Shown here one piece after another: positions 1-64,000 of a DNA stretch of 64,000 nucleotides (positions are counted from its first letter, which is position 1; every line of letters starts with the position of its first letter). The stretch lies in IMG/VR virus record IMGVR_UViG_3300024999_000042; one strand, given 5' to 3'. The notes beneath the pieces are model-generated. The model ran no database searches, was not told the origin of the DNA, and saw only the letters and a list, made by a program, of their open reading frames with translations. A program made the position numbers and the translations under genes. The stretch comes from a virus.

Positions 1-478
1 CAACATTTTGTTGAGTGATGCTTTCTAATTTATTAATATTGATTTCCATAAATGATTGCATCTTTAATTCTATATCTGCATTATTCTCAACATTGAGTAA
101 ATAAGTTCTAACTTGTTTTGCTATTATACTATCTCTCAAAAGCATACCTAATCTAAGAATACTTCTCCTTGGAAGAATTGTTAAAGATCCTGCTCTTGAC
201 TCAATTTGACTCTCCGCTTTCAAAGCGGAAAGTTCTTTTCCTTTTAAAACCTTCATTCCGTCATCAGTTAATTCATCTTTATTATGTCTAATATGGCTTT
301 CTATAGCATCTATATTAACTTCATAATAATTTGCTACATCTTTAACTGTTGTGTGAAGATTATCTGGCAACAAAACTAGTGCTTTTACTTTTTCTAAGAC
401 ATAATCTTTATCCATATATTGATCTCTCATTGTTTTTGACTCTACCAACATTAACTCATTATTATTATTATTTTCCAT
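1..478 (-). CDS. Antirepressor-like DNA-binding protein (runs off the window start; not in ORF track)
   Basis: Manual translation MENNNNNELMLVESKTMRDQY...VLEKVKALVLLPDNLHTTVKDVANYYEV...LTILPRRSILRLGMLLRDSIIAKQVRTYLLNVE; SD-like GAAAGAAGG upstream. Confidence 0.7.
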   Translation of the reverse strand, partial: MENNNNNELMLVESKTMRDQYMDKDYVLEKVKALVLLPDNLHTTVKDVANYYEVNIDAIESHIRHNKDELTDDGMKVLKGKELSALKAESQIESRAGSLTILPRRSILRLGMLLRDSIIAKQVRTYLLNVENNADIELKMQSFMEININKLESITQQNV

Positions 479-506
479 TATTAAAACAACCTTCTTTCTT
501 TATAAT

Positions 507-671
507 TTATTTTTTGTAATTATTGATAATATTTCTAAGTAATTCTCCATCTCTAAACAGATATACATTTCTTCCACCATTTTTTGCATCAATTCTAATA
601 CTGTGCATTGGGAATCCATTCATTAGAATAAATCCTGCTAACCTTTGTGAAAAACAATTGTATAGTTCCAA
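507..671 (-). CDS. Small DUF5659-like protein, 54 aa, TTG start (not in ORF track)
   Basis: GGAGGTG SD then MELYNCFSQRLAGFILMNGFPMHSIRIDAKNGGRNVYLFRDGELLRNIINNYKK. Confidence 0.65.
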   Translation of the reverse strand: MELYNCFSQRLAGFILMNGFPMHSIRIDAKNGGRNVYLFRDGELLRNIINNYKK

Positions 672-717
672 CTTTCTCACCTCCTTTCAATAAATCAATT
701 AAATCTGGACATAAATA

Positions 718-751
718 AAAGAGAGAATCTTAAATTAATAAAATTCTCTCA
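718..751. terminator. Intrinsic terminator-like hairpin
   Basis: GAGAGAAT...ATTCTCTC inverted repeat flanked by an A-tract (U-tract on the minus strand). Confidence 0.55.
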
Positions 752-1286
752 AATCGAACTAAATCGCCTAATATTTGATTTTATAACCTATTTTACCTCT
801 CTCATGCTTCCATTATCTCTTGATTCCTTCTATTTACTACCTAGTCTATACCTACCCTATGAATTGAGAATTTTCTGGGATTTATGTTTTAATTGTTTTA
901 TTTCTCCAATATTAATAGAATTATAAGAAAAATAAAATATCCTATAATACATCCAACAATTATGTACTTCATATCTTGTCACCTTAATACAAATTACAAT
1001 ATTTACCACATTTACAACCTTACTACACCAACACTTTCAGGCCCACAATAAATTGAAATGCACAAAAACAACCCTAGAATCAATCAGAACTATCTTATAG
1101 CATAATTGTTCCACTCAATAAATCAAGACGCTTAAATGGGCCTCTAATTTGTGATATCTTACATTTATTAATATTCAATTAAATCAAATTTTAATAAAAT
1201 TTTTCTTACACCAAAATAAATTTCTACACAAAAATTTGTATATAATTTATCAACTTGATTAATAAAATTTTTCATTATTGTCATAA

Positions 1287-1823
1287 TTATTTCTCCTCTG
1301 TGATAGATTTATTTACAGTTTCTATAACTGATTTAACTGCCAATTCCGCATCGTTTGTTGCTTTGACTAAAACTTTATCATATGTTTCTTTCATCATTTC
1401 TTCAGGAATAGAAATTGTATTTGTTGATGTTTCTTCTTTAATATTATTTTCAATTAATTCTGTTACAGGAATATCAGGTTGAACAATTACATTATCTAAC
1501 TCATTTAAACCCTTCTTAACTTCTAATACACTACTCTCCAATAATAGTCTCCATTGATTATCATCTAATTTTACTCCGTACTTTTTAGCTAATTGATTTG
1601 CTGAATTTAAAGCAGAACTTAGTTTTACACTATTATCAATTCCTAAATCCTTTGAGACTTGATTTACGTAAGTAACTGCATTTGTAGCTATAATTTTTGC
1701 TGTATTAAGTTGTTTAGCGTTTGTATGTTGTCTGATGAATGAGACTAAATATGCGATTACAACTGGCAAACCAGTAGTGATAATTGTGAGTAAAGTGTTA
1801 TAAACTAAAGTATTAAAATCCAT
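1287..1823 (-). CDS. Holin (LL-H-like)
   Basis: Single N-terminal TM helix, AVTYVNQ and LLESSVLEV motifs, lies in the lysis cassette. Confidence 0.7.
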   Translation of the reverse strand: MDFNTLVYNTLLTIITTGLPVVIAYLVSFIRQHTNAKQLNTAKIIATNAVTYVNQVSKDLGIDNSVKLSSALNSANQLAKKYGVKLDDNQWRLLLESSVLEVKKGLNELDNVIVQPDIPVTELIENNIKEETSTNTISIPEEMMKETYDKVLVKATNDAELAVKSVIETVNKSITEEK

Positions 1824-1854
1824 TTAATTCATCTCCTAATTTTCTTATTTTTTA

Positions 1855-2298
1855 TTACATAGAAATTTTAATTCCGTATTTATTAGCTAAATATCCCGCT
1901 ATACAAGCTCCTAAAATAGCTAATACTTTAATAATTATATCTTTTTTATTATTATCTTTTGTTTTTATTACTTCTGTATTTTTTGCATTTTCTGATTTTG
2001 TAATCTCAGTGTCTTTAATGTCTTTTGATTTAATTATCTCTGTATTATTATTACTGGTGTTAAGTACGAGTTGTGTCATTAAATTGGTCATCGAACTGGT
2101 GGTTTGCAAATAATTATTTTCGAAACGTACTAATGTGCCTTTGATATCCTTAACCTGTTCTTCTAGTCCAAACATTTTTTCTTTTGTAGTAGCTGTGTCA
2201 ATTTCTAACTTAATAATCCTGCAACCGTGGTCGTCTAATATTTCCTTGACTTCATTATCATCCAAACTCACATCTAACACCTCTTTCGTAATTAACAT
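1855..2298 (-). CDS. Lysis-cassette protein with coiled coil and C-terminal TM helix (XhlA-like)
   Basis: LDDHGCRIIKLE N-terminus, hydrophobic C-terminal IIIKVLAILGACIAGYL, located between amidase and holin. Confidence 0.55.
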   Translation of the reverse strand: MLITKEVLDVSLDDNEVKEILDDHGCRIIKLEIDTATTKEKMFGLEEQVKDIKGTLVRFENNYLQTTSSMTNLMTQLVLNTSNNNTEIIKSKDIKDTEITKSENAKNTEVIKTKDNNKKDIIIKVLAILGACIAGYLANKYGIKISM

Positions 2299-2425
2299 TT
2301 GACTTTGCCCCTTTCTTATGATATATTGTTTATAGGTTGCATCTCTAGTACAGATGTATCCCTAGACAAGTTACAGAAATTGGGCAATTTTTCTGTACTT
2401 GTCATACATATGACAACTAAGTAAA

Positions 2426-2530
2426 TAAAATTAATAATTTCACTAAAGTTTAAACATTTACTAAAATTAATAATTTCACTAAAGTTTAAACATTTACTAA
2501 AATTTAATAATTTTACTAAATGTTTAAATA
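2426..2530. repeat. 36-bp tandem repeat, two exact copies plus one degenerate copy
   Basis: TAAAATTAATAATTTCACTAAAGTTTAAACATTTAC at 2426-2461 and 2462-2497, degenerate copy from 2498. Confidence 0.9.
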
Positions 2531-2613
2531 AAATTAAATTAACTTTAGTGGATTATATTTAAAGAGATATAATTTATAATTACATCTCTAATTTGAGTTT
2601 TTATTTAATAATA

Positions 2614-3279
2614 TTAAGCAAGTTCTAATCTTTTGGTAGCATATCCCAATTTTATAATATCCTTAATTAATTGATCTGCTTTTGAATCTAACACCCTCAC
2701 TGATAAATATACATCTTTATCTACTTTTGTTGTTGCATCTGCCACTTTATAAACAACTCCCTTATTATTTTTCAACTCAATAATCTTTGCATCAATGGCA
2801 TCACATAATTGTTTCCATGTTTTCCCCATTCTCGTTAAATAACCATAAGGATCTGTATGGTCGATCCCCTTGTATAATGATCTTAATCCATTATGTGACC
2901 AAACATTATCATCAACATTCCAATTGTGTTTAATACATAAATCAGCAACAAACCAAACTGTTTTATTCCATACAATTTCAAATTGAGCTTTATCTGCTGT
3001 TTCACACATTTCTATTCCTAACCACTCTCTATTACCTTGCCAATTACCTGTATGCCATGCCATTTCATTTTCAGGAATAAATTGATATATTTCTTCTCCA
3101 ATCCAATCTGCAATAAAGTGGACAGATGATTGTCTATCTGCGTTGTTCCAATAATTATAATGATTTAGAGAATTTGCTTCAATATTTGCTGTGCTGTGGA
3201 TTACGATTCCTTTAAGATTAATAAATTTTTCTTTTGGTCTATTCATTGATATTAATTGTTGTTTAATATAATATAACAT
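2614..3279 (-). CDS. Endolysin, N-acetylmuramoyl-L-alanine amidase (Amidase_2)
   Basis: GIVIHSTA, SVHF, AWHTG, LGIEMCE and HTDP motifs; likely start MLYYIK after AAGGAAGGTG SD (track ORF extends to 3357). Confidence 0.9.
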   Translation of the reverse strand: MLYYIKQQLISMNRPKEKFINLKGIVIHSTANIEANSLNHYNYWNNADRQSSVHFIADWIGEEIYQFIPENEMAWHTGNWQGNREWLGIEMCETADKAQFEIVWNKTVWFVADLCIKHNWNVDDNVWSHNGLRSLYKGIDHTDPYGYLTRMGKTWKQLCDAIDAKIIELKNNKGVVYKVADATTKVDKDVYLSVRVLDSKADQLIKDIIKLGYATKRLELA

Positions 3280-3375
3280 AATTATTTTCACCTTCCTTAA
3301 TAATAAACATTTTTTAAAAGAGATTATTATAAAAACCATCCTCCAATATAAATCCACTATTTCTAGGATGTTATT

Positions 3376-3852
3376 TTAACAACTTTCAACAAATATTAAC
3401 TTATCTGAACTAACTATATCTTGTGGATTAGGATATCTTTTCTTCACAAGTCTACAATTTGCTTTAGAATAACTATCATTAACTAATTCACTGCATATGT
3501 CTGCTTTAGAATCTATAAATCTAAATTTAAATTTAAAAATTTGCTTTAAGAATAGAAAAAACAACAACAAATAATCATACTTTTGTCCGATACGTGAGAT
3601 TGCATAATCACAAATTTCTTTACGTTGAGATTCTGTTAAAAAATTACATGTGTAAATATCCATACCGCCTTTATAATCTGAGATATTGCGATAGCGAATA
3701 TGTCCCACATATCCATCTGCCTCCACTAATTGAGTAGGAGAGACTACTATGGCAACATGACTATATTTGCTAGATGTAATTGCTCTAATTGCTTCTGAAA
3801 CTATTGAATTTGAACGATACGCCACCACATCTCCAATCTTAATATTTTCCAT
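3376..3852 (-). CDS. Permuted papain-like NlpC/P60 (YaeF/YiiX-like) protein
   Basis: GDVV, YSHVAIV, KYDY and CSELV: His precedes Cys as in permuted NlpC/P60. Confidence 0.85.
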   Translation of the reverse strand: MENIKIGDVVAYRSNSIVSEAIRAITSSKYSHVAIVVSPTQLVEADGYVGHIRYRNISDYKGGMDIYTCNFLTESQRKEICDYAISRIGQKYDYLLLFFLFLKQIFKFKFRFIDSKADICSELVNDSYSKANCRLVKKRYPNPQDIVSSDKLIFVESC

Positions 3853-3879
3853 TATTTTAATTCACCTCCAATACAAAAA

Positions 3880-3908
3880 TTGAGAGAAGAAATCAAATCT
3901 TCTCTCAA
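3880..3908. terminator. Intrinsic terminator hairpin
   Basis: TTGAGAGAAGA-N7-TCTTCTCTCAA followed by a U-tract on the minus strand. Confidence 0.65.
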
Positions 3909-3938
3909 TACTTAAAACCCGTATTTTCAGGGATTATT

Positions 3939-4352
3939 CTACCAATTAATAATTTCAGCTTTTGCGATAGTATCACAATTTATATCTTCAATTCCAGCTT
4001 TCAATCCAAAATACTTCATTAATAAACCTTCTTTATGTGTTTTTGCTTCTTTAAAGATTACTAAGAATTGCTCTCTTGTAAACATTGCTAATCCTGCGTC
4101 AGATGTATTAAAAGCGATTGAATTTAATTCAGGGTAAAGAGCGAGTGACAAACCCGTTTGAGTCATATTGTTTTGGTAGTCAGCATTTAATGGAAAAATA
4201 TGTCCTGTAGATTCTGAAACAAATCCATTCTCAATTTCTGCTGTACATTGTTGAAAGAGTTTTTCTATTTTCCAAACTTTGTATTCTAAAAGCGTGTTTG
4301 GAATTGCTAATTCTGATATTTCCGTATATACCCCATTTTCTAATATTTGCAT
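3939..4352 (-). CDS. Tail fibre-associated/chaperone protein (DUF4376-like)
   Basis: CTAEIENGF...YQNNM...FTREQF pattern with C-terminal W, downstream of fibre genes. Confidence 0.6.
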   Translation of the reverse strand: MQILENGVYTEISELAIPNTLLEYKVWKIEKLFQQCTAEIENGFVSESTGHIFPLNADYQNNMTQTGLSLALYPELNSIAFNTSDAGLAMFTREQFLVIFKEAKTHKEGLLMKYFGLKAGIEDINCDTIAKAEIINW

Positions 4353-4390
4353 ATATTATTTTACTCCTTTTTAATAATTTATTAATTATC

Positions 4391-4699
4391 TCAACCAATA
4401 TCTACATATTTTCCAAAACAATTTGTCTCCATTAATAAATCATATGCTTTTCTAAAATTTCCTTCACATATGATAAGTGCTTTTTTGATATCCATAATTC
4501 CATGTCCTGTAAGTTCACGAAATTCTTTTATCATTTTTGCAGTTATAGTTGTTGTTTTATAATCTATTGAATTCAACTTTTTCCTATATTCAGGTGCATG
4601 TAATTCTTCTACAATTGGAATCATACCAAGAGTAATTATTTCATCACTCTTGGTTTCATAATGTTTATTGTAAATTGGACAATCTGCTGTTAATAACAT
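4391..4699 (-). CDS. Small protein containing an EF-Ts N-terminal (UBA-like) domain
   Basis: [38 protein letters not shown] resembles the EF-Ts N-terminus (ITAxxVKELRExTGAGMMDCKKAL). Confidence 0.75.
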
Positions 4700-4718
4700 T
4701 TAATTTGTCACTTCTTTC

Positions 4719-7700
4719 TTAACCCAATGCTCCTAGCAATTTAGTAACATATTTTTCTACACCAGTATTTGCCCTAGTCATCACGATTCTCTGAGCAATT
4801 TTACTTCCAACAGGAGCAAATATTGTATATTGATCTTCTTTGGTGTCAACATCGACTACTGTAGTTTTTTTAGTAGGGGTTAGAAATATCTCATTACCTG
4901 AGTTGATTATTGAGAATTTAGAGTCAATTGTGAAATTTACATCGTTACTATACTGTATCCAAGAGGCAATTTGTCCTGAACTTACAGCAGGAGTAATATT
5001 ATAAACTACTGACTCTTCTAAAAGTGGCAAAAAGGTAATATCTGACCACAAACCAAAAAATTTAACAACACTGCTACTCATATAAATAATCAATGGCTTA
5101 CTAAAATTAACTCCACTCGAATTATCTAACGCACTTGCATTAGTACCTGCTCCAATAGTTGTTAATCCACCAAAAGTAGTTGTTCCATTTAAGCAAACTT
5201 GATAAACTAATGTTCCATTATCTTCATAAATAGCATAAATATTTCCACTTGAATCTTCTGTTAAGGATACATTTTTACGGTCAACTGTATTTCCTGTTGT
5301 GATTTTAGTAGCTGTATTCCATGTTGCACCAGAATCATCTGAATAGTTAACTCTTACGTTTTGTTTTATTGTATCGGTAGAATCTAATCCGTGCCATCCA
5401 GTCCAAATTCGTCCGATGTTTGACCCATATTTTTTGGTTAGCGAGGAGGGATTGGATTGAATATAAGAAGTCGCTCCTGCATTATAAACGTATACTCCAC
5501 CATTCCAAGAGGAGCCAGAATAAGAGTAACACAAGATGCCATGTTCGCTGGTTGAATAATTAAGATCACAAATAATCCTTGGATTTCCATTGTTTAAACA
5601 AACTATTGAAGGATTCTTTAAATCTTCATTAACTGTGTTTAAAGTAGTAATCTGTGTCACAGCACTCCAAGTAACCCCGCCATCTGTAGATTTTGAATAT
5701 CTAATATTGAAACTATTGGGATATGTGGCATTTTTACTACACCATGTAGCATAGAGATAACCGAGGGAGTCTATTGCTATGGAACAACCTGAACCAAGTG
5801 CTGTCTGAGATTCCAAAGTATAAGCTCCTAGATTGACGTTTGAAACGGTTGTGGCATCAAATGAGTTATAGTTTATAGTTAAAGTCGATTGACGACTAAT
5901 TAAAAACCAAACTTTAGTACCTGAACTAACTAAAGCAAAACTACTACCTGCGCCTATGGTTTCAGACGTACATAATTGAGTATATATAGAACTATTATCT
6001 TTCGATACGTAAAATCTTAAGGTATTTCCAGTAGAGTCATAAACTCCTGCAACCAACCACCCATTACTCAACCTAACTAACTTCCTACCACCATTACCAC
6101 TTGTATCATACGCACTTGCAACAACAGTTGTAGGAGTAGACCTATCATAAGTTGTTGATGATGTGAAACCTGATGAAAACCCTAATCTGCCATTTACAGT
6201 ATCAACATTACCTAAACTACGATAGCACCAAACATTAGTTTTATAGTTGTTTTGTAAAGGTGTTACTTCTAGGTGAGGGTCATAAGTTGTTGTTGAGAAA
6301 ATGCCTCGGAATTTTACTGAAGGTGTTTGATTGTCCTGATAGATACAAATTGGGTCAGTGAAGTTTTGGTAATTAGAACAGATTGAAGGATGCAAAGCAT
6401 CAGCAGTTGTATTAGTTGTAAGGTTGATGATTGAACCCCATAAACCACTAGAATAAACAATTTTTCTAATCTGTGCATATGTTGCAGATTCTGTAAAACG
6501 TGCTCTCCACAAAACATACAGATTATTGACATTATCAAAAGTAATTGAGGGAATATATTGAGAATAAGTGTTGCCAGTTGTTAGTTTTAGCATAGCACTC
6601 CATGTAACTCCACCATCAGTTGACTTAGAATAACGAATATTAGAAGCTGATGATTCAGTCACGTCTAATCCATACCAAATCACGTGAATAACTCCATCAC
6701 TGGTAACACAAGCATTTGGTGTAGATTGAGTGTAAGTTGAGTAATAAATATCATACCTAGTCCATAAACTACCATTGTAGTTTAGATTGCGTACATAGCG
6801 ATTAGTCCCATCAGTCCAAGCATAAACTATATTTGGATTACCATTTTGCATTACTATACACGGGGAGCTACAGTCATTCCCTGAAGCATTGAATGATTGT
6901 AATTGCTGAACACTACCCCACGTTACACTACCATCACCTGCAATTGTGCCTTTTGCATAGCGAATGTTGAAACTATTGGGATATGAACTGTTTTTTGAAC
7001 ACCAACAAGCGTGTAGTTCTGTTCCTGTTGAGTTAATTGCTAGGGAACAGGTGCCCATTGTGGTCTGCGTAGATTCAATAGTTGTTCCAACAGCACTTCC
7101 GTCTGTACTTATACGATAAACCTGTTCACCCCAGTTATTAAAGTTAACCATAACGTAGACATAGTTCCCGTGTGCACATGTAGCTATTCCCTGAACTGAA
7201 GTAAATCCTGATGATAATGCATTATGTAATACTGTCCATGTGGCACCATTGTCTATACTTTTGTAGCATATAAACCCAGTAGTGGATATTTGAACTGTAG
7301 ACACTATCCACCCATTGCTCAAAACCTGTGGTCTAGCTGAAGCAGAGGTAGTATAAGCAGAAGCAACAACAGTAGTAGGTGTGCTTCTGTCATAAGTTGC
7401 ATTTTCTGTACTAATTCCACCATTTGTCACTGTTACATATTCTTTATTCACATCATCTTGAATGGTGATTTGTTGCCCTGTTGCAAACCATTTAGTTGAT
7501 GCAGTTGATGTGTCAACTTTAGATATTAGATTTGTGTCACCTGCTGTTAAGGGGGATGTTGCTTTGGTTTTTGTTGTGTCTAATATTCCAGTTGAATAAG
7601 TTGTGATTCCGTTAAATAAGTCAAAAAATCCTGCTGACATACCTGATGTTCTATTGGATATTGCAGCTAGGGCAGCACCATTTGCAGCTAATTTTTCCAT

Positions 7701-7772
7701 ATCTAGATATTTTTGTTTACTTATTCCCCCAAGATACCCACCTATTTGTAAAGCATTCTCAATATTACTCAT
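4719..7772 (-). CDS. Large tail/receptor-binding protein with BNR/Asp-box (sialidase-like propeller) repeats
   Basis: Repeated SxDGGxTW boxes (YSKSTDGGVTWS twice); internal duplication beginning TYDRSTPTTVVASAY. Confidence 0.75.
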   Translation of the reverse strand: MSNIENALQIGGYLGGISKQKYLDMEKLAANGAALAAISNRTSGMSAGFFDLFNGITTYSTGILDTTKTKATSPLTAGDTNLISKVDTSTASTKWFATGQQITIQDDVNKEYVTVTNGGISTENATYDRSTPTTVVASAYTTSASARPQVLSNGWIVSTVQISTTGFICYKSIDNGATWTVLHNALSSGFTSVQGIATCAHGNYVYVMVNFNNWGEQVYRISTDGSAVGTTIESTQTTMGTCSLAINSTGTELHACWCSKNSSYPNSFNIRYAKGTIAGDGSVTWGSVQQLQSFNASGNDCSSPCIVMQNGNPNIVYAWTDGTNRYVRNLNYNGSLWTRYDIYYSTYTQSTPNACVTSDGVIHVIWYGLDVTESSASNIRYSKSTDGGVTWSAMLKLTTGNTYSQYIPSITFDNVNNLYVLWRARFTESATYAQIRKIVYSSGLWGSIINLTTNTTADALHPSICSNYQNFTDPICIYQDNQTPSVKFRGIFSTTTYDPHLEVTPLQNNYKTNVWCYRSLGNVDTVNGRLGFSSGFTSSTTYDRSTPTTVVASAYDTSGNGGRKLVRLSNGWLVAGVYDSTGNTLRFYVSKDNSSIYTQLCTSETIGAGSSFALVSSGTKVWFLISRQSTLTINYNSFDATTVSNVNLGAYTLESQTALGSGCSIAIDSLGYLYATWCSKNATYPNSFNIRYSKSTDGGVTWSAVTQITTLNTVNEDLKNPSIVCLNNGNPRIICDLNYSTSEHGILCYSYSGSSWNGGVYVYNAGATSYIQSNPSSLTKKYGSNIGRIWTGWHGLDSTDTIKQNVRVNYSDDSGATWNTATKITTGNTVDRKNVSLTEDSSGNIYAIYEDNGTLVYQVCLNGTTTFGGLTTIGAGTNASALDNSSGVNFSKPLIIYMSSSVVKFFGLWSDITFLPLLEESVVYNITPAVSSGQIASWIQYSNDVNFTIDSKFSIINSGNEIFLTPTKKTTVVDVDTKEDQYTIFAPVGSKIAQRIVMTRANTGVEKYVTKLLGALG

Positions 7773-9598
7773 TAACTCATCACCTCATTTGAAGAAATAA
7801 CATAACTTCCATCTGTACTCCATACTACTGTTGCTGTATTTGTTGTTTCTAATACAGATGATGAAGAATATAATTTTGTTACTATTGTTTGTGGTTTATC
7901 ATTTGAGTTGAAATTAGAATAATCAATTGTTTTATATGTTGATGTATCTGAGCGAGTGTAAGTTATATTTGTTGTTCTGCTATTTATGTCTTGAGTTGAT
8001 GTCATTATTAAAGCAGAGGAACCATTTAAAACAGAGATTTTATCGTAATTAGTATCTGTCGTATTTTTTATTTTCCGCTTATCTGTAATATTTGCAGTAA
8101 TAATAATTGTAGCATTTGCTGCCACACTAATTTCTGCTAATAAAAATCCTCCTGCAGGAGTAGTTGGCACAACAGGAGAAACATTAGGTGTTCCTGCTAA
8201 GTAAGCAATTACCCCAGAACTATTTACATAAACAATATCAATTCTAGGATTAGTAACATCTGAAGCAGTTATTGCTAAAGTTGGACTTGCAGTTGGAACA
8301 TATCTAACTCCATTCGCCATATGAACTGTTCCTGTCGCAACATTTACTGTCATGTCAGGTGTGGATTGAGTTGTTGTTGTTAGACCTGATATGATGCCGT
8401 AGCCTGAACTCTCTAATGATAGGGGATAAACAGAATCAATTGAATCTTGAACAGATTGAACCAATTTGTCTAATGTTACCGATCCTGTTTGAATTAAACT
8501 ACCATCATTAAATGTAATTGCTTGTATTAAATTCTTAATAACTACAAAATTAAAAACAATAGGAATATCAACAGTACCATCCCATGTACCACCACCAGTA
8601 ATATTAATTGAAATTCCATTCGCATCAATTGTATAATCTTGACCAACTTCTTGATAAACAGAATTTTTATATACAAATAAAGAATCATTATTTACATTAA
8701 ATGCGGTTATTCCTCCCGAAACGAAGACAATATTGCTCACATTTATAGAAAGTGTAACCGTATTCCTTAATGTGGTGAAAGTTACACTTGCACCTTGAGC
8801 AACTGCTAAAGAAAAATAAGTAGTATTAGTCGGGAGAAATCCAGTTGTATTATCTTGTAAGCAAGCATAAAGACTTCCATTGTATTGAACTGCCTGATCC
8901 TTCATATATGTTACAGTTGGGCTATAAGTCCCGATAAACTGGAGTCCCACACCTGGAATTCCCTGTTGCCCATCTTGGCCTTGTACTCCACGAATCGACA
9001 AAACTCCCCAATAAGTTGTATCAACAGGAGGATATGCTTGGGATGGTTGTTGATTTGTATGACTTTGAATACAATAAAAGGCACTTCCATTTGAATATAC
9101 AATATCTATAAAATCTTGATTATTAACATAAGCCGTTATACCATTCCATGCAGAAAGTGGTCTTAAACTTACTCCTTTCTTTGCAATTAATGTCCACCAA
9201 GTATCTAACTCTCCACCAATAGGAGAATGATTTAAATTCGTATTTTGCTTTGACATAAAAGATTGACCATTAAGCGTTACAATTTGAAATTGCTTATATG
9301 TAGTTAAATTCGACCATATTCCTTGATCTGATAAATTAATAAAATTTAAAAGTAAACCTTCCATTGAAGACAATGCTTGTGCAAATTTATTCCATTTATC
9401 TGGATCAATAATATAACTTTGTAATGCAATTGTTAAATTATTGAGTTCAATTTGCTCGGCTTCCGATAATGACGCTTGTAATTTAAGAGTTTGAAATCTG
9501 GCAGCATTAATTTTTTGAGAAGGGGGCAAATCTACTAATATTTCGAAAATGTCTGGAATGTATCCATTTGCTTGCGTAAAAGTAGTAAGATTGGACAA
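7772..9598 (-). CDS. Tail fibre/baseplate protein with carbohydrate-binding-like and collagen-like repeats
   Basis: W/Y-x4-Y-x3-D-x-V-x-Y/L-NG repeats, GVQGQDGQQGIPG, position in the tail module. Confidence 0.7.
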   Translation of the reverse strand: MSNLTTFTQANGYIPDIFEILVDLPPSQKINAARFQTLKLQASLSEAEQIELNNLTIALQSYIIDPDKWNKFAQALSSMEGLLLNFINLSDQGIWSNLTTYKQFQIVTLNGQSFMSKQNTNLNHSPIGGELDTWWTLIAKKGVSLRPLSAWNGITAYVNNQDFIDIVYSNGSAFYCIQSHTNQQPSQAYPPVDTTYWGVLSIRGVQGQDGQQGIPGVGLQFIGTYSPTVTYMKDQAVQYNGSLYACLQDNTTGFLPTNTTYFSLAVAQGASVTFTTLRNTVTLSINVSNIVFVSGGITAFNVNNDSLFVYKNSVYQEVGQDYTIDANGISINITGGGTWDGTVDIPIVFNFVVIKNLIQAITFNDGSLIQTGSVTLDKLVQSVQDSIDSVYPLSLESSGYGIISGLTTTTQSTPDMTVNVATGTVHMANGVRYVPTASPTLAITASDVTNPRIDIVYVNSSGVIAYLAGTPNVSPVVPTTPAGGFLLAEISVAANATIIITANITDKRKIKNTTDTNYDKISVLNGSSALIMTSTQDINSRTTNITYTRSDTSTYKTIDYSNFNSNDKPQTIVTKLYSSSSVLETTNTATVVWSTDGSYVISSNEVMS

Positions 9599-10819
9599 TT
9601 AAACAACCTCCGTTTCTGTATAAAATTTATTTCCAGTTTTTAAATAATAAAACTCCTGAAAATCTTCAGGAGTAAAATTAGCACTACCATAAATACTATG
9701 AAACTCTTCATGTAATTCTTTTGTTAAACAAACACCTAAACCATATTTTGATTGTAATTCCAGAAACGTTGCTGTAATTAATTCCAAAGTATTTTCATCA
9801 TAATCATTCAAATCATCGTAAAAGGTAATATAATTTAATAATTCTATAGTTTCTTCGACAATTTTATGGAATGGATATAAATGGTGTATATTATCAAATT
9901 TTTTACCAGTTATTACACATTCATAATTACAAACTGTCATAGATTCATTTTTCCATTCTATCATTTTACATGTTCTTATATATCGTTTTAATGATTGATT
10001 GCCTTTCCAATTAGGATGATTCTTACCAGTCCAAGAACGAAGAATATCATCATGTATACACCCACAACTTTTTGTATTACCACTAATTAAAGCAGAAGTT
10101 GGTAAGGTTAATTTATTACCACAAATACATTGACAATCCCATGATACACAATCACGAATCCTTTCTTTAGAAAACCCCAAAACTGTCAATCTTCCATATT
10201 GATTACCTGTAATATCATTATAATTATTGTGGAGATATTCACTTCTATAGCAACCACAAGAGATAGTATTTCCAGATGTTAATGCTTGAGAAGTAACATA
10301 TGTAGGCGGTGTACCACAATCACAAACACACTCCCATAGTGGTTTCGTATATGCCGTACCAATTCTTTTAATAACCGTTAATCTACCAAACCTTTGATTA
10401 GTTAAATCTTCAATTAAAGGTGAAGGTATTCCTCTTTTAGCTAATCCTGCATTAGTCATAGGGCATTCTCTACAAGTAATATCTGGTTTACTCAATAAAA
10501 CATTAGAACTAGTTTCATAATCATTTCCACAATCACATCTAACTTTCCAGAAAGAAGATTTTTGCTTCTTTTCTTTTTCTTTATCTTTTGATCGTTCTAA
10601 GACAATAAGAGTTCCATATTTATCACCAATTTTTATATCATGTTTATCATGACACGATGATAAAGTTTTTCCATTTAAAAAATTTCCAATATACTTATTT
10701 TTCTCTTTGCCACAAGTACAAACACAAACCCATAATGATTTCCCTATATACTCTTTTACCGTCCATGCACCAAAAACTTGACCAGTATAATCAATATTAG
10801 GAATACCTTTCTTAGACAT
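9599..10819 (-). CDS. HNH-type homing endonuclease-like protein with four zinc-ribbon repeats
   Basis: G-x2-F/YG-x-L/WTV...W-x-C-x-C-x-CG repeats; C-terminal IHHLY...GVCLT...H..FH..YG; likely start MSKKG. Confidence 0.8.
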   Translation of the reverse strand: MSKKGIPNIDYTGQVFGAWTVKEYIGKSLWVCVCTCGKEKNKYIGNFLNGKTLSSCHDKHDIKIGDKYGTLIVLERSKDKEKEKKQKSSFWKVRCDCGNDYETSSNVLLSKPDITCRECPMTNAGLAKRGIPSPLIEDLTNQRFGRLTVIKRIGTAYTKPLWECVCDCGTPPTYVTSQALTSGNTISCGCYRSEYLHNNYNDITGNQYGRLTVLGFSKERIRDCVSWDCQCICGNKLTLPTSALISGNTKSCGCIHDDILRSWTGKNHPNWKGNQSLKRYIRTCKMIEWKNESMTVCNYECVITGKKFDNIHHLYPFHKIVEETIELLNYITFYDDLNDYDENTLELITATFLELQSKYGLGVCLTKELHEEFHSIYGSANFTPEDFQEFYYLKTGNKFYTETEVV

Positions 10820-10870
10820 ATAATCAATCACACTCCTTAAATTACACTCAACCAACTAAAAATATAAAAA

Positions 10871-10935
10871 GACAAGCAGAAAATTCTCTATGAGTGTTCA
10901 ATAGAGAAGTCAGGTGTACATCCTGTCTACTTGTC
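10871..10935 (-). ncRNA. Putative structured leader RNA, copy A
   Basis: Three-helix fold; ACACTC loop complementary to two downstream GAGTGT repeats, one in the SD. Confidence 0.65.
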
Positions 10936-10966
10936 AAAATCATTAATATTAAATTACTACCACTTG

Positions 10967-12073
10967 TTACTGATATACCTTAAATCCACTTATCGACATC
11001 TGTGCATCAAATTTTAAATCTATTCCAATGCTATTTACACAATAAATGCCCTCCAATCCATCTTCGGTCGAATTGAAATTTATATTATTTTCAACATCTA
11101 AGAAATATATTGGCACAGTTGAAACACTAACTTGTTCATTAAAATTACCATGTTTAAATAATTGATATTGCCCATTAATCAAACATTGCTCATTGGTAAA
11201 ATAATTATCATCCTTGATAACTAATGCCTTCTTACCAATCTTAGCAATTGAAAATGGAGAATTTATATCATTATTTTCCACAATAGCAGATGCAATTGTT
11301 CCATCATTATTAGTTCTTCCTATTACTTTTATATAATTCTTTACGTTCGAGTAATCTGTAGAAACTTGACTGTTAATTCTAAAATCTGCTTTATCCAAAA
11401 AATTCCAGACGATATTATCATTTAAAGTATTAGGTGTTTTTCTAAAAACGAATCTTCCATTAATATCATAAAAACAAGACCATGAAAGATATAACTCTTT
11501 AACTTTCTGCACAACATCTAAAACAGTTTGATCTGGAGAAAATTCCAAATCATATGGAAGGTAATAAGGGGATGTATCTATAGACATACTTTGTTCTCCA
11601 CCCAACGTACCAACAACTAATTTCATTACATCTGAAATAGGAGTGTTAGAATTAAGAACCGTTATCATTTCTAATGGTATATTTTCAAGTAAATACATTT
11701 TGTCTACTAAGTCTAGAGATATTGTTTTTCCATCAGAAGAAGAATCTATAGATACATTTTTAATCATAAAAACACCCATACAATAAGGATGTTTAACACT
11801 TAAATAATCTTCAATTTCGATCCATAATTTCAATTTATTATTTATAGCCAATTTTGATTGCTGAGAGGGAAGCAGTGTTGTCGACAATAAGAATTTGATG
11901 TTCCCTGTACGTCTTATTAAACTATCACCAGAAACGTTTATATTCCCTGATAAACTTACACCCGTAAGAACATCAATTTTAGCATCTGAAGAATTAAGTA
12001 ATTCTACCTTTACATTTAAAATTCTAGTAGATTGCAAATGAGCATTATATTCTGCTTGTGTTATATTTGCCAT
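10967..12073 (-). CDS. Tail hub/baseplate protein (DUF5048-like)
   Basis: IRRTGNI, GVFMI, DKMYLL and FYDINGRFVF motifs of phage tail hub proteins; synteny. Confidence 0.7.
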   Translation of the reverse strand: MANITQAEYNAHLQSTRILNVKVELLNSSDAKIDVLTGVSLSGNINVSGDSLIRRTGNIKFLLSTTLLPSQQSKLAINNKLKLWIEIEDYLSVKHPYCMGVFMIKNVSIDSSSDGKTISLDLVDKMYLLENIPLEMITVLNSNTPISDVMKLVVGTLGGEQSMSIDTSPYYLPYDLEFSPDQTVLDVVQKVKELYLSWSCFYDINGRFVFRKTPNTLNDNIVWNFLDKADFRINSQVSTDYSNVKNYIKVIGRTNNDGTIASAIVENNDINSPFSIAKIGKKALVIKDDNYFTNEQCLINGQYQLFKHGNFNEQVSVSTVPIYFLDVENNINFNSTEDGLEGIYCVNSIGIDLKFDAQMSISGFKVYQ

Positions 12074-12114
12074 TTAATTGTTTATCACCCAATTTCTTTT
12101 AAAAAATTATCAAA

Positions 12115-13017
12115 TTAAATTGTTGTTAGTCCTTCTAATAAACCTGCATTTATAAGTATATCGGTATCCTCGTAATTTCCAATTTCAGCAAGAGCAAATG
12201 AAACCTTTGAAATACCGTTTATTCCATTTTGATGTTCTTCAGTAGGATTGCCGAGTAATGATACTAAAAATATATTACCGTTTCCATCTCTATAAATTTT
12301 AGGTTTTTTATTCTTCAAGAAATTAAAAAGTTTGTTCCTTGTTAATTTCTCTTGTTTAATATCAATTTTTCCTCCAGAATTATAAGTTGTATCCGAAACA
12401 GAAGTGCTTTTTATATCAAATTTGACATAATCAGAATTTCCAAAAACTATAGTTGGGTATTGAGCGTTTAAAGGCATTAGTTCTGTGCTCTGAGTAATAT
12501 GTTCGTGACTTCCATACTCAACATCAAAAATCAATGAATAGTTATTATCCTTATCTGAGAGAAATACCCCATCGAACAAAACTGTCACAGTAGGACTAAT
12601 CACACGATTACCTTGAACTTCGTTAACCATAGGTAAAAGTGAGTATTCATAATCAAAATCACAAGCAACATATTTATCTATTGCTTCATAAAATGTACTT
12701 GTTCCATCATATGTTATTTGAGAAACATCCGACCAATATAATTCATCTGCTTTTCTTTTTTGAAATAAAATATGATCTATGACAAGACCATTGCTCGTAA
12801 TTGACCCACCCTCAAGAGAATCATCACTAAAAGGAGCATCTAACACAGTTTTATAACCCCATACAGTAGGTTTTGCTATAGAATCAGTAATTTCAGTATC
12901 TTCATCAATATATATTTCATCTACAACAGAATTGCTTAATTCCGTTTTATAAAATGATGGTAAAGCGACAGTAGTTTGAAAGCAATCGCCTTGAAAAAAA
13001 TTAAGTCCAATTAACAT
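12115..13017 (-). CDS. Distal tail/structural protein
   Basis: Synteny; FLKNKKPKIYRDGNG motif seen in SPbeta-like tail proteins. Confidence 0.55.
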   Translation of the reverse strand: MLIGLNFFQGDCFQTTVALPSFYKTELSNSVVDEIYIDEDTEITDSIAKPTVWGYKTVLDAPFSDDSLEGGSITSNGLVIDHILFQKRKADELYWSDVSQITYDGTSTFYEAIDKYVACDFDYEYSLLPMVNEVQGNRVISPTVTVLFDGVFLSDKDNNYSLIFDVEYGSHEHITQSTELMPLNAQYPTIVFGNSDYVKFDIKSTSVSDTTYNSGGKIDIKQEKLTRNKLFNFLKNKKPKIYRDGNGNIFLVSLLGNPTEEHQNGINGISKVSFALAEIGNYEDTDILINAGLLEGLTTI

Positions 13018-13038
13018 TTATTATTTTCACCTCAATTC

Positions 13039-14085
13039 CTAAATAACCAATTGTTGTGTAATTTCTAAAGCATTACTCAAAGATTGTAAATAAATCATAA
13101 ATTCAATGTTAGTTCCAACCACTAAAACATTACTAATAAAATGAGGAATTATTGTAGTTAATCCATTCAAATATTTAAAACCATGAATCTGATTATTATA
13201 CTTAATTAATTCAATTTTCCCATATTCAGAAACTAATTTTAAAAATACTGTGTCATCAGGAATATTTTTACACCATAATTTCAATATAAAATCTGAGCCT
13301 AATTGAAATCCATCTTGAAAACTAATTTGCCCACTAGTTAAATTAATCCAATCATTATTAATAAATGTAACTGTTCCAGAATCAATTTGACCGATTTCTT
13401 GGATAAGTTGTACTGATAATTTTATTGCACCTTGAGATGGAAGATTTTCAACATTAAGTGTTGTGATTAATCTAGGTGTGATAAAAAAAGGAGTAAACGC
13501 AATTAAACCAGAAGTTGAAAGTTGCGAATGTATTGAAATTCCTTTTACTTCTAAATAATATAATTCTTCATTTTCTAATCCAGTTATTTCTTGTGAAATT
13601 GGTGGAATTGTACCATTAGAAAATTGCTCAGAATATGTTTGAAGTAAATTTTGATTAGAATTATATAATAGGAATTTATATGACTGTAATAACTCATTTT
13701 CTAATTGACTATACGTTGCTGTAAAATTTATTGTTGAATTATAAACTTTATTATTGATATCTATTGTTGGAATAAGAATAGTAGGGGATGATAATACATA
13801 AAAATAAATCCAATCAGAGAAGTTTGACCAATTGTTAGCAACGTCACCAACACGAATTTTTGCTTTATATTCTACACCGTTAATAAGAGAGTTAATAGGC
13901 AATGGATGATTAAGAGCAAAAGATTGGATAGTTTGATCATACGAAACTGAATTATCAATATTTTTTTGTATGACTAAGTTATTTTGAGTTGCTTGATTGC
14001 TACCCGAATAAGAAAATATAAAATTTTGTGCTTGAGTTGATGGAAAGGGCAAAATAATACTAAGTAATGGAGTTGTGAGAGACAA
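13039..14085 (-). CDS. Tail protein with FN3/Ig-like folds
   Basis: LINGVEYKAKIRV...WSNFSDW and GLENEELYYLEV motifs; synteny. Confidence 0.55.
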   Translation of the reverse strand: MSLTTPLLSIILPFPSTQAQNFIFSYSGSNQATQNNLVIQKNIDNSVSYDQTIQSFALNHPLPINSLINGVEYKAKIRVGDVANNWSNFSDWIYFYVLSSPTILIPTIDINNKVYNSTINFTATYSQLENELLQSYKFLLYNSNQNLLQTYSEQFSNGTIPPISQEITGLENEELYYLEVKGISIHSQLSTSGLIAFTPFFITPRLITTLNVENLPSQGAIKLSVQLIQEIGQIDSGTVTFINNDWINLTSGQISFQDGFQLGSDFILKLWCKNIPDDTVFLKLVSEYGKIELIKYNNQIHGFKYLNGLTTIIPHFISNVLVVGTNIEFMIYLQSLSNALEITQQLVI

Positions 14086-14137
14086 TTATTTTCACCACCT
14101 TTATTTTTAATATTTAAATTATTATATTTACTTGTAT

Positions 14138-14401
14138 CTATGGTCTTTTACAGTCAATAAATTTCTCAGAAAAATTTCCATTCACTATACAAATATAAAC
14201 TATATCTCCAACAATTAAGGTTAATCCTTCTCTTGTTTTTATATTTGTTAATGTATCACCGTTGTATGTTAAATTATATGTACCATCTACATTAACCACA
14301 GTAATTTTTCCTGTTATATAATAATTATATTTGAAGTTTCTTAATCTTTCAGCAATTAATATATCAATTGATTCCATTAAAATTTCTTTTTGATTTGACA
14401 T
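14138..14401 (-). CDS. Small tail-tip protein (OB-fold-like)
   Basis: GKITVVNVDGTY...LIVGDIVYI; position in the distal tail cluster. Confidence 0.5.
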   Translation of the reverse strand: MSNQKEILMESIDILIAERLRNFKYNYYITGKITVVNVDGTYNLTYNGDTLTNIKTREGLTLIVGDIVYICIVNGNFSEKFIDCKRP

Positions 14402-14445
14402 TATTTTTTATCATTCCTTTTTGTGAAGATTTATTTTGTTTTGTT

Positions 14446-15441
14446 TTATTGATTAAAATGCTTTTTATAAGTTTGATTAATCTGGTCTCCTGTTACATCA
14501 ATATATCCCATAGTAGTAGAAACTGAACTGTGTCCCATAATTTCTTTTATAACACTTAAATTAGCACCGCTAGAAGTCATATTACTACATAATGAATGAC
14601 GAAAAACATGTGGATGTAATGGTTTAGTTATTCCTGAACGCAAAGCAATAATTCTAATTTCTCTTTGTATTCCTTTCATTGATAATTTTCTATATGGTTT
14701 CCTAACTGTTATAAATAAAGCAGAATCATTATCTGTTCTAGATGCTAAGTATTTATTCAAATAAAACTTTGCTTTAAATCCAAAATGAACGATTCTTTCT
14801 TTATTTCCTTTGCCTATTATATGTATTGTCATATTCGCCCAATTAATATCTGTAAATCTATTAATATTGTATATTTCTTGAAGTCTACACCCTGTAGCAT
14901 ACATGATATTTACCATAGTCTTTTCTCTAAGAGTTACACAAGATTCTCTTATTAGTTCTAATTCCTCAATATTTAGTGATTTAGGTAAACGTTTTTCTTT
15001 TTTAGGTGTTTTAATTATACAAGCATTGTCTTTTATAATAATATCTTCATTTCTTAACCAACTGAAGAAGGTTTTTAATATGGAGATTTTTTTAGATAGA
15101 GAACTAATTTTAAGTTTATCCCACTTGCTTAGATATACTCTAATATCATTTGTTGTAATGTCATCTGCTTTTTTCTTTACATGTTTTGCAAAAATAGATA
15201 ATTCTAACTTATAACTTTTTAGAGTAGAATCGCTTAGTCTCTCTAATTTTTTACCTGCTAAAAATAATTCTGCCTTTTCTAATAAGTCTGTATAGTCGTC
15301 CGTGTAAGTTGTCATTGAAATGTTATATTTTGATATTACAGAGAATAAACTATGTATTTCTGCTTCTGTGTTTAATTGCGGAAAATTGTTTATTATTTCT
15401 TGTTGGAGTAAGTCATTATAAATTGACATAGTATGTACCAA
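14446..15441 (-). CDS. Tyrosine recombinase (XerD-like)
   Basis: YATGCR, GKGNKER, HPHVFRH, MGH and GY: full catalytic set plus N-terminal SAM-like domain. Confidence 0.92.
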   Translation of the reverse strand: MVHTMSIYNDLLQQEIINNFPQLNTEAEIHSLFSVISKYNISMTTYTDDYTDLLEKAELFLAGKKLERLSDSTLKSYKLELSIFAKHVKKKADDITTNDIRVYLSKWDKLKISSLSKKISILKTFFSWLRNEDIIIKDNACIIKTPKKEKRLPKSLNIEELELIRESCVTLREKTMVNIMYATGCRLQEIYNINRFTDINWANMTIHIIGKGNKERIVHFGFKAKFYLNKYLASRTDNDSALFITVRKPYRKLSMKGIQREIRIIALRSGITKPLHPHVFRHSLCSNMTSSGANLSVIKEIMGHSSVSTTMGYIDVTGDQINQTYKKHFNQ

Positions 15442-15526
15442 TTCCTTTCTTTTTATTCATTTGTTCTCTAAAGAAATAATATCATACTATGCCAATTTAT
15501 ACAAGGAAAATAATTATTTATTAGTT

Positions 15527-16300
15527 TTAGTTAGTTAGTGATGCTGTTGAGATTAAATGTTTTAACTCTTCGGGACAATTATCCAAATAATAAAAGTAAT
15601 ATCCATGTGTTTTATTTAAAGTTCCAGCTAAACATCTACTAATATTTCCCCTATGTGCTTTTGTATCTCTGCTACAATAAGTCTGATTATACCAAGTGCC
15701 TATGTATTTATTATTTTCATTAAACACTACAAATTCTCTTGTGTTTCTAACTCTTTTTAATCTATTATCTAGATTTTCTTTTGTAAAATCATCTTTATAA
15801 ATAAGAATAAAATCACCAACTGATGGTCTCCTATTTGTTAATGATTGATTAGCATCCGATGTAGTTATATTATTCTCTATACAAAATAAAAACCTATTAT
15901 CAGATTCTTCAATAAAGTTACCAAGTTTATCAAATACTAAGAGACTTCTATCATCATGCTGTGTGCGTAAATACTCAATATGCTCTTCTTTTGATGGTTT
16001 ATGAATTTTTTGACCACCAACAGTCATATTATACCCATTATTGCCATATGTTCCAAAGTGGTCAATCCAATATGTTTCTTTATAATCAAGTTCCTCTGGA
16101 GAATCGGCATAGTCAAGTTCTTCCCATATGAAATTTTCCGCACCGTATTTTTTCATTGCTCTTTGAAAAATATATTTTTGTTGACTAATAGAATTAATAT
16201 GCTCTCTTTTTCTTTTTTCTAATGTACAAGTAGTTTGTCCTATATATCGCTTATTATTTGTTAAATTTTTTGCAGAATATATTATACCGTAATAATCCAA
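15527..16300 (-). CDS. GIY-YIG homing endonuclease with NUMOD1-like C-terminus
   Basis: GIIY...RYIGQT...RKREH, ETYWI, GYNMTVGG, GNISRCL. Confidence 0.88.
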   Translation of the reverse strand: MDYYGIIYSAKNLTNNKRYIGQTTCTLEKRKREHINSISQQKYIFQRAMKKYGAENFIWEELDYADSPEELDYKETYWIDHFGTYGNNGYNMTVGGQKIHKPSKEEHIEYLRTQHDDRSLLVFDKLGNFIEESDNRFLFCIENNITTSDANQSLTNRRPSVGDFILIYKDDFTKENLDNRLKRVRNTREFVVFNENNKYIGTWYNQTYCSRDTKAHRGNISRCLAGTLNKTHGYYFYYLDNCPEELKHLISTASLTN

Positions 16301-16469
16301 TAAATCTCCTCGCTTCTCTTTTACATTAGAAAAAGAGAGTACAAAAATTATACTCTCTTTGATAAAATATTATTTTTACTTAATGAACAGTTGATTGTCT
16401 ACTGCAAACTAGTTACATCAGTAAAATATGTAGTAAAGGGCAAAGAAAAAGCTTTGCCCTTTATTTAAT

Positions 16470-16610
16470 TTAAGGTGTTACGATTGGATTTCCGCTGTCA
16501 TCAAGCCCAAGTGCCAACAGATCAGCGTGTACTTCTGTTTGGTATTTTACTGGAACCTGCGCAAAGGTTCTACGTCCAGCCATAATCAAGGCGACGTACA
16601 TATCTACCAT
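16470..16610 (-). CDS. CD1375-like small protein
   Basis: MVDMYVALIMAGRRTFAQVP...LLALGLD; GGAGGTG SD. Confidence 0.7.
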   Translation of the reverse strand: MVDMYVALIMAGRRTFAQVPVKYQTEVHADLLALGLDDSGNPIVTP

Positions 16611-16658
16611 AACATTACCACCTCCTCTCAATAGCAGTAGGATAATACTAAACATTGC

Positions 16659-17054
16659 CTATACCGTCCCTTTCTCTAACATACCTTCGTAGATTGTTGC
16701 GAGGACTTCCATGATAGTGAGGTTATCAGCTTTAAGTTTGGAGTTATCGTCTTTAAGCTGGGCTAGTTGCTCTTCAATAGTTAGGGATTCGCTTACGTTT
16801 TCAGGTATTTTAGGGATAGTTATTTTTCCGTCTGTAGGACTGTACTCCACTCCGTCAACCGTGATCGGGTCAGTATTAGCTGAATCCGCCTCCCATGCTT
16901 CAGAAGTTGGGTTAAACTTCACCCATCGGTAGATTAATTGGGTTTCATTCTCTTCAACTTTTAGTGCTATTACAGGACTTACACTTTCTTTAATAATAGT
17001 AGTGCCCACAACCCTGATACTAAAAACTATTCCATTTTCAATCATTAGCGTCAT
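16659..17054 (-). CDS. Tail-fibre-associated protein
   Basis: C-terminal coiled coil ending in LATIYE, typical of genes preceding CD1375/XkdX-like genes. Confidence 0.55.
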   Translation of the reverse strand: MTLMIENGIVFSIRVVGTTIIKESVSPVIALKVEENETQLIYRWVKFNPTSEAWEADSANTDPITVDGVEYSPTDGKITIPKIPENVSESLTIEEQLAQLKDDNSKLKADNLTIMEVLATIYEGMLEKGTV

Positions 17055-17740
17055 GTTTCTGTCCCTCCAGCATATTCAAAATCTAATGGATAACTGGTTG
17101 AGCTACATTTTACTTCGATTAAACAACTTTGGCTAAAGAACAGTGGCATTGTAGTAGCCATTATATTCCCCTTATCAGATATTATAGATTGGGGGAAATT
17201 TGCGTTATGCGGAATGCCGTGTATAGTAATGTCGTAAACACCTTTATCAAGTAAGCACATATACCCATTATATCTACCGCCTGATTCAGATTTCCCTTGT
17301 ATTTCCTCATATAACGCGATTCCATCAAGGGTTATCTTAAAATATCCCGTCACTGTTGCATCCGACCATCTTCCCAAATATCTACTTAAAAAACCTTTAC
17401 CTGTAATACTTAAAATAGGTTGATAGGTATTTACTAGCGTAGGAGTAAAACGGTTCCTATTACCAATGCCCTGCCCTGCTAAATTTCTGTATGTTGAAAA
17501 ATAGTGGTACTTGCTCCAATCCGTACCCCCAGTGTTAACCCTTATATCCTTTAATTTTGCATGAACACTACCAGTTGCGCTTGAAGGATCAGCATTACTA
17601 CCTAAATTTGCAACAATATTATCATATATTTGTTTTAGTCTAGCAAATAATGTAGTAGTTCCGCCAGCATCAACATTTGTCCCTACTTTAGTGTTTATAG
17701 TTTCTACTTGCGCTTTCGTTGGAAGTAATATCTCTGGCAT
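17051..17740 (-). CDS. Short tail-fibre/receptor-binding-like protein
   Basis: GTTTLFARLKQI and TGSVHAKLKDI fibre-shaft repeats, beta-rich C-terminus. Confidence 0.55.
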   Translation of the reverse strand: MPEILLPTKAQVETINTKVGTNVDAGGTTTLFARLKQIYDNIVANLGSNADPSSATGSVHAKLKDIRVNTGGTDWSKYHYFSTYRNLAGQGIGNRNRFTPTLVNTYQPILSITGKGFLSRYLGRWSDATVTGYFKITLDGIALYEEIQGKSESGGRYNGYMCLLDKGVYDITIHGIPHNANFPQSIISDKGNIMATTMPLFFSQSCLIEVKCSSTSYPLDFEYAGGTET

Positions 17741-18007
17741 TTATACCACCGCCTCATAAATAAATGATAGTTCTCCGCTTACTGCTTTCCATCCGTACCT
17801 ATAAACTACTCCACCATCTGTAAACCGATGTGGCATAGTTTCCGCCTGATGTAGAGCAAGGGTATCAGAAACACCCTTCACTGTTTCAGTAGTTCGACCT
17901 TCTCCTGCTAAATTGTCTAGTCCACTTTGTAATGCTTTAGTATCTAATTCATTTATTAATCCTGAATTCAATTCATTATCTGAAATTCTTCCTTGACCTC
18001 TTGCCAT
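17741..18007 (-). CDS. Tail-fibre fragment-like small protein
   Basis: LAGEGRTTETVK and LHQAETMPH motifs resembling Firmicute phage fibre junctions. Confidence 0.5.
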   Translation of the reverse strand: MARGQGRISDNELNSGLINELDTKALQSGLDNLAGEGRTTETVKGVSDTLALHQAETMPHRFTDGGVVYRYGWKAVSGELSFIYEAVV

Positions 18008-18109
18008 AATTTACCTCCTTAAATTATTAACCACTGATTATTTATCATAAAAAAGTTAGAAGAAATTAATCCTCTAACTTTTTCACAAAACCATATAAAA
18101 CTGTAACTT

Positions 18110-21100
18110 TTATTTCTTAGAATACTGAATCGCATAACTGTTGAGACCCTGAATCAACAAATCCACATCACCTCCAGATTTTATATTCGGAAATTCTAAC
18201 TTATCAATATTAAATGTATTGCTCACACTTTGACTAGTTTTACTAATTAAATTACTCGCTATATCTAATGGCTTAAAATTATTTAGCATATTTACCATCG
18301 GAATTTTACTCAAATCAAATCCATTAGGTATACTTTTAACTAAATCATATAATTTCTTTGCTTGACCTGAATTAAATATTACTTCGGATGATGAAGGAGT
18401 CCCGTGAAGCATCGCTAAACCAGTTTCTGTACTTACTCCCCCTTCAGCATATGATCCTGTAATTTTCCTTCTTATATTAGGATTAGATTGACCATACTGT
18501 AGGTTGTCTGTATTATCAACTGTTGAATTAGATGTATCTGAAACGACAACTGTAGTATTAACTGCTATGACATCTAATGGTGTATATGGTATATATTCAT
18601 CAGAAACAGGTTCTGGAGCAGTATTAGATGTATTTCCAACCACGGGAGCAGTTGATGTATCAGCAACAACAACTGGGGCTACTGGAGCAGTTTCATTTAC
18701 TGTTGTTATAGAATTTTGTGATTCAAAAATATCCTTATATGCCTGTTTTGCCTTTTCAGCCAACGATTCCATATTTCCAACATAAGTTGAATATGCACTA
18801 GAAATATTATTTAAATTAGTCTGAGTAGCATTATAAATATTATTCCATTCTGTTGAATTTTCTAATCCCATACCACCTAGATATTCTTGATTAAGGGTAC
18901 TCATAGCATTAGTAAATTCTTCCATGCTGGCATATTCACCATTTTGAGCCTTATCCATTATCGCCTTAACTTTATTTAAATATTTGCTCTTTTCAGAAAG
19001 TGCATTTTGATCTGCTGTATTTACTTGATCTTCCTCAAAATTTATTAATTCTATTCTCTTATTTGCTAATTCTTCTTGTGCTTGATCAATTGCAGTTTGA
19101 TCTGCAACATAAGTAAAATCCCATGTACCATCTGCATTCTTAGTCATTTGTTGAATGGTTTTTTGTTCCATAAGATTTTGTACTTTTAATTGCAATTGTT
19201 GAATATCAAGTTGTTTTTGCAATCGTTCAATTGAAGATTTCTCAATTTTTCCTTGAGTATTTAATAAAGCAGTTTGTTCAGCAGTTAAAATTAATCCTTC
19301 TGATTGAATTTGAGTTCTTATTTTACCAATTTCTAAATCTTTTTCAGCACCATCAAGATATTTGTCTTGTAAAGCAATTCTTTGATTTAAAGCATCTTGT
19401 GCTTCTTGCTCTGTACTACCATTGAAAATTGTTTTCTCAATTGATTCATATTGAGTATTAAATGCTTTTGCAAGAGTTTTATTCTCAAAATCTTCTGATG
19501 CTTCTATTAAACCTTTCATTGCTAATTCTGCTTCATTTAAATCAGTTGAATATTTCTCTAGTTTTTCAGATTTATCTTCAGCAGTTAAAGATGTATCTGC
19601 AATTGTTTCTGCGATTTTTTGTTTAATCTTATCAATTACAGAAGATTCTGCTTCCATTTGCTTGCCGATATTTTCTATACTACCTGCAAAATCATTTTCA
19701 TCAAGCAATTTTAATAGAGTTTCAAGATTAGATATGACATCTTTAAAAGGTTTTAATAAATTAGCATAATTAAGATTATCCATATCTTGCAAAGTTTGAT
19801 CAATTGTGTCCTGAATCTCTTTTGCACTAACTTTTGCATCTGCTAGTTTTTTCTTTAATCCATCTACAAAAGTTGCTTTATCCTCAGCGTTCATTTCAGG
19901 ATGTAATGTATCAACATTGTTAATTTGATCTTGAAGAATTACTTGTTCATTTACAAAATCTTTAAGTTTCGTATTAGCAATGTCTAATTTACCTTGCAAG
20001 TCATCATCATCAAGTAATTTATCAGCAAGGTCTAGTTTATCCAAATCGTCTGTCATGGGTTTTAATAAATTATCAACATTTAAATTAGCAATCTCTTGAT
20101 AAGTTTGAGCAATTACATCCTGAATTTCTTTTTCATTTACTTTTACTTCTCCTAATTTGCTTTTTAAACTAGCAATAAAAGTAGCTTTTTCTTGATCATT
20201 CATTTCAGGATGATATGTGTCAATATTATCAATTTGATCTTGAAGTTCAGATTGTTCATTAACAAAGGTTTTAAGTTTATCTTTTGCATTGTCTAATTTG
20301 CCTTGTAAATCGTCATCATCAAGTAATTTTTCAGCCAAGTCGAGCTTTTCCAAATTATTTGTCATAGGTCTTAGTTCTTTTTCCAAGTCTAGATTAGCGA
20401 TATCTTGAACAGTTTGAGAAATAGCGATTTTAGTATCTAGTAATCTTGAATTCACATCATCCAGCTTATCAGACGCTAGTTGATATTCTTCGGAATTTGC
20501 TAAAGCATTATTTAAATCAGCTTCAGTATAATTTGGATCTACAAGAGCCAAGTCTGATTTTACCCTATTCTTTGCATTCTTCTTATCTCTTTCTGCTTTC
20601 ACTTTTTCCAATTTGAGTGAAGATTGTTCGCCTTTTTCTGATTTTAAGATTTCCTGCTCAGTAGCTAATTGATCTTCAACGCTTGCGCCAATTAATTTTT
20701 GATAATCTAAAGTTTTTTGCAAATATGAGATTCTGTCTTCTTCAAGCTTTTGGACTTTCTCAAATCCTTCATACTCAGCCTCGAATCTTTCTTTTACTAA
20801 TTGTTTGATTGATAATTGAGCACTTTTTTCAGCTTCAAAATATGATTTAATTTTACCCAAAACATCTCTTGTGGTTGCATTGTCTTGATAAGTGCCGTCA
20901 TCATTTTGATATTTGGCAATAGATTCATATAATTTGTCAATATTTGTTGATGCAACAGTTATCGCTTCTTGATAAAGATCAATTTTTTGTTCAATATATT
21001 GTGAAGAATTTAAATTAGCCATTGCTTTTTGAGTTGCAATGAGTTTTTGGGTGTAATCGGTTCGGGTAGCATTTTGAGTATCAAGGATAGCTTGGTCTGA

Positions 21101-24100
21101 TTCCGCTTTTGTTACCAATTTCTCATTTTTAGATGCTTCTTTATCAAGTCCTCTTTGAGCAGATTCGACTTTTCTTTCAGCTTTTCTAGAACCTGCGTAT
21201 TCTGAACCAGAATACTTATCTATGATTGCCTGAAATTTATCAATCTTCTTATTTGAATTTTCTACTGCTTTATTGTCTGCATCGACTAGTTTTGAGGATT
21301 TGGAAATTACTTTAGTAAGATCAGTAATTGCTTCGGAAAATTCTTTTGCACTTGAGTTGAGAAAATCCATATCAGTGACATGGGAACCTGTGCCATCGGC
21401 ATATGCAGGGATTTTACCATTATTAGATTTTAGTATTTTTTCAGTTTCTGAATTAGGTGTTATTTGGGTTCCTTCTGGAAGATTTACTAATTCTGCTCCA
21501 TTATCACCAGATAAGTAAATTGATCCATTTGGAAGTTTTATTAATTCTCTACCTTTTTCTGAGATTATAGCTAATCCAGAGGGCGAAGAATTAGTTCCTT
21601 TTGCAAAACCTTCTGGCTTTTCTCCTTCTGCGGTTTGAACATAAATAGTATGAATAGAAGAAGTTGGTTGTTGTAACATTAATATTGCTTGCTGTGCTGC
21701 AATATCATCTAAATTTGCTGTGATAATGGTTTCATAATTTTTACTAATTAATGCTAATAATTTATCATCTGCAAGTTTTGTATCAGCATCAACAACAATA
21801 TTTTTCATAGATTCTTGAAGTTTATTGATTCCTTCAGTTGCTTCTGCTGTAATTTGAATTTTAGGAATTGCAAGGACTTCGATTGAAGCAGATTGAATTG
21901 CTTGCATTTTATTATTAAAATCTTCTTGGGATATTTCACCAGTAGAGAGTTTTAATTGAAGTGAATCTTGAGCATTTTTAGCAACATCAGATAATGTTTG
22001 AACTTGATCTTGAATTTGTTTATAATAGGATAAGATTTGATCTTTATTCTCAGGAGTAACTGCACCTAATGCAGTAATTTTTGATTTTAGGTCAGAGATA
22101 GTAGTATTAGCAAGAGATACTGCGTTTGTGAATTCGTTATTTATGAATTCAACGAAGGAGAGTGGAGGTTTATACGAGTAGAGGTCTTCATTAGGTTTAG
22201 GAATTTCGTCGATTGCCTCTTGAACTGTTTTATAATCGATGCGAGGGACAATCTCCATATCAATTTTAGGTACTGCTGAAGATATTCCACCTTTTGATAG
22301 TTGTTGTTCTTGGTCTACAGCATCAATTTTATCCATTATTTCTTGGAGATTTGCATCAGTAGATTCAAATAATTTTTCTTGTCTCATTTTATCTACGGAT
22401 TTAGCATATTCATCTTCTGCTTTTTTAGCATCTGCAGCTAATTTTGCAGACTGAACCATTAATTCATTAAACTTTTTCTGACCTTCTAATGTTGTTGGAT
22501 TACCTAATTTTGAGAGTTCTTCTTGGAGTTCTGAGATTGTTTCTGCCCATGTTTTTGTTGCAGAGACATTTTTCTTTATCCATAATTCAATGTCAAGGTT
22601 TTGGAAGGATTGGTCGAGTTTGGATGTTTCGGAGGATGATAGAGCTTGAGATTGTTCTTCTAGGGATTTTATTAGGTCTTCACGGGATTGTTTTGCGAAT
22701 GCTTTTTGGGTAATGAGGGTTTCTTCCATGGAAGATTTATTTGACATCCAAGCATTACGAAGTAATTGAAGTGAATCAAATGTTTCATCCATTATTTTAC
22801 GAGTATCTTCGGATGCTTTATTGTGTTCTTCTATAAAAGATGCGCTTTTCTGGTTGTCATTCCCAATGAACCATCTATCACTTACATTTCCAAATTGAGA
22901 TGATGCAGTTGAAATTGCAGAATCTTTTAGTTGATTTATTTTTGAACGAGCTGTTTGTAATAATTCCATTTCTGTTCTTTGTGATGCGATTAAAGAATTA
23001 GTAAGTTCAAGTGTTTTTGCATAATCTTTTTGGGATTGTGCTTGGGTTAGGTCTTTTTGGATTGAGTCTGATTTAGCTTTTTGGAGGAGGTATTCTTGTT
23101 GGATTTGGGTTATTAAGGCTTGGGTTGTGGACTCTATTGAGAGTTCTTGGGATTTGTCGTCTTTTTCTTTTTTATAAGGATTATAACTTCCGGAATTTGC
23201 TGCCGATTTTATATTACCTAACAATGCTTTCATTGCGTTGATTTTATCATCTACGCCATTATCTGCATTAAGTTGTGACTGTAAAGCATTTGCTTCTGCT
23301 CTTATCTTGTCTTCTTCATTAAGCCATATAGTTCCAGTGCTAGGGTTTAAAGTTGGTTTGCTTAAAAAAGTAGGAAGTGCATTAAGAGCATTATTTCTTT
23401 GTCTTATTGCTTCTGCTTCTGCTATAAGATTACTAATTCTTACTTTAGTTTGTTCAGCTTGATTAGTAGTAAATGTTTTTTCTGCCTCAAGAGCAGTTAT
23501 CATCCCATTGATACGAACATCTAACAAACCTTGAACTGCTTCTTTATTGAGTGTTAGTTGTCCATTTTCTACTTTCAATTGATCAATTAGTTCTGGATAT
23601 TTTGTAACTAAATCTACAATTGTTGATGCTGATAACTTTCCTGTCTCATTATATTCCTCCATGGCTTTTGAAACATCAGTTGCCACAGAAGTAACATCTT
23701 TGAGGCTATCAGCTAATTCTTTGGATGATACTGTCATGTCTTTTAGATTGGTTATTGTTTCTGGTGCATTATCTAATTTTATAGCATTATTAAAATATTT
23801 AATAATTTTAGTTGCTATATCTGCCTCAACACCATATTTATTTAAAGCAGATTCCATATCTTTAATATCTTCTTTTGCTTTTTCAGTAGTAGTTCCTTTA
23901 GTCATATCTTCAGATATTCTTTTAAATACTTCTGATACATCTGATTTACTGAATACTCCCATTACAGATAAAAGATCATTAAATCCTTTACCAGAATCGA
24001 AAGTTGCTTTTGATAAATTATTAATTAAACTTTGACTTAATTTATTAGATGACTCAGTAGATTGATCAAAAGCGTATGCTTCTTGAGATAATGTTTTTTG

Positions 24101-27100
24101 GATTTCAGAACTCTCACCTGTTAGTTTTGTTCTTTCTATAGATAATTCTGCTAAAGTTTTTTTATATGACTCTATTCTTTTATTATCTATAGTTATTCCT
24201 ATTACATCATCAGGATTAGCATTATCATAACTCTCCAAGTTAGCAATCTTATCATTTTGCTTTGTAATTTCTGCATTAATTTCTTTAATTCTATTTTGTT
24301 TGGTTAATATTTCATCATATTGATCTTTACCCATAGATTCAAATTTAGATGCTAATTCTTGTTGTTGAACAATTAATAAATCTTTTTTAGCTTGAGTTAA
24401 TTGCTTGACATATTCTATGTCAACTTCAATTGCTTTTCCTTCAGAATCTAGTTGAATTACAGAATCTCCAAAAAGTGCTGATAATTTTGCTGTTGTTGTT
24501 GCTAATTCTTCCTTTTCCTCGGTAGTTTTTCCTAACTTATCAAATAATTCTTCGTAAGAAGATATAAGAGAAGGTAATTCAGAAGTTTCTTGTTTTAAAG
24601 ATTGAATTGATTTTGTTAAAGTATCAAATGCTTCTTTTGCTTTTTCATCTGCATGAATCCAAGAATCAGCAAGATTCATTACTTTTCCAATTATGAACAT
24701 AAGAGCAACTGACAATCCTAATGTAGAAACTGCCTGAAATGCAGACATAGCAACTCTTGCTGCAATTGTCGAAGTTGTTAACGATCTCATTGCTGTGTTA
24801 ATTCCTGTAATAGCAACGCCTAATGCATTGGCCCATCCAGTCCTGCCCATTGCTGTTTGTTGCACAGTTGCCAAACGAATACTCGTTATATAACTTAAAA
24901 CTGATGTTTTTGCCATTTCAAAACCAACGATAAATGGATTTGCCCTCCAAGTGTTAGCATATCCACTAAATTGTCTCATAACTACTGCTGTTTCTAATAC
25001 AGACGCCTTAAATGCTAACATTGGAGCAATTAAAAATGACCTGCTCATAAATCCTTGGAATTTAGTGGAAAACAATGATGCGGTTAGGACAACTGTGGAT
25101 AATATTGTAGGTATTCCACCAATCACATCAGCAAATTTTGCAAAACCAGATATTACAACAGTTAAACCATCTACCATGTTTTTCCAAGTGTCAGTGTTTA
25201 TTGAATTCAAATAAAACAATTCCCACGCTGATGTCAATCTTTGAACGCTGGCGGCCAAAGAATTATTATATATTTCTTGTTTTTGTGCTGTTACGCCCTC
25301 GCTTTCTTGGGCAGCAGTAGTATTTTGTAGAACTTTGTCGTAATTAGTCATAAGTGATATGAAGGCATTTCTTCTATAAATTCCCGCTGCTGCGGTAGCT
25401 ATTGACTGACGTTCGACATCATTTAAAACCTTCCATTTTTCGCTAAGATTCGACAAAATATTTCCCATGGGTAAAATTGTATCAGAGGATGATTTAATTG
25501 CCACTCCAATGTCATTGAATTTCTTTTCGATACCTTTAAACTCTTCTGGATTTGATTCTTCACCTACGTTTGATATTCTACTGATAACGGTTCTCAATGC
25601 ATTGGCATTTTCACTTCCACTACGTCTCGTAACTTCGATCATTGTCGACAAAATTCCCGTTGTTTCGGCAATATTCAACCCTGCGTCTTTTGCCACGCTA
25701 CCAACAGTTCTTAATCCACTGGAAATTTCTGCCACACCTTTAGGGAAGTCCAATTGAAGCATCCGGGCCGCTCCAAGAATAGAATCTGTTACACCTGTAA
25801 TTTCATTTGCAGTTAAACGATATTGTGTCATTACCCCCATAAGTTCGTCACTGGTCTGCTCGATTCCCTGTCCAGTGATGGAACTAAGAGTTACCGCACT
25901 TCGGCTTTTAGTTAAAACCTCATCAATTGTAGAGGTGTACGTTCCGAATACAGCTATGGCTTTCATAACCGTATCTGTTGTTGCTCCCATTTCAGTTGCA
26001 AATTTATTTGCAGTATTAGTTATTTCGCTAAAAACTAAATTAGTGTCAGACATTTCCAACTGTAAATTTGTAAATAATTTACTTTGACCAGACATAAACT
26101 CAAATGACTCAGAAAGCTTATGTAGGCTAGACATTACTAGCGTAGATACTGCTATCCATAGAGGAAACCGTTGCAGGGCAACAGATGTGGCTTCTCCTAA
26201 TCCTATTTGTCTATTTGCTAAGTTACCTGTAGATGTACTTAAAGAATCCATTTGTCCTCTAAGCATATTATAATTTCCAGAAACACTCATTGTCTGAGTA
26301 TCATTAAGTTTATAAGTTTGAGTAACTTGTTGCATACCCGTACTCAATGTTTTTAATTTTGCATTCAACATCTCTAAATCAGGAACTAATTTTTGAGTCT
26401 TAAAATCAATAGGATTGCTTCCTGATTGCTGTTTAAGAACATTAAATTGAGTGGTAATGTTCTTTAGGTCACTAAAAGTTTTTTGTGCTGCAATCGTTGA
26501 TTGATTAAGTAAGTCTGGAACTTTTGTACTTGAGCCAATTTGCTGAAACGATTTACTTGCTTCGTCAAATTGATATTTCAGTCTTATAGTTTCATTCTGT
26601 GCATTTTTTAATACAGCAATTAATTTTCCAGCTTGATCATAATCATAACTAATTATTGTATTCCCTTTATATTGTCCAGCAGTAGTTAAACTATCTGCAA
26701 AAGTTTTTGCTTGTGCTAAAGAACCTGATCCTGGAGTAGCAACTGTATTTTGTCCCTGAACTTGAACCTTAATTACTGGTCTAAGTCCTTCTATCTGTTG
26801 TTTTAATTTTGTAATTTCAGAATTGGGGACACGTAAGGATATATCAATTTTCTTTCCATCAATCTTAGAGGTATCAAGTTTTAAATTTCCAAGTTTAAAA
26901 GATATTGACTCTATTTTACTCTTTAATTCTTTGGTAGTATTAGAAGGTATTTTAATATTATTTATTGATACATTATCTAATTTTATAGACATTTTTTCTA
27001 AGTTTGTTTTTATATTATTTAAAGAGGTTGAATCTATTTTGATATTGCTAATAGTAATTGGATTCGCTTTAACAAAATTTTGTAAACGTTCGATTGTAGT

Positions 27101-27163
27101 TTTAATTTCAGACTGATCATAATTAATTATTATTTTTGCACCAACAGTATATGTTGTTGTCAT
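18110..27163 (-). CDS. Tape measure protein (3017 aa)
   Basis: Length, helical composition, TP901-like core (TRRSGSENANALRT, AAAGIYRRNAF), hydrophobic TM segment, synteny. Confidence 0.93.
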   Translation of the reverse strand: MTTTYTVGAKIIINYDQSEIKTTIERLQNFVKANPITISNIKIDSTSLNNIKTNLEKMSIKLDNVSINNIKIPSNTTKELKSKIESISFKLGNLKLDTSKIDGKKIDISLRVPNSEITKLKQQIEGLRPVIKVQVQGQNTVATPGSGSLAQAKTFADSLTTAGQYKGNTIISYDYDQAGKLIAVLKNAQNETIRLKYQFDEASKSFQQIGSSTKVPDLLNQSTIAAQKTFSDLKNITTQFNVLKQQSGSNPIDFKTQKLVPDLEMLNAKLKTLSTGMQQVTQTYKLNDTQTMSVSGNYNMLRGQMDSLSTSTGNLANRQIGLGEATSVALQRFPLWIAVSTLVMSSLHKLSESFEFMSGQSKLFTNLQLEMSDTNLVFSEITNTANKFATEMGATTDTVMKAIAVFGTYTSTIDEVLTKSRSAVTLSSITGQGIEQTSDELMGVMTQYRLTANEITGVTDSILGAARMLQLDFPKGVAEISSGLRTVGSVAKDAGLNIAETTGILSTMIEVTRRSGSENANALRTVISRISNVGEESNPEEFKGIEKKFNDIGVAIKSSSDTILPMGNILSNLSEKWKVLNDVERQSIATAAAGIYRRNAFISLMTNYDKVLQNTTAAQESEGVTAQKQEIYNNSLAASVQRLTSAWELFYLNSINTDTWKNMVDGLTVVISGFAKFADVIGGIPTILSTVVLTASLFSTKFQGFMSRSFLIAPMLAFKASVLETAVVMRQFSGYANTWRANPFIVGFEMAKTSVLSYITSIRLATVQQTAMGRTGWANALGVAITGINTAMRSLTTSTIAARVAMSAFQAVSTLGLSVALMFIIGKVMNLADSWIHADEKAKEAFDTLTKSIQSLKQETSELPSLISSYEELFDKLGKTTEEKEELATTTAKLSALFGDSVIQLDSEGKAIEVDIEYVKQLTQAKKDLLIVQQQELASKFESMGKDQYDEILTKQNRIKEINAEITKQNDKIANLESYDNANPDDVIGITIDNKRIESYKKTLAELSIERTKLTGESSEIQKTLSQEAYAFDQSTESSNKLSQSLINNLSKATFDSGKGFNDLLSVMGVFSKSDVSEVFKRISEDMTKGTTTEKAKEDIKDMESALNKYGVEADIATKIIKYFNNAIKLDNAPETITNLKDMTVSSKELADSLKDVTSVATDVSKAMEEYNETGKLSASTIVDLVTKYPELIDQLKVENGQLTLNKEAVQGLLDVRINGMITALEAEKTFTTNQAEQTKVRISNLIAEAEAIRQRNNALNALPTFLSKPTLNPSTGTIWLNEEDKIRAEANALQSQLNADNGVDDKINAMKALLGNIKSAANSGSYNPYKKEKDDKSQELSIESTTQALITQIQQEYLLQKAKSDSIQKDLTQAQSQKDYAKTLELTNSLIASQRTEMELLQTARSKINQLKDSAISTASSQFGNVSDRWFIGNDNQKSASFIEEHNKASEDTRKIMDETFDSLQLLRNAWMSNKSSMEETLITQKAFAKQSREDLIKSLEEQSQALSSSETSKLDQSFQNLDIELWIKKNVSATKTWAETISELQEELSKLGNPTTLEGQKKFNELMVQSAKLAADAKKAEDEYAKSVDKMRQEKLFESTDANLQEIMDKIDAVDQEQQLSKGGISSAVPKIDMEIVPRIDYKTVQEAIDEIPKPNEDLYSYKPPLSFVEFINNEFTNAVSLANTTISDLKSKITALGAVTPENKDQILSYYKQIQDQVQTLSDVAKNAQDSLQLKLSTGEISQEDFNNKMQAIQSASIEVLAIPKIQITAEATEGINKLQESMKNIVVDADTKLADDKLLALISKNYETIITANLDDIAAQQAILMLQQPTSSIHTIYVQTAEGEKPEGFAKGTNSSPSGLAIISEKGRELIKLPNGSIYLSGDNGAELVNLPEGTQITPNSETEKILKSNNGKIPAYADGTGSHVTDMDFLNSSAKEFSEAITDLTKVISKSSKLVDADNKAVENSNKKIDKFQAIIDKYSGSEYAGSRKAERKVESAQRGLDKEASKNEKLVTKAESDQAILDTQNATRTDYTQKLIATQKAMANLNSSQYIEQKIDLYQEAITVASTNIDKLYESIAKYQNDDGTYQDNATTRDVLGKIKSYFEAEKSAQLSIKQLVKERFEAEYEGFEKVQKLEEDRISYLQKTLDYQKLIGASVEDQLATEQEILKSEKGEQSSLKLEKVKAERDKKNAKNRVKSDLALVDPNYTEADLNNALANSEEYQLASDKLDDVNSRLLDTKIAISQTVQDIANLDLEKELRPMTNNLEKLDLAEKLLDDDDLQGKLDNAKDKLKTFVNEQSELQDQIDNIDTYHPEMNDQEKATFIASLKSKLGEVKVNEKEIQDVIAQTYQEIANLNVDNLLKPMTDDLDKLDLADKLLDDDDLQGKLDIANTKLKDFVNEQVILQDQINNVDTLHPEMNAEDKATFVDGLKKKLADAKVSAKEIQDTIDQTLQDMDNLNYANLLKPFKDVISNLETLLKLLDENDFAGSIENIGKQMEAESSVIDKIKQKIAETIADTSLTAEDKSEKLEKYSTDLNEAELAMKGLIEASEDFENKTLAKAFNTQYESIEKTIFNGSTEQEAQDALNQRIALQDKYLDGAEKDLEIGKIRTQIQSEGLILTAEQTALLNTQGKIEKSSIERLQKQLDIQQLQLKVQNLMEQKTIQQMTKNADGTWDFTYVADQTAIDQAQEELANKRIELINFEEDQVNTADQNALSEKSKYLNKVKAIMDKAQNGEYASMEEFTNAMSTLNQEYLGGMGLENSTEWNNIYNATQTNLNNISSAYSTYVGNMESLAEKAKQAYKDIFESQNSITTVNETAPVAPVVVADTSTAPVVGNTSNTAPEPVSDEYIPYTPLDVIAVNTTVVVSDTSNSTVDNTDNLQYGQSNPNIRRKITGSYAEGGVSTETGLAMLHGTPSSSEVIFNSGQAKKLYDLVKSIPNGFDLSKIPMVNMLNNFKPLDIASNLISKTSQSVSNTFNIDKLEFPNIKSGGDVDLLIQGLNSYAIQYSKK

Positions 27164-27177
27164 TAAACGTCACCACC

Positions 27178-27657
27178 TTATAATTTTTTAATTGCATCAC
27201 CTACAGCTTTGTTAATTAAGTTTAAAATATTATCAGAATTTTTTTCTATTGCGTTTTTCATAAATGGTCTTTGCAGAGTTTGATAAGGCCATTGTGATCC
27301 ATTCCATGAACCATAATCATACCCTATTCCACTTTCAACTATTTGAGCATATGGTTCTAACGGATTGTTGATATCATTCATATGATGACTTTTCGCTACA
27401 TCGTCATCCGAATAAACATCTATACTTATTCCATTTACATTCTTCTCTACAATAGATTTTGTTATAGATTTTTTAAGGTTTCCAGTTCTTTCGTATACTA
27501 AAGGATCGTATACAGCTAGAACATCAGAATCAATATGCTCTTTTACATCTTCAACCAATATTGTTCCAATAGTTTTTAACTGACTTGATAATTCTCTTTC
27601 GAATGTTTTGATTAAATCATTTGCTAAAAATGATATATCTTTTGGCAACTTTTTCAC
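27178..27657 (-). CDS. HK97 gp10-like tail completion protein
   Basis: YERTGNLKKSI, YAQIVESG and RPFMKNA motifs. Confidence 0.65.
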   Translation of the reverse strand: MKKLPKDISFLANDLIKTFERELSSQLKTIGTILVEDVKEHIDSDVLAVYDPLVYERTGNLKKSITKSIVEKNVNGISIDVYSDDDVAKSHHMNDINNPLEPYAQIVESGIGYDYGSWNGSQWPYQTLQRPFMKNAIEKNSDNILNLINKAVGDAIKKL

Positions 27658-27675
27658 CGCCTTCGTTATATTTTC

Positions 27676-27705
27676 TTTACAAAAGCATATATTTTAGTAT
27701 ATAAT
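27676..27705 (+). promoter_or_regulatory. Sigma-A-like promoter for the 27730 moron
   Basis: TTTACA-18 bp-TATAAT followed by AAGGAG SD. Confidence 0.55.
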
Positions 27706-27729
27706 TGTAAATAAAAAGGAGTTGATATT

Positions 27730-28236
27730 TTGATTAAAATAATATTAGCAACAATAATATTTATTATAGTAATGGTTATTGTGGAAATGATTAATGAACC
27801 GAAAGATAAGAAAGCAGAAAGAACAAGAATTACAAATCAAACTATAAAACCAATCACTTTAACTCATATAGATGGTTTATTAGGATATGGCAAAGGAGTA
27901 AAAGTAAAGTTTTCTAAAAATATAGAAAATATTATCATTGATAAAACTTATTCTATTCCTACAAAAAATATAGAATCAACAACATTTAATTCCTCCAAAG
28001 AACTTACTGAGCATCAAAATAGTGTTGTGGGAAGATCATTAGTCGGAGGACTCTTATTGGGGCCATTGGGTGCAGTTGTTGGGGGAATATCAGGTGTAGG
28101 AACACAAAAAGAAACAACAATGATGTGGACAATAACTATTAATTATAAAGAATATGGAAATAGTAAAACAGTTATATTTGCCACAGATGATGAATCTATA
28201 ATTCCAAGATTAAAAACTGCTCTAAATTCATATTGA
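27730..28236 (+). CDS. Membrane-anchored moron protein with glycine zipper
   Basis: N-terminal TM helix; SVVGRSLVGGLLLGPLGAVVGGISG; own promoter and terminator; opposite strand to the late operon. Confidence 0.75.
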   Translation: MIKIILATIIFIIVMVIVEMINEPKDKKAERTRITNQTIKPITLTHIDGLLGYGKGVKVKFSKNIENIIIDKTYSIPTKNIESTTFNSSKELTEHQNSVVGRSLVGGLLLGPLGAVVGGISGVGTQKETTMMWTITINYKEYGNSKTVIFATDDESIIPRLKTALNSY

Positions 28237-28242
28237 AATACT

Positions 28243-28273
28243 AAAAGAACCCATATTACCTACGGGTTCTTTT
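28243..28273. terminator. Bidirectional terminator
   Basis: AAAAGAACCC-loop-GGGTTCTTTT between convergent genes. Confidence 0.8.
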
Positions 28274-28294
28274 ACATTTCTTTCTTTAATATAT

Positions 28295-28753
28295 TTACTC
28301 TTCGTTATTGCTTGATTCTTTTTCTTTTTCTGCTACCATAAATTCAACACTTTTTTTAAATTGTTCTGCAATATTTCCCATATTTAAAAGTTCATTTTCT
28401 GGTAATAGATTAAGAATACTGTTAAACAATTCTAATTCAATTAATTTATCTGCCATTATTAATAATTTTTCTCCTTCATCTTGAATTGGAATATTTGTAA
28501 AATATTTTATCATAAGCATAGGAAGTATAATACTATCTTTTAAATTATCAATATTCTCCATGCCTTCAAGTTCTTCGATGATATTCATATAATCAATCAT
28601 AATCTTTTGTGTGTCTGTCTTTTTGAGATATTTAGAGAACTCCACTTCATATTCCTCACCAAAACGATCAGTTACTCTTTCTGTGATTTTTTCATTGAAC
28701 TTACTAAATCCTTTGTTTAAAGATACCTCATTTAATTTTTTAACATTTGCCAT
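28295..28753 (-). CDS. Probable tail assembly chaperone
   Basis: Acidic helical protein upstream of the tape measure gene; synteny only. Confidence 0.45.
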   Translation of the reverse strand: MANVKKLNEVSLNKGFSKFNEKITERVTDRFGEEYEVEFSKYLKKTDTQKIMIDYMNIIEELEGMENIDNLKDSIILPMLMIKYFTNIPIQDEGEKLLIMADKLIELELFNSILNLLPENELLNMGNIAEQFKKSVEFMVAEKEKESSNNEE

Positions 28754-28786
28754 TATATTTTCCTTCTTTCTTATTATATTATATTA

Positions 28787-31549
28787 TTAATTTAATTTTG
28801 ATAATACGTCAATTAATTTATTTTTTACACCTTCACAATTGTTCTTCAAGTCATATGGATATAAGTCTATAAAAATAATATCATCTCTAGATTTATAATA
28901 ATTATTTTTCAACACTATTTTATCTTGGTAATTTTTAAACATAGTTAACTCACCTTGATAATTTTTTAAATATAAACCATAATACTCAATAATTATTGGT
29001 TTTACTAATTCAATATCTTTATAATTATCAATGACAAAATCGGGACATATTTTATTTATACCATTATATTTATATGTATATTTTCCTGAATGATTAGAGC
29101 CAATAGCACAAATACCATCAATATTTAAGTCTCTTTTGATTGATTCGTACACCATTATTTCTTGTTTACTATCACATTTTACCCCATCATACGCTAGACA
29201 TAACCCAAAATCTTCTGGAGTCCACTCCTTGCTATATTCAGGATATGATAAACACGCCCATTCATAAAATGACGTAAATTTTCTTAATCGTGTGCCACTA
29301 TTTTGTAAATAGGCACAAAATTTAGGATATAATTCATTCATAAAAGTAAAATTTAAATATGTTGGTAAATCATCCTTTATGTCAAAGACCAAATCATTCA
29401 TTCTATAAATCACAAATTCCCTTAAAAATCTAGAAAGATCATGTACAGAAGTTTTATTATTTCTACTCAACTCCCATTCGAAAAGTAAATTATTATCTTT
29501 TATTATAGAGTATGCCTCGACAAGTAAATCATATGTATCAATTTTAAATGTTGCAAAAGTATATAGTTCTTTTAACTTTTGCTTAGAAAAATATTTCAAT
29601 ACCCAATCTTGAACATTTTTCCATGAATCTAAACAATTTAATATATTATCTTTACATTGATTCTCACAATAATGCCTAATTGCTCTAATTCTATTGTCTT
29701 TACTTTCCCAAAATCCATCAGTTTTATTTGTAAAATCTAAATCTATAATAGGGGTTTTAGTATCGGGATGTACGATATTTTTTATTTGAAACAGCCATAT
29801 AAGTAAATCCATATGAGCCATATTGAATTTTCTATACTTATTTTGCCATAAATTCATCATATCCCTATTAAATAGTCCAGTTATTCCGTAACTAGTTAGG
29901 ATTTGTTTTACACTTATATTCTCACTTTTCACCCAATCATCAAAAATTTTCATTGCAGTATCATTATCATATTTATCAATGTCATCATCTGAAATATTAA
30001 ATTCAGGAAAACATGCTTGCAATGTTTCTAAAACAGTACCAAATCTTTGTGTAATTTGAATTTTATATTGATTTAAATTAGGGCAATTTACATTATTGCA
30101 TATTTCATCTTTTGTTTTACAGTCCATCTTTTCAAAAACAATATACCTTACTATCTGAATAAAATTTTCTTGTATATGACAATGCTTTGGCATTTGTGTA
30201 ATTTCACCATCATAAAAGTATTTCCACCACCTTTCAAGAGGTATGTCCGTTATCTCTTTATATATTATTCCTTTCTCTTTATACAAGTCTCTGTTCTCCC
30301 GTTTTTGCATACATTCTAAACATATGTTTTTTAAGTAAAACAAACTATAAACATTACCTTTAGGGAAAAATTCGTTTGTAAAATCTTTTGTTTCTCCACA
30401 TTCTAAACATTTATTCAATACAATGATATTTGATTCTTTTATATCCTCATTAAAAATCTTGGAAAATAATTTTTCTGAATCTCTATTAAATACTATAATA
30501 CATAAACCGTCTAAATTATAATCGCATAATAATTGGTTAAAATTATGGTCTATCAAATCGCTTCCATTAATAATATTTTTATCTAGTTTTAATTTATATT
30601 TCAACCACTCTAAAGCATCATTTATATTATTTTCATTTTTCCAGAAAGCAGAAGGAAAGTTAACATGTTTCTTAAATTCCCAAAGTTTAATATTGTACTC
30701 AGAATATATTTCTATGATTAATTGTTTTGATTCTTTAATTTTAATAATTGAATCAAGTTTATATTCTTCTAAAATATTATTGTCAAATTGGTTACATATA
30801 TCTTGGTATCCCCAATTAAGAATAGAATCAAACAAATGCTTTAATACAATATATTTGTATTGTTTATGTTTAGAAAATCCATTTGGAAATGACTTCAATT
30901 TTCCATTTAATACTAAATTAAAAATATGTATTACTTCAAACTCAGATAAACTATTAATTACAATGCTACTCGTTATATTGTATTTATCTGCCCAGTATGT
31001 AATAGTTTTTGTATGTTTACTGTATAATAAAGAGGCCCCTTTTCTCCCTAATATTCTGTAATTTGTAATAAATTCATCTATATTATCAATCCAATCAGGA
31101 GTGTCTTTTGGTTTATGACTCCATGAATTATTTTTTCTATTATGATCTGTCGAACATTTTACAGAGCAAAATCTTAATCCATCTTCTAAAAACTTATAAA
31201 GTTTTTGCTCAATATCTCCTCCGCAATTATCACATTGTCGTATAACTTTCAATGGTATACTACCAAGTTTAAGTTTTTCACTCAATAATATTACAACATC
31301 TTTTAAAGTTTTATTTGGTAACATTGGTACAATTTCATTAACATGTTGTACTCTTCTATTTAATAAAGAATCAATTATAATTCTATACTCTTCTATTTTC
31401 CAAACGTCATTCTCTTCTAATTTATTATTCTGAATCACCATACATACCTTACATGTTGTTCTGTAGTATCCTCCACCTCTTGAATGATACTCACCAACTG
31501 GTTTCTCTTTACCACAAACCTTACAAACTTTTGTCTCAACATTACTCAT
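28787..31549 (-). CDS. Large endonuclease-like protein: Zn fingers, DUF4046-like repeats, C-terminal PD-(D/E)xK-like domain
   Basis: CKVC...CKVC and CDNC...FCSVKC fingers; FPNGF/WEF/FW repeats; DSKQE...PDF...IIIEYYG; likely start MSNVE. Confidence 0.7.
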   Translation of the reverse strand: MSNVETKVCKVCGKEKPVGEYHSRGGGYYRTTCKVCMVIQNNKLEENDVWKIEEYRIIIDSLLNRRVQHVNEIVPMLPNKTLKDVVILLSEKLKLGSIPLKVIRQCDNCGGDIEQKLYKFLEDGLRFCSVKCSTDHNRKNNSWSHKPKDTPDWIDNIDEFITNYRILGRKGASLLYSKHTKTITYWADKYNITSSIVINSLSEFEVIHIFNLVLNGKLKSFPNGFSKHKQYKYIVLKHLFDSILNWGYQDICNQFDNNILEEYKLDSIIKIKESKQLIIEIYSEYNIKLWEFKKHVNFPSAFWKNENNINDALEWLKYKLKLDKNIINGSDLIDHNFNQLLCDYNLDGLCIIVFNRDSEKLFSKIFNEDIKESNIIVLNKCLECGETKDFTNEFFPKGNVYSLFYLKNICLECMQKRENRDLYKEKGIIYKEITDIPLERWWKYFYDGEITQMPKHCHIQENFIQIVRYIVFEKMDCKTKDEICNNVNCPNLNQYKIQITQRFGTVLETLQACFPEFNISDDDIDKYDNDTAMKIFDDWVKSENISVKQILTSYGITGLFNRDMMNLWQNKYRKFNMAHMDLLIWLFQIKNIVHPDTKTPIIDLDFTNKTDGFWESKDNRIRAIRHYCENQCKDNILNCLDSWKNVQDWVLKYFSKQKLKELYTFATFKIDTYDLLVEAYSIIKDNNLLFEWELSRNNKTSVHDLSRFLREFVIYRMNDLVFDIKDDLPTYLNFTFMNELYPKFCAYLQNSGTRLRKFTSFYEWACLSYPEYSKEWTPEDFGLCLAYDGVKCDSKQEIMVYESIKRDLNIDGICAIGSNHSGKYTYKYNGINKICPDFVIDNYKDIELVKPIIIEYYGLYLKNYQGELTMFKNYQDKIVLKNNYYKSRDDIIFIDLYPYDLKNNCEGVKNKLIDVLSKLN

Positions 31550-31622
31550 ACTCAACACTCCTTAAAATTTTATATTTCTAACCATACCAACCACACACTC
31601 CAAACCAAAACATTATAAAAAG

Positions 31623-31680
31623 GCAACAAAAAGAAGGGAAGGAGTGTATTCCCTTCTACAGTCAGCTAAACTGATGTTGC
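31623..31680 (-). ncRNA. Putative structured leader RNA, copy B
   Basis: GCAACA/UGUUGC closing helix; 9-bp hairpin with loop UACACUCC complementary to two GGAGTGT repeats, one being the SD. Confidence 0.65.
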
Positions 31681-31825
31681 TTATTTAATAGCAAACCAAA
31701 GCGTCCAATGATTTGCTAAAACTATCACATTAAATTAAAACCATAAATTACACAAATAAAAAAGACACATATTTCTATGAGTCCTTTAAAAATTAACCTT
31801 CTTATAAATTATAAAATAAAAAACA

Positions 31826-32311
31826 CTATTGTCTTGAAAATCCAGACATATGAGATTTAGGCAATTGATTAATCAATTCAGTATAAGCCTGACTAATCGA
31901 TTCAAACATATCATAATTATATGCTAATGCCATATCAATCACAAAACAATCTGTTATTTTTCCTAAATACCACTCTTCACATAATTCATCTTTAGAAATC
32001 GTAGAAACTTGATCTAAAAGCACAGCACTGTCTTTTTCTAAAAAATGATAATCTTTTTTAAATAATGAAGCGTGATAAGGATATTTTAACTTAGTAGTTT
32101 CTCTCTCATAATAATTTTTTATATCAGAAATAGGACAAATGATAATTCTTCCTGATTTTGGATTATTTCTACTAATGATAATATATGGTCTCGCTTTTTG
32201 CGACCTAATTTTAGGATCGCTGTCTTCAAAATCAAACCAATGAATACAACCCTTTTCAGTATGTTCTATTTGAATTTGAGTTGGTTCTTTAGGATATTTA
32301 GGACATGCCAT
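31826..32311 (-). CDS. PemK/MazF family endoribonuclease toxin
   Basis: KGCIHWFDF...QKARPYIIIS...IICPIS...SAVLLDQVSTISK. Confidence 0.85.
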   Translation of the reverse strand: MACPKYPKEPTQIQIEHTEKGCIHWFDFEDSDPKIRSQKARPYIIISRNNPKSGRIIICPISDIKNYYERETTKLKYPYHASLFKKDYHFLEKDSAVLLDQVSTISKDELCEEWYLGKITDCFVIDMALAYNYDMFESISQAYTELINQLPKSHMSGFSRQ

Positions 32312-32622
32312 TATCTATTTCTCCTTCTAGAAGACATAATTCTAAAAATCTCTTTTTCATCTTCTGTTTCTTCGTAATTTTTGTCATTATATTCATAAGT
32401 TTCTTGACGTTTTTTACTATCAAATATCATTTCAAAAAATGATGTAGATTTGTGTTTAATTATTGCTATGGGTGCTAAGGTTGTATGGTTTTCTATTACT
32501 ACACTCATTTTATTCACCTTTCCTCTCCATAATTTTGTTTTTACTTTAGATTTTACTCTGGATTTGCCACATCTACATTTAATTTTGGAAGTTTTAGTTC
32601 TCAATGTTTTAACTATCTTCAC
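32311..32622 (-). CDS. Putative antitoxin (alternative start MSVVIE at 32508)
   Basis: Stop overlaps the toxin start; acidic C-terminal segment; no recognisable MazE fold. Confidence 0.45.
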   Translation of the reverse strand: MKIVKTLRTKTSKIKCRCGKSRVKSKVKTKLWRGKVNKMSVVIENHTTLAPIAIIKHKSTSFFEMIFDSKKRQETYEYNDKNYEETEDEKEIFRIMSSRRRNR

Positions 32623-32731
32623 AACGCATTCCTCTTTCAGTGGATTATTCGATAATTAAATTATACCATATAAAGGAATTAAAGGGGATAGTAAAATCCC
32701 CATAATATTCAAACTAATCTGATCCCAATAA

Positions 32732-32914
32732 TCACAATCTCATCAAAATAAACATCAAACATTTCCTAACAAATCCCTTAACCAAACCATCCTTAACTAA
32801 AACTTCCTCACCATAATTCCCATAATCATTTCCTTGTTTCTCAAACTCTTCTCCATAATAATCTTCATATTCCTCGTAATAATCTCTGCAAGGCATATAA
32901 AATAACTTACCCAT
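32732..32914 (-). CDS. Small acidic Tyr-rich protein
   Basis: ORF track; last gene of a small three-gene cluster. Confidence 0.4.
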   Translation of the reverse strand: MGKLFYMPCRDYYEEYEDYYGEEFEKQGNDYGNYGEEVLVKDGLVKGFVRKCLMFILMRL

Positions 32915-32916
32915 AA

Positions 32917-33090
32917 TTATACCAACTCATTTGCTATGTATTCGTCACGTTTATCCTTATACTTCTTCCTAATCTCCCTCACCATCTTCCTACTAAAACC
33001 ACTACAACCTACTTTTATGTCCTTTACAACAACAAAACTATCCCTATTACCACAACCAAAATCTCTACCTCTCACAAATAATTCCATCAT
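32917..33090 (-). CDS. Small basic protein, 57 aa (not in ORF track)
   Basis: MMELFVRGRDFGCG...ANELV; ATGA overlap with the stop of the upstream ORF. Confidence 0.45.
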   Translation of the reverse strand: MMELFVRGRDFGCGNRDSFVVVKDIKVGCSGFSRKMVREIRKKYKDKRDEYIANELV

Positions 33091-33362
33091 ATCCTCACAC
33101 GACTCTCAAACTCTTCAACCATCCAGTCTAAATCATATTTAGCTAATAAATTAATTTCTCTTAATTTACTAATCTCATTCTGCAATTCTAAATTAATCTC
33201 ATCACAATTATCACAATCACATTCAAACCAACTCATAGGATTATAAGTCGAGTAATAACTCCATTTGTAATCTCCTCTGCCAGTTTTCATATTATTGGAG
33301 AAAATATTGAGTTTTCCACCATAATTTCCATCAGTATCCTTAATACAATATATTTTAGTCAT
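33087..33362 (-). CDS. Hypothetical protein
   Basis: Start MTKIYC after GAGGAG SD, downstream of a near-consensus promoter. Confidence 0.6.
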   Translation of the reverse strand: MTKIYCIKDTDGNYGGKLNIFSNNMKTGRGDYKWSYYSTYNPMSWFECDCDNCDEINLELQNEISKLREINLLAKYDLDWMVEEFESRVRI

Positions 33363-33429
33363 GTTATGTATCTCCTCTACTCTAATAATGTTAAGCAAGG
33401 AAATTAATTTATCAACCTTACTTAACATT

Positions 33430-33458
33430 ATTATATAGTAGAGACACCTAGAAGTCAA
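33430..33458 (-). promoter_or_regulatory. Sigma-A promoter
   Basis: TTGACT-17 bp-TATAAT on the minus strand. Confidence 0.7.
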
Positions 33459-33496
33459 TAGTTGAGTGAACTAATTTTCATCAACTGTATGACCCG

Positions 33497-33730
33497 TTAA
33501 TTATCATCCATACTATAAAGATGGAACTCAACTAAATCAGACAATGGGCATTGTAGAACTATCGAAAATCTTAAATACACACTAATCATCATATCGTCGG
33601 ATTTAAATATCTTATACATTCTAGATTTGCTGATGCCAACTTTATCCGCTATCCATAACTTTGTAGATCCATGTAGATGTTGATATTCATTCACCCTTTG
33701 TTCTATTTTGTTAATAATTTTATACTGCAC
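33497..33730 (-). CDS. Cro/CI-type HTH (XRE) regulator
   Basis: KLWIADKVGISKSRMYKI...LQCPLSDLVEF. Confidence 0.8.
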   Translation of the reverse strand: MQYKIINKIEQRVNEYQHLHGSTKLWIADKVGISKSRMYKIFKSDDMMISVYLRFSIVLQCPLSDLVEFHLYSMDDN

Positions 33731-33832
33731 GATATCACTCCATTCCTATACTTACTATTGCCCATATAATACTATTATATAGTTTTATGAACAAAGTATC
33801 AACAATGCTATAAACTATCTATCAACATCTTA

Positions 33833-33908
33833 ATAATATCATACTCACATAAACAATGTCAATTAATTTTATTTATTACTTTACAAATTCAACTTCTTCC
33901 TATATAAT
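33833..33908. promoter_or_regulatory. Back-to-back divergent sigma-A promoters
   Basis: Minus: TTGACA (33857-33862)-18-TATTAT with extended TG; plus: TTTACA (33880-33885)-17-TATAAT (33903-33908). Confidence 0.6.
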
Positions 33909-34129
33909 GATGAAGGTGATACAAATAAAAAATACAATAAAGAAAGGAAGTGATAAATATTATTCGAGATGGGCCTTGGGATATAGATACATAAAGTATA
34001 CAACAATACAGAAAGGAGAGGGCAAGGTTGGTACTACCTTAAAGGAGTACAAAATTTTAGCATCCATTGCAAGTACAAAATATCAGAGAATACAAAAATA
34101 ATTAATTAAAAGAAAGAGGTAATTAAAAC

Positions 34130-34936
34130 ATGACAACAACAATGACAACTGAATTACAAGTATTTACTAGTGAATTATTTGGTCAATTAAGAGTAACGCA
34201 AATAGATGGTAAACCATACACAGTAGCTAACGATGTCTTAAAAGCTTTAGGTTATTCAGAAGGAGGTTGGAGAACTACATTATCAAGAAAATGTAAAGGC
34301 GTTACAAAGTGTAACGGATTAAAAGTTAATGGAATTGAAGTAAATCTTATTCCAGAAGGCGACATTTATAGACTTATAGCAGGAAGCAAACTACCTCAAG
34401 CTGAAAAGTTCGAATCTTGGGTATTTGATACTGTAATTCCAACAATTCTTAAAACAGGAGGATTTATTGCTAATCCAGAAATAATGATCAATACATATTT
34501 TAATACTCTAGATGATAATCATAAACAATTATTACTAGGAGTATTTCAAAATGTAAAAGAACAACAAAAGATAATCACAGAACAAAAACAAGAAATAGAT
34601 CATCAATCCAATGTAATTTCTGGTTTAGTTGAAGATATACCTCTTGCATCAAAAAGACAAATCCTTAATCGTGTGGTTATGAAATGCAGTAATTTTAATG
34701 ATAGATGGAAGGAATTATATTTTAATTTTGAACAAAAATACCATCTTAAAATAAATGCTAGAATGGAATCTTACAATAAAACTCATAAATCTAAATTAAG
34801 AAGCAAATTAGAATATATTGAGGAAATTGGTATGATAGATGAGTTATTTGCCATTGCTTGTAAATTGTATGAAAACGAGGTGAATGTATTAGTACAAGAA
34901 ATGTATAAATTACATGAAGTTGAGTTTGTGCAATAA
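34130..34936 (+). CDS. BRO-N domain antirepressor-like protein
   Basis: FGQLRV..IDGKPY.VANDV.KALGY...IPEGDIYRLI..SKLPQAEKFESWVFDTVIPTILKTGG. Confidence 0.9.
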   Translation: MTTTMTTELQVFTSELFGQLRVTQIDGKPYTVANDVLKALGYSEGGWRTTLSRKCKGVTKCNGLKVNGIEVNLIPEGDIYRLIAGSKLPQAEKFESWVFDTVIPTILKTGGFIANPEIMINTYFNTLDDNHKQLLLGVFQNVKEQQKIITEQKQEIDHQSNVISGLVEDIPLASKRQILNRVVMKCSNFNDRWKELYFNFEQKYHLKINARMESYNKTHKSKLRSKLEYIEEIGMIDELFAIACKLYENEVNVLVQEMYKLHEVEFVQ

Positions 34937-34952
34937 GAAATAAATATAATAC

Positions 34953-34984
34953 TAAAGAGACTCTATTCCAACTAGAGTCTCTTT
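34953..34984. terminator. Bidirectional terminator
   Basis: AAAGAGACTCTA-loop-TAGAGTCTCTTT. Confidence 0.8.
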
Positions 34985-35190
34985 TCTTTAATAAAACTCA
35001 TTCTAATCCCTTAAACAATTCCGACCCATACAATCATACCAACTAACAATTAAAACACAACACAAGCAATCCTCACGCTTGTTAATCAATATCACAACAC
35101 AATCATAATATATCCTATAGTAAGATTAAATATCAAAAAGACCCCATATCACAGAGGTCTTAAACACAACCAACAAAACAATTATCACAA

Positions 35191-36180
35191 TTATTGTAAT
35201 CTATTTAATACCAAATCTCCATTAGAATTCCATCTTACAAATTTTAACTTCGTATTATCAACAACTATATCACTTGTTATAATTGTACTAGTATTTGTCC
35301 ATTCACTGAAAGTATAATTATAATACCTGATTTCTTGAATTTTGATTCTAGTTGGACTGCTAAATGTGTAATTTGATTCATATTTCAAACTAGGTTCAAA
35401 ATTAGGTAAATAATATATATGTTCCACTGTACCATCATTGAAAAATTCAAATGATGTCCTTTTAGTATCAGTCATCCATTTTCCTAAAACCAATCTTTGA
35501 GTATCTTGAATTGTAGGTTCTGGATTTACAACTGTAACATTAGCAATTGCTTTAATAGTAGTTGATTCAGCAATTCTACCACTTACAGTAAATGTACCTA
35601 CAGAATCATATTGACTAGTTAATGGAGTAACCCAAGTAACATTAACATTTTTTGTTGTTCTATTACTCATTGTTGCTACAACTTGATTAGGTAGTATAGG
35701 AGCTGTCCCTGCTGTAGTAGTTACGCTAACAGTTGCAATAGAAGTGATAGTAGGAATTGGAGCAGTTTTTACAGTTACAATACATTTAGCTGTTTTCTTA
35801 CCATCTACTGTAGTTGCTGTGATAGTTGCTTTACCTGCTTTAATTCCAGTTATTAATCCTTCTGAGTTAATTGTAGCTATTTTAGTATTGCTTGATTTCC
35901 AAGTAACTGACTGATTTGTTGCATTTGAAGGGGATATAGTAGGAATAAGTGTTGTGGTTGAACTTGTGTTTAAGGTTATTGTTTTGCAATTTAGTGTTAC
36001 TTTTGTTGGTTTTATTGATGTAGTTGATAGAAGGGATTGTTGTGATATTTGTTGATTTGGGTTTAAACTAGCCTCTGATGCTAATGTAGGTGTTGTTAGG
36101 ATAGGGGTAAGTAATAAGGACAGGGATAATGTGATTGTGGAAATTGTGGTTAATAGTTTTTTCATATATGTTTCCTCCAT
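35191..36180 (-). CDS. Secreted/surface protein with bacterial Ig-like domains (Big_2 and Big_4-like)
   Basis: Signal peptide MKKLL...TLA; VTWKSSNTKIATINSEGLITGIKAGKATITATT; LPNQVVATMS...VTW. Confidence 0.8.
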   Translation of the reverse strand: MEETYMKKLLTTISTITLSLSLLLTPILTTPTLASEASLNPNQQISQQSLLSTTSIKPTKVTLNCKTITLNTSSTTTLIPTISPSNATNQSVTWKSSNTKIATINSEGLITGIKAGKATITATTVDGKKTAKCIVTVKTAPIPTITSIATVSVTTTAGTAPILPNQVVATMSNRTTKNVNVTWVTPLTSQYDSVGTFTVSGRIAESTTIKAIANVTVVNPEPTIQDTQRLVLGKWMTDTKRTSFEFFNDGTVEHIYYLPNFEPSLKYESNYTFSSPTRIKIQEIRYYNYTFSEWTNTSTIITSDIVVDNTKLKFVRWNSNGDLVLNRLQ

Positions 36181-36324
36181 TTACTTTTAATTACTTATCT
36201 GTAAGTAGTATATATGAAAAAGGAGTAAAATACAATGAATTTAATATGATTTGTTTCGACAAATAATTATTTATTGGTTTGATGTTGTTTGATTAGAGAT
36301 GATAATTTAACAAAGTAAAAAATA

Positions 36325-37098
36325 TCAACGCTTTTTAAGATTTAATAAAGAAATAATAAACTCTTTACCATTTTCAGTAATTAGTATTTGATTATATTTA
36401 TAACCTTGTTGATTTATATTTTCTTTTCCGTTAATAAAATAACCATCACTTATATATTTTTCGTTTATGTAAAATGAATTATTTTCATGTTTGAATATAT
36501 TCTTAAATTCTAAAACCTTATATAGTCCACTTCTAGAAAAATCTATTATATATCCATCTGCTATCAATTCTTCCACTATTGACACACAATTTAACATTGT
36601 ATTTAACTTCTTTTTCTTAGGAGTAGTATTTACGACAACAGTAGATTTAATATTTATTTTTGCTTTAGGTTTTAATTCTTTAGGTTTCTTATTTGGTAAA
36701 ACCCCATTAAACGCTATTAATCTTTTTAAGTATATTGAATCAACTTTAGCACTTAAAATAACTCTTGCTCCACTCAACACTTTTTCAACCGTATTTTCAA
36801 TGTTATAACCGTTTGTTATGGAATTATATTTATTAATATATGTACCTTCTACATATATTAATTGCATTGTTGTTTTGTATTGTGTTTGTTGATTTTTTAC
36901 CTCTTCTACTATATCAAATGTAAAATTATTTTTACCGTAAGTATTCCAATCTCTTTGGAGTTTATAACTGTGGTGTTTATTGCTACTTAAATCTTCTATA
37001 TGCACTTCCCATCGTTTTTCTATATCGTTACTCTCTCCCATATACACTTTCCCATTTGCTTTACATTCAATTTTATAAATTCCTCTTGTCTTTTCCAT
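36325..37098 (-). CDS. GIY-YIG endonuclease with KilAC-like C-terminus
   Basis: GIYKIEC..NGKVYMGES..IEKRW..H, LQRDW, GYN; C-terminal LITENGKEFI. Confidence 0.85.
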   Translation of the reverse strand: MEKTRGIYKIECKANGKVYMGESNDIEKRWEVHIEDLSSNKHHSYKLQRDWNTYGKNNFTFDIVEEVKNQQTQYKTTMQLIYVEGTYINKYNSITNGYNIENTVEKVLSGARVILSAKVDSIYLKRLIAFNGVLPNKKPKELKPKAKINIKSTVVVNTTPKKKKLNTMLNCVSIVEELIADGYIIDFSRSGLYKVLEFKNIFKHENNSFYINEKYISDGYFINGKENINQQGYKYNQILITENGKEFIISLLNLKKR

Positions 37099-37166
37099 TT
37101 TTACACGTCCTTTTCTTTTTTTTTATTATTTTTGTTCTATATTTTTGTCCTTTTAGTAATATAAAA

Positions 37167-37232
37167 AACTAAATGGCAAAGGAAAGGACACCTTCTTTTT
37201 AATGGATGATCAGTCCATTAAGCCATTTAGTT
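37167..37232 (-). ncRNA. Putative structured leader RNA, copy C
   Basis: 11-bp closing helix, UGAUCA-loop hairpin, UGUCCUUU loop complementary to two AAAGGAC repeats including the SD. Confidence 0.7.
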
Positions 37233-37372
37233 AAAATTATCAAATCTGATGTAAAATATTAGAATCGTCAAGGTTGGGTGATTCTCTCAAAGTGTTGCTA
37301 TATAAGCATATTTCCAAATATCAATAATCATATCAAAAGTTAGTTTTCTGGGATTGAGATAAGATGCACTTA

Positions 37373-38389
37373 TTAACTAAATGCATCTTCAACATCGTCT
37401 GAATTATCTCTAATCACATAAATCTCACTAGTTGCCGAGCTGACATGGCCTAGTAAAGCCTGCACAGATTTTATATTTTTCCCTTCATGAATTACAAGGT
37501 TCGTAGCCCGTTGTTCTCTTAGTTGGTGAGGATGTACTCTTCTATTTATAACTTTGCTAAAATCATCCTTGCACCAATCATTAAATAATCCTTCTCCTGC
37601 TTGCTGATATTTTCCATCTCTCTTAATTGCGAACACATAAGGGCAATCATCATTTCCTCTAACTTCTAACCACTTATTAATTGCATCTAAAGCCTCTTTG
37701 GAGAATTGTAATTTTCTAATTTTACCAATAACTCCTTTACCTTTACAGCGAATCTCAGACGTAGTATAAAATGTAATTGTATTTATTTCTTCTGTTCCAT
37801 CTTCATTTTTAATAATCTTTTCCTTAATTATAGGAGGATAATCAACTACTTCTTTAAGTAACTGTCTCGACTCTGCTCTTCTACAGCCTGTCGAATAAGT
37901 AAAATGTAAATATGCCAATTTTTGCCATTGTTCACGGTCTTCAAGATTTTTCAAAAGTAATTCCCATTCTTCTGCATTCATTGGTTGTTTTACATGTAAG
38001 TCATTAGACGGAGGTGCTGTTATTTTCTTAGTTATGAAGTTTTTGAAGGTAGGATGTTCATCTTCGTAATATGTAATTATATATCCATTTAGAGAACTGA
38101 TTGCTGCACGTTTTAATCTAACTCCTGAAGATGACATGCCCCTTCTTACAAGGAAATTTTGATATTTTAGAAAATCTCTGCTTTTAATTTCTAATAGAGA
38201 TTTATCATCACAATGCTCATAAACCCAAAAAAAGAAAATCCTGAGCGCGGAAAAATATTGACGAAGTGTTTTTGGACTAAGTGAAGTTGATTCTTCTAGA
38301 AATTCTGTAGTGATTGTTCTATTAAATTTATTAAGTTTTTGCCATTGTTCTTCTGTAACCGTAGGGAGTTTGTCTGCAATTTCTGCCAT
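37373..38389 (-). CDS. Tyrosine recombinase (position similar to SPbeta YomM)
   Basis: YSTGCRR, KGKG, HPHQLR, LLGH and IY catalytic set; likely start MAEIAD (track ORF extends to 38470). Confidence 0.9.
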   Translation of the reverse strand: MAEIADKLPTVTEEQWQKLNKFNRTITTEFLEESTSLSPKTLRQYFSALRIFFFWVYEHCDDKSLLEIKSRDFLKYQNFLVRRGMSSSGVRLKRAAISSLNGYIITYYEDEHPTFKNFITKKITAPPSNDLHVKQPMNAEEWELLLKNLEDREQWQKLAYLHFTYSTGCRRAESRQLLKEVVDYPPIIKEKIIKNEDGTEEINTITFYTTSEIRCKGKGVIGKIRKLQFSKEALDAINKWLEVRGNDDCPYVFAIKRDGKYQQAGEGLFNDWCKDDFSKVINRRVHPHQLREQRATNLVIHEGKNIKSVQALLGHVSSATSEIYVIRDNSDDVEDAFS

Positions 38390-38454
38390 TGGTTTATAGT
38401 CACTTCCTTTATTTATATATTTATTTATATATTTATTACTAATTAAATATTTTA

Positions 38455-40334
38455 TTATAAGTATTCCCAAACCATCTTTTCGCCTGTTTCTGGATATTTA
38501 CCTGCTGATTTCTTTCTATTACTAGGGGTACAACATTCTGTAATATTAGATTTTTTGATTCCATATTTCATTGAAGCTTCAGAAATGCTATTAAAAATTT
38601 CATTAGTTGTTACACATCTTATTTTTCTTCCACGAGGATTTAGTGATTTATTTATTCTATCTTCAATTTCATTCTCAGTTTTTGTAATATATTCATTATA
38701 ATACATCCAAACCAATGGCTCATTAGTCTTAGGATTTTTCCTGCAGACATAAGTTTATTTTTACAACAAGAAGATATTCCAGATGGATTAGTATTGTATT
38801 TTTGTGATGCATCTGAGTTATTATTAAAAACTTCTTTAGTTGTCAAACATATTATTTTCTTATCTTGACCATTGCTTAATATATTTTTAATTTGTTCTTC
38901 TGTTTTTAAAATAAATTCGTCATAAAACATCCATACCATAACTTGACCGTTATCTGGGTGTTTACCTGCTGATTTGTTTTCCTTTTTACGACAACATGCA
39001 GATATACTTGTTTTTTCAATATTATATATACTACTAGAATCTAAAATACTATCAAAAATTTCATTTGTTGTTAAACATACCACTTTTTTATGTTGATATT
39101 CTTTGTTTTTCATTGCTTTTTTGCCATTATAATCACACCAACTCAATGTAACTCCTTGTTTCAAATATCTGATCACCGTAGTTCTATCAACTTTTAATTG
39201 AATAGCTATTTTTAATGTTTCATTTATACCACTATTCCATAAATCGCAAACCACTTTAACTAGACTTTTACAAGCATATCCATGACACTTTAACCAGTTA
39301 ATATCTGATTCTTTGAAATTCAGTAATTTAGGTAATTCTGATATTAATATATTATTTTTTATTAAATTTAATTCTGACTTACTACAATCAATTCTGATAA
39401 CTTTAATGTCATGTTCTCTACACAATCTATCTTTTTCATTGTCAATAAATTTACTCTCTTCTTTTGTTTGTCCACTCATATTATTATCTTTCAAATGGAA
39501 TGACCCATCCATTTCAATACCATATTCTTTACCATTTAATACAAAATAACCATCTAAACGTCCTTTGCTTAATTTCCCTTTAAACTCATATACCAACCAA
39601 TCAAATGTTTTTTCTGTTTCAAAGTCTTTAATCTTTTTCAAATGCATTATTTGTTTTAAAAACCCAAACATAAATTTGTTCGGATAACTCATTCCATCTG
39701 AACATTGACACCCTAACCCTTTAGTTAACCAATCGTAAATATTTTTTTCTTTTTCACATCCACATTCAGGGCGTCTTAGAAGAATCTTTTTACGAGAACC
39801 TATGGAATATTTTAACCCGTCTTCTTTGTTCACTAAATAATTTAATTTATGTGGATGAGTTATTGATATTGAATTACATTGATGACAATTAATATTAGAT
39901 TGTTTTCCACTTGTAAATGTATTAATATTTTTTTGTTCAGAAATATGTTCTTGGTGTTTTAAACATTTAAACCAACATAATTTATTTGAACCATGACTTA
40001 TATCTTTAGGACTAATAGGATTACCATCTCTATCTATATTTTTTTCATAATCCCATCGTGCTAATATTCTATCTGTTTCTTCTTTAGATAAATTTAAGTA
40101 GCACCATTCAAAGAAAGATATCCATTTTTTATATCCTGCTTTTGCACAATTAATACAGTAGTACCTTCCGTCTTCTTTTACACACTTTTTATAATCTACC
40201 CATTTTACATTCGTTAATTTTTTGTCACACGCATCGCACTTAATTTCTACATTTGCCTTTGAATTAGCATCTAAATCTTCTACTTTTACTACTTCACCAT
40301 TTTTGCGTGTAATTTCTTTTGTTATTAAACCCAT
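38455..40334 (-). pseudogene. Zinc-ribbon/Vsr-like nuclease with NUMOD1 repeats, split by a 1-bp frameshift near 38735
   Basis: IEMDGSFH...DNEKD nuclease motif; repeats K(V/I)xCxTTxExF...ISxCC...SAGK continue across the frame change (AGKxPKTNEPLVWMY). Confidence 0.75.
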
Positions 40335-40335
40335 A

Positions 40336-40938
40336 TTAAACCACCACAACTTTAGATAATTCTTTAAATTTACTACAAACTAAACCTACAATTTCATCTT
40401 GAATTCTTCCTTCAACTGCTTTATTTAAAATACTACAATTATTTTTATATCGTTTACATCCGATGCAATTAGATTTAAATTCTTCTAATTGATTGACTGT
40501 AGGAAATATTCCTACATAGTCAACAGGATAAATGGTGATATCTATATGTGAATTTTTAGAATCATAATAGATGCCATTCACTCGTTCGCATGTTGTATTG
40601 TCGTCTAACCATATTAATTGTGTCTCAGTAATTGAATCCAAAAGCAATTTGAAATAATTGTTTGCATCTTTATCAATTCTGTCAAAATAAAAAACGCAGT
40701 CAACGTAAAAATGCTGTGTCTTATTAGGTGTTAAATTCCATCCTTGAATATTTACTTCATCTTTTATATATTTTATAAAATCTTTCTTATACTTCTTTGC
40801 TTCTGCAGTTTCATATAAAGTTGACATTGCTTTTGGCTTACCTCCAACATATGTAATAAAACTCCTGATTTTTATGTAGTGATTTACGCTGACAGGGATA
40901 GGGGATACTAATTTTAAAATATTATTAATATTAAACAC
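40336..40938 (-). CDS. rusA: RusA family Holliday junction resolvase
   Basis: PVSVNHY...DANNYFKLLLDSI...WLDD. Confidence 0.8.
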   Translation of the reverse strand: MFNINNILKLVSPIPVSVNHYIKIRSFITYVGGKPKAMSTLYETAEAKKYKKDFIKYIKDEVNIQGWNLTPNKTQHFYVDCVFYFDRIDKDANNYFKLLLDSITETQLIWLDDNTTCERVNGIYYDSKNSHIDITIYPVDYVGIFPTVNQLEEFKSNCIGCKRYKNNCSILNKAVEGRIQDEIVGLVCSKFKELSKVVVV

Positions 40939-41140
40939 CTTCCTTTATTTTTAATTGAATTCCTTTATATGTACGCTTTAATTTACCTTCCTCTGATAAA
41001 TTCACATGAAATTTGCTATATGGTTTTTCTTTGCTATCTTAATTCACTCCATATCAAAACAAAGGCACAACCAAATATCTGATTATGCCTTTGTTATAAT
41101 TTATTTATTTATTACTATAAACAACTAATAAATCTATATA

Positions 41141-42007
41141 CTATCTCAACTTCTTAATTACACTCTCATCAATAGCAATTCTCTTAGCCTTCTTCAACTC
41201 TTTAATAGATTTCTCTGCCCTAACTGGTTCAACTTTATTAGGATATTCCTTAACTAAATCTCTATAAATTTCTCTCCAAGTATATCCTTTCTTACACATC
41301 CAATGTATCTCATCTTCTACTTCTCTAATTATGGATAAATCTTGAGTTGATAGAAAATCTCTAAGATTGTCTTGCTGTTTCAAATCCAAGTATTCTTTTA
41401 TTTCTTTTGCGTACATGCCAAACAAAATATCATATGTTAAATTTGTCAAAGAGGCATATGTGCTTCTATTATTAGGCAATTCTCCATTTTGTATAAAAGT
41501 TGATATTGAAGATGTTTCTCTATTTCTTCTAATAGTCCCATCTTTTCTAACAACTAATTGTTCTAACTCTTTTTGAGTGAGATATATTATTGATTCTTGA
41601 GATCCTTTCAATTTAAAATAATCTCTAACAACTATTTTGTATTGTTTCATTGCCAATTCTGAATCAAGTAATTTCAGTAAAGTTGTATATCCTTGTTGGG
41701 ATAAAAGGTATATATTTTTAGAATTAGCTATAGATTGCTTATTAAATCCCAATTCTAAAAGTGAGTCGTTTGAACCGACCGACTTTTTCAAATCAATATA
41801 ATCAATTCCAAATTTAAAATATCCATTATTTAGATTCTTATTTATTAATTCGTTTACATGTTTTAATTGCTTATCATGAATAATTGCAACTGTCTTTGCT
41901 AACATAACTTTTTGATTATCACTAAATCCACCATAAATATTAGGAATATCTACACCACAAACTTTTGTCTTGCCTTTAATCATTAACACATTATTGTTTT
42001 CCATCAT
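41141..42007 (-). CDS. ORF6N-domain antirepressor-like protein
   Basis: IYGGF...MLAKTVAIIH...VNELINKN...IDYIDLK...IYLLSQQGY.TLLK; likely start MMENNN. Confidence 0.8.
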   Translation of the reverse strand: MMENNNVLMIKGKTKVCGVDIPNIYGGFSDNQKVMLAKTVAIIHDKQLKHVNELINKNLNNGYFKFGIDYIDLKKSVGSNDSLLELGFNKQSIANSKNIYLLSQQGYTTLLKLLDSELAMKQYKIVVRDYFKLKGSQESIIYLTQKELEQLVVRKDGTIRRNRETSSISTFIQNGELPNNRSTYASLTNLTYDILFGMYAKEIKEYLDLKQQDNLRDFLSTQDLSIIREVEDEIHWMCKKGYTWREIYRDLVKEYPNKVEPVRAEKSIKELKKAKRIAIDESVIKKLR

Positions 42008-42045
42008 TATATTATTCCTTCTTTCATATTTATTTTTCACCAATA

Positions 42046-42249
42046 TTATCTCTTCCTTGTACACCATTCCTCGTATGCTTTTGTGCTATCATCCCAACCA
42101 AATTTTATCCAAGTTCGATGAGTTATTGAATTAATCCCTATTTCCAAAGGACAAATTCCCTTTGATAAGTAGAAATTCGCTTGTAGCATATTGTATAGAT
42201 ATGTTACTTTTTCTTTTGTTGGGCTTGTTTCTTCTGTAGAGTTATTCAT
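42046..42249 (-). CDS. Small DUF5659-like protein
   Basis: YLYN..QANFY...G...GIN..T.RTW.KF...AYEEW; clear paralogue of 63275-63478. Confidence 0.65.
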   Translation of the reverse strand: MNNSTEETSPTKEKVTYLYNMLQANFYLSKGICPLEIGINSITHRTWIKFGWDDSTKAYEEWCTRKR

Positions 42250-42434
42250 ACGTAGTTCCTCCTTTCATTTTTATTTGTATCTACTTTGAGACACATCAAA
42301 AAGACAAATCAATTAAGATTTGCCCTTTAATCAATCACAAAATATTAAATTCTTACAAAATTATTAAAACTAAAATCCTTACTACAAGCAACTTTACAGA
42401 TTCATAAATTAGTTTAAAATGCGGAATTTATTGG

Positions 42435-43802
42435 TTAATAACGAATTACATAATTAATTGTGCAGTAAGGTTGTAAATTTTGATGCGCTAAACCTCCACC
42501 TGCATTAGAAGTTCCCCATGTCCCACTACCTGGATCTAATCTCCAATCGTTTGTAAATATATCACTAGTGTCTGTATTTGTATTATTCCATGCTTGGAAT
42601 GTATGATTATGGGAAGGCATTTCTGGCGTAGTAAGAATATGTGTCTTCTCACCGCCACTTTTTCCAAGCGTATCAAATTCTGACTGAGAATTGTCTAATC
42701 CGACTGGAACCCTGCCTTTTAGATTTGGGAGATTAAAAGTCGTTGAACCATTACCTGCTCCATAACCTATTCCAATTACATTGAATAATGCTGAATATGT
42801 AGTTCTAGATATTGCAGAACCATCACAAATTAAATATCCACTAGGAGCTACAGAACCAGCAAACATTTGAACTGAACCTATTACAACTCCATTGGAAGCA
42901 GACGCAGGTGCAAATAATGTTTGAAATGCTGAATCAATTTGTACTGGCACATCTTGACTCTTTTGCACAATTATTTTACCAACAAGCATTGCATTTGTTG
43001 AAACTACTTGTGGAATTTCAGGTGGTTGACAAGCTTTTGCTTGATCTAAACTAGCATCAAATTCACAAAGAAATAAATGTATTCGAGCAGAATCTATATC
43101 TGAACGACACATACAACGATATACCCATACTACCGCATATTTACCATCTGTAAGAGTTGTAAGTATACCAGTTTTAGGATCATATTGAGTATTAGGGAAT
43201 TGAGTTACAACGCTACGTGAAAACGAACCATCGCCATTATTTACCCAAAGAAGCATTGCATCAACACTTGAATCTACTGCTGGAAGATTATTACTATATG
43301 AACCTTCCCACGCTTTGCCAGAAGTTACTACAATATTTCTAGTTCCAGACACACCTAAAGTGATTCCTGATGCTCTTTCAAATCTTCTTGTTTCAATTAA
43401 TCTTCTATGTACCTTATTTGACAGTCCAAGTCCTGGTTCATCCCAATCAATTACTGAAATACCATCACCTATACGAGCAATTGTATATACAGGAGTATTA
43501 TTTGACCAATTAATGTCTAATAAATCAAATGTAATAACATATTGCGGATTACCATTATTATATTGAACAATAAGATAATTAGTAATCATATCCGTAATTT
43601 CCAATGTTGTTTCTGGAATAATATACTCTATTATTGAACCAGTATAATCAATTGTACTATATAATCTAAAAGTTCCTTCACCTACTGTAATTGTTCCTAA
43701 ACCTGCATTATAAGCTATTGTTGGTTTTATTACTGTTCCTGAATTTGTTTTTATTTTTGAACCTGACAATGCATTAATGCTTATATTTTTCTCTATTGGC
43801 AT
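42435..43802 (-). CDS. Fibre protein with C-terminal phage tail collar domain
   Basis: GSVQMFAGSVAPSGYLICDGSAISRTTYSALF...FNLPNLKGRVPVG...HQNLQPY. Confidence 0.88.
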   Translation of the reverse strand: MPIEKNISINALSGSKIKTNSGTVIKPTIAYNAGLGTITVGEGTFRLYSTIDYTGSIIEYIIPETTLEITDMITNYLIVQYNNGNPQYVITFDLLDINWSNNTPVYTIARIGDGISVIDWDEPGLGLSNKVHRRLIETRRFERASGITLGVSGTRNIVVTSGKAWEGSYSNNLPAVDSSVDAMLLWVNNGDGSFSRSVVTQFPNTQYDPKTGILTTLTDGKYAVVWVYRCMCRSDIDSARIHLFLCEFDASLDQAKACQPPEIPQVVSTNAMLVGKIIVQKSQDVPVQIDSAFQTLFAPASASNGVVIGSVQMFAGSVAPSGYLICDGSAISRTTYSALFNVIGIGYGAGNGSTTFNLPNLKGRVPVGLDNSQSEFDTLGKSGGEKTHILTTPEMPSHNHTFQAWNNTNTDTSDIFTNDWRLDPGSGTWGTSNAGGGLAHQNLQPYCTINYVIRY

Positions 43803-43825
43803 TTATTAATCACCTCACTTTCTTT

Positions 43826-44143
43826 TTAAAAATATTGTCCTGACCATCGTAATTTTGTTCCTAAAGCATTCATTACTTGAATTAATGATACACTCTCAAA
43901 ATTATATTCTCTTGATTCATTTGCTGGAATATATAGGATATATCCTCCAATATTAATATATAGATTTGTATTTTCTGCTTCTATAAATAATGAATTTAAA
44001 TTTGATTTGTTTCCATTGGAGTCAGTGAAATTTATTAGTTCATTGTTAGATGTTAATACATACCAAGGATCATAGTTTGCATCTCCTATTTTATTTAGTG
44101 GGAGGCTACTTATGAAACCACTGTGTAATAATTGCCCTATCAT
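43826..44143 (-). CDS. Small virion/fibre-associated protein
   Basis: ORF with GAGGTG SD, directly upstream of the collar-fibre gene. Confidence 0.45.
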   Translation of the reverse strand: MIGQLLHSGFISSLPLNKIGDANYDPWYVLTSNNELINFTDSNGNKSNLNSLFIEAENTNLYINIGGYILYIPANESREYNFESVSLIQVMNALGTKLRWSGQYF

Positions 44144-44348
44144 TGATTTATCATTCCTTTCTTTATTTGGATTTTGTTAGTTGGTATTTTTGGGATTAAT
44201 TTTTAGTTTTAGAAATAGTAAAAAAATAAGGAAAGAAAGACAATTTGGTTTTGTCTGTCTTTCCTCTTATTTTGATGTGGTTTGTGTTTGAATTGATAAA
44301 CAATTATAGGATTGTACATTTCTTATAATTGTTTAGATGCTGTATTTA

Positions 44349-45619
44349 TTATATATTCTCTTTCTTAATTTTTCTCAATTTACCAAAATCATAACCTTTT
44401 TCATATTGACTACAAATTACTTTATTGTTATCGATATCAAACTTTATCCAAGAATGACCTGAATTTAAATATTCTTTGGCATGAATAATCATTTCTAGAA
44501 TTATATTATCAGAAGGTATTTTATCTTTAATGCAAATAATTCTAATCATTTTCCAACCAAGACTTTTTAGGAATAAATATCTTTTTATTTCCTTACTATC
44601 AAATTGAACTTGTGATATTTGATTTAATTTCACATTTAAATCATGTCCTCCACCGTCATATTCAATATAAATATCATCTTCTACTTTTATATCTAACGTT
44701 ATATGACTTACAGGATAATTTAAATCACCATTTATAAGTTTATTTATGTATAGTTGCTGTGAACTACATGCTATTTGACCAGTTAAATACATTGTTTTAT
44801 TTCGTTTTATAAATGCCTTAGTTTGTATCTCTTTATTTTGCATATGATGTTCAACACCATAGTTTTCTAAACTTGTTTGTATTTTCTTATCTTTAACTTC
44901 TTGTATTTGAGATATATTATTCACACCATATCTTTCAATGATTGTTTTTAATAATTTATCTTTAACCAGTTCATTGTTCATTGGACTTGCTGAACCATAC
45001 CTCGCTATATTTGTATCAGAAGTTTTTTGTTTTATTTCTGGATTCTGCGATGCATATTTAAACCCATATCTTTTTAAGTTTGTTCTTTTAACCTTATCTT
45101 TAGTTTCCTGTATATGAAACGGACTTGTTACTCCATATCTCTCTAAGAGAACTTCTTCTTTTTTAATTTTACTTCAGGACTTGAATTATGAGATTCAAAA
45201 CCATATTTTATTAAATTTGTTGCTTTACAACTATCTTTAACCTCTTGGGACTGTGACGCACTTTCGTACCCATATTTAACTAAGGAAGTTGCTTTCCGTT
45301 TAATCTGTTTATTATCATTAAATTCTTTATTAGCATATAAAATATTCCATACTTCTATATTTTTAATGCTTTTACATTCTTTACAGCAGTCTTTATCCAC
45401 ATTTTCTTTGCCTTTTAAGGTATCCCTATACTCTTTACTTGTAATATTTATTTTACAATAATCACAAAGCACATCTACTATGACATGACTTCCAAGTGTT
45501 AAATCTTTGACATTGACCATTAATTTAGATTTCATTTTTGTGAATGCATACCCCTTTAAAATGTACCAATCTTTATTCCAATTTGACCATTTTGTCTCTA
45601 CTTCTTTATCTATTAACAT
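44349..45619 (-). pseudogene. Repeat-containing (T-x-L-x-R/K-YG) Vsr-like endonuclease, split by a -1 frameshift at 45158-45164
   Basis: Repeats continue across the two track ORFs in the -1 frame (KKEEVLLERYGVTSPF...ARYGSASPMNNE); C-terminal IEYDGGGH...LGWKMIRI; start MLIDKE. Confidence 0.75.
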
Positions 45620-45650
45620 TTTTAAATTCTCCTTCCGATATTGAGAAAAG

Positions 45651-45731
45651 ACAATGGGGAAGACACCCTGTATCGGCAAGGTGTCTTTATTACTCTTATA
45701 AATCTGGCCTGATTTGTAAGAAACCATATGT
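45651..45731 (-). ncRNA. Putative structured leader RNA, copy D
   Basis: Two hairpins inside a closing helix; loops AGGCCA and CCGAUA, the latter complementary to TATCGG abutting the AAGGAG SD. Confidence 0.6.
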
Positions 45732-45740
45732 AATTATTTA

Positions 45741-46013
45741 TTACTTTTTGTAAGAAAAGTTATTGTATTGAACTTTACTGTTTTTGTCATCACTATTTTT
45801 AATTTCTTTATCTGGTACAATACTTTTTTCTTCAATATATATTTTGTCTTTAACTTCTAAATCTTTCCACTCGAATCCAACAGGTGTGAAAAACACCTTT
45901 ATAAGTTCCATTGTATAAATATTCTTTAAAAATTCTAAATCATAATTGTCATTAACCTTTATACGTTTATCTTTAGGAACTGCAGGATGAGCATATTTTA
46001 ATATATAGTTCAT
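45741..46013 (-). CDS. Hypothetical protein downstream of the tail tube gene
   Basis: ORF track, synteny. Confidence 0.5.
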   Translation of the reverse strand: MNYILKYAHPAVPKDKRIKVNDNYDLEFLKNIYTMELIKVFFTPVGFEWKDLEVKDKIYIEEKSIVPDKEIKNSDDKNSKVQYNNFSYKK

Positions 46014-46037
46014 TTATTTCACCAACAATCTATAAAA

Positions 46038-46826
46038 TTATACAGGCAAAGTTTCATCTGTAACCAATTTGTAGAATTGATTTTCACCATATTCATTAAG
46101 GAAACCAAATACTTCACACTCAAATGGAATAGCATTAGCATCCCCTGATTTTGTTGAAAGCTCAAATGATGGGTCGGATTTTGCCTTCTCAATAACAATA
46201 ATTTTTATAGCTTTATTTCCAGCTTTATCTTCCACTTTAGTTTTTGCTGTAATTCTAACCAATGCAGGAAGTTTACCAGTTGAAATATATAACCCTGTTG
46301 CGTCTGCATCAGTAGTATAATCACAAAGTATAAATACTTTTTTACCTTTTTTGGCGACATTAAAAGTTATTTCTGCCCCAACCACTGAATATTGTTCTAC
46401 CTCAGTAACAGGAGTTCCTGCTTCAATTTCTGTACCTACATTTTCATCCTCATCGATATTATAAATTTTCATTGTTCCACTCTTTGGCACGACCAAACTT
46501 GTTACTTTCCCACTTGTCGCATCCACTTCATAAACATAATCAAAACTACTTGTTTGTACACCAGTTCTTTTTACTGCACCAGTCTTGGCAATCATGACAT
46601 TATCATCAATGAGAGGTAGAGTTGCTGAAAAAGTAGCTGTAGGAGTGTGATAGATGGTTGCTTGTACTTCGTTATCAGCTCCTCCTCGAACTTCTAATTT
46701 TTCATATTTGTCACTTACTTTTGCATCTTGAGCATAATTAACTCTAAACAATAAATCCTTAGTTGCATAATCTTGAACGGTGAAGTCAAGTACCTTCGCC
46801 CAGACCTGTCTTTGTCCAATACTCAT
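46038..46826 (-). CDS. Major tail tube protein
   Basis: EVRGG...FELSTKSGDANAIPFECEV; position after head-tail genes. Confidence 0.65.
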   Translation of the reverse strand: MSIGQRQVWAKVLDFTVQDYATKDLLFRVNYAQDAKVSDKYEKLEVRGGADNEVQATIYHTPTATFSATLPLIDDNVMIAKTGAVKRTGVQTSSFDYVYEVDATSGKVTSLVVPKSGTMKIYNIDEDENVGTEIEAGTPVTEVEQYSVVGAEITFNVAKKGKKVFILCDYTTDADATGLYISTGKLPALVRITAKTKVEDKAGNKAIKIIVIEKAKSDPSFELSTKSGDANAIPFECEVFGFLNEYGENQFYKLVTDETLPV

Positions 46827-46860
46827 TATTATTCCCTTCTTTCTTCTTATAATTTATTTA

Positions 46861-47547
46861 TTACTTAATGTTTTGGAGATACGACTCCGTTTTTATATTA
46901 TCTGGATCTGCTCCAGCTAATAACATTTTGAGATTCCATCTGTATTGCTCTTTTAATTGTCCTCTTTGCAACTGTTCATAAAATTGATAAACGTTTAAAT
47001 CCCAAATATTTATTATATTTAATCCATTTCCATCAAAATTAGCAACACATGAAATTAAATCAGCAAATGTTAATTGTTCTGCGTTTTTATTTCCATCTTC
47101 TCTCATCTTTTTTTCAGCTTCCATTACTCTTCTATCAAATTCATCTAATGCTTCTGTATTTTCAACCTCAAGTTTATTAGCTAATTTAATGCTATTCACC
47201 AAAGAATCATAATTATTTCTGTCTAATATAATATCATCTTTCATAAATACTAAATCACTATCAATTAACTTTGCATCAAATTCTATCTTTGTAAAAAAGA
47301 ATAGCGAATATAAAAAAGTACCGAAAGATTCTTTGTTTTGATTAATGGCGAACATTAATGCATCATAATTATTTGTAATTCCTAAACCTTCTGCATCAAT
47401 CAAAATATCTTTTACAATAGTTCCACATGTTAAAATAATCCCATATTTCTCAAATCCTATTTCTGCAATTTCTCTTAGAAGTGGGGAGTAAACTGGTATC
47501 TTATCAACATATAAAGGTAAATTTGCTAATAGTCTTAATTTATTCAT
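46861..47547 (-). CDS. Tail assembly/structural protein
   Basis: NIWDLNVYQFYEQLQR...MLLAGAD motif; SPbeta-like synteny. Confidence 0.55.
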   Translation of the reverse strand: MNKLRLLANLPLYVDKIPVYSPLLREIAEIGFEKYGIILTCGTIVKDILIDAEGLGITNNYDALMFAINQNKESFGTFLYSLFFFTKIEFDAKLIDSDLVFMKDDIILDRNNYDSLVNSIKLANKLEVENTEALDEFDRRVMEAEKKMREDGNKNAEQLTFADLISCVANFDGNGLNIINIWDLNVYQFYEQLQRGQLKEQYRWNLKMLLAGADPDNIKTESYLQNIK

Positions 47548-47563
47548 ATTATCACATACCTAA

Positions 47564-48040
47564 TTATTGAAATTCTTGAAGTTTATAAGCTATATAAATT
47601 CCAGAATAATTTTCATTAACTAAAAATTCATCCATTTCATAAAACTCTAATTCATTAAATCCTAAATCCTCAGAAGAATTAAATACTTCATCTATGTAAT
47701 TTAAAAGCATATCATACCTTAAAGATCCATAATCTGTCTTCAGCAATGAATTATGCAGAATAATATAGAAATATACACTTCCGTATTTAAATGTCCTTCC
47801 ATTTGGTTTATAGTTAAACTTCATGGTGATAAAGGTATTTGGTTCTGTTTGTACTGTGGGAATATAACGCCAAGGATATATATTTTTATATATCAAAGAT
47901 GGGGCATTAAAATCATTAGGTAATGGAACATCTAAGAAATTCTGCTCATTACTCACAAGACATTTTACAATTTCTGGTTTACTAAGCAATTTCATTAAAA
48001 TTGTAAATTTGTTTGCACCAAGTTCACTAAACCTACTCAT
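47564..48040 (-). CDS. Probable tail terminator/head-tail joining protein
   Basis: LIYKNIYP, LRYDMLLNYIDEVFN; synteny. Confidence 0.5.
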   Translation of the reverse strand: MSRFSELGANKFTILMKLLSKPEIVKCLVSNEQNFLDVPLPNDFNAPSLIYKNIYPWRYIPTVQTEPNTFITMKFNYKPNGRTFKYGSVYFYIILHNSLLKTDYGSLRYDMLLNYIDEVFNSSEDLGFNELEFYEMDEFLVNENYSGIYIAYKLQEFQ

Positions 48041-48084
48041 TTCTCACCTTCTTTAATTACAATTTAAATTTACCTAATCACTTC

Positions 48085-49263
48085 CTAAAACAAACTCTTA
48101 ATCTGAATAACCATTCCATCTTGACTAACAATCTCTTCATCTACACTTTTACACCATAATTTTACACTTCCTAAATTATTGCCCTTAATTATACAAGTAT
48201 TATTAACTGCATTTTGTGATGTAATAGTTGCTAATGTAGTTGGTAAATTATCAATTCCTGTTAACCAGAAAGACGATTCTTTAACTATAGGCAAACCATT
48301 ATTTTTGAATATCGCTAAATATTCTTTAGAATAAGTTTTAATTATTGATGTACTACCGCTAATTTCAACAGTTTTATTCTCAATAGGCACTTCAACAATC
48401 TCAACATTAATTTCATCCATCACAGTTAAGTCATTTTCCATCTTACAACTAAATACAACATTTCCAACATCTAAAATTGTTACAACTCCTGTAATTGAAT
48501 TTATAATTGCTTTTGTAATATTATTACTGCTGAAAATTAAATTAGGAGTAGGAGAAACAATTACCCCATCAATTTTTACTTGTGCATTGATTGTTAATGG
48601 ATCATTTTCATTTACTTGAATAGAATCTCCATTTAAGATAGTAAGAGAATATGATGGAAATACTTGCTCAACTTCGCTATACACCATTTTTATCAATAAT
48701 AAACCATTTACAGTAATATCATCAATATTTACAACACTATAATTCCTCATTCCAATTCTAAACACGTAATTCATCTCAATTTGTCTAGTAATATCAGTAT
48801 CACTTATTTGTATTGCAATTTCTGAATCTAATGTTGATATTATTTTTTGTTCATCTAGACTGATTGAACCTTTTGAGATTATGCAGGGGATAGAGTGGAG
48901 GGTTGAGGTTGAGTCGTAGAATTGGAGGGTGTTGTTTGATTTAATCATACTTGCAGTTTTATATGCTTGTAAATTGTCAATATTACTTACTATAATCCAT
49001 TTGCTACCTTCCCATTCAACTATTGAACCAGTATTTACTACTGTTTCAATTGGCATATGAATTTTCTTATCATATTTACCTTCATTTAATGGGTTTAAAT
49101 GTGATTGAATGATGACTTGTGTTGCAATGGTATCAATTATTGCAGGAGAACCTTCTGCACTATAATATCTACGAATATCATAATTTTCTTTCACATCAGA
49201 TATTGTTTCTTCTTTAGAATAATAATTTAAACCATCATCTATCCATTTTTTTCTGACATCCAT
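48085..49263 (-). CDS. Head closure-like protein with C-terminal Ig-like domains
   Basis: GSIVEWEGSKWII; FSSNNITKAIINSITGVVT; synteny. Confidence 0.55.
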   Translation of the reverse strand: MDVRKKWIDDGLNYYSKEETISDVKENYDIRRYYSAEGSPAIIDTIATQVIIQSHLNPLNEGKYDKKIHMPIETVVNTGSIVEWEGSKWIIVSNIDNLQAYKTASMIKSNNTLQFYDSTSTLHSIPCIISKGSISLDEQKIISTLDSEIAIQISDTDITRQIEMNYVFRIGMRNYSVVNIDDITVNGLLLIKMVYSEVEQVFPSYSLTILNGDSIQVNENDPLTINAQVKIDGVIVSPTPNLIFSSNNITKAIINSITGVVTILDVGNVVFSCKMENDLTVMDEINVEIVEVPIENKTVEISGSTSIIKTYSKEYLAIFKNNGLPIVKESSFWLTGIDNLPTTLATITSQNAVNNTCIIKGNNLGSVKLWCKSVDEEIVSQDGMVIQIKSLF

Positions 49264-49360
49264 ATGATCACAACCTTATTAGGAATAGAGAGTTAATTAA
49301 TATAACTCTCTATTCAAATTACATCATACTGTTTTTAATAAAATTAGAATTCTGCTAAAA

Positions 49361-49636
49361 TTAGAATTCTGCTTTTGCCAATCCTTCAATTCTTAAAGCA
49401 GATGTATCTGCAGCTGCTTTGTAGTACAATTTACCGAAAGGCACTGCAACATTTTCCCTTGCTTCTCCTGCTTTTAAAACCATTAAGTTTCCAGATGCAC
49501 TTGCACTTGCAATATCAAATGAAAGTGTCACAACAGAAGCACTATCATTTACAATAAGATTAATAAATGCCATGTTTAATTCAACATTTTGTTCTGCTTG
49601 ATTTGCCGTTAAAGACCGTCCAATAAAATTAGTCAT
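49361..49636 (-). CDS. Small virion decoration-like protein
   Basis: Beta-rich, VLKAGE motif, GAGGAGG SD. Confidence 0.45.
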   Translation of the reverse strand: MTNFIGRSLTANQAEQNVELNMAFINLIVNDSASVVTLSFDIASASASGNLMVLKAGEARENVAVPFGKLYYKAAADTSALRIEGLAKAEF

Positions 49637-49682
49637 TTTTTAATTCCTCCTCTTATTTTATATTTATATATTTAAGATTACA

Positions 49683-50018
49683 TTATACTCCAATTGCGAC
49701 CCATGCTACATTTGCAAATACATCTGCAGCAGCGATAGGTGTTACGTCATTAACAGCAGTTGGCTTCCATGATTTAATTCTTATTTTACCTGCGGTTGGA
49801 GCGTTAGTCTGATTCCCAACCGTACAAGTAGAACTCATATGTGTCATACTTGGATCTCCTACTAAAGATACTGTTGCCCCTAAAACCGTAGTTAAACCAG
49901 TAACAACATCTTCACTCGCTGCTCCTATAGTAGCTGTACCAAATGCAACTTTATATCCTGCTACTAATGCTGTTAAAATTAAATTCTCTTTTGTTGATTT
50001 AAAATTAAAGTCTTCCAT
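49683..50018 (-). CDS. Small head fibre-like protein
   Basis: Ala/Thr/Val rich, ends VAWVAIG like gp53/H-lectin-type fibre tips. Confidence 0.45.
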   Translation of the reverse strand: MEDFNFKSTKENLILTALVAGYKVAFGTATIGAASEDVVTGLTTVLGATVSLVGDPSMTHMSSTCTVGNQTNAPTAGKIRIKSWKPTAVNDVTPIAAADVFANVAWVAIGV

Positions 50019-50048
50019 TGTATTGCCTCCTTTTCTAAATTACTGTGA

Positions 50049-50267
50049 TTACATAATTTCCTTCTCTAAATAAGGTATTCTCTTAATAAAATTTGAAATA
50101 TCAAGAATATTTCCCCTTAATTTAGGATAATCATGTAACGAAATACTAAACTCTTTCTCAATCATATACATTAGATGATTTATTTTTAAGTATTCTTTAT
50201 TACACAAATCCTCTAAACTCATTTCACATTGTGGAGTTTTTATAAGAATTTTACTATTTTTATTCAA
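50049..50267 (-). CDS. Hypothetical protein
   Basis: ORF track, within the operon. Confidence 0.5.
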   Translation of the reverse strand: MNKNSKILIKTPQCEMSLEDLCNKEYLKINHLMYMIEKEFSISLHDYPKLRGNILDISNFIKRIPYLEKEIM

Positions 50268-50279
50268 TTTCTCACCAAC

Positions 50280-50960
50280 TTAATTTAAATAAGAATAAAA
50301 TTCTTGTCTAAACACTTCAATTTGTTCATTTAAATCTTTTAACATTAATGAATATACTTTATATTCCTCAACTTTACTTGGTAGACGATTGAAATCTTTA
50401 GTTCCAATTGAACTTAATAATCTAGTTGATGGTTTTAATAAATACTCGAAATATGCTTTCTTCATATTTAATGAAATTAATTCAATTTCATCTACATCTA
50501 AATCATTGAGCATTATTCCATCAAATGTTTTACTTACAATTAGATTTAAATTCGTATTATCTGTATCAGTAAATGTTAACGTAATTATATCTGTGTCAAT
50601 TTTAGTAATTGTAAGCATAGGATTTTCAATATCATCTAGTTTCACTGTGTAATCAGGTTCTATTGCTGATTTTATTTTTGTAGCAATATTGGATTTTGTA
50701 TCAGTGTTTAATAATGCAATTGTATATGTATCAGAATTAATATTAAAAGTAATATCTCCACTATTTTCAACTAATCCGTAGATTATTAAAACTGCATTAT
50801 CAGAATATAAAGTATAACTCAAATGATGTGGTGTAGTTTTGTAACTATACCCTATGGCAGTTTCAAAAAACTCAAAAACTAAATCTTGTTTGTAAGTGAA
50901 ATCCATATCAGATGTTTTAATGAAAAATTTATCATATATTTTTTGAAGTAAAGTTCCCAA
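50280..50960 (-). CDS. Probable head-tail adaptor
   Basis: IYDKFF, DEIELIS.NMK and IGTKDF motifs; synteny. Confidence 0.5.
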   Translation of the reverse strand: MGTLLQKIYDKFFIKTSDMDFTYKQDLVFEFFETAIGYSYKTTPHHLSYTLYSDNAVLIIYGLVENSGDITFNINSDTYTIALLNTDTKSNIATKIKSAIEPDYTVKLDDIENPMLTITKIDTDIITLTFTDTDNTNLNLIVSKTFDGIMLNDLDVDEIELISLNMKKAYFEYLLKPSTRLLSSIGTKDFNRLPSKVEEYKVYSLMLKDLNEQIEVFRQEFYSYLN

Positions 50961-50987
50961 ACTATATCACCACTTTTCTTAATTTTG

Positions 50988-51476
50988 TTATTCTTTATCA
51001 TCTGTTTTGTCAGTTTTAAATGAAAGACCTGTGTATTCTGTTAAATATTGAATCTTATCATAGTCATTTATCTTCATTTTTTTAGCATAACTAACGATTT
51101 TAGATTTTTCTTGATTTGTGATAATGTTTTCAGTTACATGCTTCTTAAAAGTATTAAATGTCTTATATTCAAATATTTCTTTACATTTTTCATCATTTAA
51201 AATTAGTTGAACTCGCTTTTCTTCTTTATTATCAAAACCAAGATGTTCTCTCATTTCTGCATTTTCAATATAAACACGGGCATGTGAACCAATAGCGTCT
51301 GTACCATTAATAAATAAATTATTATTTTGATTTTGTGTTTCAATTTCCATATTTGGAATATATACAGTTTGATTGGCTTTAATAAATTCATCACCTTCCA
51401 TACTATATCTTTCCCAAGAAACATTCCACTCACATAGATTTTTTACTTTTGAACGACTATTCATATCAATTGCCAT
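50988..51476 (-). CDS. Conserved protein downstream of the capsid gene
   Basis: GSHARVYIE; SPbeta-like synteny. Confidence 0.5.
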   Translation of the reverse strand: MAIDMNSRSKVKNLCEWNVSWERYSMEGDEFIKANQTVYIPNMEIETQNQNNNLFINGTDAIGSHARVYIENAEMREHLGFDNKEEKRVQLILNDEKCKEIFEYKTFNTFKKHVTENIITNQEKSKIVSYAKKMKINDYDKIQYLTEYTGLSFKTDKTDDKE

Positions 51477-51535
51477 AATTGTTTATTCCCTCCATCTTAC
51501 CCTTTATTAATTATTTTGCATTGGTTAATTTTAAA

Positions 51536-51565
51536 AGAAGGACGATTTATCAATACCGTCCTTCT
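51536..51565 (-). terminator. Terminator after the major capsid gene
   Basis: AGAAGGACG-loop-CGTCCTTCT with a U-tract on the minus strand. Confidence 0.75.
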
Positions 51566-51587
51566 CAAGTTTTAATTTTGTTTAAAA

Positions 51588-52703
51588 TTATTCTGCTAGT
51601 GCTGCATCGTAAATATATCCAACTGTTGGAACATATTCAGGAACTAAGTAATTTCCAAATTCCCAATCATATCTTGTGACTTCTGCCCTTAAATTTATAT
51701 CTGTAGCAGTCATAGAAGTCAATCCGCCACGCAAACAAATTTGAAGAGGAGAAATTTGACCTTGTGGCAAGAACCACAAATCAGTTGTAGGTAGTTGAGG
51801 AGCATAAAAATCTCCAGCAGTATTAAGATCAATCATACTATAAGAATTAGGAATTTCAACTACAATACTTCCTTTATATATTTTAATAATACCAGTCTTC
51901 ATTACTTCTTCCATTACATATTCAGGAAATCTAAATTCAGTACCTGCTGCGACCACACTGAAGTTAGCAAGGTCTCCAAGTTTATTTACTGTACTATAAT
52001 CACCCATCATTGTTACTGAAGAACCAAAACGTCTTGCTTTCTTTCTCACATCTTCTACATTTGTCTTTGTAATACCTTCGGCATAATTTTTTAAAGTAGT
52101 AGCTGCAGTAATACCAGCCCTTAAAGCGTTAATATGAGATAGTACCATTTGATTAGTCATATCTGTAAGAACTTGTTCATTTGCCATTGCAAAACCGTCT
52201 GTAGCACCCGATTGTAGTTCTCTATAATCAACTATTATACCTCCGGTAGAAGTCTGAGTAGTCATACTACCAGTTCTTTTTTTGACAGTAGGAAATACAA
52301 AAGCACCAGAGGAAGCTTGAATTCTTGACTTTTCTCCTTGCATTTGATAAACTTCGTAACGCATTTCTTCGTTATATCCTACTTTTGTAACAGTTCCCAT
52401 AGCATTATTGATTGCCAATCTCTTTTCTAAAGGTTGCTTAATAGTGATTGTGCGAATAGCATTTAATTCTGCTTTTGCTTGAGTATTGCCATCATTAGCC
52501 ATTCCTGCTAACGTTTTAATTTTATCCATTGTCGTATCAACTTTTTTACCATACTTAGATACATCTTTTCCATAAACAATATTTGTAAAAATCTCTACAT
52601 CTTCATTCGGATGAGTAGTTGCCATTTTATTCTTAACAATTTTATTAATCTCCACTTGTTCTGCATTCTCTTGTAATTTTGTAAAATCTATTCCAAAACT
52701 CAT
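51588..52703 (-). CDS. Major capsid protein
   Basis: 371 aa; follows scaffold and decoration genes; followed by a strong terminator. Confidence 0.75.
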   Translation of the reverse strand: MSFGIDFTKLQENAEQVEINKIVKNKMATTHPNEDVEIFTNIVYGKDVSKYGKKVDTTMDKIKTLAGMANDGNTQAKAELNAIRTITIKQPLEKRLAINNAMGTVTKVGYNEEMRYEVYQMQGEKSRIQASSGAFVFPTVKKRTGSMTTQTSTGGIIVDYRELQSGATDGFAMANEQVLTDMTNQMVLSHINALRAGITAATTLKNYAEGITKTNVEDVRKKARRFGSSVTMMGDYSTVNKLGDLANFSVVAAGTEFRFPEYVMEEVMKTGIIKIYKGSIVVEIPNSYSMIDLNTAGDFYAPQLPTTDLWFLPQGQISPLQICLRGGLTSMTATDINLRAEVTRYDWEFGNYLVPEYVPTVGYIYDAALAE

Positions 52704-52765
52704 TGTTAATACCTCTTTTCTTTCTTATTATTTATTAATTTAACTAAATCTAAACTTCCTATAAC

Positions 52766-53284
52766 TTAGAGATCGTTTGCCATTACTTCTACAACATAAC
52801 CACCAGCAACAGTTCCACCACCTGCGTCAATTGTAAACGCACCAAAAGTAGTTTTTTTGATTACCTTAAGATAAATCGCATATGTAGAAGGATCTGCTGT
52901 TTTAGTCCATTTTTGAGTATTTGTAGCATCTGCTACAGAACGACCAATGACATAATTACCAACTGCAACATCAGCAAAAGCATCAGTAAACAAATCAGCA
53001 GACATATCAAATTGTAATCCTACACAATCTTTTAATCTAAATGCACGAATATACTCATCTGCAACAACTTTATAATCTTCAGTATTGAGAATCTCTGGTT
53101 TGTCAATGATATTAAACATTACATAAATGTCACCCAATTTTGCAGTAGCCAAATCTGGGACGATTACCTGCGTGTCAGATACAACATTAAATTGATAACC
53201 ATTGTATGTATCCGCAATTGCTTTTACATTAGGTTTGTTGGAAACGTTAAGAAAATTTGAATCATGAAACTTAAATAAACTCAT
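52766..53284 (-). CDS. Capsid-associated (decoration) protein
   Basis: Lies between scaffold and capsid genes; SPbeta-like synteny. Confidence 0.55.
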   Translation of the reverse strand: MSLFKFHDSNFLNVSNKPNVKAIADTYNGYQFNVVSDTQVIVPDLATAKLGDIYVMFNIIDKPEILNTEDYKVVADEYIRAFRLKDCVGLQFDMSADLFTDAFADVAVGNYVIGRSVADATNTQKWTKTADPSTYAIYLKVIKKTTFGAFTIDAGGGTVAGGYVVEVMANDL

Positions 53285-53392
53285 TATTAATTACCTCATT
53301 TCTTTTTATTTTTGTTTTACTGTTTAATCATTGTTATTTAACTATTCTAGAACATTGACATTAACTATATATTTATCTTTACTTTCTAAAAC

Positions 53393-55054
53393 TTAGTTAA
53401 AGAAAGATGGGATACTACCAGGAACCTTTTTCATTTCTTTTTCTTTAATAGAAATAAACATTTCATTTGTAGAATTTACTTCGACATCAGTTGTATCATT
53501 ATTTGCAATCATTTCTTTAAATTTCTTTGCACATAATTCTGCTTCTGCTTTCTTTAATCCGTCCAAATCAATTGCTTCTACAAAAGTTTTAAGAGAATTA
53601 ACTTCTGATTCTTCAAAACCATTTTTTGTAATTTCTGTCTCAAAATAAGAATTAACTTCTGCAATTTTTGCTTCTGATTCTGTTTTAATTTTTGCTTCTC
53701 TGAAAGAATTTACCTCAACATTAAGAGATTCTTTTTCTGCTTTTTCGGATTCAAGTAATTTATTAACCTCTACAATTGTGGTGTTTAGTTCAACTACTTT
53801 ACTATCTAAATCTTGAGTTTTTTCTGTTAAAGTATTAATTTCTACTTGTTTTTCTTCTAGGGATTGGGTCAATGTATTGATTTCTGTTGCTTTTTCCTCC
53901 AAAGATTTATTCAATGAATTAATTTCATTAATTTTATCTTCGATTTTTTGATTAAGTTCTAATACGATTTTTTCATCCATTTTTTTACTTTCCTCCTTTG
54001 TTTGATTATTTAATATATTAATCAGCGTATTGTTAACTTCTACAGATTCTTCACCATCAACTGGTGTCCATCCCTCTGTTACTTTAACAATACTACCAAT
54101 AATAACCTTTGAATTTTCTACAGTATAAGAACTTCCATAATACTCTCCTACACAATGATAGCTTTTCATCACAAATGTTGCACTGGTTGGATAAAATTTA
54201 TGAATATAGTAATATTGATATCCATCATCTGAATCAGAATTTTCTTTATTAAATTTAGTATTAAATCCATTTTCAACTAAAGTTGCAAGATCAGTGATAT
54301 TTAATTCATTTAGTTCGATTGATGTTTTTGTATTTTCATCTCCCAAAATATCATCCTCCTTTCCTGTTTTATCATCATTTGATTTATTTATATCAAGGTC
54401 ATTTTGTTTGGAATTGACCTCAAAAACTATCGAATCGTCGTCTGCTTGATTTTCTAAATTTGATAATATTGCCAATCCAGAGAAATCAAAAATAGTGGGA
54501 ATTCTTCCATCTAACATGCTTCCGTCAGAATTTTTATTTCCATCAAGATATACAATATTCTTAGCTTTTCCTTTTCCATTTATCTCAATAGAACCATAAA
54601 CTTTTCCATTTTCAATTTCTTCCTTTAACCATTTTACAAAAAGATTATATCGTTGTGAATTGATATATCCCTCAGTCATCATTACTTTTTTTATTTGACC
54701 ATCAATTTCTACATCACAAATGTAAGCATCTAATACGCTTCCAACAACTACTCCTTCAAATTTTACATTTCCATCTTCATCAAAACTCATTTCTCCGTGT
54801 CCTGAAGGTATTTGATTTTCTTCATCTGCCCAAGATACTACATAATTCATTCCAATGGCAGATTTAATATTATCTTGAGTATATTCCTCAAGCCATGTGA
54901 TCCCATTTTTATTCCACTTACCTACTTCTGGATGGATAAAATGACTAGACATTTTAATTTTTACGCGTCCAGCAACATCTTCTTCGGACATTTCACAAAT
55001 TTCTATGTATGTATTATCAGAGTTTATATTTGTCTTGTTCACAAAATATATCAC
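53393..55054 (-). CDS. Prohead protease/scaffold protein
   Basis: WNKNGITW, GHG, GSIEI and FSGLAIL N-domain plus long acidic coiled coil with E(I/V/L)N repeats. Confidence 0.7.
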   Translation of the reverse strand: MIYFVNKTNINSDNTYIEICEMSEEDVAGRVKIKMSSHFIHPEVGKWNKNGITWLEEYTQDNIKSAIGMNYVVSWADEENQIPSGHGEMSFDEDGNVKFEGVVVGSVLDAYICDVEIDGQIKKVMMTEGYINSQRYNLFVKWLKEEIENGKVYGSIEINGKGKAKNIVYLDGNKNSDGSMLDGRIPTIFDFSGLAILSNLENQADDDSIVFEVNSKQNDLDINKSNDDKTGKEDDILGDENTKTSIELNELNITDLATLVENGFNTKFNKENSDSDDGYQYYYIHKFYPTSATFVMKSYHCVGEYYGSSYTVENSKVIIGSIVKVTEGWTPVDGEESVEVNNTLINILNNQTKEESKKMDEKIVLELNQKIEDKINEINSLNKSLEEKATEINTLTQSLEEKQVEINTLTEKTQDLDSKVVELNTTIVEVNKLLESEKAEKESLNVEVNSFREAKIKTESEAKIAEVNSYFETEITKNGFEESEVNSLKTFVEAIDLDGLKKAEAELCAKKFKEMIANNDTTDVEVNSTNEMFISIKEKEMKKVPGSIPSFFN

Positions 55055-55080
55055 CTCCTTTCAACTATTTATTATTTAAA

Positions 55081-56721
55081 CTATTTTTTGTTCTCAACTC
55101 TTTGTTCGTTACTTTTTAAGTTTTTTGTTATTAAACCTGATTCTTTTAATTCTGAATTATCCTTTGTAGGTCTTCCTCCTAAATTGCCATCTTCATTTGC
55201 TGTATCAGCACTATCAGTGGCTGTATAACTAGTAATATGAGGAGGATATCGCTCATCAAAACCAGCTTCAATTTCTTCGTCACAAATACTAAGGTAGTCC
55301 TCTGGATCAAATCCACTAGCAGCAATATAGAATTTTCTACTTCCTCCTGCTGTTAAATACAAATCTTTTGCCTTATCATAAACATCTTTCTTGTTTAACC
55401 ATGTAATTGGAAGAAATTTTATATCTATGTAACTGTTTGGCAAAATATTTAAATGTTCATTAATAACTCTAGTTTCTTCTCTTGCTATTTCATTAATATA
55501 TTGAAATACTTGAGCAGATAGTAAATCTAAATTAATTTGTAAACTTCCCAGATTAGCACTATTGCTTTCGGCATTTAAAGCAGAACTAGCAATACCTAAA
55601 CCTGTTGCTATCTTTTTCATATTCTCATCACTTAAAGTATCTTTTATCAAAGAAGAATCTTTACTAAGTCTACTTATTTCTGTTCCAGGAGCGAGGCTGA
55701 GGGTTGAGATTTTTGCGACATTTCCACTTGTATTTACTTTTACTGCACCTTTGAACGCTTCAATAACTTCTTTTTGTTGAGTTGAATTAAGACTAGAAGA
55801 TCCTTTCTTTTCGCCCTCTGGGAGAATGATGTAATAAATACTACTAGCTAATTCACTAATTAATTGATATTGACTATCATCATAATCTTGACTTGATTTC
55901 ATATCCGTAAACGCTGAAATGCCAAATGGAATCCCCCATGTATCAATTTCATTAGCTTTTGCTTTTAAAGCAATAGTTTTTCTATAATCTAAAATAAACC
56001 ATCTTTTACTAGCATCTTTCTTATAGTCCATATAAGCTTTTACAAAATTACGTGGATAATTCTTAATCTCATTTAATAATCCACCATATTTGAATTGATC
56101 AAAATACATCATATCAAATGCAGTAATACTAACATTGTTCTGAAATCCAATTATTTTACAATAATCTAAATCAAGTGGTTGAATCATAAAGTTATCATCC
56201 AATGATAAACCTTCTAATCTATCAAGAGTTTCTACTGTCATTGAACCTGTATCTAAGTTTTTATTGCTTGAAGTTGTGTCTCTCAAAATCCCAACATACG
56301 AACCGTCGATGAATAAATGTCTTAAAATATCCCTTGTCGTCCGATCTATATTTAATATTTTAAGTAAAGTGTTAAACTTAGTTTTATTATCTTTCATCTG
56401 TGGAGTTTTATTTCTTAATGTAGTAATATAAGATAATGTAGGAAGTGCTATCATCCGATCTATGCTCTGACCATATAATCCATTTAAACTATACGATTGC
56501 CTTGATATAGTTCTCAATATTTCATTATATATCATTGGATATTTTACATATTGTTTTAAATCACTCATGGGGATATTATCTGTATCTAGTCTTCCTGTTG
56601 AAAATGAATATGAATTATAGGATAATGAGTTTAATTCTATTTCATTTGAGAATTGAGTTGAATATGGAGAATCGGATTGGGAGGAGATGTTTAATTCTGT
56701 TGGGGTTATTTTTTTTGTCAA
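55081..56721 (-). CDS. Portal protein
   Basis: 546 aa, immediately after the terminase; C-terminal GGRP motif. Confidence 0.75.
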   Translation of the reverse strand: MTKKITPTELNISSQSDSPYSTQFSNEIELNSLSYNSYSFSTGRLDTDNIPMSDLKQYVKYPMIYNEILRTISRQSYSLNGLYGQSIDRMIALPTLSYITTLRNKTPQMKDNKTKFNTLLKILNIDRTTRDILRHLFIDGSYVGILRDTTSSNKNLDTGSMTVETLDRLEGLSLDDNFMIQPLDLDYCKIIGFQNNVSITAFDMMYFDQFKYGGLLNEIKNYPRNFVKAYMDYKKDASKRWFILDYRKTIALKAKANEIDTWGIPFGISAFTDMKSSQDYDDSQYQLISELASSIYYIILPEGEKKGSSSLNSTQQKEVIEAFKGAVKVNTSGNVAKISTLSLAPGTEISRLSKDSSLIKDTLSDENMKKIATGLGIASSALNAESNSANLGSLQINLDLLSAQVFQYINEIAREETRVINEHLNILPNSYIDIKFLPITWLNKKDVYDKAKDLYLTAGGSRKFYIAASGFDPEDYLSICDEEIEAGFDERYPPHITSYTATDSADTANEDGNLGGRPTKDNSELKESGLITKNLKSNEQRVENKK

Positions 56722-56757
56722 ATTGGAGATGCCTCCTTTCTTTAAGTGGTTATGTTA

Positions 56758-59700
56758 TTAAGAGTATGAGAATACAAAATCGAAATCCGAATCGTCTTCT
56801 TCATGCTCTAAAAACATAGCAATATAATACAGAGCGTAAACCGTGGCAGAATAACGGTCTTTATCTAGTCTTTTAATAACTGGTTCTACCGTTACAGCAG
56901 TTTGAGTTTTCTTTAATTTTAAATTTGCTACTTCATCAATTAATAATTGAACTTGAGTACATGCTAATTCATAGTTAAGCAAATCAGCCTCTTTTAAATC
57001 TTTTGGCAAATCATCCTTAATATCATCATAAGTTTTAATTAATTTTAGTGTGTTTGATTCAACATAATTAATAAAAGTTCTAATGATATCACCATTTATC
57101 CCTTGTGCCTTTAAAACATAAAGCATCTTTGGTGCATTAGAAGTTTTAGATTTATCTTCTGTATTTATAGTTGCCCATGCACCATATTCTTTATTTGTTT
57201 CAAAGTCTGTAACATCTTCAAGCAATTTTTCAACTAAACCCTGTCCAATGGTGTTCCCGTCGATTATTACAGCTTTTACTCTTGATTTTGTTAAATCTAA
57301 GTTGCCACCATATTTATAAAATATTCTTTTGACTATTACAGACTGTTCTTCATAATTCAATCCATTCGGTGGATTTATTATGTTGTGTAATTGAATTTGC
57401 CTAATAGAACCACTTTCATTTCTAATAATTTTTAAAACTACTATAGAAGTTTTATTATTACTTTCAGATGCACTTCTTGCAACGTCTACTCCAATTACAT
57501 ATTCGCATATATCTAAATTTCCTTTTTTATCTCTCGGACATTCCATTTCAGGAGGAGAAACAACTCTTGCTTTAATCAATTTACTGATATTAATTAATGC
57601 CCCATCACTTACTCCTACCCAGTCACATAAATAATTCTGTTTAAATCGAATAATATTACTTTTTCTTGCTTTATCAATTACCGATTTTTTTTGTCTACCA
57701 AAATGAACGGGGATAAACCAATCTGAACCGAATACAAAAGTTCCTTTTAAATCATTCATGTCTCTTGACATAGTTAATATTTTAGAAAACTCATCTGAAT
57801 TTTTATATCCAGATGTAGAATATCTATTTATTGCACCATTTAACTCTTCGGGATCTATATCTCCAGTCATTGTTGTCCTTGCCATATTAAAAATTGGCTC
57901 AATACAATCATCATAGGTATCTTTGTCAATTAATGCAGATTCTTCCAGACCGCCTCTCCTACGTCTCAAACCTTTGCTTTGTTGGCTATTTGCAAGATTG
58001 TCTACTACTGCACCGTTTACAAACTCTACTCTTCCACTATCTTTAGAAAAATTAGCCGATCTTATATTCGGTGCAAAATCAGGATAGAATCTTAATAGTT
58101 CATCATGCTTATCTTTCCAAATCTTAACCGCAGATTCTTTGGTGGACGCAGTAATTGATAAGGTGATATTTGGGAAACAACAAGCCGTATGATATTGAGA
58201 CATAATATGAATCTGAGTGTTATGACTAATCAAACCATTGCTTACAAAAGAATTTGTTTCTGGCATGTGAACATCATATACATAATTCTCACTATTCTCT
58301 ATATTTGTAACCTCAGAATAAAAATAATTTAACTGCAATAATTTTAATAGTTCATTCCATTCAGCACATTCTTTATTTGTAAAGCTTTCTTCTGCACTCA
58401 ATAATAGATTTAATTTTTCATATGTAAGTTGGTTGTTGCCCTTTAATACATGATAAAATTTATCCCTAGTATATCCTCGTGGATAAATTTTATTTATATT
58501 GTTGATTTGATGAGGGATTATGTCTTTATTAGGGTTCCTTTTAACTTCGCAACTTGAAATTAATTTACTTTGCTTTCTTCTACAACTAAACCCTATTTCT
58601 CGAAGAAATATATCAGCATTTAATGATGATATAGTAATAATATAATGATATGTTTTAAATTTTTTATCATATTGTTTATCTCTTCTCGATATTATACCCA
58701 AATTTAGTAAAAGCATTTGAACTTGTTTTCCCATTTTTTCTGAAGCTGTGCAAAGTTGAACCTTACCTGCAACTACACATCCATCAGTATCAAATAATCC
58801 TTGTAGCGTTTTTACAACTATATTTTTAGGTGCGGACATTATTAATTGTGGAATTTCTTTTGTAAAAGCATTAGATTGTTTTAACCCCATATGATTAAAT
58901 ATTTCTCTAACTCCTTTTCCACAAATATAATAATTTATTTTATCTTTTTGTTTGACTTTCATATTCAATTCTTTTTCAAAGTAATCCCTAAAATTATTTA
59001 AAATATCTTCATCTTCATTTGTAAACCAAATAGAATTATCTCTTGTTAAACTACCATCTCCTAATAAATATCCTATTATCAAAGCTAATTTTTCAGTTAA
59101 TTCTGTTGGTATTATTGGCATATTTCTTTTAATTTGCCATGAAGAATATTTGTTAAGAGAATTAAAATAATTTTCAGTATTGAAATTAATTTTTGTATTT
59201 TTGCCCCATACATCATTATTTCTTGAAATAGCCAAAAAATCGCCAATTTTAATGTCCTCTGAATTTTTATATTTCAAAGTTCCATTTTCACACATCACTA
59301 ATAATGGATGGTTTTCTGTACTCTCAATATAATATCCTTCTTGTGTATTTATTATTTTTGTTTTTCTTAATCCACTTGAAACACCAGCAATAGAATTTTC
59401 CATATCTCCATATTTATTCTTCATTTTTATGTTGTGAATTTGTTCAAATTCCTCATTACTTTTATCATAATTAAAATATAATCCAATTTCTTCCAAACCA
59501 TTTTCAGTAAATATAATCGTATCACCAGATACGCATTTGGAAATTCCTCTAGGTGCACAAAAGTAATTTTCAGGGAATCGGGATAATAATCTAAGCATAA
59601 CCCTCTGATGTAAATCAAAATTCATACCACCACTCTCAGGCTTGTATAAGTCCCAAAATATATCTGGCATCCAACGCAGATATGAACACAATTCTGAAAA

Positions 59701-59838
59701 TTCTTGTATGTTTTTTGAAACTATGGTTGAATTGTATTCAGATTCTTTTATAGGTGATTCAAATGCTGATTCATATATATCATATCTATCATGTTCATTT
59801 TTTTTATTTTTGTTTTCAAAGTTATTATATCCTGCCAT
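56758..59838 (-). CDS. Terminase large subunit containing an intein
   Basis: Walker A APRGISK/T split by the intein; GLRRRRGGLEES; nuclease GVDVAR, IDGNTIG, DKDRYSA. Confidence 0.92.
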   Translation of the reverse strand: MAGYNNFENKNKKNEHDRYDIYESAFESPIKESEYNSTIVSKNIQEFSELCSYLRWMPDIFWDLYKPESGGMNFDLHQRVMLRLLSRFPENYFCAPRGISKCVSGDTIIFTENGLEEIGLYFNYDKSNEEFEQIHNIKMKNKYGDMENSIAGVSSGLRKTKIINTQEGYYIESTENHPLLVMCENGTLKYKNSEDIKIGDFLAISRNNDVWGKNTKINFNTENYFNSLNKYSSWQIKRNMPIIPTELTEKLALIIGYLLGDGSLTRDNSIWFTNEDEDILNNFRDYFEKELNMKVKQKDKINYYICGKGVREIFNHMGLKQSNAFTKEIPQLIMSAPKNIVVKTLQGLFDTDGCVVAGKVQLCTASEKMGKQVQMLLLNLGIISRRDKQYDKKFKTYHYIITISSLNADIFLREIGFSCRRKQSKLISSCEVKRNPNKDIIPHQINNINKIYPRGYTRDKFYHVLKGNNQLTYEKLNLLLSAEESFTNKECAEWNELLKLLQLNYFYSEVTNIENSENYVYDVHMPETNSFVSNGLISHNTQIHIMSQYHTACCFPNITLSITASTKESAVKIWKDKHDELLRFYPDFAPNIRSANFSKDSGRVEFVNGAVVDNLANSQQSKGLRRRRGGLEESALIDKDTYDDCIEPIFNMARTTMTGDIDPEELNGAINRYSTSGYKNSDEFSKILTMSRDMNDLKGTFVFGSDWFIPVHFGRQKKSVIDKARKSNIIRFKQNYLCDWVGVSDGALINISKLIKARVVSPPEMECPRDKKGNLDICEYVIGVDVARSASESNNKTSIVVLKIIRNESGSIRQIQLHNIINPPNGLNYEEQSVIVKRIFYKYGGNLDLTKSRVKAVIIDGNTIGQGLVEKLLEDVTDFETNKEYGAWATINTEDKSKTSNAPKMLYVLKAQGINGDIIRTFINYVESNTLKLIKTYDDIKDDLPKDLKEADLLNYELACTQVQLLIDEVANLKLKKTQTAVTVEPVIKRLDKDRYSATVYALYYIAMFLEHEEDDSDFDFVFSYS
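58219..59535 (-). mobile_element. Intein with LAGLIDADG homing endonuclease (439 aa)
   Basis: Begins CVSGDT, block B STENHPL, IGYLLGDG and LQGLFDTDG, ends VYDVH...NGLISHN followed by Thr. Confidence 0.95.
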
Positions 59839-59839
59839 A

Positions 59840-60898
59840 TCATTCGCCTTCTTCGTAGATGGGTTCTTTATAAACCTTTCCTAAATCTCTAAAAATACCA
59901 TTTCTTTTATTTTTCTCATTCTTTATTTGGTCTTCTGTAAAACCTTGATTGTTAAAAAATTCATTAAGCATTTCATCATAAAAAGTCCATATCTCTCTAT
60001 ATTCAATCCTAGATTTATCTTCTAACCTTCTGTTATAATTTACAATACACCAAATAATTAAATCTGCATCATCCATTGGTTGTTCTTTTAATTTTGGTAA
60101 AATTGAAATTATACCGACTTTTGCCTCAACTGCTTCAAATAATTGTGGTAATAATTCTACTCCACCACTAATGTCAGATTTAGATAATTGAGAAACATTG
60201 ATTTTTGCTGCTGTGGCAGAGTCCTTTGCCAAAGAAGCCCATTCTTTTGCCTCTTTTACATCTCCTCTGGCAGTAGCAAGTTCTTCTTTAACTCTAAAAC
60301 GAATATACGTTATTAATCCTTCTATATGAAAAGAAGTTTTTTCGCCATAATTATCTATAAGCTTATTCCACTTCTTTTCAAAATAATTATATTCATCTGA
60401 TTGGTATCCAAATCCCCATTTTTCAATTATTTCATCTGTAAGAATAAAGTTAGGTTGTTTTGACGAAATATTATTACTTATATTCTGCTGGTCTAATGAA
60501 TTATCATAATTTAACTCACTATTTAATTGTGGCCTAAAAACAGAATCTTTCCATGTTAATTCCCTGTTTTGCTTTAAGCATAAGTTTTTCATGTACGCAC
60601 CAAAAGTATCTGACTTATCTTCTAGTGATATTTTGTAAAGATCAAAAATAAATGGTCTATCAATCAATTGCAACGTTGACTGTAATTTATCTAAAGTTAC
60701 ATTTCCGTTATCATCACTTATCATCTTTTTTAGACATGATTTACAATAGGGTATACGTCCAGAAGAATGGATTTTATTGTAACTAACATAATAATCTCTT
60801 TCATTTTTTAAGTTTGTACAAGCAGCACAAGTTAAACTTAACTCTTTTTTTGGAATATGCGGTTTTACTGTTTTTCCAACTCTAGGAATAGGTCTCAC
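59840..60898 (-). CDS. Probable terminase small subunit with N-terminal Zn finger
   Basis: CAAC...YCKSC, IEKWGFGY; directly upstream of the large terminase. Confidence 0.55.
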   Translation of the reverse strand: MRPIPRVGKTVKPHIPKKELSLTCAACTNLKNERDYYVSYNKIHSSGRIPYCKSCLKKMISDDNGNVTLDKLQSTLQLIDRPFIFDLYKISLEDKSDTFGAYMKNLCLKQNRELTWKDSVFRPQLNSELNYDNSLDQQNISNNISSKQPNFILTDEIIEKWGFGYQSDEYNYFEKKWNKLIDNYGEKTSFHIEGLITYIRFRVKEELATARGDVKEAKEWASLAKDSATAAKINVSQLSKSDISGGVELLPQLFEAVEAKVGIISILPKLKEQPMDDADLIIWCIVNYNRRLEDKSRIEYREIWTFYDEMLNEFFNNQGFTEDQIKNEKNKRNGIFRDLGKVYKEPIYEEGE

Positions 60899-60927
60899 CT
60901 CTTTTTAATTAAATAAAGAAGAAGTAT

Positions 60928-62154
60928 TTAACCAACTTCTTCTAAATCTTTATATTTACCATTAATATAATCTTCCTTAAATTCATTAAACTGTTCTACA
61001 TTATTCTCACCATACCCGTAAACTTTGTGGAAAAGTGCATGAATATCACCAGTCAAACACACTCCAACGCCATGAATCTTATGTAATCTGGCACATTCAT
61101 TTTTAATCAATATTAACTCAGAATCTTCATATTCATTAATAAATCTTCTTTTTTCAATATTTAAGTTATCAAATATCTCATTAAATATTTTATCAAATCC
61201 ATATAAATGATGAATTACATCAAATCGTTTATTAGTTACAACACATTTGTAATTTGATGCTATCATCGATTCTTTCTTCCATTCTGTAATAGAATCTCTT
61301 AAAATTGAATTTATTTCAGAGAAACCACCCTTCCAATTATAATTATTTTCTCCACTTAATCTATCATTACTACATAATGTACAACCTAATGAGTTAGACA
61401 TTCCACTATAAGTTGCAGTTTGAATTATCCCTTTATGTATCGGACACTCATATTTTAATTCAGAATGATTATTTATATAATCCTCTTCGTTTGACAATAA
61501 AATTGTATTCTTTATTTTAAATAAATTTTCGACTTCATTAAAATCTTTCCTTCTTGACTCACTTAATTTGTCCCAAGCACAATATTTACAATCTTGATTC
61601 TTATATTTAAAATTAGCATATAATATTGATTGAACTCCTTTGTCTTGATGCTTGTTGCAAATAAAATCCATATATGATTTTGTATTTTCATATGTTTTGC
61701 TTAATAATACTAAATTTCTTTCTTTAAACTCTTCGTCAATTTCATCAATATTATATTTAGAATTTGTTATTGAAATTTTATTTCCAACTCCGGCAATTTG
61801 TGGACTATATTTTACTCCATTTTTAATAAAACATATTTCCTCTTGTTTTTTATGTTTACATTTTCCACAAGCATCTTTTGCTATTGGTTGTGTTCTTCTA
61901 GTTTTATTATACTCACTATATGGTTTTGAAATTATAGTTTCTATACCATCTTCGTGACAATAATCGCAAGACACGTTTACTTTTGCGTTACTATTCTCCT
62001 GTAAGTCGCATATCTTTACTGTAATTTTTGATCCTTGGATAATACGTAATCTACCTCTATTATCTAATTCTTTTGGAATTTTGTATCCCAAATTCTCATA
62101 ATATTTTACTGATTTACCATTTAACCCTACTTCTACTTCTGTACTAATTAACAT
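60928..62154 (-). CDS. HNH-type homing endonuclease-like protein
   Basis: N-terminal CDYC domain, C-x2-H repeats, NYNWKGG...IHHLYGF...GVCLT..H..FH..YG. Confidence 0.8.
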   Translation of the reverse strand: MLISTEVEVGLNGKSVKYYENLGYKIPKELDNRGRLRIIQGSKITVKICDLQENSNAKVNVSCDYCHEDGIETIISKPYSEYNKTRRTQPIAKDACGKCKHKKQEEICFIKNGVKYSPQIAGVGNKISITNSKYNIDEIDEEFKERNLVLLSKTYENTKSYMDFICNKHQDKGVQSILYANFKYKNQDCKYCAWDKLSESRRKDFNEVENLFKIKNTILLSNEEDYINNHSELKYECPIHKGIIQTATYSGMSNSLGCTLCSNDRLSGENNYNWKGGFSEINSILRDSITEWKKESMIASNYKCVVTNKRFDVIHHLYGFDKIFNEIFDNLNIEKRRFINEYEDSELILIKNECARLHKIHGVGVCLTGDIHALFHKVYGYGENNVEQFNEFKEDYINGKYKDLEEVG

Positions 62155-62214
62155 CTTTCTAACCCTTCTTTCTGCAAATTATATTTCCCTCTGCACTAAC
62201 CACTAAAAAGTAAA

Positions 62215-62267
62215 TAGAAGATAGGGTGCAGAGTCAGGGTGATCAAGCCCTAAAAACCTATCTTCCA
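62215..62267 (-). ncRNA. Putative structured leader RNA, copy E
   Basis: GAAGAUAGG/CCUAUCUUC helix, UGAUCA-loop hairpin, unpaired CUCUGCAC complementary to downstream GTGCAGAG and TGCAGA. Confidence 0.6.
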
Positions 62268-62444
62268 ATCCACATATTCCTGTGAATAACAAATAATCCA
62301 AACATTTCTGCTTGGATTATCGACTTACCCACAAAACTTTATCTATATCTATCCAATTTATTCCCATCCACACACAAAACGCCTGATTGCTCAAGCGTTT
62401 TATAACTTAAAAAATATTATTTATATAAACATAAAACATTAAAT

Positions 62445-63231
62445 CTATTCCTCATCCACACCAACTAAAACATCATCAATCATTATATATCCCTTTTTAA
62501 TCAAGAAATTCCATAACCAATTTATCCCTTTTGGAGTTACTTTAGTAGTAGAAGATAATTTTGTTTTACCATACCCATTATCAAATGTACTAGTTTTTAA
62601 AACCATACAACCATTATCTATATATTTTTGTTGAGGATTATTCTTTTCTGCTCCATATGTCATAAGAACATGTTCGTCGCGAAGAATCTCAAATAATCTA
62701 TCACGACCAATTGATTTACCTTTTCTTATTTTTTCATTAAATAGTTTTGCAACTTCTCCAATATTCTTTTGTCCATCACAAATGAATAGTCTGTCTGCCA
62801 TTTCTACTAATGGTTTCTGTTCTTCTATTTTAGCTTCGAGCAAATATGTATGAGATTTAAGATTCTCTATTGTTTTATTTGCCATATTTAAAGCCCTAGC
62901 CATTACTGCTTCAGGAGAGTTCCATTTCTTTTCTAATTCTATAAAATATTGCCTAGCTAATTTGCCTTTTATCACTTCTTTGAATCATAGAAATTTCTTT
63001 TGCCATTTCAACTGTCATTTGATGATTATTATAGGTAGTTTCATTGCCCTGGGCTGTTAGTCTTTTTTGACTAATAGCTATATAATCAGTAATTTCAGTA
63101 AATCCATATTCACACATTCTATCAAACCACTTTGTATACTGAGTTCCAACCTCTAAAAATTCATGTAATTCTCTTCCTAAAACTGTTTGATTTTCTCCAT
63201 TATAGTTTACTGTTATTAAATTATTTTCCAC
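62445..63231 (-). pseudogene. AntA/AntB-KilAC antirepressor split by a 1-bp insertion at 62967-62970
   Basis: GRELHEFLEV..YTKWF.RM.EYGF...MAKEISMIQRSD/KGKLARQYFIELEKKWNSPE; KilAC TKVTPKG. Confidence 0.85.
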
Positions 63232-63274
63232 TCTAAATTCCTTCTTTCATTTTTATTTTGTCAATCATAAATAA

Positions 63275-63478
63275 TCATCTATTTCTAACACACCACTGAC
63301 TGTACACATCTGAGCTATCGTTAAACCCAAATTTAAACCAGACTCTTTTTGTTTTAGGATGAATCCCTGTGGATTTTGCCATAACCCCATTTTCCATATA
63401 GAATGATGCTTGCTCTGGATTATAGATAAATACATATCTTTCTTCATCCTTATTTTCTTGTTTATTTTGTTCTGTCAT
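63275..63478 (-). CDS. Small DUF5659-like protein
   Basis: FIYNPEQASFY...GIHPKTKRVWFKF...VYSQW; start MTEQNK after AAGGAAGTG SD. Confidence 0.65.
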   Translation of the reverse strand: MTEQNKQENKDEERYVFIYNPEQASFYMENGVMAKSTGIHPKTKRVWFKFGFNDSSDVYSQWCVRNR

Positions 63479-63682
63479 TTTTAAATCACTTCCTTTCAAA
63501 CATAAATTTGCATAACTTATTTTGTTACACAAAAATACTCCTAACGAAAGCTAGGAGCACTATCTATAGCAAAATATTTAGTTTAAATTATTACAAAATA
63601 AAACTTAGATTTTATTTTATATTTATAACTCCACAAGTTATAAATCAATAATATAACCTATATAGTTATAGAGCTATATTAT

Positions 63683-64000
63683 CTAATCCTCTAAGAAATC
63701 TTTTATCTCTTGTTTCATTTCAAGTTTTCCAAGTTTTTTAAAAACAAGCAATGTATTAACCACACTTTTTATTGCACAATCAGTACAACCATTAAGGATA
63801 ACTTCAACACATTGATCAATTAAATCTTCTTCTCTTTCTTGATTGCATTCTTGACAAAAACATTCATCTTCATCAAATTCTCCACGAGATTCACAGCAAT
63901 CATCGCACTGACAAGGGAATTCTAAATATCCATCTGTATTACCATTTTCAACTTCACAATTATCATCACAACATGTACATTCAAAATCTGGACAATCTTC
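63683..64000 (-). CDS. Cys/acidic-rich protein, C-terminal part (start lies outside the window)
   Basis: Manual translation EDCPDFECTCCDDNCE...CQCDDCCES...CFCQEC...GCTDC...FLED*. Confidence 0.6.
   Translation of the reverse strand, partial: EDCPDFECTCCDDNCEVENGNTDGYLEFPCQCDDCCESRGEFDEDECFCQECNQEREEDLIDQCVEVILNGCTDCAIKSVVNTLLVFKKLGKLEMKQEIKDFLED

What the first reader, a model, noticed from the sequence alone, without database searches (positions are those of the whole stretch)
10819..62267. Family of five structured leader RNAs, each with a loop that base-pairs with the translation-initiation region of its own downstream endonuclease gene
Seen: five minus-strand intergenic elements (10871-10935, 31623-31680, 37167-37232, 45651-45731, 62215-62267) each precede a predicted nuclease (HNH, PD-(D/E)xK-like, GIY-YIG, Vsr-like, HNH). 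They have little sequence identity but share one design: a closing helix followed by a U-rich tract, a hairpin with a palindromic loop, and an unpaired 6-8 nt segment (ACACUC, ACACUCC, UGUCCUUU, CCGAUA, CUCUGCAC). The exact complement of that segment occurs once or twice between the element and the start codon, with the proximal copy at or next to the SD. Loop and targets change together across four different codes, which is covariation. Known: P1/P7 C4 and P4 CI RNAs are encoded in the leader they regulate and use loops to pair with downstream targets; T4 homing endonuclease genes are restrained by RBS-sequestering hairpins. Inference: a portable, re-addressable RNA silencer/attenuator that travels with toxic free-standing nucleases of unrelated folds so they can sit inside a highly expressed late operon. 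A role as a nuclease-bound RNA is a more speculative alternative. I do not recognise it as a named Rfam family.
Basis: partly seen in the sequence, partly recalled or inferred. Interest (0 to 1): 0.93.

Follow-up and report, generated by a model that had tools for sequence, protein, structure and literature searches.

The report
Three-armed leader RNA of phage nuclease genes
Selfish DNA-cutting-enzyme genes in this uncultured phage and its relatives each carry a small three-armed RNA fold whose one loop is the exact antisense of the gene's own ribosome landing site, so it most likely brakes production of the enzyme; it is a divergent relative of int-alpA, an RNA motif catalogued in Rfam whose function I found no test of.

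Summary
All five elements exist as described and sit in front of homing-endonuclease-type genes. E1, E2 and E3 are compact three-way junctions: a closing helix P1 followed by a U tract, P2 with a palindromic loop, and P3 with the "address" loop. E5 lacks the P3 stem. E4 is a degenerate copy in front of a split nuclease gene.

I found ten more copies (eight distinct) in related uncultured phages, all in front of mobile nucleases of at least seven families, including TnpB. All three stems covary: 18 of 20 pairs show compensatory changes. The P3 loop and its targets change together. Copies found without using that criterion still show it (combined p about 3e-5).

In strain G001 the E1 site is empty, and a near-identical leader precedes a different nuclease. 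So the leader is a portable module, and its code is not nuclease-specific.

No window copy matches Rfam. One relative (G005b) scores above the cut-off of int-alpA (RF02996), whose consensus shows the same layout.

Best reading: a cis-acting attenuator and translation brake, which may also act in trans. This is inferred, not shown. Earlier notes of this scan record similar leaders in at least 25 other genomes.

The parts
10871..10935 (-). E1 three-way junction. P1 GACAAGUAGA/UCUGCUUGUC. P2 CAGG-AUGUACA-CCUG. P3 UUCUCUAU-UGAACACUC-AUAGAGAA.
   Evidence: R2: 71 bits
10820..10870 (-). E1 tail: U tract UUUUUAUAUUUUU, distal target 10844-10850, proximal target 10830-10835 inside the SD. ATG at 10817-10819.
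9599..10819 (-). HNH homing endonuclease, 406 aa. Together with the E1 leader it forms an insert (9696-10967) that is absent from strain G001.
31623..31680 (-). E2 three-way junction. P1 GCAAC(A)/(U)GUUGC. P2 CAGUU-UAGCU-GACUG. P3 GAAGGGAA-UACACUCC-UUCCCUUC.
   Evidence: R2: 49.6 bits
31550..31622 (-). E2 tail: CUUUUUAUAAUGUUUU, distal target 31595-31601, proximal target 31555-31563 covering the SD. ATG at 31547-31549.
28787..31549 (-). 920-aa protein with an N-terminal HNH/endonuclease VII-like region and DUF4046.
37167..37232 (-). E3 three-way junction. P1 AACUAAAUGGC/GCCAUUUAGUU. P2 UUAAUGGA-CUGAUCA-UCCAUUAA. P3 GAAGG-UGUCCUUU-CCUUU.
   Evidence: R2: E 0.023
37099..37166 (-). E3 tail: UUUUUUAUAUU, targets 37146-37153 and 37107-37113 (SD). 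ATG at 37096-37098.
36325..37098 (-). GIY-YIG homing endonuclease, 257 aa.
45654..45727 (-). E4, a degenerate junction. Weak P1 AUGG/CCAU, imperfect P2. P3 AAGACACCUUG-CCGAUA-CAGGGUGUCUU (45660-45687). Homologous to G005a.
45620..45653 (-). E4 tail: target UAUCGG (45635-45640) touching SD AAGGAG. ATG at 45617-45619.
44349..45619 (-). Split DUF7487/phrog_12131 homing endonuclease. N-terminal part 45143-45619, C-terminal part 44349-44981.
62215..62267 (-). E5, a two-stem variant. P1 GGAAGAUAGG/CCUAUCUUC. P2 UAGGG-CUUGAUCA-CCCUG. Unpaired CUCUGCAC (62226-62233) in place of P3.
62155..62214 (-). E5 tail: UAUUUACUUUUUAG, targets 62189-62196 and 62171-62176. ATG at 62152-62154.
60928..62154 (-). 408-aa endonuclease-like protein (phrog_5104, phrog_681, N-terminus like phrog_12131).

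Best explanation
Each element is the 5' regulatory leader RNA of a mobile-nuclease cassette. It is a three-way junction of the int-alpA type.

Step 1, inferred: the closing helix P1 plus the conserved tail UUUUUAUAUU acts as a leaky intrinsic terminator or attenuator. Few transcripts reach the nuclease gene, and a free RNA of about 70 nt is released.

Step 2, the complementarity is shown and its effect is inferred: the 6-9 nt of the P3 loop pair with the translation-initiation region of the same cassette. The pairing lies on the Shine-Dalgarno sequence in most copies and immediately 5' of it in three. This holds a bulky junction on the ribosome landing site and keeps translation of the nuclease low.

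The second, distal copy of the target and the self-complementary P2 loop are conserved features whose role is open. They could be a decoy or switch site, and a loop-loop dimerisation site.

The module moves with the nuclease gene and can be swapped between nucleases. Its 'address' drifts through compensatory changes in loop and target.
For: Real structure:
- Fifteen copies (13 distinct) occur in the window, G001, G002, G004, G005 and L085.
- On six diverse copies, 95.6% of cells are paired and 18 of 20 pairs have changes on both sides. None of 500 shuffles reached this, and slid controls gave 39-51% paired.

Loop-target pairing under selection:
- E4 CCGAUA:UAUCGG against G005a CCGUUA:UAACGG.
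- E1 ACACUCA:UGAGUGU against L085 and G004a UCACUCC:GGAGUGA.
- E3 GUCCUUU:AAAGGAC against G002d GCCUUA:UAAGGC.
- In E2 of G002 the loop changed A to G while the targets stayed, giving a G.U pair.
- Copies found by protein homology, covariance model or structure alone have a combined p of 3e-5.

Portable, and the code is not nuclease-specific:
- G001 has an empty site where the window has E1 plus the HNH gene. It carries an 82.5% identical leader before a DUF7487 nuclease.
- The E2 leader is 88% conserved in G002 before a different gene.

Context: all 15 downstream genes are mobile nucleases. They include HNH, GIY-YIG, DUF7487, HNH_repeat, endonuclease I-like, DUF4379-HNH and TnpB.

Tail: it has the same form as the simple terminators of the same genomes, which the model also picks up.

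Precedent: T-even homing endonucleases are held down by RBS-sequestering structures and terminators (PMC2988022).
Against: - Termination, read-through and repression are all untested.
- A terminator between tail genes (E1) should be polar on essential downstream genes, so it must be leaky or it is not a terminator.
- In G002t, G005a and E4 the target lies beside the SD, not on it. This would also fit an activating pseudoknot.
- Minimum-free-energy folds of whole leaders do not need the loop-target pairing.
- Helix energies are the same on both strands, -301 against -298 kcal/mol. The helices alone do not prove the sense RNA.
- G002c has only a 5-nt match (p = 0.18).
- The alignment used for pair counts was fitted to the structure by the model.
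Confidence: 0.6

Rival explanations
1. Trans-acting small RNA. The junction ends at its own terminator and accumulates as a free RNA of about 70 nt. Through the P3 loop it binds the two target sites of nuclease mRNAs, as C4 RNA of P1/P7 does. The different codes keep cassettes in one genome independent, and the palindromic P2 loop lets two RNAs pair so that both targets are covered.
For: - The U tract is conserved in nearly all copies.
- Rfam files int-alpA as an sRNA gene.
- Most copies have two targets per leader.
- Five distinct 6-8 nt palindromes occur in P2 loops, against a background of about 5% of loops.
- G005a has a perfect TTGACA-17-TATAAT directly upstream of the junction.
Against: - E1 and E2 in the same genome share almost the same code, so they would cross-react.
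- Promoter-like hexamers are at chance level in this AT-rich DNA.
- No RNA data.
Confidence: 0.15
2. Activating pseudoknot. The P3 loop pairs next to the SD to open or organise the initiation region and raises translation, as in repZ of IncI-alpha and repA of IncB plasmids.
For: - In G002t, G005a and E4 the target abuts the SD but does not cover it.
- Short open frames overlap the distal targets of E1, E2, L085 and G004a (read). This recalls the repY leader peptide (my own knowledge).
Against: - In most copies the pairing covers GGAG itself.
- A selfish nuclease is expected to be restrained (PMC2988022).
Confidence: 0.1
3. DNA-level signal. The inverted and direct repeats and the palindromic P2 are binding sites for a protein (a nuclease autorepressor as for I-TevI, or a recombination or insertion factor), or they are hairpins in single-stranded DNA as at IS200/IS605 ends.
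For: - The helices are equally stable on both strands.
- P2 is a near-perfect DNA palindrome.
- One copy precedes a TnpB gene with its RAGATH-18 guide-RNA motif.
- I-TevI autorepression is known (PMC2988022).
Against: - The same code goes with different nuclease families: E1 and G001, L085 and G004a, E2 and G002. A nuclease-specific operator does not fit.
- Stems covary while keeping pairing rather than sequence.
- The G002 loop change keeps only a G.U pair.
- The U tract and the position of the target at the SD are strand-specific features.
Confidence: 0.08
4. Ordinary terminators of upstream genes with chance complementarity to purine-rich SD regions.
For: - Single 6-nt loop-target matches are at chance level genome-wide: 37 real against 23-39 decoys.
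- Anti-SD-like CUCC and CCUU are common in stems.
Against: - At the empty site in G001 the upstream tail gene has no such terminator.
- Double targets, covariation and the exclusive link to nucleases argue against chance.
Confidence: 0.03

Closest known systems
int-alpA RNA motif
   Same: - A three-way junction followed by a U run.
- The P3 loop of the consensus holds CCUU and the 3' tail holds AAGG (consensus line).
- Junction nucleotides UAG and (C/U)GAAA recur in G005b, G005c, G002c and G002d.
- G005b scores 37.2 bits against a cut-off of 35.8.
   Different: - None of the five window copies, nor E1', E2', G004a, G002t, G002c, G005a or G005c, reaches E = 10 with the Rfam model. G002d also has no hit at the gathering score.
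- Here the host is an AT-rich uncultured phage lineage from fermentation-type samples, and the neighbours are homing endonucleases rather than int or alpA.
- The P2 loop is palindromic.
- The loop code varies between copies (CACUC, GUCCU, CUGCA, CCGNUA, UCCUAA, CUCCG).
- The target is duplicated.
RBS-sequestering hairpins and terminators of T-even homing-endonuclease genes (I-TevI/II/III, segB, mobE; Edgell, Gibb and Belfort 2010, PMC2988022)
   Same: Cis RNA structure upstream of a selfish nuclease gene that can hide the SD. Terminators limit read-through.
   Different: There, a local hairpin includes the SD and a late promoter lies inside it. Here, a distant loop of a junction pairs with the SD as a pseudoknot or kissing contact, there are two targets, and no internal promoter is evident.
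C4 antisense RNA of phages P1/P7 (Rfam RF01695) and CI RNA of P4 (my own knowledge)
   Same: The RNA is encoded in the leader it controls. Loops pair with downstream targets, one of them at an RBS. Loop and target co-vary between relatives.
   Different: No sequence or model match. C4 uses two loops for two targets and is cut out of a precursor. Here one loop faces two copies of one target, and the 3' end is a terminator.
Leader of IS200 (terminator hairpin plus RBS-occluding stem-loop) and the repZ/repA pseudoknot of IncI-alpha/IncB plasmids (my own knowledge)
   Same: IS200: a mobile element shields itself from outside transcription and limits its own translation. repZ: a hairpin loop pairs next to the SD.
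   Different: IS200 uses two separate hairpins. The repZ pseudoknot activates translation and is opposed by a separate antisense RNA.

Membership tests
int-alpA (RF02996) | Score at or above Rfam's gathering cut-off of 35.8 bits | tested here: not met
   Window: no hit at gathering or at E <= 5. E3 alone: none at E <= 10. Near-copies of E1 and E2 (L113, L115): none at E <= 10. Only the relative G005b passes, at 37.2 bits.
int-alpA (RF02996) | Three-way junction P1-P2-P3 closed by P1 and followed by a U run | tested here: met
   E1, E2 and E3. E4 weakly. E5 lacks the P3 stem. U tails are listed.
int-alpA (RF02996) | Conserved junction nucleotides UAG (P1/P2) and CGAAAA (P2/P3) | tested here: inconclusive
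   Present in G005b, G005c, G002c and G002d. E3 has AAAG only. E1 and E2 lack them.
int-alpA (RF02996) | P3 loop with CCU(U) and a downstream A(A)GG | tested here: met
   E3 has UGUCCUUU with AAAGGAC. E1 and E2 use CUCC with GGAG. E4 and E5 use other codes.
T-even type RBS-sequestering hairpin | The SD lies inside a local stable hairpin, with a late promoter within the hairpin | tested here: not met
   The SD is outside the junction. The pairing is long-range, 34-71 nt from hairpin to target. The promoter scan is at chance level.
c4 antisense RNA (RF01695) | Match to the family model; two loops a and b with two targets a' and b' | tested here: not met
   No Rfam hit. Here one loop faces two copies of one target.
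Intrinsic (Rho-independent) terminator | G+C-containing stem directly followed by a U run; termination shown | tested here: inconclusive
   P1 of 6-11 bp plus UUUUUAU, like the simple terminators of the same genome. The stem is branched. No transcript ends could be examined.
Group I intron peripheral domain | Match to RF00028 around the element; insertion inside a gene | tested here: not met
   No RF00028 hit in the window at E <= 5. The E1 cassette is intergenic, starting right after the stop codon of the tail gene.

The most novel reading that the evidence does not exclude
The junction is a self-addressed, re-codable RNA brake that works as a dimer. Terminated copies pair through the palindromic P2 loop with the copy in the read-through mRNA, so that two P3 loops clamp both target sites. 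The drifting codes give each nuclease cassette in a genome its own private silencer. This would make int-alpA-type RNAs a general control module of mobile nucleases, TnpB included, across phages.
Probability: 0.12. Interest if true: 0.85.

Novelty: new variant of a known kind. Interest (0 to 1): 0.68.

Why it matters
Three reasons.

- It gives a testable function to an orphan Rfam motif, int-alpA: restraining the translation of selfish nucleases through a loop that is antisense to the gene's own ribosome-binding site.
- It suggests how free-standing homing endonucleases, and a TnpB element, can land between or inside essential phage genes without killing the phage. They bring their own insulator and brake, and that module is exchanged between unrelated nucleases.
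- The natural set of mutually different loop-target codes on one scaffold is a ready-made design for orthogonal translational repressors.

Tried and rejected
**Searches that gave no near relatives or no new copies**
- No near relatives in INPHARED phages or PLSDB plasmids.
- None in GTDB genomes.
- The metagenome scan gave only one new distant contig, L129, which I did not analyse.
- Models R1 and R2 found no copy beside 80 diverse HNH homologues from IMG/VR. With this sensitivity the family looks lineage-restricted.
- Two exact-pattern scans of IMG/VR gave only chance hits.

- No whole genome is held for the window.
- A MAFFT alignment of all copies was not structure-consistent. Pair counts therefore rest on a model-fitted alignment of six copies.

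**Tests that were uninformative**
- A generic genome-wide loop-target 6-mer scan is at chance level.
- The double-target version is only weakly above decoys: 8 against 1-6.
- Sense and antisense folding energies do not differ.
- The sigma-70-type promoter scan is at chance level.

**Readings rejected**
- Terminator of the upstream gene: the empty site in G001 has none.
- Nuclease-specific operator: the same code goes with different nucleases.
- Group I intron domain: no RF00028 hit.
- Membership of c4.
Full report
**Setting.** The window has 29% G+C and is almost wholly coded on the minus strand. It carries tail, tape-measure and other phage genes. Nothing similar is in INPHARED or PLSDB. A 99.8% identical JGI metagenome contig exists (L081). 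IMG/VR holds diverged relatives:
- G001, G002 and G003, 68-97% nucleotide identity.
- G004, whose tail protein is 52% identical.
- G005, a 139-kb genome rated complete by CheckV, whose tail protein is 36% identical.

**The observation.** All five elements, their unpaired segments and the complementary sites are at the stated places.
- E1, E2 and E3 fold into compact three-way junctions of -20 to -23 kcal/mol. P1 closes the junction and is followed by UUUUUAUAUU-like sequence. P2 carries a loop with a palindrome (UGUACA, AGCU, UGAUCA). P3 carries the loop that matches the targets.
- E5 has P1 and P2, with the matching segment unpaired.
- E4 is a strong P3-like hairpin inside a weak junction.
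- All five downstream genes hit homing-endonuclease families.
- The E4 gene is split in two.

Three other nuclease-like genes of the window (15527-16300, 38652-40349, 2-478) have no such junction. The link is therefore strong but not universal.

**Chance.**
- A single 6-nt loop-target match is not significant genome-wide: 37 real against 23-39 decoys.
- One inverted copy plus two direct copies of a 6-mer occurs in 6 of 24 leaders of 60 nt or more, including all five, against 0.73 expected. The E4 hit is a stem-arm word, not its loop-target pair.
- The summed length of the two best matches gives p = 0.0002 (E3), 0.0005 (E5), 0.0012 (E2), 0.01 (E1) and 0.08 (E4).

**Relatives decide the matter.** I found ten further copies.

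| Copy | How found |
|---|---|
| L085 | protein homology |
| E1' in G001 | model R1 |
| E2' in G002 | model R1 |
| G002t | model R1 |
| G002c | structure-only scan |
| G005c | structure-only scan |
| G002d | model R2 |
| G004a, G005a, G005b | loop-target scan |

- On six diverse copies, 95.6% of cells pair and 18 of 20 pairs carry changes on both sides. None of 500 shuffles reached this, and slid controls gave 39-51%. The alignment was model-fitted, but the helices are plain by eye.
- P2 loops hold five distinct palindromes: UGUACA, UUGCAA (four copies with unrelated stems), UGAUCA (three copies), UUAGCUAA and UAAUUA. The background is about 5% of loops. By my own hand calculation from that background, five or more of eight distinct loop types has a probability of about 2e-5.

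**Loop and target covary.**
- CCGAUA:UAUCGG (E4) against CCGUUA:UAACGG (G005a).
- ACACUCA:UGAGUGU (E1) against UCACUCC:GGAGUGA, twice (L085, G004a).
- GUCCUUU:AAAGGAC (E3) against GCCUUA:UAAGGC (G002d).
- CUGCAAA:UUUGCAG (G002t) against CUCUGCAC:GUGCAGAG (E5).
- In E2' the loop changed A to G while both targets stayed, leaving a G.U pair.
- The five copies found without any use of the loop-target criterion give a combined p of 3e-5. G002c is the weak one, with 5 nt.

**Portability.** In G001 the tail gene (window 10968-11966) is followed after 4 nt by the homologue of window 8489-9695. The 1272 nt holding E1 and the HNH gene are therefore an insert.
- G001 carries an 82.5% identical leader, with both targets kept, about 1.2 kb away. 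It lies inside that neighbouring gene, in front of a DUF7487/phrog_12131 nuclease.
- The E2 leader is 88% identical in G002, where the flanks are diverged or replaced and the downstream gene is an HNH_repeat protein.
- L085 and G004a share a code but precede different nucleases.

The code therefore belongs to the leader, not to the enzyme. This argues against a nuclease-specific DNA operator and for a self-contained RNA pairing. All 15 copies precede mobile nucleases. These include a TnpB gene with its RAGATH-18 RNA that splits the tape-measure gene of G002.

**What is known.**
- The window has no Rfam hit at gathering or at E <= 5.
G005b matches int-alpA (RF02996) at 37.2 bits, above the cut-off of 35.8.
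- The int-alpA consensus is a three-way junction with a U run, CCUU in the P3 loop and AAGG in the tail. That is the same layout.
- G005c, G002c and G002d share its junction nucleotides. E1, E2 and E3 do not reach E = 10.

I read the window copies as a divergent, AT-rich branch of an int-alpA-like superfamily. I found no paper that tests int-alpA. RBS-sequestering hairpins and terminators of T-even homing endonucleases are the functional precedent (PMC2988022).

**Mechanism.**
- Shown: the structure, its covariation, the loop-target complementarity at or beside the SD, its portability, and its link to nucleases.
- Inferred: that P1 plus the U tract terminates or attenuates, that loop-SD pairing represses translation, and the roles of the distal target and the P2 palindrome.
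- Rivals: a trans-acting sRNA, an activating pseudoknot, and a DNA-level signal. Each is listed with the test that would separate it.

**Earlier notes.** Notes of this scan describe the same kind of leader in at least 25 other genomes. Those are leads, not evidence.

Noticed in passing
window 44349-45619 (-): The nuclease behind E4 is split into two ORFs, 45143-45619 and 44349-44981. They match the first and second halves of phrog_12131, and intact versions (414-432 aa) exist in G001 and G005. Its leader has also decayed (weak P1 and P2).
   Followed up: partly
L095 (G001) 15984-19064, compared with window 8226-9695: In G001 the E1-like leader plus a DUF7487 nuclease sits inside the homologue of window gene 7772-9598. 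This cuts it into a 405-aa ORF and a downstream remainder. It is a gene-splitting insertion like mobE in the nrdA gene of phage Aeh1.
   Followed up: partly
L093 (G002) 9109-11059: A 1.95-kb insert splits the tape-measure gene into ORFs 1103-9157 and 11038-12423. It holds a three-way-junction leader, a TnpB gene (9755-10888) and a RAGATH-18 RNA (10948-11017). About 550 nt of unexplained sequence precede the junction. An IStron-like arrangement was not tested.
   Followed up: partly
L094 (G003) 12891-13164 (-) and 9227-9290 (-): A group I intron (RF00028, 51.3 bits) and a second RAGATH-18 RNA lie in the tape-measure region of G003.
   Followed up: no
window 14446-16300 and 36325-38470 (-): Twice, a tyrosine-recombinase ('integrase') gene lies next to a 257-aa GIY-YIG gene: 14446-15441 with 15527-16300, and 37373-38470 with 36325-37098. 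G003 lacks the first recombinase gene. These may be mobile pairs.
   Followed up: no
window 16301-16469 (-): The leader of the second GIY-YIG gene has no junction. It has two simple hairpins with U tracts. The 3' arm of the second (UACUCUCUUU) can also pair with AAAGAGA just 5' of the SD.
   Followed up: no
L108 (G005) about 7188-7240 (-), and window about 45760-45790 (-): A perfect TTGACA-17-TATAAT lies 14 nt upstream of the G005a junction. ATGACA-17-TACAAT lies about 34 nt upstream of E4. The cassettes of this subfamily may carry their own promoter.
   Followed up: no
window 10826-10852, window 31560-31603, and L111 13440-13475: Short open frames start in or at the distal target and stop at or just before the SD. 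Examples are UUG AGU GUA AUU UAA in E1, a 14-codon frame ending UUU UAA GGAG in E2, and AUG GAG UGA in G004a. This could be a leader peptide or chance.
   Followed up: no
window 31826-32311 (-): A MazF-like growth-inhibitor gene (phrog_1936) lies directly upstream of the E2 cassette.
   Followed up: no

Follow-up and report, generated by a model that had tools for sequence, protein, structure and literature searches.

Gene neighborhood and predicted structure of the leader

The window (the whole stretch of DNA analyzed, 64,000 nucleotides of IMG/VR virus record IMGVR_UViG_3300024999_000042) had a G+C content of 29.8%, and almost every gene was carried on the minus strand. A putative Y-shaped RNA element (Y element) was placed on the minus strand in a 274-nt intergenic gap, 140 nt from a tyrosine integrase gene and upstream of an ORF predicted to encode a GIY-YIG homing endonuclease. 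The features of this locus were as follows:

38470-37373: tyrosine integrase gene, 5' of the gap (Pfam PF00589)
37234..37244, minus strand: TTTGATAATTT(T), the conserved 5' flank and possibly a promoter of the extended -10 type
37167..37232, minus strand: the whole three-way-junction RNA (minimum-energy and centroid fold, covariance model, and covariation in three of three helices)
37232-37222 with 37177-37167, minus strand: P1, an 11-bp closing helix, AACUAAAUGGC with GCCAUUUAGUU (direct reading and pattern search)
37221-37214 with 37206-37199, minus strand: P2, an 8-bp hairpin, UUAAUGGA with UCCAUUAA
37207..37213, minus strand: P2 apical loop CUGAUCA, which holds the palindrome UGAUCA
37194-37191 with 37182-37179, minus strand: P3 hairpin of 4 to 5 bp, AAGG with CCUU
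37183..37190, minus strand: P3 apical loop UGUCCUUU, a candidate private anti-Shine-Dalgarno (anti-SD) sequence
37161..37166, minus strand: U run directly 3' of P1 (UUUU, then AU), a terminator-like tail and linker
37146..37153, minus strand: site 1 (decoy) AAAGGACA, complementary to the P3 loop over 8 nt, 13 nt past P1
37107..37113, minus strand: site 2, the Shine-Dalgarno (SD) sequence AAAGGAC, with 7 nt of complementarity to the P3 loop and a possible additional G-U pair
37098..36325, minus strand: GIY-YIG homing endonuclease gene, 257 aa, 3' of the leader (Pfam PF01541, E = 8e-11, and PHROG homing endonuclease families)

The Y shape was both the minimum-energy and the centroid structure (RNAfold), and reading, pattern search, and folding bore out the structured leader RNA drawn in the initial annotation, at these positions and on the minus strand. 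Folded alone, the 74-nt element had a predicted energy of -23.1 kcal/mol, whereas shuffles averaged -10.1 (z = -5.22), and not one of 200 was as stable. The SD sequence was unpaired in the minimum-energy fold of the leader and was not inside one stable local hairpin; the P3 loop and the SD sequence would pair at long range, loop to single strand.

The whole window produced no matches in Rfam 15 at gathering thresholds, and the best sub-threshold matches around the element were to microRNA or PreQ1 models on the wrong strand (E ≥ 1). Scans of the sequence for tRNAs and tmRNA returned no matches. No match to a group I intron was found in the window, and the flanking genes encoding the integrase and an Ig-domain protein were unsplit. 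The other intergenic structures of the window were mostly ordinary hairpin terminators.

An identical GIY-YIG gene was found on eight groundwater metagenome contigs with a leader that matched at every base; these contigs were uninformative on variation because the leader was the same in all of them. The closest GIY-YIG homologues (48 to 60% identity) had short or different upstream regions without the Y leader, and the leader is therefore not obligate in the endonuclease cassette. A search of IMG/VR for relatives of the GIY-YIG protein found none. Among isolated phages, the only similarity was a weak one of the integrase to Bacillus Tsamsa-like phages, and the leader was unmatched.

Variants of the leader and a wider RNA family

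Exact-pattern scans of related phage contigs recovered the same leader, here termed the C type, with sequence differences in G001/L035, L041/L044, L036/L042, L043, and L059. P1, the P3 loop, and both target sites were unchanged among the variants: the P3 loop UGUCCUUU was invariant in six C-type variants, and site 1 was kept as AAAGGACAA in all of them. Compensatory changes were found in P2 (UUAAUGGA/UCCAUUAA, UAUGGG/CCCAUA, and AAUGGA/UCCAUU) and in the P3 stem of L059, where AAGG/CCUU was replaced by AGAG/CUCU, two compensatory pairs around a constant loop. A run of four to six U residues was present in every variant. RNAalifold recovered the identical three helices from a plain MAFFT alignment of the C variants. 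The module comprised approximately 140 bp, from about 12 nt 5' of P1 (TGATAATTTTAC) to ATGGAAAA, with sharp borders and unrelated flanks, and its recurrence with such borders before differing accessory genes is that of a PeSL-type cassette. Each genome contained one C copy, and a sequence-repeat search of the window found no further sequence copy of C.

A covariance model was seeded on the C variants and taken through two rounds of iteration (R1 to R3). Searches with these models found 11 distinct members in related phage contigs, including divergent members in L001 (460-527), L003 (2551-2622), L008/L009 (5508-5575), and L181 (7734-7671 and 2984-2912). All relatives of the family were uncultured contigs. 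In a nine-sequence alignment, which was fitted to the model, 98.3% of cells paired, and both partners had changed in 15 of 20 pairs. These measures were not reached by any of 500 shuffles, and partners slid by 1 to 3 columns paired in 30 to 51% of cells. G-U pairs were present in all three helices of this alignment, and the R3 model scored the window element at 81 bits (minus strand) versus 17.8 bits (plus strand); the gap in strand score and the G-U pairs therefore indicate an RNA of the gene-sense strand, not a duplex-DNA signal. At the level of sequence comparison, compensatory changes in P1, P2, and P3 establish the three-way junction as a conserved sense-strand RNA, and the window element, as placed by these models, belongs to an undescribed family of 65- to 70-nt Y RNAs of low-GC groundwater phages. 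A conserved unpaired pocket of the riboswitch type was not seen among the members, in which junction and loop sequences varied freely and only the pairing, the P2 palindrome, and the flanks were kept.

Less specific searches added little. A search with a loose descriptor (a Y shape and then a U run) found 19 on the minus strand versus 12 on the plus strand and was too permissive, with only leaders A and C of the window standing out. A scan of genome contigs for P1 arms found at least 120 chance inverted repeats and was uninformative. A scan of IMG/VR for the 5' motif plus GTWTTT yielded no covariance-model match in the first 100 of 117 loci.

The genes after family leaders were mostly those predicted to encode free-standing homing endonucleases and antirepressors. 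GIY-YIG endonucleases lay downstream in the window and L001 (family search) and in L181b (by eye only), and DUF4379/HNH-type endonucleases lay downstream in L181a (Pfam) and L008 (by eye only, a 48-aa fragment). The remaining downstream genes were annotated as encoding a MUG113/T5orf172 protein (L042), Ant-like antirepressors (G001, L041, and L059), and a DEAD-like protein (L003).

Four other leaders (A, B, D, and E) had been noted in the window, and C had been described as a copy of them. They were not sequence copies, and the family model, which scored C at 81 bits, gave 20.8 bits to the next leader, E (E value, 0.017), and a nonsignificant 12.3 bits to A. Pfam did not confirm the nuclease identities that had been proposed for the genes downstream of these four leaders.

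Complementarity of the P3 loop to two downstream sites

The predicted duplex energies of the P3 loop in the window were nearly the same at the two target sites (-8.8 kcal/mol at site 1 and -8.7 kcal/mol at the SD site), and the AAAGGAC SD sequence lay nine nt before the AUG at 37098. AAAGGAC occurred seven times on the minus strand of the 64-kb window and had an SD role only at the GIY-YIG gene. Two matches at least as long as those observed (8 plus 7 nt) arose at a frequency of 0.001 in the 135 nt after P1 (2,000 shuffles). The spacer outside both sites had about 6 G or C residues in approximately 54 nt, and its earlier description as nearly pure A/T was fair. An upstream RNA complementary to the SD sequence of the endonuclease gene, here over 7 nt plus a G-U pair, is a feature of T4-type sequestration. 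Pairing of the SD region could be extended into the 3' arm of P3 (11 of 12 nt in the window) and was judged incidental because it was lost in L059. A short GUG-initiated ORF after site 1 was considered as a leader peptide in some variants and rejected; its frame was not kept, and it was absent from the window.

Members of the family fell into six loop types with unrelated sequences. In all six, the P3 loop was complementary to a site 9 to 21 nt past P1, and a second match lay 27 to 54 nt past P1 and coincided with the SD sequence in five of the six. The second site of L181b was SD-like (GGAGG), with no canonical start codon nearby. Where a flanking or closing nucleotide contributed to the match, the loop is listed with that nucleotide:

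C: P3 loop UGUCCUUU; site 1, AAAGGACA; site 2, AAAGGAC
L001: P3 loop UGCUCUC; site 1, GAGAGCA; site 2, GAGAG
L003: P3 loop ACUCUC; site 1, GAGAGU; site 2, GAGAG
L008: P3 loop ACCUCCAU; site 1, AUGGAGGU; site 2, UGGAGGU
L181a: P3 loop ACCUCCAA; site 1, UUGGAG; site 2, UUGGAGGU
L181b: P3 loop AAUCCUAA; site 1, UUAGGAU; site 2, UAGGA

Frequencies of equivalent two-site matches in shuffles ranged from ≤0.0005 to 0.077 among the loop types. The cognate assignment of loops to leaders had the top score of 720 permutations. In the site 1 zone, cognate loops matched a mean of 7.0 nt versus 3.4 nt for non-cognate loops, and in the SD zone, the means were 5.8 nt and 4.3 nt, respectively. The tightest co-varying partner of the P3 loop was thus the decoy, and the SD match was shorter (5 nt) in L001 and L003.

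The leader at locus B is a simpler hairpin that also had two sites, with no P2 hairpin. Its homologous position was fixed in five contigs by a conserved 20-nt anchor, and among these relatives the loop and both downstream sites co-varied:

Window: loop ACACUCC; GGAGUGU twice
G001: loop CUCCAAC; GUUGGAG twice
L181, L182, and L183: loop UACUCCUAUG; CAUAGGAG twice

L181 and L182 had the CAUAGGAG motif in common at this locus and different downstream genes, which speaks against an operator in the DNA that the product of the gene would bind. Both GGAGUGU and AAAGGAC had an SD role only at genes with the matching loop.

The match of the P3 loop to a decoy and to the SD sequence, first noted in the window, therefore recurred in the C variants, in five further members, and at locus B. 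The two sites had initially been taken to suggest switching between a decoy and the SD sequence, or binding by a dimer; the conserved, co-varying two-site design of that reading held across the six loop types and locus B, and the loop may switch between the sites. Judged from these loop and target sequences, complementarity of the P3 loop to the proximal site and to the SD region (the SD sequence in most members) is under selection.

Filtered counts of loop matches to the initiation region of the next gene were enriched in G001 (10 genes versus 2, 5, and 3 in controls), and the same count in the window alone showed no significant enrichment (2 versus 0, 3, and 4). The pipeline was unbiased on 120 random bacterial loci, and this enrichment test is a crude and modest one. 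Gene-blind and fold-based counts of loop targets were swamped by AT-only noise.

Palindromic P2 loops, the 5' flank, and termination signals

Palindromes of at least 4 nt were found in the P2 loops of seven of seven types (UGAUCA, GAUC, AGCU, UAAUUA/AUUAAU, UUAAUUAA, and UCGCGA) versus the P3 loops of none of six (Fisher exact test, P of approximately 6e-4), although the AU-only palindromes are individually weak evidence. The self-complementary UGAUCA is exposed in the P2 apical loop of the window element, as is characteristic of kissing loops of the DIS type. That every member has a palindrome in its P2 loop is consistent with the idea of a dimer.

The 5' flank TGATA(A/G)TTTTAC was kept in 8 of 11 members despite their differing P1 sequences and was also present at the 5' edge of the B leader. 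This flank resembles an extended -10 element, with a predicted start at the first bases of P1, and the promoter reading is only suggestive because the short motif also occurs inside genes. No conserved -35 element was found upstream of family members. Weak -10-like hexamers in the A/T spacer (TATATT after P1 and AATAAT 15 nt past site 1) were not convincingly conserved. In the interval from site 1 to the SD sequence, the candidates for a sigma-70 promoter were likewise only weak, unconserved hexamers.

A canonical hairpin terminator lay 10 to 45 nt 5' of the module in five of six contexts and was absent in the window. At the homologous post-integrase position of L003, a simple terminator was followed by a divergent Y element. 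From the upstream terminators in five of the six contexts, the element probably begins its own transcript rather than ending an upstream one.

The element itself has a stable helix, the 11-bp P1, that ends directly at a U run, as expected of an intrinsic terminator (U4, or U6 if the two P1-paired U residues are included). A consensus scan for simple G+C-rich terminator hairpins (five or more stem pairs, three or more of them G-C, with 3 to 8 nt in the loop) did not report it. P1 encloses 44 nt with two hairpins, and of its six pairs closest to the U run, one is C-G and the others are A-U or U-A. The U run was weaker in the divergent members (e.g., UAUUUUAUAU) and degenerate in half of the family. 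Being strong only in the C type, it does not point to family-wide termination; in the C type, termination is plausible.

Proposed regulation and alternative explanations

The favored reading, to which about an even chance is given, is that the Y element is a cis-acting leader that would control translation through a private anti-SD loop shared between the decoy and the SD sequence. Transcription probably begins at the conserved TGATAATTT motif immediately 5' of P1. For C-type leaders, the U run that follows the AU-rich P1 base would form a partial intrinsic terminator and act as an attenuator, and only a fraction of transcripts would reach the gene. On these transcripts, pairing of the P3 loop with the proximal decoy would form a pseudoknot and leave the SD sequence free, and pairing of the same loop with the SD sequence would block the 30S subunit. 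The leader would thereby set the level of translation of selfish or potentially harmful proteins, namely, homing endonucleases and antirepressors. The decoy is nearer than the SD sequence and pairs as well; therefore, the cis model alone predicts a free SD sequence and needs a trigger.

The main rival, which appears unlikely and may complement the cis model, is a trans-acting small RNA (sRNA). Most transcripts would end at the U run and release a Y RNA of approximately 70 nt without the decoy, which would bind the SD sequence, the decoy, or the two together on mRNAs made by read-through or from a separate promoter, perhaps helped by P2 kissing, and the outcome would be copy-number-dependent repression of the nuclease. 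The U run that follows P1 in all C variants favors such release, two target sites suit two loops, and the confinement of palindromes to P2 loops (seven of seven types versus none of six for P3) is in keeping with kissing. The upstream terminator in five of six contexts, together with the promoter-like 5' motif, suggests a discrete transcription unit, and an anti-SD motif that lies outside the 5' leader and pairs with the SD sequence is documented for icaR mRNA (PMC3868564). Against release of an sRNA, the U tract is weak in divergent members, and the base of P1 is AU rich, so that termination may be inefficient. Pairing over 7 to 8 bp is marginal for action in trans, the fixed spacing of 9 to 21 nt between P1 and site 1 points to a cis pseudoknot, and B-type leaders have two sites yet lack a P2 hairpin. 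The two ideas can be combined in a dosage sensor, a possibility regarded as quite doubtful, in which the Y RNA would be both leader and released sRNA. Transcripts stopping at the U run would pair through the P2 palindrome with the leader of the read-through mRNA; the mRNA's own P3 loop would hold the decoy, the P3 loop of the partner would clamp the SD sequence, and the dimer would shut off nuclease translation according to leader dose.

Two further readings are less likely than control of translation by a cis leader, because gene-specific flanks are matched, loops and sites co-vary, and G-U pairs are tolerated. The Y element with its loop-decoy pseudoknot could be a structural end module only (a compact terminator, insulator, or nuclease-resistant cap) that would stabilize or delimit transcripts, and the decoy would resemble the SD sequence as a by-product because both are purine rich and SD-like, a reading considered rather unlikely. 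The decoy is the best co-varying partner of the loop (7.0 versus 3.4 nt, with 5.8 versus 4.3 nt in the SD zone), and every loop has an anti-SD-like core (CUCC, CCUCC, or UCCU), so that some SD match comes free; the prevalence of ordinary hairpin terminators among the other intergenic structures of the window is also in line with a structural role. Against this reading, the matches run past the SD core into gene-specific flanks at both sites (AAAGGA+C, GGAG+UGU, GUU+GGAG, and CAUA+GGAG). These flanks change with the loop at the homologous locus, and the restriction of the SD role of GGAGUGU and AAAGGAC to matching-loop genes is a further argument against it. A DNA-level element is very unlikely, whether as repeated operator half-sites for a DNA-binding protein, as a recombination site beside the integrase gene, or as a PeSL-like mobile regulatory cassette whose repeats only promote gene shuffling. 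The sharp borders of the ~140-bp module, the unrelated genes, and the varied neighborhoods recall PeSLs (PMC2839356), and in the window, the module lies 140 nt from the tyrosine integrase gene. The helices, however, are kept by compensatory and G-U changes, and a G-U pair is an A-C mismatch on the other strand; the covariance model also scores the sense strand far higher. The motif and the genes vary among homologous loci, and since L181 and L182 share CAUAGGAG before differing genes, no single co-varying protein is available. Moreover, the motif always overlaps the SD sequence.

Comparison with known systems and implications

Free-standing homing endonucleases and antirepressors are a risk for the phage that carries them, and to our knowledge, how such genes are restrained outside the T4 group is largely unknown. 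The transposase genes of IS10 and IS50 are guarded against outside read-through by fold-back pairing with the ribosome binding site. The Y leader is similar in that RNA upstream of a selfish gene would pair with the gene's own ribosome binding site on unwanted transcripts; the IS10 and IS50 structures are linear fold-backs without a junction, decoy, or terminator-like tail.

Staphylococcal RNAIII and the Rsa small RNAs have C-rich apical loops, which sRNAs of Gram-positive bacteria pair with SD sequences, and RNAIII requires two contacts on rot mRNA. In the icaR 3' untranslated region (UTR), a UCCCCUG anti-SD motif is reported to pair with the SD sequence (PMC3868564). These RNAs and the Y leader share an unpaired, pyrimidine-rich, anti-SD-like loop and a short loop-to-strand contact at the SD sequence, which in the Y leader is a predicted one. 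The icaR, RNAIII, and Rsa motifs have UCCC in common and serve several targets or link the UTRs of a single mRNA, whereas the Y loop is private to the adjacent gene, lies in that gene's own leader, and is accompanied by a cis decoy.

Among phages, the homing endonucleases I-TevI, I-TevII, I-TevIII, segB, and mobE of T4 and Aeh1 are restrained by transcript-specific SD sequestration (PMC2988022). T4-type genes (PMC2988022) and the locus described here share a phage RNA structure with sequence complementary to the SD sequence of a GIY-YIG or HNH endonuclease gene, which keeps translation low or timed in T4 and would do so here, combined with terminators and promoters near the gene that are candidates at the present locus. 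In T4, a single simple and very stable hairpin contains the SD sequence, and sequestration is relieved by a late promoter situated between its arms (PMC2988022), whereas the Y leader would pair at a distance through an apical loop of a three-way junction and adds a decoy and a palindromic loop. PeSL cassettes of RB49 and phi1 place a compact promoter, stem-loop, and SD sequence before shuffled accessory genes (PMC2839356). Like the Y module, they are intergenic cassettes that extend from the upstream stop codon to the SD sequence and start codon, combine a promoter-like motif with a stem-loop, and occupy plastic regions (PMC2839356). PeSLs are, however, near-identical repeats of a sigma-70 promoter and a single stem-loop, about 50 per genome, for which loop-target complementarity is not described (PMC2839356); Y elements are few per genome and sequence diverse and have a three-way junction and loop-target complementarity. 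Intrinsic terminators share with the Y element a sense-strand helix followed by a U run in an intergenic gap; they differ from it in that P1 closes a branched 44-nt insert and has an AU-rich base and the U run is degenerate in half of the family. Occlusion of the SD sequences of selfish phage genes by leader RNA is thus known, and the architecture of a three-way junction plus a decoy is unusual and is not in Rfam.

The Y elements form a compact, covariation-supported RNA family with a simple rule: an anti-SD loop private to its gene, a decoy in cis at constant spacing, and a second loop that is palindromic. This design recurs with unrelated sequences before selfish genes. If the dosage-sensor reading is correct, shutoff of the nuclease would scale with the amount of leader RNA and hence with the copy number of the phage or plasmid, and a same-strand dosage sensor with two loops and two sites would have no described counterpart. 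More generally, if control by the cis leader is correct, SD sequestration would be extended to a three-element and possibly dimer-dependent device. In uncultured low-GC phages and phage-plasmids, the family would then help annotators to recognize accessory-gene cassettes, and because each loop and target pair is private to its own gene, the leaders might serve as independent translational regulators.

Elements resembling leader C

Outside leader C, the three-way-junction RNA that precedes a GIY-YIG homing-endonuclease gene, another Y-shaped element was found in a related phage contig.

G001 (IMGVR_UViG_3300024999_000053), about 63240-63349: Y-shaped element with closing helix P1 AAGCAGAC/GUCUGCUU, P2 loop AGGCC, and P3 loop CGCCUU

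This element is followed, in order, by a U run, AAGGCA, and the Shine-Dalgarno (SD) sequence AAGGCG, and its design is the same as that of the C-family leaders. It was not detected by the family covariance model. Apart from leader C, the sole location in the window with a marginal match to that model (20.8 bits, E = 0.017) was element E (62267-62211, minus strand), whose hairpin loop, CUUGAUCA, contains a UGAUCA palindrome, as in leader C. Several P2 loops contain palindromes that include GATC despite the low GATC frequency in the window and G001. GATC, AGCT, GTAC, and CATG occurred at about 0.5 to 0.7 of Markov expectation over the whole window and the whole of G001 (for GATC, 85 observed versus 182 expected).

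Sequences flanking the leaders and GIY-YIG genes, and other sites

Leader C is separated from the integrase stop codon by a segment (window 37372-37245, minus strand) that is conserved with L003 at about 2440-2500 (AGCAACACUUU ... AUUUUACAUCAGAUU). The arms of a hairpin within this segment have different sequences in the window (AGAAUC/GAUUCU) and in L003 (AAAAUCCCA/UGGGAUUUU) but remain paired. The segment could be an attachment site, a resolution site, or a further small RNA. At locus B, a simpler hairpin leader, the variable anti-SD hairpin is immediately preceded by another hairpin.

Window, about 31727-31685, minus strand: hairpin UAGCAAAUCA-UUGGACGCUU-UGGUUUGCUA, preceded by TGATAGTTT

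Its bases were near-identical in five contigs (L028/L180, L181, L182, and L183, listed with the window).

Two GIY-YIG genes, in L181 (about 2900-2830, minus strand) and L024 (about 1440-1500), seemingly lack an ATG, GTG, or TTG start 3' of the SD; the same-frame codons there are ATT or ATA only. In L181, two tandem copies of AATTATAATAGAC, a 13-bp duplication, lie between the SD and the reading frame. Window 2426-2497 is a perfect tandem duplication of 36 bp, within an intergenic gap of 315 nt that folds into several long hairpins.

The motif forming the conserved 5' flank of the leaders, a possible extended -10-type promoter, also occurred in a short intergenic gap without a Y element.

Window, 12112-12101, minus strand: motif TTTGATAATTTT, with gene 12073-10967 starting 39 nt downstream

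This placement would fit a putative promoter element of wider use in the phage.
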